The notes: generated by a model not told the origin, from the letters alone. A stretch of DNA of 47,635 nt from an uncultured Bacteroidales bacterium (GCA_964544385.1 CAZJCR010000004.1:363-47997); one strand, 5' to 3'; positions 1 through 47,635 are shown, counted from the stretch's first letter. Made by a program: numbers and translations.

Positions 1-611
1 CTATAGGTTTCTTCAACCTCGTTCCATAAATTCAAAATTAAATCGTCGGCCTTTTTGCGCAGCTCGGTAACCTTAGTTTGGCTTTTTGTATTCGATTCCT
101 GTAAATATTTTTGACTTTGATGAATACGTAAAAACTCCTCGAAATGAACCTTAACCCTGGCAATATTTGGGTTAGTAATAGGTGCCAACCCCGACAATGT
201 GCGTTGTTGTTCGCCATTTATTAGCTTGTTTCCCCATTCAATCACATCTTTTTCCGATGTTAATTGTGGTAATTTACACTCGTCCATATCTAACCCAAAT
301 ATTTTGCGTGTATCGGGTTTTAGCTCACCACGTATGATGGCAAAATTTAAAACCTGTATAAAATGCGATATATAAAGTTTTGCTTTTTTAAAACACTCGC
401 CATGCACCTTACTTTTATTTGTTTGCCTGTCGATAGCCTCTTTATACAATAATACCGATTGCTTAAACTCAGGGTAAAAATTTTTTATCGATTGGTATGT
501 CGAAACGCTGCAGGCCAACTCGTAAGGTGGTTTGCCATCGGCTTTGCGCAATGCCCTTTCCATTGCTCTTAGCCTTGCACTGTCGGTGTTTGGTAATCGT
601 CGGTATGGCAT
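1..611 (-). CDS. Hypothetical protein, 3' end cut by the window edge
   Basis: Minus-strand frame opens at the ATG at 609-611 and runs off the left edge. It is absent from the supplied track because no stop lies in the window. My translation begins MPYRRLPNTDSARLRAMERALRKADGKPPYELACSV. No family motif recognised. Confidence 0.5.
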   Translation of the reverse strand, partial: MPYRRLPNTDSARLRAMERALRKADGKPPYELACSVSTYQSIKNFYPEFKQSVLLYKEAIDRQTNKSKVHGECFKKAKLYISHFIQVLNFAIIRGELKPDTRKIFGLDMDECKLPQLTSEKDVIEWGNKLINGEQQRTLSGLAPITNPNIARVKVHFEEFLRIHQSQKYLQESNTKSQTKVTELRKKADDLILNLWNEVEETY

Positions 612-795
612 AAACAAAAATATTAACAATAATTTACGATGCACGAATATATTAAATATATTTTAACAAACAAACTATTCGCAAACTAAATTTGTTGTAT
701 TTCAATAATTTATAACTAATAAACCTTACACAAATAACAGTGCTAACTAATCTTAATTATTGATTAACAAATGATTTAACCATTAAAAACTACTA

Positions 796-880
796 CCAAA
801 ATTGGCTAATCGCTCAATCGATTTAGATTTTGTAAGCATTTCACTACACATAGTTTTTTAAAACATAACAAAATAAACAT
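796..880 (+). repeat. MITE-like repeat, copy A (left arm conserved, remainder degenerate)
   Basis: CCAAAATTGGCTAATCGCTCAATCGATTTAGATTTTGTAAGCATTTCACTACACATAG matches the left ~57 bp of the full-length copies (10980-11121, 41952-42092). The right part has decayed. Confidence 0.6.
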
Positions 881-1025
881 TTTATTTATACCCTATTATT
901 ACACTTGTACGTTATGCTTAAGCCAAACAACACAGGTAATAAACATGTTTTTAAAAACACATTATGTTTGGCTAAACAACATAAATATTAACTTTAACCA
1001 AAAAGTATTTTAACAATATTAATTT

Positions 1026-1442
1026 ATGAACAGGCTTGTGTTTTTTTTTACAATATTTTTAACATGCAATTTGTCGGCTCAAAAAAGGCCAAGGGTTACA
1101 AATATTGATGAACACGATTTTTTTGCATTAACCGACACTTGCAAAACTGCAGTAATTTTCGACGTTAGAGCTAACAATGCCTTTTACAAAAACAGGGTTA
1201 ATGGTGCATTTTATGTCGAAAACTCCGAAATTTTGGGCAAAATTACCGACACCCTTGATTTTAACACAGTTTTAGTATTATATTGCGAAGTGGGGCAACG
1301 TAGCAGTACAGCCTCCAAAATGCTTGTAAAAAAAGGGTTCAAAAAAGTATATAACTTAAAAAATGGTATCGACACTTATATTAACAAAGGATACAAAATT
1401 GATACATCGGCAATAAAAAGTTACAATATTAAAAAACAATAA
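1026..1442 (+). CDS. Rhodanese-like domain protein, secreted
   Basis: Signal peptide MNRLVFFFTIFLTCNLSAQ. Rhodanese active-site loop context VLYCEVGQRSSTASKML followed by VYNLKNGIDTY. Confidence 0.75.
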   Translation: MNRLVFFFTIFLTCNLSAQKRPRVTNIDEHDFFALTDTCKTAVIFDVRANNAFYKNRVNGAFYVENSEILGKITDTLDFNTVLVLYCEVGQRSSTASKMLVKKGFKKVYNLKNGIDTYINKGYKIDTSAIKSYNIKKQ

Positions 1443-1455
1443 TTGCTTAATTATT

Positions 1456-2151
1456 ATGGCAAAAAAACTATTAGTTGTTTTAACCGGAGCCGGCATTAGT
1501 GCCGAGAGCGGGTTAACCACTTTTCGCGATAACGGGGGACTTTGGGACAAATATAAAATTGAAGATGTTGCCACTCCAGAAGCATTTTACAAAAACCCTG
1601 CTTTAGTGCTCGAGTTTTACAACCAGCGACGCACCCAGCTTGCAACTGTTAAACCTAACCCTGCACATTATAACTTAGCTAAACTGCAAAACATTTTTAA
1701 TGTAAATATTATAACCCAAAATGTCGATAATTTACACGAGCAGGCTGGCAGTAATAATGTTTTACACCTGCATGGCGAGCTTACAAAAGTGCGTAGCTCA
1801 AAATACGAAAACCTTGTTTACGACATTGGAACATCGGAGATAAAAATTGGCGACAAATGCGAAAAAGGCTGCCAGCTTAGGCCCCATATTGTTTGGTTTG
1901 GCGAACCCGTACCTAACATCGAAAAAGCAATTGACATTGTTTCGGTTGCCGATATTTTTTTAGTAATTGGCACATCGCTAAACGTTTACCCGGCAGCCGG
2001 TTTAATAAATTACGTAAAGCCTGGCGTACCAAAATTTATTATCGACCCAAACGAAATTACATTACCATCAAAACTTAATTTTAAATTTATAAAAGCAACT
2101 GCTGTTGATGGAACAACCACATTAATTGAACAACTAAAAAACTATGCCTGA
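1456..2151 (+). CDS. cobB: NAD-dependent protein deacylase, Sir2/CobB family
   Basis: Motifs LTGAGISAESGLTTFRDNGGLW, QNVDNLHEQAG, HLHGEL and IVWFGE; 231 aa. Confidence 0.9.
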   Translation: MAKKLLVVLTGAGISAESGLTTFRDNGGLWDKYKIEDVATPEAFYKNPALVLEFYNQRRTQLATVKPNPAHYNLAKLQNIFNVNIITQNVDNLHEQAGSNNVLHLHGELTKVRSSKYENLVYDIGTSEIKIGDKCEKGCQLRPHIVWFGEPVPNIEKAIDIVSVADIFLVIGTSLNVYPAAGLINYVKPGVPKFIIDPNEITLPSKLNFKFIKATAVDGTTTLIEQLKNYA

Positions 2152-2758
2152 AAATTACTGTAAAATATACATTTTTACTATTACACTGCTTTTTAACTGT
2201 ATAGGTAATATAACATTTGCACAAGAGTTTAAAGCCGGTATTTATGCCGGTATGTCGGCATGCCAGCTCGATGGCGACCGATATAGCGGTTACAATAAAG
2301 CTGGTATTACAGGCGGCGTTTTTGTTAACAGGCTTTTTAACACAAAAATTGCTTACCAACTTGGTTTACGATATGCACAAAAAGGAAGCAGCAGGGTTGA
2401 CAACAAAAACAACGTATTTTATAAATCGGACCTGCATTATGCCGAATTACCTGTGTCTGTTCGCTATTATCACTATAAAAAATTAGATTTTGAAGCAGGC
2501 ATTAGCCTGAACTACCTTATAAAAGCCCGCGAAGACAAAACATCGTACGGATATACCGATGCAAACCCGGCTTTTAACAAATTCGAGGTTGGCGGTTTTG
2601 CCGGTATAAATTACAATTTTACCAACAAATGGCTTTTAATGGCTCACTTTTGTTACTCGCTAACAGCGGCAAGGCCTTACTCAAGCAATTACGAGAGGTT
2701 TATGGACAAAGGACAACACAATAATGTTATTGCTTTTACTATTGCTCGTTATTTATAA
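2144..2758 (+). CDS. Outer-membrane beta-barrel protein (porin-family / PorT-like), putative
   Basis: Signal peptide ending TFAQ, alternating amphipathic strand pattern, Tyr/Gly-rich, ~200 aa. Overlaps the cobB stop by 8 nt. Confidence 0.5.
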   Translation: MPENYCKIYIFTITLLFNCIGNITFAQEFKAGIYAGMSACQLDGDRYSGYNKAGITGGVFVNRLFNTKIAYQLGLRYAQKGSSRVDNKNNVFYKSDLHYAELPVSVRYYHYKKLDFEAGISLNYLIKAREDKTSYGYTDANPAFNKFEVGGFAGINYNFTNKWLLMAHFCYSLTAARPYSSNYERFMDKGQHNNVIAFTIARYL

Positions 2759-2776
2759 ACAGTAAAAAATTAATAT

Positions 2777-4300
2777 ATGCCACTTTTTAAAACAATATTA
2801 AGCTGGATTACTATTAAACGAATGAACGAAATTGATTTGTTCAGAAAATACCCCGCCGACGTGCAACGCGATACCCTTGAATCGTTACTTTCGTTAGCAT
2901 CGGATACCGAATTTGGAACAAAACACAATTTTGCAGATATAAAATCATTCGACGAATTTAGGAAACAAGTACCTCTGCAACAATACGACGACATAAAACC
3001 ATATGTCGAACGCCTTCGCAACGGCGAGAACAATGTTCTGTGGCCAGGCGAAATTAAATGGTTTGCAAAATCGTCGGGCACAACAAACGATAAAAGCAAA
3101 TTTATACCCGTTAGCCAGGAGGCTCTCGACGACTGCCACATGCGCGGCGGTAAAGACGTTTTATTTATTAACGATTTTTTATACCCAAACAGCCGTGTGC
3201 TTAAAGGCAAAAGCCTTATTGTTGGTGGAAGCCACAAAATTAACAACTTTAGTAACGAATCGTATTACGGCGATTTGTCGGCAATACTAATTGAGAACAT
3301 CCCTTTTTATGCCGAGTTTTACCGCACCCCAAAATCGTCGATAGCATTAATGGAAAATTGGGAAGAAAAGCTCGAAAAAATGGCCGAAGCTACAATTAAA
3401 GAAAACGTTACAAACATTTCGGGTGTACCATCGTGGACTTTAGTGCTTATTGAACGAATATTAAAAATATCGGGCAAAAATAATTTACTCGACGTTTGGC
3501 CAAACCTCGAACTTTTTATACATGGCGGCATAAGCTTTTTACCATACAAAGAGCAATATAAACAGGTTATTCCAAACCCCGACATGCACTACATCGAAAC
3601 CTATAACGCCAGCGAAGGTTTTTTTGGCATACAAGACAACCCCTTTGACAACTCAATGCTACTAATGCTCGATTACGGTATTTATTACGAGTTTATTCCA
3701 ATGGACATGTTCCACTCACACAACCCCCCGGCTTTAAATGTCGACGAAGTAACAACAAATGTAAATTATGCCGTTGTAATTAGCACAAACAGCGGTTTAT
3801 GGCGGTATATTATTGGCGATACAATTATGTTCACCAGCCTTAAACCCCACAAATTTATTATTACCGGACGTACAAAACACTTTATAAATGCCTTTGGCGA
3901 AGAGCTTATTGTTGACAATGCCGACAAAGCCATACGCATTGCCTGCGATAAAACCAAAGCAAAAGTACTTGAATACACAGCAGCACCGGTTTTTATGCAA
4001 GTTGGCAAACAAGGAGCACACGAGTGGATAATTGAATTCGAAACTTTGCCAAACGATATTGACTATTTTACCTACATGCTCGACGAGGCTCTTAAAACCG
4101 TAAACTCCGACTACGAGGCAAAACGATTTAAAAACTACAACCTCGACATGCCTATTGTACACCCGGTTAAAAAAGGAACTTTCCACACATGGCTAAAAAA
4201 TAACGGTAAACTTGGTGGCCAGCATAAAATACCTCGTTTATCGAACAACCGTCAATATGTTGAACAAATAATTAAAATGATTGAAAACAATAATCAATAA
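2777..4300 (+). CDS. GH3 auxin-responsive-promoter family protein (adenylate-forming fold)
   Basis: FGTKHNF..FRKQVPLQQYDDIKPYVERL and FAKSSGTTNDKSKFIPVS near the N-terminus. The 507-aa length is typical of bacterial GH3-family proteins. Confidence 0.8.
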   Translation: MPLFKTILSWITIKRMNEIDLFRKYPADVQRDTLESLLSLASDTEFGTKHNFADIKSFDEFRKQVPLQQYDDIKPYVERLRNGENNVLWPGEIKWFAKSSGTTNDKSKFIPVSQEALDDCHMRGGKDVLFINDFLYPNSRVLKGKSLIVGGSHKINNFSNESYYGDLSAILIENIPFYAEFYRTPKSSIALMENWEEKLEKMAEATIKENVTNISGVPSWTLVLIERILKISGKNNLLDVWPNLELFIHGGISFLPYKEQYKQVIPNPDMHYIETYNASEGFFGIQDNPFDNSMLLMLDYGIYYEFIPMDMFHSHNPPALNVDEVTTNVNYAVVISTNSGLWRYIIGDTIMFTSLKPHKFIITGRTKHFINAFGEELIVDNADKAIRIACDKTKAKVLEYTAAPVFMQVGKQGAHEWIIEFETLPNDIDYFTYMLDEALKTVNSDYEAKRFKNYNLDMPIVHPVKKGTFHTWLKNNGKLGGQHKIPRLSNNRQYVEQIIKMIENNNQ

Positions 4301-5081
4301 CAAGTTAATTATAATAACTGCACTTATACTGTTTTTTATTAGCAGTACAATAGCACAAAATATTACCAATGTTAATGTCAGCGCAAATTTTATCGACACC
4401 GACTCTCAAAACAATATTTATTTGGTAAGCGGTAAGCTATTGCAAAAATACGATACCAACGGAAAACTGTTGTACCAATACAGCAACGCCTTTTTAGGTA
4501 ACATTTCGGCTATCGATGTTACAAACCATTTAAAAATTTTACTTTTTTATTACAACACCCAAACAATAGTTTTTCTTAACCGCCAGTTAGCAATAATTGG
4601 CTCACCAGTAAACCTTAACAATTTAACATACAACAATGTACAATTAGCATGTAATAACATCGACGGTGGCTTTTGGGTTTTCGAACAATCAGACAACACA
4701 CTGGTAAATTATTCGCTATCGATGGTAAAAACCCACCAAAGCAACAGTATTATTAGCTACTTTAATAACCAAAACCCCCTATTTTTAATCCAGGCTGGCC
4801 AAAACTTGTATTTAAGCCTTACAAACAAAGTACTCGTTTTCGACCTGTATGGAACGTACATAAATACAATACAAATAAACTCAACAACAAAACCATCAAT
4901 TACACAATCAAATATTTTTTACTACAACGAGCATGGCTACTTTAAACACAATACAATAACAAACAACACCACAAAAATAAATATTAACAATACCATTGGC
5001 ATTTTTGATGTTAAACCATTACAAAACGGCTATTGCCTGATGCTTGAAAACAAACTATCGATAACACAACATAAGCAATAA
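4281..5081 (+). CDS. Hypothetical secreted protein, Asn-rich
   Basis: TTG start overlapping the GH3 stop. Signal peptide LILFFISSTIAQN. No recognisable motif. Confidence 0.45.
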   Translation: MKTIINNKLIIITALILFFISSTIAQNITNVNVSANFIDTDSQNNIYLVSGKLLQKYDTNGKLLYQYSNAFLGNISAIDVTNHLKILLFYYNTQTIVFLNRQLAIIGSPVNLNNLTYNNVQLACNNIDGGFWVFEQSDNTLVNYSLSMVKTHQSNSIISYFNNQNPLFLIQAGQNLYLSLTNKVLVFDLYGTYINTIQINSTTKPSITQSNIFYYNEHGYFKHNTITNNTTKININNTIGIFDVKPLQNGYCLMLENKLSITQHKQ

Positions 5082-5091
5082 AAAAAAATAT

Positions 5092-5121
5092 AAACCGTTT
5101 GATGTTATCAAAGGGGTTTTT
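5092..5121 (+). terminator. Possible rho-independent terminator
   Basis: AAACCGTTTGAT-GTT-ATCAAAGGGGTTTTT is an imperfect stem followed by a T-run, 11 nt after the stop at 5081. Confidence 0.4.
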
Positions 5122-5157
5122 CGAATATAACTAAACAAAATTTATTGTACCACCAAT

Positions 5158-6312
5158 ATGAAATTTTTCAATTTTTACAATTACAAACGTCAATGGAAAT
5201 TTATCATATTTTTTATGGCTATTACCATTGGCGCTCTGTCGTTGGTTTACACTAACATTTTGGTAAAAAAATTAAAAACCGAAGAGCGCGTAAAAATTGA
5301 AATGTGGGCCGAGGCCACACGTTCAATAGCTATTGTCGACGATATAACAAACGACATAAGCTTTTATCTTAAAGTTATAACCAACAATAAAACCATACCG
5401 GTAATACTAACCGACAAAAACGACAGCATAATATCGCACATAAATTTACCCGATATTAACGAACCCGGGTTTTACCAAAAAAACCTCAAAAAAATGAAAA
5501 CCGAAAAAGAACCAATAATTATTGATTTACCCGAAGGAAACCAAAACCGCATATATTACACCGATTCAACAATATTAAAACAACTATCAGCATTTCCTTA
5601 TATCCAATTAGCCATAATAACTGTATTTATATTTATATCGTACTTTGCCTTTAGCCGCGCCCGCAGCGACGAACAAAACCGGGTTTGGGTAGGAATGTCA
5701 AAAGAAACAGCGCACCAACTTGGAACACCAATATCGTCGTTAATGGCCTGGATAAACATACTTGGACAAACCGAAACAAACACACCCTACATAGCTGAAA
5801 TGGAGAAAGACATCTTCCGTTTACAAACAATAACCGAGCGTTTCTCAAAAATTGGTTCACAACCCAGCCTGCATGTCGAAAGTTTAGTTAATGTAATTGA
5901 AAACGCTATAAACTACATGAAAACCCGCACATCAAAAAACATAAATTTTATAACCAACTACGAAGTAAAATCAGAAGTACTTTTACCACTTAACCGGTCG
6001 CTATTTAACTGGGTTATCGAAAACCTTGTAAAAAACTCTGTTGATGCCATGGATGGAAAAGGCACAATAAAAATAAAAATAACTGAAACCGACAAAGAAG
6101 CACACATTGAAATAGCCGACACCGGCAAAGGCATACCAAAATCGAAACACAAAGCAATTTTTAACCCCGGGTACACCTCAAAAGACCGTGGCTGGGGATT
6201 AGGCCTTTCGTTAACTAAACGCATAATTAAGAACTACCATAATGGCAAAATATTTGTAGCTGCATCGGACCAAAACCAGGGAACAACTTTTAAAATAATT
6301 TTACCAAAGTAA
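5158..6312 (+). CDS. Sensor histidine kinase (two TM segments, HisKA + HATPase_c)
   Basis: H-box ETAHQLGTPISSL, N-box ENLVKNSVDAM, G-boxes DTGKGIP and GWGLGLSL. Confidence 0.85.
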   Translation: MKFFNFYNYKRQWKFIIFFMAITIGALSLVYTNILVKKLKTEERVKIEMWAEATRSIAIVDDITNDISFYLKVITNNKTIPVILTDKNDSIISHINLPDINEPGFYQKNLKKMKTEKEPIIIDLPEGNQNRIYYTDSTILKQLSAFPYIQLAIITVFIFISYFAFSRARSDEQNRVWVGMSKETAHQLGTPISSLMAWINILGQTETNTPYIAEMEKDIFRLQTITERFSKIGSQPSLHVESLVNVIENAINYMKTRTSKNINFITNYEVKSEVLLPLNRSLFNWVIENLVKNSVDAMDGKGTIKIKITETDKEAHIEIADTGKGIPKSKHKAIFNPGYTSKDRGWGLGLSLTKRIIKNYHNGKIFVAASDQNQGTTFKIILPK

Positions 6313-6421
6313 TTATCAGCATATTAGCACAATACAAGCAAATTTGTTTATTTTTAATCGTTTTAATTAAATACAAAAAGTAAATTTGCCCGCTATTTTT
6401 TTTATTTAAGCAATTTGTTTT

Positions 6422-6429
6422 TACTTTTG
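6422..6429 (+). promoter_or_regulatory. Bacteroidota-type -7 promoter box TACTTTTG (TAnnTTTG)
   Basis: Exact match to the TAnnTTTG consensus, 19 nt upstream of the ATG at 6448. It is part of a 10-mer TTACTTTTGC that recurs at 11831 and 26851. No good -33 TTG at canonical spacing. Confidence 0.5.
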
Positions 6430-6447
6430 CACGAATTTTTTTACAAC

Positions 6448-6966
6448 ATGTTAGTTGATATAAACATTCCTTTTAAAGATTTTTCAGACGGTAATTATAC
6501 TTTTGAGTACACAATTACCGACACGTTCTTTGAACAATTTCCCGAGTCAGAAATAAAGCAGGGGCATGTAAATGCCAAAGTTGATTTTATAAAAAAGCAC
6601 AACGGTTTCGAACTTACAATTACAATTAAAGGATTTGTAGTTGTTGAATGTGACAGGTGCCTTGACCCTTATCAACAAAAAATTGAAAACACCGGAAAGC
6701 TTTATTTCGAGTATGGCAGTGTATCCGAAGAAGTATCAGACGAATTAATAATTATTTCGGAGAACGAAAACACCATCGACATTGGGCAATATATAAATGA
6801 ATTTATACATTTGGCATTACCAATGAAGCGCGTGCACCCTGACGACGAAAATGGCAATACAACATGTAACCCCGCCATGATAAAAAAACTTAGCGGGTTA
6901 AAAGCAAATAACAAAAATGAGATAAAAGACCCCCGATGGGGCAAATTAAACGATTTATTGAACTAA
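6448..6966 (+). CDS. DUF177 / YceD-family protein
   Basis: Conserved position immediately upstream of rpmF. CDRCL motif and acidic segments. I prefer the ATG at 6448 (MLVDINIPFKDF) over the track start at 6415, because the -7 box lies inside the longer ORF. Confidence 0.7.
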   Translation: MLVDINIPFKDFSDGNYTFEYTITDTFFEQFPESEIKQGHVNAKVDFIKKHNGFELTITIKGFVVVECDRCLDPYQQKIENTGKLYFEYGSVSEEVSDELIIISENENTIDIGQYINEFIHLALPMKRVHPDDENGNTTCNPAMIKKLSGLKANNKNEIKDPRWGKLNDLLN

Positions 6967-6983
6967 TTTAAAAGCGATTTAAA

Positions 6984-7169
6984 ATGGCACATCCAAAGCA
7001 CAGACATTCAAAAACCAGAAGGGACAAGAGGAGAACGCATTATAAAGCTGTTGCACCTACCATTTCGAAATGTTCAAATTGCGGCGCAGGCGTACGCTAC
7101 CACCATGTTTGCCCCGAGTGTGGTTACTACCGTGGTAAACAAGCTATTGAGAAAGAAGTTACAGCATAG
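6984..7169 (+). CDS. rpmF: 50S ribosomal protein L32
   Basis: MAHPKHRHSKTRRDKRRTHYK N-terminus, a CxxC..CxxC zinc ribbon, 61 aa. Conserved rpmF-plsX-fabH order. Confidence 0.95.
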   Translation: MAHPKHRHSKTRRDKRRTHYKAVAPTISKCSNCGAGVRYHHVCPECGYYRGKQAIEKEVTA

Positions 7170-7198
7170 TAGCATACCAATTTACCAGAATTCTTTAT

Positions 7199-8140
7199 AT
7201 GAGGATAGGTGTTGATGTAATGGGTGGCGATTACGCCCCCGAAGCAGTTGTATTGGGTGCAATATTAGCACAAAAAGAGCTTGCAAACGACGACAAATTA
7301 GTTTTGATTGGCGACAAAACTAAAATTGTTGAAATTTGTGAACGCGAAAAGTTCGACCATTCGGTATTCGAAATTATTCATACTACCGAATATATCGGTA
7401 TGTGCGAACACCCGGCAAAAGCTTTCGCGGCAAAACCAAACTCATCAATGGCAATTGGTTTTGGCATGCTCCATAAAAAACTTATCGACGGGTTTGCAAG
7501 TGCCGGTAGCACCGGTGCAATGTTAGTTGGTACAATGTACACTATTAAAGCAATACCCGGTGTTATAAGGCCTTGCATATCGACCGAACTGCCACAACTT
7601 CGCGAAGTACCAGCTTTATTGCTCGACGTTGGCATTAACCCCGATTGCCGGCCCGATGTTTTATACCAATATGGCGTTTTAGGCAGCGTTTATGCAAAAA
7701 ATGTTTATGGCATCGAGAACCCTAAAGTTGCACTCCTTAATATTGGCACCGAAGACCAAAAAGGAAACCTTGTTGTTAAAGGTGCTTTTGATATTATGAA
7801 AGATTCAAAAGACTTTAATTTTATTGGTAACATTGAAGGAAACCACCTGTTTGGCGATTGCCCGGCCGACGTTGTTGTTTGCGACGGGTTTACAGGTAAC
7901 ATTGTACTTAAACAGGCCGAAGGTTTATATAAAATAATAAAACAACGCGGCAAAACCGACGAGTTTTTTGAACGTTTTAACGCCGAAAATTATGGCGGAA
8001 CCCCCGTACTTGGAGTTAATTCAACTGTTATTATTGCCCATGGCGCATCAAACGATGTTACAATTAAAGCAATGATACTTAAAACCCGTTCAGTAATTGA
8101 AGCAAAAGTTTCAGAACGACTAATTGAAATATATCAGTAA
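7199..8140 (+). CDS. plsX: Phosphate acyltransferase PlsX
   Basis: [13 protein letters not shown]-terminus, [10 protein letters not shown], and [13 protein letters not shown] near the C-terminal third. Confidence 0.95.
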
Positions 8141-9144
8141 TGAGCAAAATAAGGGCACAAATTACAGGTGTTGGGGCTTATGTACCCGAATACATCCTCG
8201 ATAATCATGAACTTAGCCGTATGGTTGACACCAGCGACGAATGGATTATGTCACGTGTTGGTATTAAAGAACGCCATATTTTAAAAGAAGAAAACGAAGG
8301 CGCATCATTTATGGGTGCTCGCGCAGTTAAACAACTTTTAGAAAAAACACGAACGTCGGCCGATGATATTGATTTGATTATTTGTGCCACTGTTACTCCC
8401 GATATGCCGTTCCCGGCCACAGCAAGTATAATTGCCGACAAGGTAGGTATTAAAAATGCTTTCCATTTCGATATTAACGCTGGTTGTTCGGGTTTTATAT
8501 ATACACTTATTACTGCATCAAAATTTATCGAATCAGGTCAATACAAAAAAGTTATAGTTGTTGGTGCCGAAAAAATGTCGGCAATTACTAATTATAACGA
8601 CCGTACAACATGCCCATTGTTTGGCGATGCATCGGCAGCAATTTTGCTCGAACCTACTACCAGCGATTTTGCTGTTATGGATTACATTGCCCGTAGCGAC
8701 GGCATGGGACGCAAACATTTATACATGAAAGCAGGCGGCTCGTGCTACCCTGCATCTGAAAAAACCGTTGCTGAAAAAATGCACTACATTTATCAGGAGG
8801 GGCAAACAGTTTTTAAACATGCCGTTTCGAACATGGCCGATGTATCGGTTGAAATAATGGAACGCAACAACTTAACATCAGACGATATTACCTGGTTAGT
8901 TCCACACCAGGCTAATTTGCGCATTATTGAAGCTACCGCCAAACGCATGAACCTTAACCCCGAAAAGGTTATGATTAATATACAACGATATGGAAACACC
9001 ACATCGGCAACTATACCTTTATGTATTTGGGAATGGGAGAAACAGCTTAAAAAAGGCGACAACCTAATATTATCGGCTTTTGGTGCCGGTTTTACCTGGG
9101 GAACTATTTATGTAAAATGGGCCTACGATGGCGATAAAGTATAA
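8140..9144 (+). CDS. fabH: 3-oxoacyl-ACP synthase III
   Basis: [16 protein letters not shown], active-site context [26 protein letters not shown]. Start overlaps the plsX stop (ATGA). Confidence 0.95.
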
Positions 9145-9165
9145 TTAACTACAAAAATAAATGTT

Positions 9166-9543
9166 ATGGCAAAAAACCTTGAAACAGAACAAAAACAAAT
9201 AAATATTATTGGTGCCGGAACAAGTATTATTGGTGATATAAACTGCTCAGGCGATATCCGTATCGACGGCAATTTATCGGGGAATTTGAATGTTCAGGGT
9301 AAAGTAGTTATTGGTACTTCAGGTAATATTAAAGGCTCAATTATTTGCAAAAACTGCGAGGTTGAAGGAAAAATTGAAGGGAAAATATCGGTTAATGAAC
9401 TTTTATCGCTAAAAAGCACATCATCAATTTTAGGCGACATTATTACTCGCAAATTAGGTATTGAACCTGGCTCAGTTTTTACCGGCAACTGCAAAATGAA
9501 CCAAACAGCCGAGCCAATAATAAATGACGACAAAAAGAAATAA
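9166..9543 (+). CDS. Bactofilin-family polymer-forming cytoskeletal protein
   Basis: Repetitive beta-helix pattern IIGDINCSGDIRIDGNLSGNLNVQGKVVIGTSGNIKGSIICKNCEVEGKIEG. Confidence 0.75.
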   Translation: MAKNLETEQKQINIIGAGTSIIGDINCSGDIRIDGNLSGNLNVQGKVVIGTSGNIKGSIICKNCEVEGKIEGKISVNELLSLKSTSSILGDIITRKLGIEPGSVFTGNCKMNQTAEPIINDDKKK

Positions 9544-9745
9544 CAATAATAACATAAACGGTTATGCCAAGTATTCGGGAATGGTTTTCCAAATGCTTGG
9601 CATTATTGTTTTAGGAGTTTTTGGTGGCAAAAAACTCGACAGTTATTTTGAGTATAATTTTCCAGTATTCACTGTAGTTTTATCGTTATTATCGGTTTTT
9701 GCAGCTTTATATGTTGTTTTAAAAGATTTTATAAAACCTAAATAA
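9524..9745 (+). CDS. AtpZ/AtpI-like small membrane protein (putative)
   Basis: 73 aa, two TM helices, YAKYSGMVFQMLGIIVLGVFGGKKLD resembles AtpZ/AtpI-family proteins. No atp genes follow. Confidence 0.45.
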   Translation: MTTKRNNNNNINGYAKYSGMVFQMLGIIVLGVFGGKKLDSYFEYNFPVFTVVLSLLSVFAALYVVLKDFIKPK

Positions 9746-9751
9746 TTATTA

Positions 9752-9808
9752 CCCAAATTTTACCTAAGTAAATAACTTTTTAGCTTTTCTTTAACTGCTC
9801 AACTTAGC
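9752..9808 (+). repeat. MITE-like repeat, copy K (left terminus fused to right-hand hairpin module)
   Basis: CCCAAATT + TTACCTAAGTAAA...AACTGCTCAACTTAGC. Compare the full-length right module ACCTAAGTAAAGCG..CCGCTCAACTTAGG. Lies between convergent stops at 9745 and 9811. Confidence 0.5.
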
Positions 9809-9810
9809 TT

Positions 9811-10893
9811 TTACTTAATTACCGATAACAAAGCATTCACCAAATTTTGTTGTTGTACCTCAACCGAGTAAGTTTTTTCAATTGTCTCGCGCCCTGCTTT
9901 GCCAAGCTTTTGGCGCAATTCGCCCGATTCAATAAGCATCGACAATTTATCTATCCACTCGTCGGCGGTAGTTGCCAAAAACCCATTCAGTCCATCGGTA
10001 ACTATTTCGGTATTAACCCCCACCGGCGACATTACCACAGGTTTTTGCAAAGCCATATATTGAATACCCTTAAATCCGCATTTTCCTTTGCTCCAATCGT
10101 CGTCGGGTAATGGCATAATACCAATATCAATACTGTTAAGGTCGTCAATTTCGGAACTACGCTCCCATTTTATACTTTTTATACCAAGCTCCGGGTTACT
10201 ATAATCAATATCGACAATTACCTTAAAAATAACTGTATTGCCATACTTAGCTTTTATTTTTTGTAAAATTGGAACAATAAGCTCAAAATGCTTTATGGTG
10301 GTTGAACTACCTGTCCAACCTATACAAATTTTACCATTATTGTTATAATTTTTACAAACATAATTTTGCAGGCTAATTGTTGTTGGAATAATAATAACAT
10401 TATTATTAAACATGTCAGCATAGCTTTTTAGATACTGGTTACCTACAATAACAAGGTTTGCAAACGATGCTATTTTACCAGTTTTTTGTGGTTTTTTAAG
10501 CCAGCTTAAATTATTGTTAGCTACCGAGGTATCGTTTAAAAAAATAGCATCATCAAAATCGTAAACAACAGGTACGTTTTTTTTTGCGATATGGCGCTCA
10601 AAAAAAGCATTTCCTAAAAAATGAGCCTCGCGATATATTAATATTACATCGTAATTTTTACATCGTAATAAATCGTATAACCTTATAATTGATGCTTTTA
10701 AACTAATTAAAGCTTTATTAAAATAGAAACCTTTTTTATATAGTATTTTGTCGTTGCGCCTGTTTATAACATACGAGTATGTAATATCGAACCCATGCGA
10801 CTCGAGAAAAGGCATAAACTGCTCGAACCTGAAACGTTGGCCAGGTGAACGCCCAGGCCTATGAGGTGCTATATATAAAAGTTTTTTTACCAA
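9811..10893 (-). CDS. Glycosyltransferase, GT4 / group 1 family
   Basis: C-terminal GT-B motifs (MPLPDDDWSKGKCGFKGIQYMALQKPVVMSPVGVNTEIV). Apparent TTG start (MVKKLLYIAPHRPGRSPGQR). Confidence 0.75.
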   Translation of the reverse strand: MVKKLLYIAPHRPGRSPGQRFRFEQFMPFLESHGFDITYSYVINRRNDKILYKKGFYFNKALISLKASIIRLYDLLRCKNYDVILIYREAHFLGNAFFERHIAKKNVPVVYDFDDAIFLNDTSVANNNLSWLKKPQKTGKIASFANLVIVGNQYLKSYADMFNNNVIIIPTTISLQNYVCKNYNNNGKICIGWTGSSTTIKHFELIVPILQKIKAKYGNTVIFKVIVDIDYSNPELGIKSIKWERSSEIDDLNSIDIGIMPLPDDDWSKGKCGFKGIQYMALQKPVVMSPVGVNTEIVTDGLNGFLATTADEWIDKLSMLIESGELRQKLGKAGRETIEKTYSVEVQQQNLVNALLSVIK

Positions 10894-10979
10894 TTTGCTT
10901 AATTTGACGATAAATATAAATATTAATTATTATGATTATTGCCATAGTACGAACCTTTTTAACCCGTATTTGTTTGTAA

Positions 10980-11121
10980 CCCAAATTGAGCGTTTCCCGC
11001 TCAATCGATTTAGATTTTGTAAATATTTCACTATACTTGGTTAATGAAACACAACAAAACTATATCGGGGTTAACCTAAAGTAAAGCATTTATTTGCTAC
11101 GCTTTAATCGCTTAACTTAGG
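10980..11121 (+). mobile_element. MITE-like repeat, copy B (full length, 142 bp)
   Basis: Ends CCCAAATTGAGCG ... CGCTTAACTTAGG. Flanked by a perfect 5-bp direct duplication, TGTAA at 10975-10979 and 11122-11126. Lies in a divergent intergenic region. Confidence 0.8.
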
Positions 11122-11203
11122 TGTAAGTACCAATAATATTTTTTTGCAAAATAACCTTTAATTATTTACATTTTTGCTACATGCAAAATTAAAACAAACA
11201 ATT

Positions 11204-11728
11204 ATGACAAAACAGATAAAAACATTAGGACTGGTTTTACTTGTATCGGTAATTTCGTGTTCATCAAAACCCGATAATATTGAAGTAGTTAAACCATTTG
11301 ACATTAATAAATATTTGGGAAAATGGTACGAGATAGCACGAATGGATTTACGCTTTGAACGTAACCTTAATAACACTACCGCGCAATACACTCTAAACAA
11401 TGATGGAACTATTAAGGTTGTTAACAGTGGTTATAATTACGTTACAAAACAAAACAAACAAGCCATTGGCAAAGCCAAATTAGTAGGGCTAAACGATGAA
11501 GCAAAACTTAAAGTATCGTTTTTTGGGCCATTTTACTCGGCTTATAACGTAATTGCTATTGACGCCCAATATAAATATGCTTTGGTTATGGGCAGTAGCA
11601 GTAAATATTTATGGATACTATCGCGCGAAAAAACAATTCCAGCAACAATTAAAGAGCAATATGTTAAAATTGCAGCAAGTTATGGTGCCAATACCGATGC
11701 TTTTATTTGGGTTGAACACAATAATTAA
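11204..11728 (+). CDS. blc: Lipocalin-family outer-membrane lipoprotein (Blc-like)
   Basis: Lipobox LLVSVISCSS and the lipocalin signature KYLGKWYEIARMDLRFERN. I prefer the ATG at 11204 (MTKQIKTLGL) over the track TTG at 11174. Confidence 0.8.
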   Translation: MTKQIKTLGLVLLVSVISCSSKPDNIEVVKPFDINKYLGKWYEIARMDLRFERNLNNTTAQYTLNNDGTIKVVNSGYNYVTKQNKQAIGKAKLVGLNDEAKLKVSFFGPFYSAYNVIAIDAQYKYALVMGSSSKYLWILSREKTIPATIKEQYVKIAASYGANTDAFIWVEHNN

Positions 11729-11831
11729 CAAGCTTAACAACAAATTGCGTATATAAACAATTGATATACTTTTGCTTACAATTAATGAGCTTTTTTTTGT
11801 AATAATTATTTGGAGCAAAACATTTTTTGTT

Positions 11832-11839
11832 TACTTTTG
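11832..11839 (+). promoter_or_regulatory. Bacteroidota-type -7 box TACTTTTG upstream of tRNA-Phe
   Basis: TAnnTTTG match 20 nt before the tRNA 5' end, with a TTG at 11810-11812 (19-bp spacing, suitable for a -33 element). A second TACTTTTG lies at 11767-11774. Confidence 0.6.
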
Positions 11840-11859
11840 CATCGCTCTTAAGCAAACAG

Positions 11860-11932
<73 letters not shown>

Positions 11933-11937
11933 CTGGC

Positions 11938-11978
11938 AAAAACCGTTTACATTTATTTGTAAACGGTTTTTTGTTTTT
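11938..11978 (+). terminator. Rho-independent terminator after tRNA-Phe
   Basis: AAAACCGTTTACA-TTTATT-TGTAAACGGTTTT followed by TTGTTTTT. Confidence 0.8.
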
Positions 11979-12090
11979 ATACCCAAATTTTTTACTAAAT
12001 ATTATTAAAATATAGTTTTATTAAAAGCGTTAATTAACTTTAACCACTAATAACTGGCATATTTAAACAAAACCTTTAATAATTATAATA

Positions 12091-12486
12091 ATGAAAAAAA
12101 GTATTTTATCAATAATTTTTTTAATAGCAATATCGACAATTGTATTTGCACAGGAACAAGCACCAGGCGCGAAAAAAGTCAGGGTTATGGAACAAAAGTA
12201 CACAAAAGGCGACGACAGCCCCGAAATTGACTCGGAAGCTACTTTTGATGCAAATGGAAATATTATTGAAGAGGTTAAATTTAAAGATGGCAAAATTGAC
12301 AGCAAAGTAACTTACAAATTTGACGAAAAAGGCAACAAAATTAGCGAAACAAAAACCGATAAAACAGGCAAAATTTACGAGATTATTGAATATAAATATA
12401 ATAACAACCTGCGCGTTGAAAAACTTGAATACGACGGCAAAAAGAAACTTATTAAACGCAAAGTATACGAATACGAGATGCGGTAA
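12091..12486 (+). CDS. Hypothetical secreted protein with short Lys/Gly-rich beta-hairpin-like repeats
   Basis: Signal peptide IIFLIAISTIVFAQ. Repeated pattern of the type DANGNIIEEVKFKDGKIDSKVTYKFDEKGNKISE. Confidence 0.5.
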   Translation: MKKSILSIIFLIAISTIVFAQEQAPGAKKVRVMEQKYTKGDDSPEIDSEATFDANGNIIEEVKFKDGKIDSKVTYKFDEKGNKISETKTDKTGKIYEIIEYKYNNNLRVEKLEYDGKKKLIKRKVYEYEMR

Positions 12487-12530
12487 TTATTGTTTATAGC
12501 ATTTACAACATAAAACATAATGACGGTAAC

Positions 12531-13079
12531 ATGCCAAACATAAACAATAAAAAAATAATATTAGTATTTGCGCTAATATTTACAATTAGCAGTTACGCTC
12601 AAATACTTATACCTAAAAAAGATTACGTTCCCGAGATACGCTATGCAAGATACTCGTTTACAATATCATTAACATCGGGGGCAAATAGTTCGCCAATAAC
12701 TTTTGGCATTTATTGCCAGGCTCCCGACAGTAGTGTTGAAGTTATTTTTTTAAATAAAGACTCGTTTATACGTCAATTTTGTGGATTTGAAGACTCAAAA
12801 GCCAACCCCGACAAAATTAATTATTGCGACGAGTATAAAATAAACCCATCGGTTTTCAATAATTTATGGAAACTAAAGTACGCCCAATACCCGTTCGACG
12901 ATAGCAATGAAACCGGCTGGGGAACTAAAACCGGCACACCATCGAGTCAACAGTTTACCTTATTGTCGGAGTTTGGTATAACCAATTTATCGGAACATTG
13001 TTATGGACATAACCTTATACGCTTGTTTAAAAGTGTCGACAATGCAGCATGGGTTGGCAAATATATGCAGTTAAAATAG
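12531..13079 (+). CDS. Hypothetical secreted protein
   Basis: Signal peptide LVFALIFTISSYAQ. No motif recognised. Confidence 0.45.
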   Translation: MPNINNKKIILVFALIFTISSYAQILIPKKDYVPEIRYARYSFTISLTSGANSSPITFGIYCQAPDSSVEVIFLNKDSFIRQFCGFEDSKANPDKINYCDEYKINPSVFNNLWKLKYAQYPFDDSNETGWGTKTGTPSSQQFTLLSEFGITNLSEHCYGHNLIRLFKSVDNAAWVGKYMQLK

Positions 13080-13080
13080 G

Positions 13081-13443
13081 CTATTTAAGATTTGAACGTT
13101 GGTCCAACAGTTTATTAATTTCGGCCTCGGTTAGCGATTCATTTTTAAGTAAAGTATCAATCGCATCGAGTTTATTATTATCGGGAGTATAATAGTAAAG
13201 CTCTGCTTTAAGTTGTTCAACCATTCCGGTAAGCAAAGTTTTAAGCGGGCCGCCAACCTCCTCAATAAAATTTTCGGGCACCACTTTTTTCATCGATTCG
13301 TACTGGTTTGCAAGTTGCTCAAAATTGTCAAAAAGCTGTTCGTCTTTAATATATGCACCATCGGCAACAGCTTTATTTTTAAGCTGTTTAAAAAGCCCTA
13401 TTAATTCGTCAAGTTGGCCAATAAATGTATTATCGTTAGTCAT
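13081..13443 (-). CDS. Hypothetical protein (predicted all-helical, acidic)
   Basis: 120-aa ORF with an ATG start, no signal peptide and no motif. Confidence 0.45.
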   Translation of the reverse strand: MTNDNTFIGQLDELIGLFKQLKNKAVADGAYIKDEQLFDNFEQLANQYESMKKVVPENFIEEVGGPLKTLLTGMVEQLKAELYYYTPDNNKLDAIDTLLKNESLTEAEINKLLDQRSNLK

Positions 13444-13579
13444 AATAACTAAAAAAATTATTTGTTTTATTAAATAACAGTTAACAATGTATAATTGTTA
13501 CTATTGTTATAATTAATATTAAAACAATATGAATTAAATTGCAGCCATAAATTTAATTTTTTAATTAACACATAACAAA

Positions 13580-14122
13580 ATGAGCAAGAAACTATTATTA
13601 GCAGTTATATTGTTTTTAGGGGCTATAGTAAGTAATGCACAAGTATTTTCAACTTCGGCAACACTTAAAAAGGGGAGTTTTAGTGTTGGCATACATCCAA
13701 CATTACTTGCATCGGGGTCCACCCATTTTATTTTGTTTGCCCGTGGCGGGTATGGTTTAACAAAAGGCATTGACCTTGATGTAAAATTGGGTGTTTTAGG
13801 CCCCGGTAACACTTATGTAGGTGCCGATATTGAGTTTGCAATGAACAAGTATGTGTCGGTTAGTGCCGGTGCACACAATTGGGGCACATTTGGTTTAGAT
13901 GGTTCGGTACTTGCAACATTTGCAATGCGCAAAAATGTTAACTTTTACACCGGTTTAGATGCCGATATTAATTTTGCCGACGATGTTGAATTTCCGCTTT
14001 GGCTGCCACTTGGGTTCGAAATTGGCCTTAAAAAAGGGCTATCGTTTATGTTCGAGGCCGATGTTAATTTAACCAACAACAACTACCACCTTATTAGCGG
14101 AGGCGTTAACCTTTATTTTTAA
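13580..14122 (+). CDS. Small outer-membrane beta-barrel protein, hypothetical
   Basis: Signal peptide AVILFLGAIVSNAQ, Gly-rich alternating strands, and a C-terminal aromatic residue (GGVNLYF) typical of OMPs. Confidence 0.55.
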   Translation: MSKKLLLAVILFLGAIVSNAQVFSTSATLKKGSFSVGIHPTLLASGSTHFILFARGGYGLTKGIDLDVKLGVLGPGNTYVGADIEFAMNKYVSVSAGAHNWGTFGLDGSVLATFAMRKNVNFYTGLDADINFADDVEFPLWLPLGFEIGLKKGLSFMFEADVNLTNNNYHLISGGVNLYF

Positions 14123-14144
14123 AACAACAAATTAAATTAATATA

Positions 14145-14183
14145 AAACCCTGCAAACAAAGTAAATATGTTTGCAGGGTTTTT
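14145..14183 (+). terminator. Rho-independent terminator
   Basis: AAAACCCTGCAAACA-AAGTAAATA-TGTTTGCAGGGTTTTT, 22 nt after the stop at 14122. Confidence 0.8.
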
Positions 14184-14191
14184 ATATTTAA

Positions 14192-14225
14192 TCAAAATTG
14201 AGTCTTTAGCTTAATTGGCTTAATT
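14192..14225 (+). repeat. Possible degenerate minimal MITE-like hairpin (copy L)
   Basis: TCAAAATTGAGTCTTTAGCTTAATTGG resembles the minimal form ACCAAAATTGAGCGTTTAGCTCAACTTAG at 39982. Downstream, CATCGGGGTAACCC resembles the internal CATCGGGGTTAACC of copy B. Confidence 0.3.
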
Positions 14226-14373
14226 TTTAATAAACATTAAAAATAACCTCCATCGGGGTAACCCATATTGTTACTATAAACAATTAACTTATTTATAAAA
14301 CATAAAACCTGTAGTTTTTAAACAACAGGCCAATAAGCATTGTTTTACATCAAAAAAAAAACAATTAACCCCA

Positions 14374-17300
14374 ATGGACAAGAACAATAATTATTGCAGG
14401 CCTGCTGAAAATAACAGCATCGATAATAATATTGTAAACAACAATTATACAAGCCCAAACGAATTTAACAACCAATATTTTGAAAATATTTTGGGGCAAA
14501 TTAACCATGTTGTTTTTGAAATTGACAACCTGGGAAATATTAAATATATAAACAGCTATGTTACTAAGCTTACAGGTTACACCACCAATGAACTTATTGG
14601 CATAAACATTAACAACCTGATATTTGAATCGTACAAAACAAATTTTATTAATAATATACTCACCAACACCGATGCCGTTAAATTAACTCACGAGATAAGG
14701 TTATTAGACAAAACCGAAAACTACTGTTGGGTAGCGTTAAAATTACAACCAACACAAAACAACGCAACTATTACCGGGGCAATTGGAACTATAACAAATA
14801 TTAGTAACACAAAATTATTACACGATAACCTTAAATATAAAATTGAAGAACTTGAAAAATTTATAGATACATCGCCCGATTTTTTGTGTATTTGCGATAT
14901 CCACCTTAATTTTTTAAGGGTAAACAAAACCTGGGAGGACTTTTTTGGACAACCAAAAAACAAACTTGAACACACCCAGTTTACAAATTTTATACACCCC
15001 GACGACCTTAAAGGAACAATTAACATTTTTGGCGAATTAGCTAAACAACGGCCTATAAACAATTTTGTTAACCGCCTTTTAGGGCACGACAACAAATACC
15101 ATGTTATTGAATGGCACGCTAAACCTTTTGGCGAACTAATATACGTGTCGGCAAGCAACATAACCGTACGTAAATATGCCGAAGATTTTGAATACGAATT
15201 GCTTAAACTATCGTCGAAACTGGCAGCCACACCGCACGGGCAAAAAAAAGACGGGCTTAACACAGCCCTTAAAAGCATTGGCGAATTTTTAAATACCGAC
15301 AGGATTTACGTGTTCGAGTTTGACAACAAAAAAACAACAATGACAAACACATACGAATGGTGCAATAAAAACATTGAACCCCAAATTGACAACCTGAAAT
15401 TATTGCAGTGCGACAAACTTAAAAAATGGACCGAAACACTTGAAAACAAGCAGGCAATAATAATTCCTGTGGTTTCAAAACTACCCGACGATTGGACATA
15501 CGAACGCCAATTACTTGAGCAACAAAAAATTAAGTCGGTAATTGTTTTCCCAATTCATAACAATAATAATTTAACCGGCTTTGTTGGTATCGACTCGGTT
15601 ACAAATTATAAAGAATATACCCCCGATGAAATTAGTTATCTGAAAATTTGGAGCAGTATGATATCGGGAATAATTGCAAGCGAACGAGGCGAAGCCCGTT
15701 TAAACCAAACAAGAGCAAACTACGAGAACCTTTTTAATAATATCGACGATTTTTTGGTTATAATAAATATAGATGGAAATATAATTCACCATAATAATAC
15801 TGTAACACGTAAACTTGGATACAACAACCACGAGATTTTTGGTAAACATTTAACAGTATTATATAATAACGAATTTTATAACGATGTTATTAACAAAATT
15901 GAAACCACTAAAACCACGCAAACTGTAAGTTATGCCATACCATTAAAAACAAAAACCGGCGAACTTATAACTGTCGAAACAAAACTACAACACGGCAATT
16001 GGGACGATAATAAAGCCATAATATGCATAAGCAAAGACGTGTCGAAACTTGTACTGTCGGAACAAAAATTCCATGCAGCATTTCACTCAAACTCGGCCTT
16101 AATATTAATAACCGATTTTTATACAGGCCGCTTTATCGATGTAAATAAAAGCCTTATAAAAACTTTAGAATACAGCTATAATGAGCTTGTTGGCAAAACT
16201 GCCGACGAACTAAACATATTAGTTGACATATATAACCGCAACATAATTGCCGACAGGCTCAGTAATAATATACCGTTACAAGAATTCGAGATGAAATTAC
16301 GCTCGAAAAGTGGTAAAATAATTACCGGTTTATTAGCCACTAATACAATTTTTGTAGGCGGCACAAAATGCTTACTAACTGTTATAGTTGATATTACCGA
16401 CCGCAAAAATGCCGAAGAAGAGATAAAAATTGCCCGACACCAGGCCGAAACTGCAAATATGGCAAAAAGCGAGTTTCTATCGCGAATGAGCCACGAGTTA
16501 CGTACACCCATGAACTCGATATTAGGTTTTGCACAGCTATTACAAATTGAACAACTAACCCAACGCCAGAAAAAAAATGTAGATAACATATTGCGTAGCG
16601 GTAAACTTTTACTACACCTTATTAACGAAGTACTCGACATTTCGAAAATTGAGGCAGGCGAGTTGTCACTATCGATTGAAAACATTGATATTAACAATGT
16701 TGTTGCCGAAATTATCGAACTACTAAAACCATTGGCATCAAAAAATTCGATAACTATAAACCTAATGACACAAACAGAGGTAAAACTTTTTGCAAAAGCC
16801 GATTTGCAACGTACTAAACAAATTGTTATTAATTTATTAAACAATGCCATAAAATACAACAAGCCAAATGGCAATATTACTATCGAAACCGCATTAACTT
16901 ACAGCAACTTATGCAATTATAACCTAGTTAAAATAATAATTACCGATACAGGTTATGGCATTAACCCCGACGACTTACAAAAACTTTTTAAACCATTTGA
17001 ACGCGTTGGTTCAAACAATACAACCGTTGAAGGCACTGGGCTGGGCCTTGCTGTTGTTAAAAAAATTACCGAGGCTATGGGCGGGCACACAGGTGTTGAA
17101 AGCATACCGGGCAAAGGAAGCTCGTTTTGGGTTGAGTTGCCACACTCCCAAATTGGTAACAACAAAAATTACAGTAATACACAGGTATTAATTAATAAAC
17201 CCGACGTAATTAACTACAACGCCAAAATTGTAATTGCCGAAGATAACATGCAAAACATCGACCTTATTAATCAAATATTAGCCAATTACAGGCCGCAAAT

Positions 17301-17598
17301 TCAGGTTTTTACCACCCCTAACGGATACCATGCAGTAAATTTATGCTTAAAACACAAACCCGGACTGGTTTTACTCGACAATAACCTTATTGGGATTAAC
17401 GCCGACAAAGTTATTGAACAACTGGCCAAAAATAACGATACTAAAAACATTCCCATAATTATTATAAGTGCCAACGCAATTAAAGCCGAACGCGAAAAAC
17501 TTTTTATACTTGGTATTAAAGATTACATAACTAAACCTTTTGACATTATTAAACTATTGCATGTTATTGACAATTATTTAATTAAACCAATAAACTAA
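14374..17598 (+). CDS. Hybrid sensor histidine kinase / response regulator with multiple PAS and a GAF-like segment
   Basis: H-box MSHELRTPMNSILGF, N-box LLNNAIKYNKPNG, G-boxes DTGYGI and GTGLGLAVVK. C-terminal receiver (KIVIAEDN..LVLLDNNL..ITKPFD). 1074 aa. Confidence 0.85.
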   Translation: MDKNNNYCRPAENNSIDNNIVNNNYTSPNEFNNQYFENILGQINHVVFEIDNLGNIKYINSYVTKLTGYTTNELIGININNLIFESYKTNFINNILTNTDAVKLTHEIRLLDKTENYCWVALKLQPTQNNATITGAIGTITNISNTKLLHDNLKYKIEELEKFIDTSPDFLCICDIHLNFLRVNKTWEDFFGQPKNKLEHTQFTNFIHPDDLKGTINIFGELAKQRPINNFVNRLLGHDNKYHVIEWHAKPFGELIYVSASNITVRKYAEDFEYELLKLSSKLAATPHGQKKDGLNTALKSIGEFLNTDRIYVFEFDNKKTTMTNTYEWCNKNIEPQIDNLKLLQCDKLKKWTETLENKQAIIIPVVSKLPDDWTYERQLLEQQKIKSVIVFPIHNNNNLTGFVGIDSVTNYKEYTPDEISYLKIWSSMISGIIASERGEARLNQTRANYENLFNNIDDFLVIINIDGNIIHHNNTVTRKLGYNNHEIFGKHLTVLYNNEFYNDVINKIETTKTTQTVSYAIPLKTKTGELITVETKLQHGNWDDNKAIICISKDVSKLVLSEQKFHAAFHSNSALILITDFYTGRFIDVNKSLIKTLEYSYNELVGKTADELNILVDIYNRNIIADRLSNNIPLQEFEMKLRSKSGKIITGLLATNTIFVGGTKCLLTVIVDITDRKNAEEEIKIARHQAETANMAKSEFLSRMSHELRTPMNSILGFAQLLQIEQLTQRQKKNVDNILRSGKLLLHLINEVLDISKIEAGELSLSIENIDINNVVAEIIELLKPLASKNSITINLMTQTEVKLFAKADLQRTKQIVINLLNNAIKYNKPNGNITIETALTYSNLCNYNLVKIIITDTGYGINPDDLQKLFKPFERVGSNNTTVEGTGLGLAVVKKITEAMGGHTGVESIPGKGSSFWVELPHSQIGNNKNYSNTQVLINKPDVINYNAKIVIAEDNMQNIDLINQILANYRPQIQVFTTPNGYHAVNLCLKHKPGLVLLDNNLIGINADKVIEQLAKNNDTKNIPIIIISANAIKAEREKLFILGIKDYITKPFDIIKLLHVIDNYLIKPIN

Positions 17599-17614
17599 CC
17601 CAAAATAAATTTTT

Positions 17615-18448
17615 ATGATAAACAACGATAACTTAAAAAGTGCCAATATTTTAATAATCGACGACCAATATATAAATATTGAAGTACTCGAAGGATTTTT
17701 TGAGATTCAGGGATACCACAATGTTAAAAGCATTGACGACCCCAGGGTTTTTCAAACCGTTTTTGAGAAATTTTGCCCCGATATTATTCTACTCGACCTT
17801 ACTATGCCATATTTTTCGGGGTACGATATTATTAACGAGATAAAAAAAACAAATACCAACAACATATTTTTACCTGTTTTGGTACTAACTGCCGACGTTT
17901 CGTCCGAATCGAAAAAAAAAGCTCTTGCCGCCGGTGCAACCGATTTTTTAACTAAACCATACGATTTAATAGAAGTGGGTTTGCGAGTAAATAACCTACT
18001 TTTTACACGCTTTTTACACAAAAACCTTAACAACGATTATTCAAAACTTGAACAAAAACTTAACGAATGTAAAACACAACCAAAAATATTAAACACCAAC
18101 ATTACCAACAAAACAAATATTTGCGAATTAATTGTTGACAATTTACACGACACTACAATTTTAGTCGAGAAATGCGAAAACAAATGCAAAATTGTTTTTT
18201 TTAACAAAGCTGCATCACAACAATTTAGCTCCTTAAAAACCGACGAATATATTTACGAATGTTTACCGCCCCACACCTCGGGTTTAATTAGCCAAAACGC
18301 TTTACAATGCATTGAACAAAACAAATATATTACATTAAAAAACAATAATTATTTACATAAATACGTACCAATAAATAACCTGCCAACAATATATAAATAT
18401 GCACTAATAACTATTACCCAAATTGAGCTATTCGCTCAATCGATATAG
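17615..18448 (+). CDS. Response regulator receiver protein with uncharacterised ~130-aa C-terminal region
   Basis: Receiver motifs ILIIDDQ, IILLDLTMP, VLVLTAD, FLTKPYD. No HTH recognisable. The last 10 codons plus the stop (TQIELFAQSI*) are encoded by repeat copy C. Confidence 0.8.
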   Translation: MINNDNLKSANILIIDDQYINIEVLEGFFEIQGYHNVKSIDDPRVFQTVFEKFCPDIILLDLTMPYFSGYDIINEIKKTNTNNIFLPVLVLTADVSSESKKKALAAGATDFLTKPYDLIEVGLRVNNLLFTRFLHKNLNNDYSKLEQKLNECKTQPKILNTNITNKTNICELIVDNLHDTTILVEKCENKCKIVFFNKAASQQFSSLKTDEYIYECLPPHTSGLISQNALQCIEQNKYITLKNNNYLHKYVPINNLPTIYKYALITITQIELFAQSI

Positions 18449-18483
18449 AGTTTGTTCGCTTAGCTCCAACCGCTCAACTTAGG
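18417..18483 (+). mobile_element. MITE-like repeat, copy C (internally deleted, 67 bp)
   Basis: CCCAAATTGAGCTATTCGCTCAATCGAT joined to ATAGAGTTTGTTCGCTTAGCTCCAACCGCTCAACTTAGG. Flanks are TATTA (18412-18416) and CATTA (18484-18488). Confidence 0.75.
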
Positions 18484-18583
18484 CATTAGCAAACAATAAA
18501 TTTAACAATATTCAATACAAATCGTTTTCAAAAAAAGTAGCTTTATTTTATAATACTGCAAGTATAAACCAACAATTATTTAT

Positions 18584-18591
18584 TAATTTTG
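18584..18591 (+). promoter_or_regulatory. Candidate -7 box TAATTTTG
   Basis: TAnnTTTG match 44 nt upstream of the ATG at 18635. Confidence 0.35.
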
Positions 18592-18634
18592 ATTTTATTT
18601 ACATAATACTAATTACAAATAAAGCCATACTATA

Positions 18635-19399
18635 ATGAAAACATTTTTAAAAAATCAGTTAATTGTAATAATAGCTTTATTATTAACAGGTTGTTTAAAA
18701 AACGAACCTACCACAATAAGCTATTACAGTTTTGCTACTTTTAAAGACACAACCAGTACAATAGGTTACTACATAAAGCTCGACAATAAAAACATACTCG
18801 AACCAAACAACAGAATAACTTACAACGATTCAATAGTAAACAATTCGCGCGTTGTGGCAACTTACAATTTTATATCGTCAGACAGTAATGCCACAAATGT
18901 TAAATACAAAGTAGAAATGTTGAAACTCGAACCCATTTACACTAAAAATATTACGCAGTTAACAAACCAAAATGCCGACAGCATTGGCAACGACCCTATC
19001 AATATTATTAACGATAATATTTGGGTTACCGATAATTATCTTAACGTAATATATGGCTTTGTTGGCGGATCATCGATACATTACATAAACCTTGTAATAC
19101 CCGATTCGGCCAAAACCGACACACTTAACCAGCCTATACTCGAATTCAGGCACAACAGAAATAACGACTGGGCATCGTACAATTACTCGTACATAATTGC
19201 TTTTAAACTCGACCAACTTGAACAACCCGGTGCCGACAGTACTAATTTTATTTTTAAATGGATTAATTACGATAACGATACCTGCCAAAAAATACTTACA
19301 GTTTATTTTAATAACACACAACAAAAAAAGGCCATTAACCAACACCAAATTGTTAAATTGCCTGATACCGAAATATTTAAAAACAACCTTGTAAGGTAA
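18635..19399 (+). CDS. Lipoprotein, NigD-like (putative)
   Basis: Lipobox LLLTGC. Two-domain layout with YYIKLDNKNILEPNN...SRVVATYNF and NYLNVIYGFVGGSSIHYINLV...LEFRHNRNND recalls NigD_N/NigD_C. This is from memory and unverified. Confidence 0.45.
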   Translation: MKTFLKNQLIVIIALLLTGCLKNEPTTISYYSFATFKDTTSTIGYYIKLDNKNILEPNNRITYNDSIVNNSRVVATYNFISSDSNATNVKYKVEMLKLEPIYTKNITQLTNQNADSIGNDPINIINDNIWVTDNYLNVIYGFVGGSSIHYINLVIPDSAKTDTLNQPILEFRHNRNNDWASYNYSYIIAFKLDQLEQPGADSTNFIFKWINYDNDTCQKILTVYFNNTQQKKAINQHQIVKLPDTEIFKNNLVR

Positions 19400-19503
19400 T
19401 AATACAACGGTAACTTTAGCATGTAAATATGTAAAATATTGTATTTTACCGATTTTAAATACCTTTTAGCCGATATTACATTTGCAATAACACCTTATAC
19501 TAT

Positions 19504-19511
19504 TACTTTTG
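19504..19511 (+). promoter_or_regulatory. Candidate -7 box TACTTTTG
   Basis: TAnnTTTG match 44 nt upstream of the ATG at 19555. Confidence 0.4.
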
Positions 19512-19554
19512 GTATAGCAAATTAATATTGGGTAAAAATTAAAATAAAATTATT

Positions 19555-20301
19555 ATGGAATACAATAACGATAAATTTACACGAAACTCAAAAGGCAGGG
19601 TTTGCCACCGCGACGGTTTACCAATAGTTGGTCTTTTGTTAATAGGCTTTGGCGTAGTTTTTTTACTCGACAGGCTTGGTTTACTCCCATACGAAACACG
19701 CCGTATAATAATTAGCTGGCCGTCGTTACTTATTTTTATTGGCGTGGTCAACCTTTTCCGCAACCATTCAAGGTTTCCGGCAATAATACTTATTTTAGTA
19801 GGTACTACTTTTTTAATACCACGTATAATTGACGTGCCATTCGAAACCCGTCAGTTAATTTGGCCGGTACTTTTAATTGCCGTTGGCATTATAATAGTTT
19901 TTATACCACGACGGGTAAAACACCCCCACTATTTCGACACAAAAAATATTACTGTTGACGGCGTTGAACGCATTGACGAAATAGCAATTATGGGTGGCGG
20001 CAAACGAGTTATACAAAGCCGTAACATAAAAGGTGGAAATGTTACCGCTATTTTTGGCGGGCTCGAAATTGACCTAACCGAAGCCGATTTTGTTAACGAT
20101 ATTACTGTTATCGAAGTATCGGCAATATTTGGAGGTGTATCGCTATTTGTAAAACCCGAGTGGGACGTTCAAATTCAGGTTACATCAATATTAGGCGGTT
20201 TTTCGGACGAACGCAAAATTTACAAAAACAACAATACAACTAAAACATTAATTATTAAAGGAGCTGCAATATTTGGTGGCGGCGAGGTAAAATCAATATA
20301 A
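19555..20301 (+). CDS. LiaF-like (DUF2154) cell-envelope stress membrane protein
   Basis: Four N-terminal TM helices. The C-terminal repetitive IFGGLEIDLTEADF..SAIFGGVSLFV..SILGGFSD..AAIFGGGEV is typical of the LiaF C-terminal domain. Sits upstream of a LytS-type kinase and a LytTR regulator. Confidence 0.7.
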   Translation: MEYNNDKFTRNSKGRVCHRDGLPIVGLLLIGFGVVFLLDRLGLLPYETRRIIISWPSLLIFIGVVNLFRNHSRFPAIILILVGTTFLIPRIIDVPFETRQLIWPVLLIAVGIIIVFIPRRVKHPHYFDTKNITVDGVERIDEIAIMGGGKRVIQSRNIKGGNVTAIFGGLEIDLTEADFVNDITVIEVSAIFGGVSLFVKPEWDVQIQVTSILGGFSDERKIYKNNNTTKTLIIKGAAIFGGGEVKSI

Positions 20302-20355
20302 CCATTATTTATACTACAACACTAACCAAATAATAAATTATTATAGAAACTATTA

Positions 20356-20435
20356 CCTAAGTTGAGCGGTTTAAGTAAAACAAACAAGAACTTTACCTAT
20401 GTCTAACTACAATTCAACCAATCGCTCAATTTGGG
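20356..20435 (-). mobile_element. MITE-like repeat, copy D (reverse orientation, divergent interior, 80 bp)
   Basis: CCTAAGTTGAGCGG ... CGCTCAATTTGGG. Flanks are TATTA (20351-20355) and TAATA (20436-20440). Confidence 0.65.
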
Positions 20436-20575
20436 TAATAACAACAAATTTGTTATTAGTTTCGGCCTTTTTAAAAGCCCCACAACAACCAAACAACATA
20501 GCATATAAACATTGGCAACAATATCATCTATAATTAATAAATTATGTTGCTAAAACAGTAAAATAAGCAAAACAA

Positions 20576-21646
20576 ATGAACCACCCCATATTCGACAATA
20601 TACGAACCTCGTTATTTTACTTTTCGGCATGGGTGTTAGTTTATATTATTAATGTTATTGCCATAGTAACAGTATTTAATATCGATATATATACAGCTGC
20701 CGCCGATGGTGCCATATTTGTTGCTTTGTTTGGTTTATTAGCACTGGCCTTATGGTATCCGGTTGTTTACAACGACATTAATAACCAAAACATTACTAAC
20801 ATACTGCTAAACCATTTAAGCATAATGGTTTTAACAGTTACAATATGGAGCAGTGTTGGATTGTATGTTTGCAAGCTAATTTTTTTTGACAACGAAAATT
20901 ACTTAGCCTTTGTCGACAAATCAATAGCATGGAGGGTATCGTCGGGCTGTATAATGTATTTTTTTACCACTTTAATATATTACCTTATAAAATATGGTAT
21001 TGATTTGCGCAACCATATAATACAAGAATCGAAATTAAAAGAACGAATAAACGAGGCCGAACTTAACGCGCTAAAATCGCAAATAAACCCACATTTTTTG
21101 TTTAACAGTTTAAACTCCATAAGCTCGCTAACACTTACAAACCCCCAAAAAGCCCACGATATGATAATTGAGCTTTCGGGATTTTTACGTTACTCGCTTG
21201 CCCACGACCCAACAAAACTAATATCGCTAAAACAAGAGATTGAAAACATTGAGTCGTACCTTGCTGTTGAAAAAATAAGGTTTGGCGATAAACTGATTTT
21301 TAAAAAAGAAATTGACCAAGCCTGCTACAATAAATTAGTGCCTTTTTTAATAATACAACCGTTGGTTGAAAACGCTGTTAAACATGGCGTTTACGAAAGC
21401 ACATTGCCTGTCGAGATTTTTATTGGCTGTAATTGCACCAGCGACAATAGTATTATTATAACAATTAAAAACAATTTCGACCCCGAGGCAATAGCCCGCC
21501 CGGGAACTGGCACCGGATTAAAAAACATTAACGACAGACTTAAAATTATTTATCAGCTTAACAATTTAGTAAACACGCATAAAACCGATAACACGTTTAC
21601 GGTAACATTAATAATTCCCGAAAAGGCATTAATAAAAGTAAAATAA
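20576..21646 (+). CDS. Sensor histidine kinase, LytS/YehU-type (His_kinase PF06580-like)
   Basis: Multi-TM N-terminus, signature LKSQINPHFLFNSLNSI, ENAVKHG, GTGTGLKNINDRL. Confidence 0.85.
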   Translation: MNHPIFDNIRTSLFYFSAWVLVYIINVIAIVTVFNIDIYTAAADGAIFVALFGLLALALWYPVVYNDINNQNITNILLNHLSIMVLTVTIWSSVGLYVCKLIFFDNENYLAFVDKSIAWRVSSGCIMYFFTTLIYYLIKYGIDLRNHIIQESKLKERINEAELNALKSQINPHFLFNSLNSISSLTLTNPQKAHDMIIELSGFLRYSLAHDPTKLISLKQEIENIESYLAVEKIRFGDKLIFKKEIDQACYNKLVPFLIIQPLVENAVKHGVYESTLPVEIFIGCNCTSDNSIIITIKNNFDPEAIARPGTGTGLKNINDRLKIIYQLNNLVNTHKTDNTFTVTLIIPEKALIKVK

Positions 21647-21656
21647 ACATACTATT

Positions 21657-22403
21657 ATGGCAAAAGTTATTATTATTGACGACGAAGCCCCTGCACGCCA
21701 AATAATAAAAAATTATTTGGGCGATTATACCGATTTAGAGCTTTGCGGCGAGTACTCCGATGGTTTTAGTGGTATTAAAGCTATTAAAGAGATAAACCCC
21801 GACCTTGTTTTTTTAGATGTACAGATGCCCAAAATTACCGGTTTCGAAATGCTTGAGCTAATTGACAACCCGCCGGCAATTATATTTACTACTGCATACG
21901 ACCAATATGCCATTAAGGCTTTTGAAATGAACGCTGTTGATTACTTACTAAAGCCTTTTTCGCGCGAGCGTTTTGCACAAGCTGTCGACAAGGCAAAAAG
22001 CCACTTTTTAAACGCAACAAGCAAACAGGCAAACTACACCAAATTAGTTGAAGAAATTGACGGGCATAGCGATAATCTATTCAGGATAGTTGTAAAAAAA
22101 GGCAACGATATACATGTAATTCCGGTATCGGACTTGTTGTACATTGAAGCCAAAGACGACTATGTAATGCTTTACACCGAAAAAGGCCGGTTTTTAAAAG
22201 AAAAAACAATGCGTTTTTTTGAAGACCACCTTGACCCCCGTAATTTTGTGCGCGTTCACCGCTCGTATATTGTTAAAATTGACCAGGTAAAAAGACTTGA
22301 ACCTTATGGCAAATCGTCGTACATGGCTGTTTTGGGCCGCGACCAAAAAATTAACGTGAGCTTGTCGGGATACAAAAAACTTAAAGAAGCATTAAATTTT
22401 TAA
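21657..22403 (+). CDS. LytTR-family DNA-binding response regulator
   Basis: Receiver motifs VIIIDDE, VFLDVQMP, LLKPF. C-terminal LytTR motif FVRVHRSYIVKIDQV. Confidence 0.9.
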   Translation: MAKVIIIDDEAPARQIIKNYLGDYTDLELCGEYSDGFSGIKAIKEINPDLVFLDVQMPKITGFEMLELIDNPPAIIFTTAYDQYAIKAFEMNAVDYLLKPFSRERFAQAVDKAKSHFLNATSKQANYTKLVEEIDGHSDNLFRIVVKKGNDIHVIPVSDLLYIEAKDDYVMLYTEKGRFLKEKTMRFFEDHLDPRNFVRVHRSYIVKIDQVKRLEPYGKSSYMAVLGRDQKINVSLSGYKKLKEALNF

Positions 22404-22411
22404 CAACATAA

Positions 22412-22442
22412 CCCAACTTGAGCTAATGGCTCAATCGATTTA
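22412..22442 (+). repeat. MITE-like repeat, copy E (solo left-arm hairpin)
   Basis: CCCAACTTGAGCTAATGGCTCAATCGATTTA equals the left terminus plus first stem-loop. It fills the 36-nt gap between the convergent stops at 22403 and 22440 and overlaps the gldA-like stop codon. Confidence 0.6.
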
Positions 22443-23342
22443 CTTTTTTGTTAGCTTTTGAAAAACCTGCTCTAACGACAGTTCTTGTTTTTGCATCGAC
22501 AAAACGCTTAGTTGGTTTTTAACTGCAAAACTGAACAATTGCTCCCTAATATCGCTTTTTGCCTCAATAATGTAAGCAGCCCCGGCCAAATTTTTTACCG
22601 ATATAATATCGGGCAAATTAAAATTATTAGTGCTTACAGGTTTATTAAACTCAATACTAATAACAATAGTTTTGCCATTACTCAATTGTTGTATTGTTTT
22701 AGTATTGTTGTTAGCCACAATAACCCCATTGTTAATAATAATTATTTGTTGGCAAATAGCCTCAACCTCTTGCATAATATGGGTCGATAGCATAACAGTT
22801 TTTTCTTTTCCGGCATCGGCAATAAGGTTACGTATTTCAATAATTTGGTTTGGGTCGAGCCCCGATGTGGGTTCGTCTAAAATAAGTACTTTAGGGTTGT
22901 GTACAAGTGCCTGTGCTAAACCAACCCTTTGCCTGTAACCTTTCGACAGTTCGCCAATTTTTTTATGCTGCTCGTTACCAAGGCCTGTAAGTTCAATAAT
23001 TTGCAAAACACGTTTGTTAATATTGTCGAGTTTGTAAATACCGGCTACAAATGCCAGGTACTCTTTAACATACATTTCGAGATAAAGCGGGTTATGTTCG
23101 GGTAAATATCCTATAAGCCTTTTAATCTCTAAAGGGTTATCGATAGCATTAATACCTTCGACAATAATATTGCCGGTATCGGGGGGCAAAAAACCGGTAA
23201 TTATTTTCATCATTGTTGATTTACCTGCACCATTAGGGCCTAAAAAGCCTACTACCTGGCCACTATCGATGCTAAAACTAATATTATCGAGAGCTTTTTG
23301 TGCACCGTATGTTTTTGTAACGTTGTTAACTTGTATCGACAT
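22440..23342 (-). CDS. gldA: ABC transporter ATP-binding protein, GldA-like
   Basis: Walker A GPNGAGKST, signature LSKGYRQRVGLA, Walker B VLILDEPTSGLD. The 300-aa length and N-terminus resemble gliding-motility GldA. gldF and gldG are not adjacent. Confidence 0.6.
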   Translation of the reverse strand: MSIQVNNVTKTYGAQKALDNISFSIDSGQVVGFLGPNGAGKSTMMKIITGFLPPDTGNIIVEGINAIDNPLEIKRLIGYLPEHNPLYLEMYVKEYLAFVAGIYKLDNINKRVLQIIELTGLGNEQHKKIGELSKGYRQRVGLAQALVHNPKVLILDEPTSGLDPNQIIEIRNLIADAGKEKTVMLSTHIMQEVEAICQQIIIINNGVIVANNNTKTIQQLSNGKTIVISIEFNKPVSTNNFNLPDIISVKNLAGAAYIIEAKSDIREQLFSFAVKNQLSVLSMQKQELSLEQVFQKLTKK

Positions 23343-23355
23343 TTATAAATTGTGT

Positions 23356-24867
23356 TTAGTTATTTTTTGCCGTTGCGCCCGAAATAGCATTAATATCGAC
23401 ATTACTATCGAACCGGGCATCAATATTTTGGCTGCGTATAGCATCGCGCCAGCGTTTAGCATTAGCTTTAACTTTGCCGGTAATAAACTCGGGGATATTA
23501 TAATTAAATAAAAAACTATTGTAAAAATCGGGGTTTTGTTGTGGCAAAACAAAAGGTTTGCTAAAAGTGCCATTGCTGCTAAAATGTGTAAAATATGGGC
23601 GTGTAAAAAGTTTATCGATGCGTTTACTGCTAAAAACCATCCAACGCCCGGTACTGTTCCAGCTATGGTAACTATCAACACTGTTACTGTTAATGTCGGG
23701 TTTCGATATTTCGCCGGTTTCAAGGTTTAGCAGGTATAAATCGGCATCGTGATAATGTATTGTAAAATATCCCGATTTTGATTTAGTAAAAACTATGTAT
23801 TTACCGCAAGGCGATGGCTTTGGGAACGATATGCTGCCTGTTAAAGTATCGGCTGCAATTAATGTATCGGCTTTGCCCCATTGGTTTGTTTGTGCATTGT
23901 AAGGTATGCGCAAAAGGCTGTAAAGGTCCACAGTACCTACCGGTGGCGATTTTACCTTTTGTTGTGGCGCGCTAATATAATACAGGTATTTTCCGTCGGG
24001 CGACCACGATGGTAAATTTTCGCGGTTTGGGGTACAAAGCTGCGGGCATGTTGTTACAATATTTTTTTCGATATCGTATAAAATAATGTCCGATGCCTGG
24101 TCGGTTACGTTTATACGTTTGTTATAGTTTGCATGAAATTGTTGCCCAATAATATTTGTTGAGTATGCTATTATTTTGCCACTGGGGTGCCACGCCGGGT
24201 AAACACCAGCCGACAAGGTGTGTTTTGTTTTTGTGTTTACTTTTATAAAATTATTGTCGTGTAATATTGTAGTGCCACCAAAGTTTTTACGTACATGCAG
24301 CATCATACGCGCGGGGTTTTGGTTGTTAAACGAGTGGCAGTTTATACACGCCGTGTTTATCGATGTATTTTCAATTATTGCCGATTGTTTAAAATTCTCG
24401 ATATTGCGTTGGTATATTCCAAGTTTCTCCCACATAACATACCCGGTGTTTATTTGCCTATAAGCAATGTAAGGGTCAATTTTGTGATCCGACACAAACT
24501 GGTAAAACGGTTTGCAGCTAAAAGTTTTGCCACTACTGTCGCTAACAAAAACAGTATACCATAAGGTGTCGTTTATGCTATTTTTAACCAGTTTTTTCCA
24601 TTGCCGGTTTTTAAACATTAGCTTGTTATTTTTAAACTGTTTGGTAATTTTAGTTTCACTGTTTTCGACAGTAACATATAAACCGGTAAACGGTTGTTGC
24701 ACCATAAAATTTAACGGGGCAATATTGTTTGGTATTGTTATGTTTGTATAATCGGGAAAAATATTGGCGTTTATATTTGTACTGTTACAGTTTAATAAAT
24801 TATTGTTTTGGCACGAGTATAAAACCGGTATCAATAAAAAAGGCAATATTTTAAATAAATTATTCAT
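23356..24867 (-). CDS. Lipoprotein with a single CXXCH motif and a PD40/TolB-type beta-propeller
   Basis: I prefer the ATG at 24867 (MNNLFKILPFLLIPVLYSC, lipobox). It lies 10 nt after the upstream stop; the track start is 24894. It has an ACINCHS (CXXCH) motif. PD40-like blades: WHPSGKIIAYS, PSWSPDGKYLYYIS, PSPCGKYIVFT, SWNSTGRWMVFSS. Confidence 0.6.
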   Translation of the reverse strand: MNNLFKILPFLLIPVLYSCQNNNLLNCNSTNINANIFPDYTNITIPNNIAPLNFMVQQPFTGLYVTVENSETKITKQFKNNKLMFKNRQWKKLVKNSINDTLWYTVFVSDSSGKTFSCKPFYQFVSDHKIDPYIAYRQINTGYVMWEKLGIYQRNIENFKQSAIIENTSINTACINCHSFNNQNPARMMLHVRKNFGGTTILHDNNFIKVNTKTKHTLSAGVYPAWHPSGKIIAYSTNIIGQQFHANYNKRINVTDQASDIILYDIEKNIVTTCPQLCTPNRENLPSWSPDGKYLYYISAPQQKVKSPPVGTVDLYSLLRIPYNAQTNQWGKADTLIAADTLTGSISFPKPSPCGKYIVFTKSKSGYFTIHYHDADLYLLNLETGEISKPDINSNSVDSYHSWNSTGRWMVFSSKRIDKLFTRPYFTHFSSNGTFSKPFVLPQQNPDFYNSFLFNYNIPEFITGKVKANAKRWRDAIRSQNIDARFDSNVDINAISGATAKNN

Positions 24868-24877
24868 AGTAATAGTT

Positions 24878-26728
24878 TTAGTGTTCAATAACAACTTCGC
24901 GCGTATTTACCGATGCTTTTGTAACCATAGGGCTATCGAACATTATGTAATACCAGTATGTATCTGAAAAATTTTTAGCCAGCTCAGGCCGCGCTTTGTT
25001 TATATCGGTATGTTTTCGTAAAATATCGTTATAGTATTTAAACCGCTGTTTTATATTATCGTCGATAATAAATTTAAAAACCTGGCTAAAAGGTTTTGGC
25101 GATAAACCTAAATAAAGTATTACCACCTCTTGGTAAAGTTTAGGTATTATAACATTTTGCTGGCTGGTGGTGTTAATAAGCTGTTTAACAAAATCGTTTA
25201 ATTTACCACTTAACATAAAATACGACAAAAGATACTCGTTGGCCATTTTATTGTTATGGTTATGCTCAACAAGCTGAAGCGCATTGTTAGCCGAGTTACC
25301 CATAAAAAAATCAAACTCGGGCATAAAAGCCTTTTTTTGCTCAACAAATTGTTTTGTAAGTTCCGAATTTTTACCCTTAAGATAAGCTCTGCGGTCGGTA
25401 ACCCATTTTTTATACAAAGGGTTAAGGTATAAATTGTTTAAAAATTTATTTGCATTCGCGGTGTCGCCAATTATAATTAAACAATCAATAATTTGTTTAA
25501 GAACAAAAGGACTTTGTGGAGTTAATGTTTGCGCCTCGTAAGCAAACCGTAAAGCGTTCGATATAAGCCCCATATCAAAATACAGGTAACTTGTTGGCAT
25601 ACATATATCGCCGTTTAAAGGCTTTTCAACAAATAATGCATCAACACCTAATGGTTGCCAGCAATTAAACAATTGTGTACCCATGTTCGATGTATGGTAT
25701 AAAGCCTGGTTTACATAAAAGTTTGTCATACGGTCGTATTCGCCACCTTTTTCCGACAATTTTAATACATTTTGCCACTGCTTATTGTAAGCGCACTGTG
25801 CAATTTTTACCCTTAACCTTACTGTTTTATTGTTGTACTTATTAATACCATAAACTATTGTACATAAAATTACTATTGAACTAATTGCTGTAAATAGTAT
25901 TTTAAATAACGGTTTTATTGTAATGTTGCTTTTATATGTTGCCAAATTTATAACTAACAATAAAGGCAAAATAAACAAAACAATGTACAGTAAAGGGCTT
26001 ATTTTGTAATGCAAATAAAATGGCGTATATGGTAAAAGAGCTAGCCATGCTTGATAAACACTAATATTAGCTACAAATTTTTGATAAAAAAATGGTATAA
26101 AAGCTGCAATAATTATTAATAAACAATAAAACCAATATTGCTTTTTTGTTTGATTTATAAACAATATAATTATAGCTGTAACAGTAAAAATATACATAAA
26201 CATTGGCCCCAACACATAATAAACAATTGCTAAAGCTACTATAGTAAAAATATTGGTGCTTATTTTGCTTTTAGCAAACCTGCTAAAAAAGTATATTATT
26301 ACCGATGTAACCAATAATTGTATGATAATTGAAAACGTGAATTTTAAATCGTGCCAAACTATTAGATAAACACCAAGAACAATTAAAAAGCTACAATGCG
26401 GGCTAATATATTTTTTAAAAACATTTTTTAATGTTAACCAAAAAAACATTCCTGTTAAAGCTGCAAATAATGATAAAATTATTGCCCCGGTAATTTTATT
26501 GATAAAAAATTGTTCGAAAAATACCGATAAATATTGGCTAATACCGCCCGGGAATTTTAAAAACCCTGTAAAAAAAGCCTTGCTGGTTAAAAAAGCCGGT
26601 TGTTGTACAAAATAAAACAGCGAAGTGTCGATATAATTAATTATGTAATATAACGATGCAATAAACGACAAAACAACTATTGTTATGCTAACTTTTTTAT
26701 CCATATTAAATATATTTGGTAAAAACAC
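24878..26728 (-). CDS. Polytopic membrane protein with C-terminal soluble helical domain (DUF6057-like?)
   Basis: About 9-10 hydrophobic helices in the first ~300 aa, then a ~320-aa helical or TPR-like domain. The family name is recalled from memory and unverified. Confidence 0.5.
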   Translation of the reverse strand: MFLPNIFNMDKKVSITIVVLSFIASLYYIINYIDTSLFYFVQQPAFLTSKAFFTGFLKFPGGISQYLSVFFEQFFINKITGAIILSLFAALTGMFFWLTLKNVFKKYISPHCSFLIVLGVYLIVWHDLKFTFSIIIQLLVTSVIIYFFSRFAKSKISTNIFTIVALAIVYYVLGPMFMYIFTVTAIIILFINQTKKQYWFYCLLIIIAAFIPFFYQKFVANISVYQAWLALLPYTPFYLHYKISPLLYIVLFILPLLLVINLATYKSNITIKPLFKILFTAISSIVILCTIVYGINKYNNKTVRLRVKIAQCAYNKQWQNVLKLSEKGGEYDRMTNFYVNQALYHTSNMGTQLFNCWQPLGVDALFVEKPLNGDICMPTSYLYFDMGLISNALRFAYEAQTLTPQSPFVLKQIIDCLIIIGDTANANKFLNNLYLNPLYKKWVTDRRAYLKGKNSELTKQFVEQKKAFMPEFDFFMGNSANNALQLVEHNHNNKMANEYLLSYFMLSGKLNDFVKQLINTTSQQNVIIPKLYQEVVILYLGLSPKPFSQVFKFIIDDNIKQRFKYYNDILRKHTDINKARPELAKNFSDTYWYYIMFDSPMVTKASVNTREVVIEH

Positions 26729-26851
26729 AGTGTTGTTTACAAACTATTCCAAACTAATTCAAAAAAAAAAATGCTTTAAAGCTCAAAGATAATTAAAATG
26801 ACATAAAATGGTTGGCCTAATGTATAAAGGTAGTTTTTGTCAATATTTTTT

Positions 26852-26859
26852 TACTTTTG
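26852..26859 (+). promoter_or_regulatory. Bacteroidota-type -7 box TACTTTTG
   Basis: TAnnTTTG match within the recurring 10-mer TTACTTTTGC, 28 nt upstream of the in-frame ATG at 26887. Confidence 0.5.
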
Positions 26860-26886
26860 CCCACAATAAAAAATGGTACAATTGTA

Positions 26887-28050
26887 ATGACAGACAAAAC
26901 CGAAAAACTAAAGTATTATTTTAATTATTCAGCTAATAATAATGGCAATTTTACCGACAATGTGGTAAGTTGCCTTAAATATATTATCGAAACAAAAGGC
27001 AACCAGTTCGATATTTTGTACCAAACATTTTTTATTGATGCCCAAAGCAAATTCGATTTCATTAACAAAAAACAATTAATACTTAATTACTTTGCCGATA
27101 GTGGTTTAGGATTTGTGCCTACATCGGTTGTAGGGCAAAAACCTTACAACAGCCTTTTGGCCTGTGAATTTGTGTTGGTTAACAAAAATAATGTACAAAT
27201 TATTAACCAAACGGCCGGTACTATAAACTACTGTAGGGCTAATTTTAAAACACACACCGAAATTATTGCATTTGGTTTAACCAACAATTTGAACCAAAGC
27301 ACCTACAATAATAGCGATAGTGCTTTTAAACTGGCACAACAGGTTTTAGAAACTGAGGGCCTTACATTTGCCGACATTGTACGCCAATGGAATTATATTG
27401 AAAATATTACTTTTGAACAAGTTAACGATGGAGTTTGCACTCAAAATTACCAGGCATTTAACAACATAAGGTCAAAATATTACAATAGCAGCCAATTTAC
27501 TTTTGGATACCCGGCAGCTACAGGTATTGGAATGGACTACGGTGGCGTTGCTATCGATTTTATTGCTGTTAAACCATCAAATAGTGTAAGCACAATTGCA
27601 ATAACAAACCCTTTGCAAATTGATGCCCACAATTACAGTCATAATGTATTGGTTGGCCAAAATTTTGAGCACAACAACACTAAAACTACACCAAAATTTG
27701 AACGGGCAAAGCTATTATGCTGTGGCAGTAACCATATTTTTGTATCGGGCACAGCAGCAATTATTGGCGAAAACACAGTAACAACTACCTCAATAGCCGA
27801 ACAAACAGCAATAACTATCGATAATATTAACAAGCTGGTTTCGGAAACAAATTTACAAAAACATAAAGTTTATTATAAAACACAAACTACATGCGTTCAT
27901 TTACGTGTTTATGTGCGCAATGGCAACAATTGTTCAACTGTAAAACAAACTGTTGAAAAATTAATGCCAAACATACCATTTATTTTGGTTTACGGAAATG
28001 TATGCCGCAACAATTTACTTGTCGAAATTGAGGCTGTTTTTACCTGCTAA
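26887..28050 (+). CDS. RidA/YjgF-fold protein, FkbO/Hyg5/XanB2-like chorismatase family (putative)
   Basis: RidA-like elements RQWNYIENI, PAATGIGM, FVSGTAAIIGENTV, EQTAITIDNINKL, LRVYV and C-terminal LVEIEAVF in a ~390-aa two-domain protein. I moved the start to the ATG at 26887 because the track start overlaps the -7 box. Confidence 0.4.
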   Translation: MTDKTEKLKYYFNYSANNNGNFTDNVVSCLKYIIETKGNQFDILYQTFFIDAQSKFDFINKKQLILNYFADSGLGFVPTSVVGQKPYNSLLACEFVLVNKNNVQIINQTAGTINYCRANFKTHTEIIAFGLTNNLNQSTYNNSDSAFKLAQQVLETEGLTFADIVRQWNYIENITFEQVNDGVCTQNYQAFNNIRSKYYNSSQFTFGYPAATGIGMDYGGVAIDFIAVKPSNSVSTIAITNPLQIDAHNYSHNVLVGQNFEHNNTKTTPKFERAKLLCCGSNHIFVSGTAAIIGENTVTTTSIAEQTAITIDNINKLVSETNLQKHKVYYKTQTTCVHLRVYVRNGNNCSTVKQTVEKLMPNIPFILVYGNVCRNNLLVEIEAVFTC

Positions 28051-29066
28051 TGAGCCTGTTTAAACTGACGTAAAAAACGCAAATCGTTTTCGAAATACAG
28101 GCGTAAGTCGCGAACCTGGAATTTAAGCATAGCTGTACGTTCAATACCCATTCCAAAAGCAAACCCGGTATATTTTTTACTATCAATGCCACAACTTTCG
28201 AGTACGTTAGGGTCAACCATTCCACAGCCCAATATCTCGAGCCAGCCTGTATATTTACAAATATTGCAACCCTTGCCCCCGCAAATCGAACACGAAATGT
28301 CCATCTCGGCCGACGGTTCGGTAAAAGGAAAATACGACGGCCTCAACCGTATTTGTGTTTGCTCGCCAAACATCTCTTTGGCAAAGTACATTAGTGTTTG
28401 TTTTAGGTCGGCAAACGATACATTTTCGTCAACATATAAACCCTCAACCTGGTGAAATATACAATGCGCGCGTGCCGAGATTGCCTCGTTCCGAAAAACT
28501 CTGCCCGGAAAAATACTGCGTATAGGTGGTTGTTGTTTTTCCATTACCCTTACTTGTACGCTCGATGTGTGTGTACGTAGTAATATATCAGGGTCTTTTT
28601 CGATAAAAAAAGTGTCTTGCATGTCGCGTGCAGGGTGTTCGGGTGGAAAATTAAGTGCCGAAAAAACATGCCAGTCGTCTTCAATTTCGGGGCCTTCGGC
28701 CACAGTAAAACCTAACCTGCTAAATATATCGATTATTTGATTGCGCACAATTGAAATTGGGTGGCGTGCCCCCAACTCCACAGGCTCGCCCGGACGGGTA
28801 AGGTCATTATTTGTTTCGGTTGCGCTTAACTCTTCAACCTGTTCTTTAGCAGTATCGTATTTAAGCTGGGCTTGTTGTTTAAGTATATTTATTTGTGCAC
28901 CAACCTCTTTTTTTTGGTCGGGTGGCACGTTTTTAAAATCGTTAAACAAAAGCGATATTTCACCTTTTTTACTTAAAAAAGTTAACCGATATTGTTCGAG
29001 TTCCTGAGCGTTTGTAATTACAAATGCCGAGGTTTGTTGCACCAACTGTTTAATTTTTTCGAGCAT
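28047..29066 (-). CDS. pheS: Phenylalanine--tRNA ligase alpha subunit
   Basis: FPPEHPARDMQDTFF, FRNEAISARAH, FAFGMGIERTAMLKF. I prefer the start MLEKIKQL at 29066; the track's longest ORF starts at 29111. Confidence 0.93.
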   Translation of the reverse strand: MLEKIKQLVQQTSAFVITNAQELEQYRLTFLSKKGEISLLFNDFKNVPPDQKKEVGAQINILKQQAQLKYDTAKEQVEELSATETNNDLTRPGEPVELGARHPISIVRNQIIDIFSRLGFTVAEGPEIEDDWHVFSALNFPPEHPARDMQDTFFIEKDPDILLRTHTSSVQVRVMEKQQPPIRSIFPGRVFRNEAISARAHCIFHQVEGLYVDENVSFADLKQTLMYFAKEMFGEQTQIRLRPSYFPFTEPSAEMDISCSICGGKGCNICKYTGWLEILGCGMVDPNVLESCGIDSKKYTGFAFGMGIERTAMLKFQVRDLRLYFENDLRFLRQFKQAH

Positions 29067-29124
29067 AATTGCATTTTTTTTTGAGGTTACAAATGTAATT
29101 ATTTTCATCATATTTACTTTAATT

Positions 29125-29161
29125 ATAATCCAAATTGAGCGAATTGCTCAATTTGGATTAT
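29125..29161. repeat. MITE-related perfect palindrome (copy F)
   Basis: ATAATCCAAATTGAGC-GAATT-GCTCAATTTGGATTAT forms a 16-bp perfect stem built from two inverted left termini. Lies between the rnr stop (29173) and the pheS start. Confidence 0.75.
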
Positions 29162-29172
29162 AATCAATATTT

Positions 29173-31377
29173 TTAACTATTATCATCAACAATGTTATCG
29201 CTTTTTTCAACCTTGGCAATCATCTCAAAATCGAGCTGTTTTTTTAGCATATTTGCCGACACTACTTTAACCACAACCTCGTCGCCCATTGTAAAGCGTT
29301 TTTTTGTCCGGTTGCCAATAAGCGCGTATTCTTTTTCGTCGTACTCGTAAAAGTCGTCGGTAAGTGTACGCACCGGCACCATACCCTCGCATTTGTTTTC
29401 AATAATTTCGACATAAACGCCCCAGGTAGTAACCCCCGAAACAACGCCATTAAACTGTTTTCCAACGTTATCTTTCATAAACTCAACCTGCTTGTATTTT
29501 ATCGATGCGCGCTCGGCATTAGCCGCAAGCTGTTCCATGTCGCTCGAGTGTTTACACAGCGGTTCAAAAACCTCGGTACTTTGCGATTTTCCGCCTTGCA
29601 GGTAATGCTCTAAAAGGCGGTGTACCATCATGTCGGGGTAACGGCGTATAGGCGATGTAAAATGTGTATAAAAGTCGAACGCCAAACCGTAATGGCCAAT
29701 GTTTTGAGTAGTGTACTCGGCCTTAGCCATTGTACGTATTGCAAGGGTTTCAACCACAGTTTGCTCGTTGTGTCCTTGCACTTGAGTTAGCAGGCTGTTT
29801 ATCGATTCGGCAATTTTTTTCGACGATTTTGTTTGTATCGAGTATCCAAAACGTTTAATAAAATTGGCAAAATTGCCGAGCTTTTCTTTATTTGGTTCGT
29901 CGTGTACACGATAAACAAATGTTTTTTCTTTTTTGTCGGGGCCGGGTTTGCCAATAAATGCAGCTACTTTGCGGTTTGCCAATAACATAAACTCTTCAAC
30001 AAGCTGGTTGCTCTCTTTATTCTCTTTAAGATAAACCCCTATAGGATAAGCATTTTCGTCGAGTTTAAATTTAACCTCGCTGCGTTCAAAAGCTATCGAA
30101 CCTTTAGCAAAACGTTTAGCCCTTAATTTTTGGGCAAGTTCATGTAATTTAAGTACTTCGGTGCAAAAGTCGCCTTTACCTGTTTCAATAATTTGCTGAG
30201 CCTCTTCGTAAGTAAAGCGGCGGTTGCTGTTAATTACAGTACGTCCAAACCACTGGTTAACAATGTTGGCATTGTTATCAATTTCAAATACTGCCGAAAA
30301 AGTTAATTTATCTTCGTTAGGCCTAAGTGAGCAAATAAAATTCGACAATCGTTCGGGTAACATTGGCACCACGCGGTCGACAAGGTACACCGATGTTGCC
30401 CGTTCGGCAGCTTCTTTTTCGAGAGTTGTGTTTGGGCGCACGTAATGTGTAACATCGGCAATATGAACGCCTATCTCGTAGTTATTATTTTCGAGCGCGC
30501 GGAACGATAAAGCATCGTCAAAATCTTTTGCATCAAAAGGGTCGATAGTAATTGTAGTTATGCTCCTAAAGTCGCGGCGGCTATCAATTTCGATGTCCGA
30601 AATTTTTTCGTCGAGTTTTTCGGCAGCCTCGAGCACTCGTGGCGGGAAAGCGTATGGCAGCCCAAATTCGGCTAAAATAGCATGCATTTCTACATTGTTT
30701 TCGCCAGGTTTGCCCAAAACATCAACAACCTCGCCAATAGGGCTTTTACGGTTTTGTGGCCATTCAATAATTTTAACAACTACTTTGTCGCCGTCTTTAG
30801 CGTTATTAGTTTTATCGAGCGGTATAAAAATATCGAAAGGCATTTGGTTACGCTCGGGTACCATAAATGCAAATTGTTTCGATATATCGATAATACCAAC
30901 AAACGATTCGCGGTTACGTTTTATAACCTCAACAACTTCGCCCTCAACATGAGCCCGATTGCGCTGGGCATAAACATAAACTTTAACAATATCGTCGTGT
31001 AGCGCGGTGTTAAGGTTTTTTTGCGCCACAAACACATCGCGGTCAATATCGTCGGAAACAATGTAGGCCGAGCCTTTAGCTGTTAAATCGACTTTACCGG
31101 TAATATACGCGCGCGTTTGTTTTATTTTAAATTTGCCTTTGTAAACCTCAACAATCTCGTTGTTAGCGGCCATTTGGTTTAGGCAAACATTAATAAGTTT
31201 TTTTGTTTCAATATCGTTAACATGCATAAGTTTTGCAACCTGCTTGTAATTAAGCGTGCTGTTTGGGTCTTGGTTAAATATGCTTATTATTTTATTTAAT
31301 ATAGCGGTTTTATTAAATGTGCCTTTTGGCCTTTTTTGTGGCACTTCGTTTTTTAGTTGTTTTCGTGGTTTCGACAT
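29173..31377 (-). CDS. rnr: Ribonuclease R
   Basis: RNB catalytic region (DFDDALS, GVHIADVTHYV, DRVVPMLPERLSN), cold-shock/OB N-terminus, C-terminal S1 domain (GVVSGVTTWGVYVEI). 734 aa. Confidence 0.92.
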   Translation of the reverse strand: MSKPRKQLKNEVPQKRPKGTFNKTAILNKIISIFNQDPNSTLNYKQVAKLMHVNDIETKKLINVCLNQMAANNEIVEVYKGKFKIKQTRAYITGKVDLTAKGSAYIVSDDIDRDVFVAQKNLNTALHDDIVKVYVYAQRNRAHVEGEVVEVIKRNRESFVGIIDISKQFAFMVPERNQMPFDIFIPLDKTNNAKDGDKVVVKIIEWPQNRKSPIGEVVDVLGKPGENNVEMHAILAEFGLPYAFPPRVLEAAEKLDEKISDIEIDSRRDFRSITTITIDPFDAKDFDDALSFRALENNNYEIGVHIADVTHYVRPNTTLEKEAAERATSVYLVDRVVPMLPERLSNFICSLRPNEDKLTFSAVFEIDNNANIVNQWFGRTVINSNRRFTYEEAQQIIETGKGDFCTEVLKLHELAQKLRAKRFAKGSIAFERSEVKFKLDENAYPIGVYLKENKESNQLVEEFMLLANRKVAAFIGKPGPDKKEKTFVYRVHDEPNKEKLGNFANFIKRFGYSIQTKSSKKIAESINSLLTQVQGHNEQTVVETLAIRTMAKAEYTTQNIGHYGLAFDFYTHFTSPIRRYPDMMVHRLLEHYLQGGKSQSTEVFEPLCKHSSDMEQLAANAERASIKYKQVEFMKDNVGKQFNGVVSGVTTWGVYVEIIENKCEGMVPVRTLTDDFYEYDEKEYALIGNRTKKRFTMGDEVVVKVVSANMLKKQLDFEMIAKVEKSDNIVDDNS

Positions 31378-31598
31378 AATTTTATTTTTTTATTACGATG
31401 CTAAAGGTAAGGTTTTTTTAAAGGTATAACTGGCACAATAGTTAAGTTATTATTACCTAAATTAAGCAAATATAGCACGCAAAATGCCCTGTAACTAAAT
31501 ATTTGGGCAATACTAAAAAATTATCGGCAAACCAATTGGCTATATTATAACCATTTAAAAAATTAGAGTTTAAATTAAGGCAAATATACTATATAATA

Positions 31599-31739
31599 CC
31601 CAAATTGAGTGTTTCCCTCTCACCATAAAATGTTTGTAGCCTTTAACTACAATACGTTTATGAAAGCCAATAAAATCTAAATTGGGGGGTAATACTAACT
31701 AAAGCATTTTTTCACTTTGTTCAAAACGCTAAATTAAGG
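31599..31739 (+). mobile_element. MITE-like repeat, copy G (full length, strongly diverged)
   Basis: CCCAAATTGAGTGTTTCCCTCTCA ... AAACGCTAAATTAAGG. Same length (141 bp) and collinear blocks with copy B. Flanks do not match (TAATA / TCGTA). Confidence 0.55.
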
Positions 31740-31750
31740 TCGTAGATATA

Positions 31751-31784
31751 TTAATGTGTAGCAGTATAAACTGCTACACATTAA
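31751..31784 (-). terminator. Hairpin / possible terminator downstream of the AT-rich islet
   Basis: TTAATGTGTAGCAG-TATAAA-CTGCTACACATTAA forms a 14-bp perfect stem, 17 nt after the stop at 31801. The U-tract is weak. Confidence 0.45.
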
Positions 31785-31800
31785 AATTAATATTGGATAA

Positions 31801-32169
31801 CTATTGTTTATTATTTTTAAGGTAATAAAACAAATAAATAATACTATTTACAGGTATACAAATGTTTAATACGCGTAACCCGTTAAAGGCAAACGGAATA
31901 TTATTATAATACATTATTATTGTTGGGCCAATTAATAAAGCAGCAAAAAAGTATATTGCTTTAACTAACGATTTATATCTCGCGTTTTTATCTTTTGTAT
32001 ATCTATATGCTAATTCGAATAATATAACAAAAACTATTGATATAAACAGATTATAAACAAAACTATATTCATTAAAAAATGAAAATATATCAATTATTGC
32101 ATAACATATAAATATTACAATAATAATTGTATCGAAAATGTTTTTTTTAAATGCATTCATAATATTCAA
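31801..32169 (-). CDS. Hypothetical 4-TM membrane protein
   Basis: 122 aa with four hydrophobic helices. Extremely AT-rich coding sequence. Last gene of a three-gene minus-strand islet. Confidence 0.5.
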   Translation of the reverse strand: MNIMNAFKKNIFDTIIIVIFICYAIIDIFSFFNEYSFVYNLFISIVFVILFELAYRYTKDKNARYKSLVKAIYFFAALLIGPTIIMYYNNIPFAFNGLRVLNICIPVNSIIYLFYYLKNNKQ

Positions 32170-32209
32170 TTATTTTAAAAAAATTATAATAAATTATTTA
32201 AGAATAATA

Positions 32210-32440
32210 TTAATAATCCATATCATCACATTCACTTACCATATGTGAACATGCAGCTCCCATTAAAACACTCATAAATCCGCCGCAACCTAAACCAATA
32301 GCAGCACCAAGGGCATCAGCCCAAATAACGCTTTGCTGTTTCGACATGTTTAACATTTCATTATTGTTCCAATAATCATTCGATTTTGTGTAAACATTAT
32401 TATATGCCACTACAATATTGTAGCCTGCCATATCAGTCAT
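32210..32440 (-). CDS. Hypothetical 76-aa protein with Gly/Ala/Cys-rich hydrophobic C-terminal half
   Basis: C-terminal WADALGAAIGLGCGGFMSVLMGAACSHMVSECDDMDY carries small-xxx-small helix-packing motifs. No signal peptide or double-glycine leader recognised. Confidence 0.4.
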   Translation of the reverse strand: MTDMAGYNIVVAYNNVYTKSNDYWNNNEMLNMSKQQSVIWADALGAAIGLGCGGFMSVLMGAACSHMVSECDDMDY

Positions 32441-32476
32441 ATTTTTATCAATATTAATTATGGAATAATTTTCGCA

Positions 32477-32869
32477 TTATTTTAGTAATGCAATTTTTAT
32501 TTCATTATCAACATTATTAAGGTTTTGTATGTGTTTAATAAGTAAACACTTCAAGTTATCAAAAAACTCTTTCTCCATTTTCAATTTCGCAAAGCTCTCA
32601 AAAAAGTCTTTAGTTTCATCTTCGTTCAAAGTTTGCTTAATATTCGATAATTCTGAATACACATCTGATTCGATTAATTCTTTTTCCATTCCACGATAAA
32701 CCTCTTCAAAAGTTTTTTCTTTGTTACTTTTTAGAATTTTTGTATCGTATTGGCTTAATAAATAATTATGAATATATCCAATATTATTAATGGTAATTAT
32801 TTCTTTATCAGCTGTGTCGTTTTTACTATTGCTTTTCGAGCAACTAACTAATAATACAATAATTAACAA
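32477..32869 (-). CDS. Hypothetical helical lipoprotein; 5' end possibly frameshifted
   Basis: The track ORF starts at a TTG giving MLIIVLLVSCSK, a lipobox with no charged n-region. An ATG at 32898-32900 encodes MKTIKNNW* in the neighbouring frame. Together the two would make a canonical lipoprotein signal. Confidence 0.45.
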   Translation of the reverse strand: MLIIVLLVSCSKSNSKNDTADKEIITINNIGYIHNYLLSQYDTKILKSNKEKTFEEVYRGMEKELIESDVYSELSNIKQTLNEDETKDFFESFAKLKMEKEFFDNLKCLLIKHIQNLNNVDNEIKIALLK

Positions 32870-33254
32870 TATACTACCAATTGTTTTTGATTGTTTTCAT
32901 AATAAATAAAATTAAAATTTTGGCCGCATTCAAAGTAGCATTGCCTTTCACTTGTTTTAAAATTATTTTAATTTACCACAATTATGTTGTGCTTAATTTT
33001 ATTGGCTGATAAACAAAAATAAAAAAAATATGTAAAATTATTCATACCCTGTCGTTTTTATAAATAGTTTATAAACCAAACAAAAATAGCCGTGTGCAGA
33101 AATTGTAAACCCGGAAATTACTTTTTATAATGGTGAACCCTAAGTAATGCTGTTGGTCAATTTGTACTAACTTATGTTACCGATAAATGGCAATAAAAAT
33201 TGCTTTTTAAAAATAAAATAACAAACTTACCACGCGTACAAATAAACAATTATT

Positions 33255-34310
33255 ATGCGTTGGCTGCTATTACCATTTTCGGTTTTATACGGTATAATTA
33301 CAGGTTTCAGGAATTTTTTATACAACAACAAATTTTTAAGCTCAAAATCGTTCGATATACCTGTAATATCGGTTGGTAATATTACCGTTGGGGGTACCGG
33401 TAAAACTCCTCACACCGAATTTTTAATAAGTTTTTTACAAAAAAATTATAAAATTGCTGTTTTAAGCCGCGGTTATAAACGGGCAACAAAGGGTTTTTAT
33501 TTAGTTAACAGCACATCAACAGTTAAACAAAGTGGCGATGAACCTTTACAGATTAAACAAAAATTTGAAAACATAACCGTTGCTGTTGACGAAAACCGGG
33601 TTCATGGTGTAAACCAATTGCTTAAATACGACAATGTGCCCGATATTGTTTTGCTCGACGATGCATACCAACACCGGCAAATTGCCCCTGGGCTTTCAAT
33701 TTTACTTATTGACTACAACCGTCCTTTAAAAAACGACTTATTATTGCCATCGGGTCGCTTACGCGAATATGCCCACAATACAAAACGGGCTAACATAATT
33801 ATTTTAACAAAGTGCCCCCCAAATTTAAAACCTATCGACATTAGGGTTTTAACTAAAGATATTAAACCGTATCCGTACCAAAACCTTTATTTTACATGTT
33901 TTAAGTATCAAAACCTTAAACCGGTTTTTGGTAACAATTGTGTTTTTGGCTCAGTTAACAAGCTAAAAGGAGTGGCAGTTGTGTTAGTTACCGGAATTGC
34001 AAACCCGGCACCGGTTTACAGTGAGCTGTTAAACGCCGGTGCGTATATTACCAAAGTTTATTACCCCGACCATTACATGTTCACAAATACCGATATCGAT
34101 AAAATAATTAAAACTTATAATAATATTGATAACCCGGCTAAAGTTATTGTTTGCACCGAAAAAGATGCAGTAAGGTTTAAAACATTTACCGACTTATCGC
34201 AAATAAAAAACCTGAATTTGTGTTATTTACCAATTGAGGTTAGCTTTTTAAACAATGGTGCCCCCGAATTTAAAAACCAGGTTGAAAGGTACATTAAACG
34301 CTATATATAA
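33255..34310 (+). CDS. lpxK: Tetraacyldisaccharide 4'-kinase
   Basis: P-loop VGNITVGGTGKTPH, then VLSRGYKR and LLDDAYQH. Confidence 0.9.
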   Translation: MRWLLLPFSVLYGIITGFRNFLYNNKFLSSKSFDIPVISVGNITVGGTGKTPHTEFLISFLQKNYKIAVLSRGYKRATKGFYLVNSTSTVKQSGDEPLQIKQKFENITVAVDENRVHGVNQLLKYDNVPDIVLLDDAYQHRQIAPGLSILLIDYNRPLKNDLLLPSGRLREYAHNTKRANIIILTKCPPNLKPIDIRVLTKDIKPYPYQNLYFTCFKYQNLKPVFGNNCVFGSVNKLKGVAVVLVTGIANPAPVYSELLNAGAYITKVYYPDHYMFTNTDIDKIIKTYNNIDNPAKVIVCTEKDAVRFKTFTDLSQIKNLNLCYLPIEVSFLNNGAPEFKNQVERYIKRYI

Positions 34311-34312
34311 AA

Positions 34313-35047
34313 CTACGGGGTTTGTACACTTACATTTTTACGCTTAACAATAAAACCTGTACTCGAAAATAAACGGCTTATAATTTTAGGCTCACCGGTG
34401 TAATAAACATTACTGGCACCAGTAACAAAAACCGATATTGTTTTTTGAGCATTAACCATAACATCGCTTAAGCCGCTGGCTTTAACTTTAACATTGAGTG
34501 CCTGTAGTTCGTACGAGTTAAACTCGGTTTCGTCGTGCATCTGAACATTAAGGTTGTCGCTATAGCCTTTTAGGTTAACAAAAGCACCATCGCAAACTTC
34601 AAAACTAAGTGCCGATGCATAAACCTCCATATTAACCGACGATATTCCGCTAATATGAATGTTAATGTCGGTTAAATGAATTAAGGCCTGAGTGGTAAGT
34701 GTAACCTGGTTTAGTAAGGTTATTGCCGATAGGTCTTTAAACGACACGTAAACATTAAGTTCTTTAATTTTGCGTACCTCCGATACCATATCAATATAAA
34801 GCACTTTGTCTTCAACTCGCGTTTGGAACAACTCGATAATATTTTCGTTGGTCTCAATTTTTACTCCCTCCTCTTGTCCTTGTAAAAGAATAAGGTTAAA
34901 ATAGCCCTGCGCAACTATACTGTTAAAACCTTTTAAATCGCGTATTACCGACTTAACTTCGGCACTAGCTTTTATAGGCTGTGCCTTGCTAATAAAACTA
35001 ATTGTTATAAAAATAAACAGCGGAACAAAAAGCAGAACTTTTTTCAT
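34313..35047 (-). CDS. DUF2807 / head-GIN-domain protein (putative beta-helical, secreted)
   Basis: Signal peptide, then a repetitive beta-solenoid-like pattern (FNLILLQGQEEGVKIE, NLKGYSDNLNVQMHDETEF, NVYYTGEP). Confidence 0.55.
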   Translation of the reverse strand: MKKVLLFVPLFIFITISFISKAQPIKASAEVKSVIRDLKGFNSIVAQGYFNLILLQGQEEGVKIETNENIIELFQTRVEDKVLYIDMVSEVRKIKELNVYVSFKDLSAITLLNQVTLTTQALIHLTDINIHISGISSVNMEVYASALSFEVCDGAFVNLKGYSDNLNVQMHDETEFNSYELQALNVKVKASGLSDVMVNAQKTISVFVTGASNVYYTGEPKIISRLFSSTGFIVKRKNVSVQTP

Positions 35048-35385
35048 TAGTTAAGTTTTTAAGTTATAAATAATGTACCCCGGTTAAGTATGTTTTCACT
35101 TTAAACTTATGGGCGTTCCCATTATTAAAATGTTTGGTTTAGTTTGACATTATTGAAACAAAACTGTTAAATTGTTTTTATTAACACCATGCAACAATAA
35201 TTTTGTTTTATGATTAGCTGCAATTTAAAAAACTTTTTTTTATCGATATGCATCAAAATTAAATATTAATTAAACTAAACCTAAGTTGATTGATATAACT
35301 GCACATAAGCCAAATTTTTATTGTGCTTTAACACAGTTTAGTAAAACATTTTGTAAAGTTACTTTATTTTTGCGGCCGCTTTTTA

Positions 35386-36435
35386 TTAGGTTTTATGCAA
35401 TATTTGTAAAAAACTATTGCCAAATTGTTGTGTTTTTGCACTGCACATATTTAATTGTGGGGCTTTTACCCCGTCAAAAAATTTTATTTCCGATGTAAAA
35501 ACGCGCACTTCGTTATAAAACCCGTTATTAATAAAACTATTTAATAGTTGCGCCCCGCCCTCGACAAAAAGCGACGAAAGCCCGCGGCTGTACAATACTT
35601 TAAAAAGCTCATCAAAAAAATTATCGAAATTTATTTTTATGTATTCAATATTGTTGTTTTGCTCGTTTTTAATTGAGTTAAGTACAATAGTTGGTTGCGA
35701 ACTGTCGAAAAGGTTTAGCCATGGTGGCAGCCGTAAATTTTTGTCGGTAACTACGCGTACAGGTTGTGGACCAACCCAGTTTCGCACGTTTAGTTTAGGA
35801 TTGTCGTACAAAGCTGTATTAGTGCCCACCATAATTGCTTTTACCTGTGTACGCCATTTATGTACCAGCGAACGGCATACACTGTCGGTTATCCAGTTAG
35901 GCTTGGCAGGTTGACTATGCAGGCGTATTTTATCAATAAAACCATCGGCAGTTTGCGCCCATTTTAAAATAATATAAGGCCTTTTTTGAGTGTTAAAAAC
36001 TGTAAACTCAGTAATAAGCTCGCGGCACTGTTGCTCTAACACACCAACGGTAACATTTATGCCGGCATCGCGCAAGCGTTTAATACCTTCACCGTTAACT
36101 TTTGCAAAAGTATCGATAGTGCCAATTACAACATTAGGTATTTTGTGGTAAATAATAAGGTCGGCGCATGGCGGGGTTTTACCGTAATGCGAACAAGGTT
36201 CGAGCGACACGTAAATTGTTGAGCTTGCAAGTAATTGTTTGTTATTTACGCTGTTTATTGCGTTAACCTCGGCGTGTGGCTGTCCAAAACATTTGTGATA
36301 ACCCTCGCCAATTATTTTGCCATTGTGTACAATTACAGCACCAACCATCGGGTTTGGAGCCACATGCCCTAAACCTTTTTTTGCAAGTTGCAGGCATCGG
36401 TGCATAAAATTTTGGTGGTTATTATATACTTGCAT
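35386..36435 (-). CDS. ribD: Bifunctional riboflavin biosynthesis deaminase/reductase
   Basis: CMP/dCMP deaminase zinc motifs HAEVNAI and PCSHYGKTPPC. C-terminal reductase domain (LKWAQTADGFI, FVEGGAQLLNSF). Confidence 0.92.
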   Translation of the reverse strand: MQVYNNHQNFMHRCLQLAKKGLGHVAPNPMVGAVIVHNGKIIGEGYHKCFGQPHAEVNAINSVNNKQLLASSTIYVSLEPCSHYGKTPPCADLIIYHKIPNVVIGTIDTFAKVNGEGIKRLRDAGINVTVGVLEQQCRELITEFTVFNTQKRPYIILKWAQTADGFIDKIRLHSQPAKPNWITDSVCRSLVHKWRTQVKAIMVGTNTALYDNPKLNVRNWVGPQPVRVVTDKNLRLPPWLNLFDSSQPTIVLNSIKNEQNNNIEYIKINFDNFFDELFKVLYSRGLSSLFVEGGAQLLNSFINNGFYNEVRVFTSEIKFFDGVKAPQLNMCSAKTQQFGNSFLQILHKT

Positions 36436-36460
36436 TGGTATGTTTTATATTTTTGGCACT

Positions 36461-37315
36461 ATGGATTTTACTATTAATAACATTAATGAACTTATAAACA
36501 AGCACTTGTTTTTAGTTTATAATGCCAACGAGCGTAAACAAATTTTATTTTTGTTATGTAACCATTTTGCGGGGCTCGCGGCATCAAAAGTACTTGCTTA
36601 CGCCGATGCAAAAATAAACAATTATGTTTATAATGATATTGAACAAGCTGTAAAACGTCTTGCCCAAAACGAGCCAATACAATATGTGTTAGGTTACGAA
36701 GAGTTTTATGGATTAAAATTTAAAACAAATAAAAGTGTTTTAATACCACGCCCCGAAACCGAGGAACTTGTAAAATGGATAATTGACGAAAACAAGCTTG
36801 TAAACCCTCGCATAATTGATATTGGTACTGGTAGTGGCTGTATTGCAGTAGCCCTGGCCAAAAATATTGCAGGGGCTAAAGTAAGTGGTATCGACATATC
36901 GGGGCAAGCTATTGAAACCGCAAAACAAAATGCCAAAACTAACAATGTTGATATTGACTTTTTTTTGCTCGATATTTTATTGGCAAACAATAATAGTTTT
37001 AGCACCAAATACAACATTATTGTTAGTAACCCGCCATACATTTTAAACAACGAAAAACAATTTATAAAAAGCAATGTACTTGATTACGAACCACACAGCG
37101 CGCTATTTGTGCCCAACACTGAACCGCTTTTGTTTTACAAAAAAATAGCAAAACTGGCTAAACACATGCTTGAACCTAACGGCAAAATATATTTTGAGAT
37201 AAACGAAAAATTTGGTTTACAAGTTGTTAATGATTTAAAGAGCAACGGGTTTATAAGCATTGAACTGCGCAACGATATTTTTGACAAGCCACGAATGGTA
37301 CGCGGTGGGTTGTAA
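36461..37315 (+). CDS. prmC: Peptide chain release factor N5-glutamine methyltransferase
   Basis: SAM motif IIDIGTGSGCIAVALA and catalytic IIVSNPPYI. The ATG at 36461 (MDFTINN) avoids the 119-nt overlap with ribD that the track start at 36317 would imply. Confidence 0.88.
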   Translation: MDFTINNINELINKHLFLVYNANERKQILFLLCNHFAGLAASKVLAYADAKINNYVYNDIEQAVKRLAQNEPIQYVLGYEEFYGLKFKTNKSVLIPRPETEELVKWIIDENKLVNPRIIDIGTGSGCIAVALAKNIAGAKVSGIDISGQAIETAKQNAKTNNVDIDFFLLDILLANNNSFSTKYNIIVSNPPYILNNEKQFIKSNVLDYEPHSALFVPNTEPLLFYKKIAKLAKHMLEPNGKIYFEINEKFGLQVVNDLKSNGFISIELRNDIFDKPRMVRGGL

Positions 37316-37455
37316 ATAAGTTGAGCGGTTGGAGCTATGCGAACAAACGCTTTACTTAGGTATAATCCCGATGTAGAGTTTGTTGTGTTTCACTAATGAA
37401 GTGTAGTGAAATACTTACAAAATCTAAATCGATTGAGCGATTAGCTCAATTTGGG
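37315..37455 (-). mobile_element. MITE-like repeat, copy H (full length, reverse orientation)
   Basis: About 94% identical by hand alignment to the reverse complement of copy J, and identical over the ~70 bp at the CTTAGG end apart from the last two bases. Flanked by a perfect 5-bp duplication, TTGTA at 37310-37314 and 37456-37460. The first base completes the prmC stop codon. Confidence 0.85.
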
Positions 37456-37461
37456 TTGTAG

Positions 37462-39873
37462 TTAAAACTCGCGGTACATTGGTATTGTAAAGCTAAAAGT
37501 TGTACCAACGCCAACAGTGCTGTTACACCAAATGCTGCCGCCAAGTTTTTTTACCAGCTCGTAACTAAGTATAAGGCCTAAGCCCGAACCTTTTTCGCTG
37601 TTAGTACCGGTGGTAGTAAAGTTTTCTTCAATTTTAAACAGCTTATTCAGGTGTTGCTCAGGTATACCTACCCCATTATCGGCAACCGAAACCTCAACCA
37701 TATCGCTTTTAAGTGTCGAACTAATTTCGATAACACCATTAACATTTGTGTACTTAAGGGCATTCGACACTAAGTTGCGCAACACGGTAAACAACATATT
37801 TTTATCGACATAAACCATGTGGTTTGCATTAACGCTATTAATTAAAATTATTTGTTTAGTGTCGGCAGCAATTTTAACAAGGCCAAGTGCATCGTCAATA
37901 ATATCGTAAAGTTTAAAAAGTTCGGGTTTGTATTCAATACGCCCGGTTTGCGCCCTGGCCCATTCTAAAAGGTTTTCGAGCAGTTTAAACACTTTTGTTG
38001 CCGATTCGTTGGCATGTTTAAGGTAATACTCGGTTTTTTTAGTATCGAGTTCTTTAAAGTTTTTGTAAAGCAAATCGGTTATACCAACTAAGCCGGTAAA
38101 TGGGCTGCGAAGGTCGTGCGCTATAATCGAAAAAAATTTGTCTTTTTTTGCATTAAGTTCGTGAAGTTCGCTGGCTGTTTTTTCAAGTGTCTCCTGGTTA
38201 CGTTTTAGCTGTGTAATATCCTCTTTTATAGCAATAAAATTTGTAATTTTTCGCATATTGTTTAGTACCGGGGCAATGCGTACAGTTTCGTAATAAATAT
38301 CGCCATTTTTTTTTCGGTTAATAAGCTCACCATTCCAAACACTTCCTTTACTAATTGTTTGCCACAAATCGGTAAATATTCGTGGTTCGGTTAAGCCCGA
38401 CTGCAAAATACGCGGGTTTTGGCCAATAATTTCGGTTGGGCTATAGCCAGTAAACTCTGAAAAAAAAGGGTTCACGTATTCAATATTTCCCTGCTGGTCG
38501 GTAATTAAAATACTGCTGGGGCTGTTCATAATAATTGTCGAGAATTTTTGCAGCTCGAGCTCACTTTTGCGACGCTCGGTAACATCGAACGCGCTGACCA
38601 TAACGGCTGTTTGTCCCTCGTATTTTATCAGCGATGTTGAAAGTTCCATGTATTTATCGTTTCCCCATTTGTCAACCAAATGGGCAACATACCCGGTTTG
38701 AACCGGTTTGCCCAAAAGCCTGTCGACCAACATTTGGCGACGTTGTTCGCGTTCGTCGGGGTGTATTATTAAAAGTGGGTCAAGTTGTAATGCCTCGTCA
38801 AATGAATATCCGCTTTGCTCTATCCAGGCCTTATTAACCATTAAGTAACCTTTTTTATTAAATATTGATATTGACAGGTTCGAGCTTTCGAACATACTCC
38901 TGAATTTTTCTTCGCTGTCAATTAGCTGTTGCTTAACCTCGCGTTCGCTGGTAATGTCGTTTAAAATGCCATCGATAATAATATCGTTGCCGTTTTGCGA
39001 CGATACCCTGCCTTTTTCGGAAACCCATTTTTGCTGATTTGTGCTTGTAGTAATAAGGTATTCAACAGCAAATTCTGATTTTGTTTTTATTGCCGTTTTA
39101 ATTGCATTTGCAACTAAAGTTTTATATTCGTTAACAATTATATTAGCATAAACACGCTGGTTATTAATAAAATCGACAGCTTTATATCCCGAAAGGGTTT
39201 CAATTTCGTCGCCAATAAATTCAACTTTTAGCTTACCATTTAAAACGCACCTGTAAGGCACTCCGGGTATGTTTTTAATAAGGTTTTTAAAGCGTGTTTC
39301 GTTAATTTTTAAGTCGTTGGTAAGTTTATGTTTATTGCAAATAATTGCTGCCAGCGATATAAACGACTCGATTATATTAAGGTCGGTTTTTGGCGATTGC
39401 TTAAACAATACAAGGTGTATGCCTGCTAATAGCTGTCCCTCGTTAACCATACCACCCGAGTAAATTTGTTTTATGCCCAACAGTTTTGCAGCTAAGTCAA
39501 TATTGCTGTTTGTAATTTTGTTTTTACCTAATTCAATAACTTTATATTGTAAATTAAAAAGGCGGCCTGCCAAAAACCTATTAAACCTGTGTTCGCTAAT
39601 TTTATATTTACTTTCAAAAGGATTAAAGCCAAGTATTTTAACAGCACGCGCTAAATCGGCATTGCCCAAACCTACAACTTTAATAATATCAACATCGTAA
39701 TTTTTAATGTTTATTTTTGTAACAATAACTATACTTTTGCCAACACGTTTGTGTATCGATTCGGTTATAAAGCTATAAAGTTGGTCGGGGGTTTTTAAGG
39801 CCATCATTTTTACTGCCGACTCGTTGAGCCAACGTAACCCTTTTTCGGTTGTGTTTTTTCGATTAAATATCAT
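37462..39873 (-). CDS. Multi-PAS sensor histidine kinase
   Basis: Several PAS/PAC-like segments. H-box IAHDLRSPFTGL, N-box LVSNALKYT, G-boxes DNGVGIP and GSGLGLILS. 803 aa. Confidence 0.85.
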   Translation of the reverse strand: MIFNRKNTTEKGLRWLNESAVKMMALKTPDQLYSFITESIHKRVGKSIVIVTKINIKNYDVDIIKVVGLGNADLARAVKILGFNPFESKYKISEHRFNRFLAGRLFNLQYKVIELGKNKITNSNIDLAAKLLGIKQIYSGGMVNEGQLLAGIHLVLFKQSPKTDLNIIESFISLAAIICNKHKLTNDLKINETRFKNLIKNIPGVPYRCVLNGKLKVEFIGDEIETLSGYKAVDFINNQRVYANIIVNEYKTLVANAIKTAIKTKSEFAVEYLITTSTNQQKWVSEKGRVSSQNGNDIIIDGILNDITSEREVKQQLIDSEEKFRSMFESSNLSISIFNKKGYLMVNKAWIEQSGYSFDEALQLDPLLIIHPDEREQRRQMLVDRLLGKPVQTGYVAHLVDKWGNDKYMELSTSLIKYEGQTAVMVSAFDVTERRKSELELQKFSTIIMNSPSSILITDQQGNIEYVNPFFSEFTGYSPTEIIGQNPRILQSGLTEPRIFTDLWQTISKGSVWNGELINRKKNGDIYYETVRIAPVLNNMRKITNFIAIKEDITQLKRNQETLEKTASELHELNAKKDKFFSIIAHDLRSPFTGLVGITDLLYKNFKELDTKKTEYYLKHANESATKVFKLLENLLEWARAQTGRIEYKPELFKLYDIIDDALGLVKIAADTKQIILINSVNANHMVYVDKNMLFTVLRNLVSNALKYTNVNGVIEISSTLKSDMVEVSVADNGVGIPEQHLNKLFKIEENFTTTGTNSEKGSGLGLILSYELVKKLGGSIWCNSTVGVGTTFSFTIPMYREF

Positions 39874-39981
39874 TAATTCAGTAAAAATGTTTAATTAAAG
39901 ATATGCTTTTTATTTATAAATAAATTACCTGCATTTTAAAAAAGCAGGCAAGTTAATGTTTACTAATTTAGCTTAGTAAAA

Positions 39982-40011
39982 CCAAAATTGAGCGTTTAGC
40001 TCAACTTAGAT
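39982..40011 (+). repeat. MITE-related minimal element (copy I: left terminus + right terminus only)
   Basis: CCAAAATTGAGCG-TTTA-GCTCAACTTAGAT forms a hairpin. Possible TAAAA duplication on both sides. Lies in the divergent kinase/uvrC promoter region. Confidence 0.6.
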
Positions 40012-40054
40012 TAAAATTAAACAATTTTTTTAACCTTTAGTTTAACCATTAAAA

Positions 40055-41863
40055 ATGGACAATACTGTTAACAATAATATTAAAGAGTTAGTACAGGCTT
40101 TGCCCGAAAAGCCCGGGGTTTATCAGTATTACGATGCTACGGGCACAATTATTTATGTTGGCAAAGCCAAGAACCTAAAAAAAAGGGTGTCGTCGTACTT
40201 TACTAAAAACCACGACAATGCGAAAACCCGTATTTTAGTACGTAAAATTGCCGACATAAAACATATTGTTGTTGATACCGAACAAGACGCGTTGCTTTTA
40301 GAAAACAACATGATAAAAAAGTATCAGCCGCGGTATAACGCCATGCTTAAAGACGACAAAACCTACCCGTGGATTTGCATAAAAAACGAACCTTTTGCAA
40401 GGTTAATAACCACCCGTAATTTCGTGCGCGACGGCTCAACTTATTTTGGCCCATACGCGTCGGGGCGTACACTTTACGTGATGCTCGATTTTATTCGCAA
40501 TTTGTATCCTTTACGCACATGCAACCTTAATTTAAATAAAACCGAGATAGAAAAAAACCGTTACAAAACTTGTTTAGAGTACCACATTGGAAACTGTTTA
40601 GGGCCTTGCACAGGCTTGCAAACCGAGCATGATTACGACCAGAATATTGCAAACATTAAAGACATTTTAAAAGGAAATATACAATCGGTTATTAAAGCAT
40701 TAAAAGAGCGTATGGCTCAACTTAGCACCGAATACAAATTTGAAGAGGCACAAAAACTAAAAGAAAAACTTCACCATTTAGAGAATTATCAAAGTAAATC
40801 GACAATAGTTAGCCCAACAATTAACAATGTCGATGTTTTTTCGTTTGTCGACGATAATAACTCGGCATTTATAAACTACCTAAAAGTTGTAAACGGTGCA
40901 ATTGTACAGGTACATACCGTTGAATATAAAAAACGTACCGACGAAGAACGCGAATCGTTGTTACTTACTGCAATAACCGAAATAAGGCAAAGGTTGGGCA
41001 GTTTGTCGCGCGAAATTATTGTACCTTTTGGGCTCGACTTTGACATTGGAAACGCTACATTTACCACACCAGTACGCGGCGACAAAAAAAAGCTGCTCGA
41101 CCTTAGTACACGTAATGCTTTTTACTTTAAAAACGAAAAGCTAAAACAACAAATTAACCGTACACCGCAACAACGCGCAACCCGGATAATGGAAACAATG
41201 AAAACCGACCTTAGGCTTAAACATAACCCGGTACATATCGAAGGTTTCGATAACTCGAACATACAGGGTACTAACCCGGTTGCATCGTGCGTGGTTTTTA
41301 AAAACGGTAAACCAAGCAAACGCGACTATCGCCATTTTAACATTAAAACTGTTGATGGTCCTAACGATTTTGCCAGTATGGAAGAGATTATTACCCGACG
41401 ATATTCGCGCATGATTGACGAAAACAACTCCCTGCCACAGTTAATTGTTATCGACGGTGGTAAAGGGCAATTAGGCGCTGCTGTTAAAAGCCTCGAGAAA
41501 CTAAACCTTATTGGCAAAATTGCAATTATTGGAATCGCCAAAAGGCTCGAAGAAATTTATTTCCCGGGCGATTCGGTACCTATTTATTTAGACAAAAACA
41601 GCGAAACCCTGAAAATAATACAACACATACGCAACGAGTCGCACAGGTTTGGTATAACCTTTCATCGACTAAAACGCTCGAAAAATTTTATAACCAGCCA
41701 GCTTGACCAAATAAAAGGTCTGGGGCCAAAAACTATCGAAAAACTTTTAGCCAGTTTAAAATCGGTTGATGGAGTAAAACAAGCAAACCAGCAAACCCTT
41801 GAAAATATAATTGGAAAAGCAAAAGCCAATATTGTTATTGAGTTTTTTAACAAACACAATTAA
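40055..41863 (+). CDS. uvrC: Excinuclease ABC subunit C
   Basis: GIY-YIG N-terminus (GVYQYYDATGTIIYVGKAKNLKKRV), a UVR motif, a C-terminal RNase H-like endonuclease region (IVIDGGKGQL) and HhH. Confidence 0.93.
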   Translation: MDNTVNNNIKELVQALPEKPGVYQYYDATGTIIYVGKAKNLKKRVSSYFTKNHDNAKTRILVRKIADIKHIVVDTEQDALLLENNMIKKYQPRYNAMLKDDKTYPWICIKNEPFARLITTRNFVRDGSTYFGPYASGRTLYVMLDFIRNLYPLRTCNLNLNKTEIEKNRYKTCLEYHIGNCLGPCTGLQTEHDYDQNIANIKDILKGNIQSVIKALKERMAQLSTEYKFEEAQKLKEKLHHLENYQSKSTIVSPTINNVDVFSFVDDNNSAFINYLKVVNGAIVQVHTVEYKKRTDEERESLLLTAITEIRQRLGSLSREIIVPFGLDFDIGNATFTTPVRGDKKKLLDLSTRNAFYFKNEKLKQQINRTPQQRATRIMETMKTDLRLKHNPVHIEGFDNSNIQGTNPVASCVVFKNGKPSKRDYRHFNIKTVDGPNDFASMEEIITRRYSRMIDENNSLPQLIVIDGGKGQLGAAVKSLEKLNLIGKIAIIGIAKRLEEIYFPGDSVPIYLDKNSETLKIIQHIRNESHRFGITFHRLKRSKNFITSQLDQIKGLGPKTIEKLLASLKSVDGVKQANQQTLENIIGKAKANIVIEFFNKHN

Positions 41864-41951
41864 TGTTTTACATATAACCTAAAATCAGCAACCATATTTT
41901 TCTAACCACAGAGAGCACTGAGAAAAACATCAATGTTTTAAATGAGTCAAA

Positions 41952-42092
41952 CCCAAATAGAGCGAATCGCTCAATCGATTTATATTTTGTAAGTATTTCA
42001 CTGCACTTCGTTGGTGAAATACAACAAACTCTACATCGGGATTATACCTAAGTAAAGCGTTTGTTCGCATAGCTCCAACCGCTCAACTTAGG
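41952..42092 (+). mobile_element. MITE-like repeat, copy J (full length, 141 bp)
   Basis: CCCAAATAGAGCG ... CGCTCAACTTAGG. Perfect 5-bp duplication, TCAAA at 41947-41951 and 42093-42097. Three stem-loops: TAGAGCGAATCGCTCAA (one stem mismatch; TTGAGCG in other copies), GTATTTCAC-N12-GTGAAATAC, ACCTAAGTAAAGCG-N20-CGCTCAACTTAGGT. Confidence 0.85.
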
Positions 42093-42201
42093 TCAAACTT
42101 TGCGGTTCTCTTTTTACCTTGCGGTTTGTAGTATTTTATTTGCAGATTTTAGGTATAAAACAATATTGAACCTATATTATTTTATATATATTGTTTGATA
42201 T

Positions 42202-42241
42202 AAAAAAAGCGGCCGGCAAATAAATTGCCGGCCGCTTTTTT
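42202..42241. terminator. Bidirectional rho-independent terminator
   Basis: A7-GCGGCCGGCAA-ATAAA-TTGCCGGCCGC-T6. GC-rich 11-bp stem between convergent uvrC and the giant T9SS gene. Confidence 0.85.
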
Positions 42242-42254
42242 ATGAAATAAGAAC

Positions 42255-45200
42255 CTATTCGATTATTATTTTTTGCCAAACATTACTGTTAACAACTTTA
42301 AGTACATAAATACCTTGTGGCAATTTCGACAGGTCAATTTTGTCGTTGTTGTTAATATTAACAACATTTTGAAGTTTACCACTAATGTTAATAATTGCAA
42401 TATCGGCATTGGTTATACCCGAAGGTAGTTTTACTGTAATTACACCTTGTGTCGGGTTTGGATAAACCGATAGTAATTGTGCCCCGGTTTCGTATATTCC
42501 AACTTTATTAAGCGTAACATTAACAACACTTGTGGTTGCAATATCAACAGTACCGGTAACAACTATGTAGCCTTGTTTGGTAACAGTATAAGCAAACTCA
42601 CCTGTTTCAACATTTAAAATAAATTCGGCTTTACCGTTGCTATCGGTAGCTTTAGTCTGGCTGTTAAACTCAATTTCGGCACCAGTTATTGGTTCGCTAT
42701 CGGTAACATTAAATGTAATTGTTTTTACCTTAACAGTAAAATTAACCGTGTAAGTTAACACAGTAAAACCGTCTTGAGCTTTAACATTAACATAAGCTGC
42801 ACCAGGCAACTCGCTTGCTTGTGTAACAATAACCAGAGCCCCGGTATGTTTAGCTGTTGCGCTAACTACAGGTATTTTGGTAGTACCAATCGGTAACTCA
42901 ACATTATACTCAAAAATAGTATCGTTAAAACCTTGTAACAAACTATTATCGACCATAAGCGATGCTAATAAAGCGTTTGTTGATGCAGGTTCGATATTAA
43001 AGTTTACCGTGTAAACTGAGTAAGTTGCTCCGTCGGGGGCAATAACTTTAACTTTTGCAACGCCCGGTAACTGCCCGGCCTGTGTAATTTCAACAGTTGA
43101 GTTTGTGTCTTGAACCTCAACGGTAACTACCGGTATTTTTGTTGTTGCAAACGGGAGTGTAATTGTATACTCAAACACAGTGTCGGTAAAACCTTCAATT
43201 TCAACACTGTCGGTAAATAATTTGCTAAGTAGCGAGTTGTTCGATAAAGTTGAATCGACAAAATGTACTACATAAACATTTTTGTAAGCAGTATCGGCAG
43301 CAGCCACATTTATAGTTGCTTTACCAGGTAATTCAACAGCCTGTTCAACAGTAACAGTGGCTTGGTTCGACGATGCAATTGCATTAACAACCGGCAACGC
43401 GCTATTAATATCAACACCAATAACATATTCAAAAACCGAAGGGTTGAAACCCGATATAGTGTCGTTATTAACTGTAATAACAGCAAGAGTTGCATCGGTA
43501 TTTTTTGCAACAAGCATTGTAACAGTATAAAACAATTCGGTAACATTATCATCGGCCACAACCTTAACAGTTGCAACACCTGGCAATTCGGTTGCCTGAT
43601 AAATTGTAACCTTGGCTCTGTTATTATTAGCTGTTGCTTTAACTTGCGGTATAAATGTAGTACCGTAAGGCAATACTATTGAATAATCGAGCGAGTCGGG
43701 TTTAAAACCTTGTATAGGCTCGTCATCAACAGTAAGGGCAACCAAAGTTGCATCGCTGCTAATCGAGTCGGAAACAAAATGTACCTCGTAAGTTTTAGTT
43801 ATTGTTGTATCGGCGGCGGTTACTTTAATTAAAGTAGTTCCGGGTAAACCTGTAGCAGGTGTAATTAACACAATTGCATTGCTATCGGTGGTTGTAGCTG
43901 TAACAGTTGGAACAACAGTAAGCGAGTCGGCATGTTTGTATACATAAGCTGTAGTTTGTGGGTCAAACCCTTCAACCATAACACTATCGACCATTATTGC
44001 CGATAATGTTGCATCGGTATTTGGTAAAACTGTAAAATTAACTTTATATGTTAACGATGTTTGGTTGTCGGCAGCCGTTACGGTAATTGTTGCAAAGCCT
44101 GTTAACTGGGCAGTTTGTACAATTTCAACTGTTGCATTAGTATCGGCAGCAACTGCTGTAACTACCGGCAGGTCAATTGTTCCAAAAGGCAGGCCATAGT
44201 TATAAACAAGGCTGTCGGCAACAAAATTATCGATATTTGTACCATTTACTAAAATTGCAGCAAGCTTAGCATCAGTGTTTGGAGCAACAGTAAAGTTAAC
44301 GTTGTAAACTAACCTGTTCACGCCATTTTCGGCAAATACAGTAATAATAGCAGTGCCTGGTAATGATTCGGCCTGGTCAATTTCAATTTCGGCATTTGCG
44401 TTATTGGCAAGTGCTGTAACAACTGGTATGTTGGTAGTGCCATAAGGTACAACTATGCTATATTCGAGCACGTCGGCATTAAAGTTTTCAACAGGGCTTT
44501 CGCCGATATAAATATTTGCTAAAGTAGCATCGTCCGATAAGCCCGGGTTAAAGTCGGCAAGGTTGCGCGCTGTAATTTGCATTTGGTCGTTATACCTTCC
44601 AACTAAACCAACTAATGTAATCGCGTTTTCGGGAACAGCGGTATTAATATAATCGGTTTCGGCAAAAGCTGTGCGGAAAGCAAAAGCTGTACTTTCAACA
44701 CCATCGACAGTATAATTTTTACCTGTTACAAAAAGACCTTCGGTACTGTGTTGGTTAACATCGGCAAACTTAAAGTTTTCAATTTTTACAAGTTTGCATT
44801 GGTCGGCATTTGTAATACTTTCGACAGTACGCGTTTCGGGCAATATAGCAGGACCCTGGGTTTTTTGTCCAGTTACCTCAGTTGGAACAAACTCAACTAA
44901 ACCGTTGTAAACAGTAATTTTACCAACAATGTTTGTAATACCGTCGCCAACAACAAATGTTGTGTCGGTAATAAAGCCGGGGGCTGTTGTGTTATCGTCA
45001 ATTAAAACAGCGGCAGTAGTATCTTGAATATACTTTTGGTTACGTGCCTGGCGCATATATGTTATTGTAGCCTCGCCGGTATATTTTACTATATCGTTGG
45101 CAGGTAAACTTAGCAATTGGCTAAGGTTAGTGGCAACCATTCGTATTTCAAAAGCTTCAGTTTCGGCAAAAATGCTTGTATTTAAACTATCGGTAACCTT

Positions 45201-47635
45201 AACAGAGTAACCTGAGTTGTACAACAAAGTGTCGGGCAACCGAACGTTAACTTGTCCAGATGCTGCCGGGGCATACTCGGCCAAAGTTATATAGCCTGTT
45301 ATTTGTGGTACATAAAGCTCAACTTTTATATTTTCGACATTTGCCGATGTAAATTCAACAGCAATAGTGTCGCCAGCATATAAAGGCTGAGACCCGTAAA
45401 CAGTTACATCAGATATTATTGGCAATGTTTCGGATAATGTTGTAAACATTAATGTATCGGCCAAATTAAAGTTGCCTGTTGCATCGCGAACAACGCTGTC
45501 GGTTAAAATTACCGAGTACATAGTTTCGTATTTTAGTGATGCAGCCGGAACAACTGTAACAACTTTGCCTGTTATTGTTGCTTCAAAGCTTACAGCGTTT
45601 TCGGGTGTTAATGTTTCGAACATTTGTATATGCTGCGTAAAACCTGCACCATTTGCAAACGCAACCGAGTCGGCCGATAAAACATTTTCGTTAAATATAA
45701 GCGTAGGGTTAATAGTTACATTAACGTTGTTTGCATTGTTTTCAGGGTTAAATGTTACGTAAGGCGATACTGTATCAACAGGCACTTCGGTTGAGTGTGA
45801 ACCTAAAAACCCGAAAGCATCTTTATCGTAAACTACCCATTCCGAGTTTTCGGTATTTGTGCCTGCCGACAATTCCCAATTTGTATTACCAACAGTAATA
45901 TGCGGTTTACGTACCAAAGTATGGTCTAATGTCGCGTTTTCAATGCCGGCAACATTCCAACCAACTCCGGGGTCAATACCTTGTACACCAATAATATCGA
46001 TAAGTTCGTCGGCTTTAAACAAACCTACAGCATCGTCGCCGTTAAAATTTGTTACCGTGCTTGCTGTATCACCAACCGCGCTAATACCGGCGGCGGCTGA
46101 ACTGTTATAAATAACATACACCTGGTTTGCATCAAGTGTTCCTGTTAACATTAAAGGAGTTGACTGCCAGCTACCGCCATTAGTGGCCAATTTAATTTGA
46201 TAACCGCTAAGGCTTATTGAGTTGCCTGTCGGGTTATAAATTTCGATAGCTTTGTTACTGCTGCTTCCCTCAATATATTCCGAAAAGAATAAGTCGCTTG
46301 TAGCCGGTTCGCTAACAGTAATTTCATAAACGTTAACTGTTATGCCGTCCTGGGCTGTTACAATTAACTGGCAACCAGTAACAAGTTGGGTTGCAACGGT
46401 AATACTGTCGGCCATGTACACCTCGAAAGTTGCGCCTGAAGCTGTTGCAATATTTGTTTTAAAGGTTTCGATGCTTGTATTTGCAGGTACATTGGTAATA
46501 GTAAAAGCAGTGTTGTTTACATTGTAATATATCGATGCAACGGTTGCGTCATTACTTGGGTCTTCAACATCAACTGTAACTGTCCAATCGTTAGTTGTAG
46601 TACCATCTTCGGCAGTAATTGTATAAATAACAGGGTTTGTAAAATCGTTGGCAGTTTCACCGCTAACCTGGCTGGTAGTGCCAACTTTGGCAGTAGCCCC
46701 GTACGACAGTGTAAACAACGCTACTAAGTTTGTAACATTGGTACCATACGGCATCGAAACTATAACTTCGCGAGCTTGTACATCAATTAAGGTATCAACT
46801 TTACCATCGATATAATATGTTAAAATATCGGTTTCGGTATTAAGCGACATGTTTTTAGTTATAGTATAAGTTAGCTTAGTTGTGCCGTCCTGGGCAGTAC
46901 AAATAAGCATGTAACCGGTTTGCAAGTCGGTGGCAATAGTTGTGCCATCGGCCTGGTAAACCTCGAAAGAGGCACCGGCAGCAGCAAAAATGTTGTTTTT
47001 AAAGGTCTCTAAAGTAGCCGACATTGGTACGTTAGTAATAGTATATGCTCCGTTGTCGACAGTATAAACAATTGAGCTTACAGTTGCATCGTTGCTTGGT
47101 GCAGTTGAAATAGTAACATTAACATTATCTAAACCAATATTGCCTTTAGCTTTAGTAGTATAAACCCATTTTATGTACCGTGATTGTTCGAGTAATTCAA
47201 AACCAAATTTAGCAGAGCTACCGGTCGGAATTTCGCCGTCGGTGGTAAAACTATATACTGTAGTATAATCAACTCCGTCGGCCGATTCAAAAATATCAAA
47301 AACGCCGCTCCACTCCCCTGAGCCTACATTGGCTTTTAAATCGATATAAAGCGAGTCGGGTTGTTGGCCAAAATGTAGTTTTAGCATATCGCCGGTATTG
47401 TCGAATTTTGCAATGGCTCCGCTATAATCGGCACCTAAACCTGTTTGCGACCAACCGGTTGGCAGGCCGTTTTGCCATGGCCCCGAGTAAGTAATTGGTA
47501 GTTCGGCAACCGGTTCGGCAAGTACATTAATAGTATAAGTTTTAGTGTCGCCGTTTTGAGCTGTCGAAATAAGTTTATAACCATTAACAATTGCAGTTGC
47601 AAGTGTTAATCCATCGGCTTGGTAAACCTCGAAAG
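42255..47635 (-). CDS. Giant T9SS-secreted multidomain surface protein; 5' end beyond the window
   Basis: C-terminal Por/T9SS sorting domain (LSVYPNPTQGVITVKL...LPQGIYVLKVV) and a CarboxypepD_reg-like domain. Seven tandem ~86-aa cadherin-like beta-sandwich repeats. An OB-like module. An SbsA/Big_5-like Ig domain (~45468-45779). A lamin-tail domain (LFFSEYIEGSSSNKAIEIYN...FNGDDAVGLF, ~45888-46298). At least three ~75-aa repeats of the type FEVYQADGTTIATDLQTGYMLICTAQDGTTKLTYTIT. The frame stays open from 47387 to 47635, so the track Met is internal. Confidence 0.85.
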   Translation of the reverse strand, partial: FEVYQADGLTLATAIVNGYKLISTAQNGDTKTYTINVLAEPVAELPITYSGPWQNGLPTGWSQTGLGADYSGAIAKFDNTGDMLKLHFGQQPDSLYIDLKANVGSGEWSGVFDIFESADGVDYTTVYSFTTDGEIPTGSSAKFGFELLEQSRYIKWVYTTKAKGNIGLDNVNVTISTAPSNDATVSSIVYTVDNGAYTITNVPMSATLETFKNNIFAAAGASFEVYQADGTTIATDLQTGYMLICTAQDGTTKLTYTITKNMSLNTETDILTYYIDGKVDTLIDVQAREVIVSMPYGTNVTNLVALFTLSYGATAKVGTTSQVSGETANDFTNPVIYTITAEDGTTTNDWTVTVDVEDPSNDATVASIYYNVNNTAFTITNVPANTSIETFKTNIATASGATFEVYMADSITVATQLVTGCQLIVTAQDGITVNVYEITVSEPATSDLFFSEYIEGSSSNKAIEIYNPTGNSISLSGYQIKLATNGGSWQSTPLMLTGTLDANQVYVIYNSSAAAGISAVGDTASTVTNFNGDDAVGLFKADELIDIIGVQGIDPGVGWNVAGIENATLDHTLVRKPHITVGNTNWELSAGTNTENSEWVVYDKDAFGFLGSHSTEVPVDTVSPYVTFNPENNANNVNVTINPTLIFNENVLSADSVAFANGAGFTQHIQMFETLTPENAVSFEATITGKVVTVVPAASLKYETMYSVILTDSVVRDATGNFNLADTLMFTTLSETLPIISDVTVYGSQPLYAGDTIAVEFTSANVENIKVELYVPQITGYITLAEYAPAASGQVNVRLPDTLLYNSGYSVKVTDSLNTSIFAETEAFEIRMVATNLSQLLSLPANDIVKYTGEATITYMRQARNQKYIQDTTAAVLIDDNTTAPGFITDTTFVVGDGITNIVGKITVYNGLVEFVPTEVTGQKTQGPAILPETRTVESITNADQCKLVKIENFKFADVNQHSTEGLFVTGKNYTVDGVESTAFAFRTAFAETDYINTAVPENAITLVGLVGRYNDQMQITARNLADFNPGLSDDATLANIYIGESPVENFNADVLEYSIVVPYGTTNIPVVTALANNANAEIEIDQAESLPGTAIITVFAENGVNRLVYNVNFTVAPNTDAKLAAILVNGTNIDNFVADSLVYNYGLPFGTIDLPVVTAVAADTNATVEIVQTAQLTGFATITVTAADNQTSLTYKVNFTVLPNTDATLSAIMVDSVMVEGFDPQTTAYVYKHADSLTVVPTVTATTTDSNAIVLITPATGLPGTTLIKVTAADTTITKTYEVHFVSDSISSDATLVALTVDDEPIQGFKPDSLDYSIVLPYGTTFIPQVKATANNNRAKVTIYQATELPGVATVKVVADDNVTELFYTVTMLVAKNTDATLAVITVNNDTISGFNPSVFEYVIGVDINSALPVVNAIASSNQATVTVEQAVELPGKATINVAAADTAYKNVYVVHFVDSTLSNNSLLSKLFTDSVEIEGFTDTVFEYTITLPFATTKIPVVTVEVQDTNSTVEITQAGQLPGVAKVKVIAPDGATYSVYTVNFNIEPASTNALLASLMVDNSLLQGFNDTIFEYNVELPIGTTKIPVVSATAKHTGALVIVTQASELPGAAYVNVKAQDGFTVLTYTVNFTVKVKTITFNVTDSEPITGAEIEFNSQTKATDSNGKAEFILNVETGEFAYTVTKQGYIVVTGTVDIATTSVVNVTLNKVGIYETGAQLLSVYPNPTQGVITVKLPSGITNADIAIINISGKLQNVVNINNNDKIDLSKLPQGIYVLKVVNSNVWQKIIIE
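42720..44531 (-). repeat. Seven tandem protein-level repeats (86-87 aa each) inside the giant gene
   Basis: Each unit starts D/N-A-T/L-L and contains the conserved (F/L)EY, P-(Y/F)-G/A-T, PVVTA and LPG..T(I/V).V pattern (cadherin-like, PF12733-type). Diverged at the DNA level. Confidence 0.8.

Follow-up and report, generated by a model that had tools for sequence, protein, structure and literature searches.

A dense family of MITE-like intergenic repeats in the genome of an uncultured Bacteroidota bacterium

A 47,635-nucleotide stretch of DNA from an uncultured Bacteroidota bacterium (hereafter the window) contains at least 11 copies of a non-coding, MITE-like repeat of about 141 bp, placed between housekeeping genes. 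The copies end in short inverted repeats and the intact ones are flanked by 5-bp direct duplications. The repeat also occurs outside the window, and one orthologous site in a relative is empty. We interpret the family as MITEs: small elements without coding capacity that derive from an insertion sequence and would depend for their movement on a transposase supplied in trans from another part of the genome. We give this reading a probability of about 0.8.

Census and placement of the copies

The window was searched with an nhmmer profile derived from four full-length copies, and about a dozen copies were examined. Eleven solid copies of 29-142 bp were obtained (Table 1), in agreement with the dense family of at least 11 copies proposed in the initial annotation. 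Five are about 141 bp long, two of them decayed, three are internally deleted, one consists of the left module only and two are hairpins of about 30 nt. Among the copies first listed as internally deleted, B, E and F keep this status, but the one placed at 796-880 is a decayed near-full-length element that extends to 924 (copy A). Similarly, L and M stand as minimal hairpins, but the third proposed one, at 22412-22442, is a left module alone (copy K) and not a terminus-to-terminus form. Four stretches proposed as possible relics were not significant (nhmmer E of at least 1, or no match), and only that at 14192-14225 is convincing by eye. The terminal core AANTTGAGC occurs 17 times in the window against 1.7 expected, a tenfold excess (at least 17 occurrences in 0 of 100 shuffles), and 14 of these occurrences lie within claimed copies.

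Table 1. Copies of the repeat in the window. Positions are counted from the first nucleotide of the window. nhmmer matches are given with their strand and, where available, their E value.
Copy	Position	Strand	Form	nhmmer match	Flanks	Context and remarks
A	796..924	+	near-full-length, decayed; left and middle modules recognisable, right module eroded	793-924 (+), E 2.9e-13		divergent genes: - strand gene starting at 611 / rhodanese gene at 1026; 67-69% identity to H and J
B	9752..9808	+	internally deleted: 8 nt of left terminus joined to right module	9762-9809 (+)	TATTA/TTTTA (4/5)	fills the 65-bp gap between convergent genes
C	10980..11121	+	full length, 142 bp	10976-11125 (+), E 5e-41	TGTAA/TGTAA, at 10975-10979 and 11122-11126	divergent glycosyltransferase / lipocalin genes
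14192	14192..14225	.	possible decayed minimal hairpin, without statistical support	E 8.9		66% to copy L
E	18417..18483	+	67-bp deletion derivative	18414-18485 (+), split in two pieces, indicating an internal deletion	TATTA/CATTA	
F	20356..20435	-	left and right modules, middle module absent	20408-20353 (-)	TATTA/TAATA (4/5)	
K	22412..22445	+	left module only	22409-22461 (+)		whole spacer between convergent LytTR-regulator / ABC-ATPase genes
L	29129..29157	.	minimal palindromic form: terminus, 5-nt loop, terminus	29127-29159 (both strands)	palindrome ATTATAAT on both sides	between RNase R and pheS genes
G	31599..31739	+	full length, decayed	31596-31743 (+), E 5e-37	3/5	~68% identity to H and J
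H	37315..37455	-	full length	37459-37313 (-), E 1e-45	TACAA/TACAA (TTGTA on the + strand, at 37310-37314 and 37456-37460)	fills the gap between convergent PrmC-like methyltransferase / PAS histidine-kinase genes; allele strongly strain-dependent
M	39982..40011	+	minimal form: left terminus, 5-nt loop, right terminus	39979-40005 (+)	TAAAA/TAAAA (boundary uncertain by 1 nt)	divergent histidine-kinase / uvrC genes
J	41952..42092	+	full length	41948-42096 (+), E 1e-47	TCAAA/TCAAA, at 41947-41951 and 42093-42097	convergent uvrC / 1710-aa type IX secretion (T9SS) cargo gene

Copies make up 2.1% of the window length and 17% of its non-coding DNA. While 88% of the window is coding, all 11 copies are placed in the non-coding 12% (P ~1e-11), and both strands are used without bias; in so compact a genome, the insertions that survive would be those between genes or at the extreme 3' ends of genes. 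The earlier description of the copies as intergenic, mostly at gene 3' ends or between convergent genes, is corrected for A, C and M, which separate divergent genes, and for E, which overlaps the last 32 nt of a response-regulator ORF. Copy E replaces the last three codons of this ORF, changing the predicted end ...ITISKQ* to ...ITITQIELFAQSI*; in the predicted empty site the ORF would end three codons later, at TAA. The duplication of H overlaps the PrmC stop codon, predicted to be TAG in the empty site and now TAA at the same codon, and the stop codon of the ABC-ATPase gene (22440-22442) is supplied within copy K. As reconstructed, the empty sites of H and E would restore sensible gene ends.

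Termini, target duplications and transposase searches

The inverted repeats are short. Read as its reverse complement, the right end is CCTAAGTTGAGCG, which agrees with the left terminus CCCAAATTGAGCG at 11 of 13 positions, as first reported; past position 13 the match is random-like. Conserved termini were seen in C, E, F, H and J; they start with CCCAAA and lack a GTAG-type motif. Three copies are intact and full length (C, H and J), and each of them has a perfect 5-bp duplication, different in sequence from the other two; the flanks of M also agree at all five positions. Those of E, F and B agree at four positions out of five, so that the duplications initially described at C, H, J, E and F are all recovered and B joins them. 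For 5-mers lying 146 bp apart in this window, the chance of a perfect match is 0.0019 and that of a match at four or more positions is 0.025. Copy K has no recognisable duplication, and the flanks of L form a palindromic 8-mer, not a clean 5-bp duplication. The duplicated 5-mers are almost always T-N-N-N-A, starting with T and ending with A, a symmetry expected from the target preference of a transposase dimer. A transposase, most likely of the DDE type, would bind the 13-nt inverted repeats CCCAAATTGAGCG ... CGCTCAACTTAGG and cut AT-rich T-N-N-N-A DNA with a 5-bp stagger; the element would be inserted there, and repair of the stagger would produce the 5-bp duplication.

Domain searches, including Pfam, detected no transposase domain (Y1 included) in window ORFs of at least 100 aa, as the initial annotation had stated. 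An autonomous element with matching termini was found neither in the window nor among the matches listed in a pattern scan of genome contigs, and scans of viral contigs for an element bounded by the termini gave no match. Since no such element was found, we infer mobilisation in trans rather than observe it. The copies could instead be independent remnants of full-length insertion sequences, each deleted internally in place, the 141-bp unit never having been mobile. Internal deletions do occur in the family (E, F and B), but no copy contains a transposase fragment, and C, G, H, J and the copy of metagenome contig L088 (see below) share their internal structure at different loci, which implies that an already-miniature master must have been copied. 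This makes an origin in situ extremely improbable.

Internal modules, folding and exchange between copies

The 141-bp master form is made of three hairpin modules, and in both outer ones the terminus is paired with its own internal inverted copy. The three stem-loops predicted initially were reproduced by folding copy J on either strand (z = -4.6 to -5.7). Deleted copies have no stable fold (z of -1.2 for E and +0.4 for B), which argues against selection for structure. This bears on the possibility that the repeat is a selected cis-acting element (a terminator, an mRNA-stabilising 3' hairpin or a protein-binding site), conserved for its function and not spread by transposition. In its favour, full copies have stable folds (z about -5), many copies either follow a stop codon directly or separate convergent genes, and copy L is a perfect 22-bp hairpin (-28.6 kcal/mol, z -12.6) between RNase R and pheS. 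We nevertheless regard this explanation as very unlikely, because copies occur in both orientations and at divergent-gene sites too (A, C and M), the hairpins are not followed by a T-run, the fold does not survive in deleted copies, the target-site duplications would be left unexplained, and the repeat is missing from the syntenic site and from all the relatives' loci considered below. Copy J with its flanks had no Rfam match even at E <= 10, the sole gathering-level match in the window being tRNA-Phe, and no conserved Bacteroidetes promoter motif was found in the copies. Individual copies may have been secondarily co-opted.

The hairpins also recall REP/BIME and REPIN (RAYT) systems, with which the family shares palindromes of about 30 nt, mosaic composites, a very high intergenic density and the breaking of assemblies. 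In a REP/REPIN-like or palindrome-associated family, a ~30-nt hairpin unit would spread as single-stranded DNA through a Y1 (HUH) RAYT or an IS200/IS605-type transposase, and the 141-bp form would be a BIME-like mosaic. Palindromes of REP size are indeed present, as the minimal forms L and M and as single left modules (K and L088), and both outer modules of the full element form hairpins. However, intact copies are bordered by terminal inverted repeats and by perfect direct duplications whose 5-mers vary instead of repeating a constant target motif, whereas to our knowledge Y1-transposase elements do not make direct target duplications; moreover, the conserved GTAG-type 5' tetranucleotide is absent and the window ORFs include neither a RAYT nor any Y1 domain. 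We therefore judge this origin improbable.

Under the MITE reading, the self-paired outer modules would favour slippage, generating the deletion derivatives E, F and B, the forms reduced to one module (K and, in L088, the first unit, a single left module) and the terminus-loop-terminus hairpins of about 30 nt (L and M). The junction of copy E lies at a TTTGT microhomology, and TTTGT occurs twice in the full element. Gene conversion would also transfer sequence between copies. H and J agree at 132 of 141 positions, and their last 70 bp differ only at the two terminal bases, exactly as the initial annotation had counted; its conclusion that this reflects recent activity is weakened by the other strains. 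There, the H insertion carries an allele 13% diverged while the flanks differ by 1-2%, and the allele in the window is the consensus-like one. Together these observations point to gene conversion, and the near-identity of H and J looks like its result. A broader scenario, unlikely as a whole, starts from the fact that each end is a terminus-pair hairpin: modules of about 30 nt would be independently mobile and build composites, gene conversion would keep copies similar, and an as-yet unclassified transposase in a family-level-novel Bacteroidota lineage would have raised the genome-wide density to about one copy per 4 kb, with gene 3' ends routinely rewritten (stop codons supplied at H and K, a new C-terminus at E).

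Strains, relatives and known elements

The strains found (98-100% identical) share every insertion covered by their contigs. No presence/absence polymorphism was seen among the conspecific strain contigs recovered, which further weakens the case for recent movement. An empty site was observed at a greater distance: in a Salinivirgaceae MAG, a family-level relative, the LiaF-HK-LytTR-ABC gene order is kept and the site of copy K is empty. The regulator and ATPase genes of the MAG share 4 bp, in place of the 36-bp spacer of the window, which is nearly all copy K. With the inverted repeats and the significant duplications, this empty site supports the original preference for transposition over a REP-like origin, and it also favours transposition over a fixed regulatory motif. 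The element was not found in 82 loci of relatives, and the protein database contained no intermediate relatives, the next homologue being 58% identical. Outside the window, the JGI metagenome contig L088 carries a further copy at an unrelated locus, with 96% identity to H. In short-read metagenome assemblies of this species, contigs are interrupted within copies A, C, E, K, L and H, the behaviour expected of a multi-copy repeat. The alignment of Logan contig L082 to the window begins only at 900, inside copy A; L082 and L084 end inside copy C, and L081 starts inside copy E.

The initial annotation had recognised no described element, and no match to the family was found in plasmids, viral contigs or sequence strings in open papers; judged from these, from Rfam and from the 82 loci of relatives, the family is apparently new to description. 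In kind, it resembles the bacterial MITEs Correia/NEMIS of Neisseria and RUP of Streptococcus pneumoniae, which are alike in size (100-160 bp), absence of coding capacity, terminal inverted repeats with a fixed-length target duplication, intergenic placement often abutting or overlapping gene ends, and internally deleted subtypes. The density of Correia elements is similar to the ~2% of this window. The family is not known to have any sequence similarity to Correia/NEMIS or RUP. Correia and RUP target TA, whereas here the duplication is a 5-bp T-N-N-N-A, the inverted repeats are only 13 nt long and each end lies within its own hairpin. Duplications of about 5 bp are made by IS1380 and Tn3. IS1380 has ends that start with CC and makes duplications of 4-5 bp, which would fit CCCAAA.../CCTAAG...; Tn3-family ends are about 38 nt long and start with GGGG. 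A Tn3-derived miniature element (TIME) was rejected: the 5-bp duplication fits, but the inverted repeats are 13 nt long and start with CCC/CCT. Duplications of about 5 bp are also reported for IS701, ISH3 and IS1634 (PMC2266710). The likeness of the family to all of these is the 5-bp length of the duplication. BrickBuilt and other MITEs of Porphyromonas gingivalis are modular and strictly intergenic, with subunits that have small inverted-repeat ends, and in BrickBuilt the 'leader' and 'tail' units are separated by a tandem minisatellite of 23 nt (PMC4596501). The present family is likewise modular, intergenic and from the phylum Bacteroidota, but it has three hairpin modules and no tandem repeats, and its host lineage is different.

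Dense intergenic MITE families with such properties are well known in bacteria, so that this repeat, although real, is an unexceptional representative of its kind and opens no new mechanistic question. The family accounts for the breaks that occur every few kilobases in short-read assemblies of the lineage. It can serve as a marker in strain typing and in the search for the active insertion sequence of the lineage, and it provides a compact example of MITEs that remodel gene 3' ends and appear to undergo gene conversion.

Copies of the element and their modular architecture

An nhmmer profile was built from the four full-length copies (C, G, H and J) and searched against the window. The sequences of these four read as full-length, as the initial annotation had described them, with profile E-values of 1e-37 to 1e-47, and the seven further copies it had placed were all recovered (see table). 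An identical copy map was obtained when the window was searched with a profile of the left module only. The window has 17 occurrences of the 9-nt terminal core AANTTGAGC against 1.7 expected (at least 17 in 0 of 100 shuffles), and 14 of these matches fall within element copies. Apart from minor corrections the earlier observation holds, and the interpretation given with it is supported. Among the corrections, copy A, previously described as internally deleted, is better regarded as a decayed near-full-length copy, and four possible relics are without statistical support.

Coordinates of element copies and associated features (window positions unless another contig is named; flanks are the 5-bp sequences on either side)
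Feature	Position	nhmmer match	Flanks (identity)	Remark
Copy A	796-924	793-924
Copy B	9752-9808	9762-9809	4/5	8 nt of left end plus right module
Copy C	10980-11121		TGTAA / TGTAA (5/5)
tRNA-Phe gene	11860-11933
Four small ORFs	12091-14122			120-182 aa, consecutive
Copy E	18417-18483	18414-18485	4/5	match in two pieces (internal deletion)
Codons supplied by E	18417-18448
Spacer with copy F	20302-20575			274 bp
Copy F	20356-20435	20353-20408	4/5	no middle module
Copy K	22412-22445	22409-22461		left module, nothing else
Stop codon supplied by K	22440-22442
Hairpin around copy L	29121-29164
Copy L	29129-29157	29127-29159		matched on both strands
Copy G	31599-31739		TAATA / TCGTA (3/5)	old copy
Stop codon at H	37313-37315
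Copy H	37315-37455		TACAA / TACAA (5/5)	H site also in L095 1030-1168, L096 1-28, L090 1-31
Copy M	39982-40011	39979-40005	TAAAA / TAAAA (5/5)	boundary uncertain by 1 nt
Copy J	41952-42092		TCAAA / TCAAA (5/5)
T9SS cargo gene	42255-47387 (-)			1710 aa
Logan contig ends within copies	900, 11027-11035, 18454, 22410-22439, 29129, 37346, 37428, 37454
Metagenome copy	L088 1158-1306 (-)
Region of relative compared with the copy F spacer	L097 5319-6000			includes 195-aa gene

The left terminus CCCAAATTGAGCG and the reverse complement of the right terminus, CCTAAGTTGAGCG, match at 11 of 13 positions, and past position 13 their similarity is random-like. The three stem-loops predicted earlier were reproduced by folding on either strand, the full element giving -23.8 kcal/mol as DNA (z -5.7) and z-scores of -4.6 and -4.7 as RNA. 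From a reading of the sequence, the outer modules each consist of a terminus and the internal inverted copy with which it pairs, the L1/L2 pair being CCCAAATTGAGCG..CGCTCAATCGATTTAG and the R1/R2 pair ACCTAAGTAAAGCG..CGCTCAACTTAGGT. The full element thus contains four terminus-like sites, and these account for the derivatives E, F, B, K, L and M. The deletion junction of copy E lies at TTTGT, which is present twice in the full element, and copies L and M are hairpins of about 30 nt with a terminus on either side of a loop. As the same miniature architecture is shared at different loci, in-situ decay of full insertion sequences is an extremely improbable origin for these copies. The deleted copies E and B fold no better than shuffles, showing that structure is not kept across the family. 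A scan inside the element for the Bacteroidetes promoter motif TAnnTTTG revealed nothing conserved. The same sequence reading led us to reject an integron attC site or a CRISPR array (no regular spacing, no GTTRRRY-type ends); an intrinsic terminator was rejected as well, the hairpins having no T-run after them.

Target-site duplications and gene context

The 5-bp flanks were scored with termini set by alignment. At a spacing of 146 bp, 5-mers of this window match 5/5 with a frequency of 0.0019 and at least 4/5 with a frequency of 0.025; chance cannot explain three perfect duplications, each of a different sequence, at the three intact copies. Of the flanking 5-mers, nearly all have T as their first and A as their last base, a symmetric target preference of the kind expected from a transposase dimer. 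Empty sites were predicted as GGTGGGTTGTAGTTAAAAC, AATGAGTCAAACTTTGCGG, TTTGTTTGTAAGTACC and ATAACTATTAGCAAACAATAA. At H and E, removal of the element gives sensible predicted gene ends. A REP/RAYT-like origin could explain hairpin units arranged as a mosaic but would leave the duplications unexplained, and we consider it improbable. The claim that the element arose by transposition, not by a purely REP-like route, is supported by the variable 5-bp duplications, the inverted repeats, the target preference and an empty site in a relative.

The window is an ordinary Bacteroidota chromosomal region carrying plsX, fabH, the L32 gene, pheS, the RNase R gene, lpxK, ribD, a prmC-like gene and uvrC, as well as two-component systems, a type IX secretion (T9SS) cargo protein and one tRNA-Phe. 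The cargo protein has LTD, Big_5, DUF5689 and Por_Secre_tail domains, and its gene contains internal DNA repeats at ~258-bp spacing that presumably encode repeated Ig-like domains. Just downstream of tRNA-Phe, the four small ORFs are without Pfam match. No transposase domain was detected in any window ORF, in agreement with what had been claimed. The copies account for 2.1% of the window sequence and for 17% of the non-coding part. With a coding fraction of 88%, 11 of 11 copies are either intergenic or reach no further than the last codons of a gene (P ~1e-11), so that the statement that every copy is intergenic holds except for those that overlap the last codons of a gene. Convergent gene pairs occur around the copies as had been noted, and tandem and divergent pairs do too.

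Three genes have a 3' end altered by the element (copies E, K and H). At copy H, the stop codon of the PrmC-like gene is half duplication and half element; the predicted empty-site stop is TAG and is now TAA in the same codon. At copy E, the ...SKQ* end of the response regulator is replaced by ten element-encoded residues, and in the predicted empty site the ORF has a TAA stop three codons later. Copy K supplies the stop codon of an ABC ATPase.

Selection as a terminator or RNA motif is a very improbable explanation of the family, given that the element is present in both orientations with no strand bias, that copies also lie between divergent genes, that derivatives lose structure and that relatives lack the element. 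Single copies, L for example, may have been co-opted. Copy L and its palindromic ATTATAAT flanks together pair into a perfect hairpin of 22 bp (-28.6 kcal/mol, z -12.6). This hairpin sits in the 61-bp spacer from the RNase R gene to pheS on the minus strand and may affect the RNase R-pheS transcript.

Strains, relatives and searches outside the window

The species is present in six or more public sequencing runs (including SRR8655117, SRR8655119, SRR28867351, SRR28867362 and DRR784985), and same-species Logan assemblies from six runs are 98-100% identical to the window. Copies A, C, E, K, L and H each contain ends of Logan contigs, as expected of a multi-copy repeat in short-read assembly; the element family is a main cause of the assembly fragmentation of this organism. 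No empty site was found among the same-species contigs, which were retrieved through exact protein matches and carry the same insertions. In two other samples (contigs L095 and L096), the H-site element is flanked by the same unique sequence. It differs from window H at 18 of 140 positions, the flanks differing by 0.9-2%, and H is the sole copy more divergent between strains than the intergenic background. At these 18 positions, J, C and the copy on metagenome contig L088 agree with the window allele at 12-13 and with the other at 3-4, which makes window H the consensus-like allele. The simplest reading is that H was converted by another copy in the lineage of the window; this gene conversion would explain why H equals J over the last 70 bp except for the terminal bases. 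The L095 interior could possibly be a partial assembly artefact. With gene conversion and artefact alike, the near-identity of H and J, previously taken as a sign of recent activity, is unsound evidence for recent transposition.

The host is an isolated lineage. Its nearest uvrC among GTDB species representatives has 74% protein identity (the next, from Salinivirgaceae, 69%), and closest to its LytS-type kinase in a collection of 5.8 billion proteins is a Salinivirgaceae homologue with 58%. The element was not found in 82 loci of relatives. In 80 uvrC neighbourhoods from Bacteroidota genomes neither the element nor synteny with the window was observed, and hence they are of no use for empty-site comparison. 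Two exact terminus-pattern matches in one outside locus (L003) were dismissed as chance in GC-rich coding DNA. A comparison of orthologous loci, proposed initially for sister strains, did reveal that the copy K site is empty, at family-level distance, in a Salinivirgaceae MAG. There the LiaF-kinase-LytTR-ABC order is kept and the regulator gene shares 4 bp with the ATPase gene; the window counterpart has a 36-bp spacer, nearly all copy K, and both ATPases end at the same aligned residue. In this relative, a 195-aa gene without Pfam match lies between the LiaF-like gene and the LytS-type kinase, where the window has the spacer with copy F; the gene may have been lost from the window.

An exact-pattern scan of GTDB species representatives with the conserved left-module core gave no copy among the matches listed. 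Scanning of JGI metagenomes gave two chance matches and one true additional copy (L088), 96% identical to H, at an unrelated locus between convergent genes. An extra left module stands in tandem with this copy, the right hairpin of which has collapsed to the palindrome ACTTAAGT; it comes immediately behind a terminator-like hairpin (ACGACGTCAGGA..TCCTGATGTCGTTG) and borders on the stop codon of a convergent 365-aa ORF. There was no match in viral contigs (three patterns) or in the plasmid collection (distant blastn), and Rfam gave none at gathering level or E <= 10. In the open literature no matching sequence string was found, a search for the terminal sequences yielding unrelated papers only, and no paper was found for the SRA run accessions. 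Across these collections the element appears undescribed.

Origin and significance of the element

Our preferred reading, to which we give a probability of roughly 0.8, is that the element is a MITE: a DDE-type transposase would mobilise the non-coding miniature element in trans. This reading fits best with a dispersed element that codes for nothing, ends in inverted repeats, duplicates 5 bp of variable sequence at preferred targets and is missing from one orthologous site. The ends to be compared with those of a parent element are CCCAAATTGAGCG and CGCTCAACTTAGG. Ends starting with CC and duplications of 4-5 bp, as in IS1380, would fit those of the element; Tn3-type ends would not. Duplications of ~5 bp are made by IS701, ISH3 and IS1634 (PMC2266710).

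A dense intergenic MITE family is in itself unsurprising to a specialist. What is added here is that the element shows hairpin-within-terminus modularity, that it rewrites gene ends and that its copies apparently undergo gene conversion.
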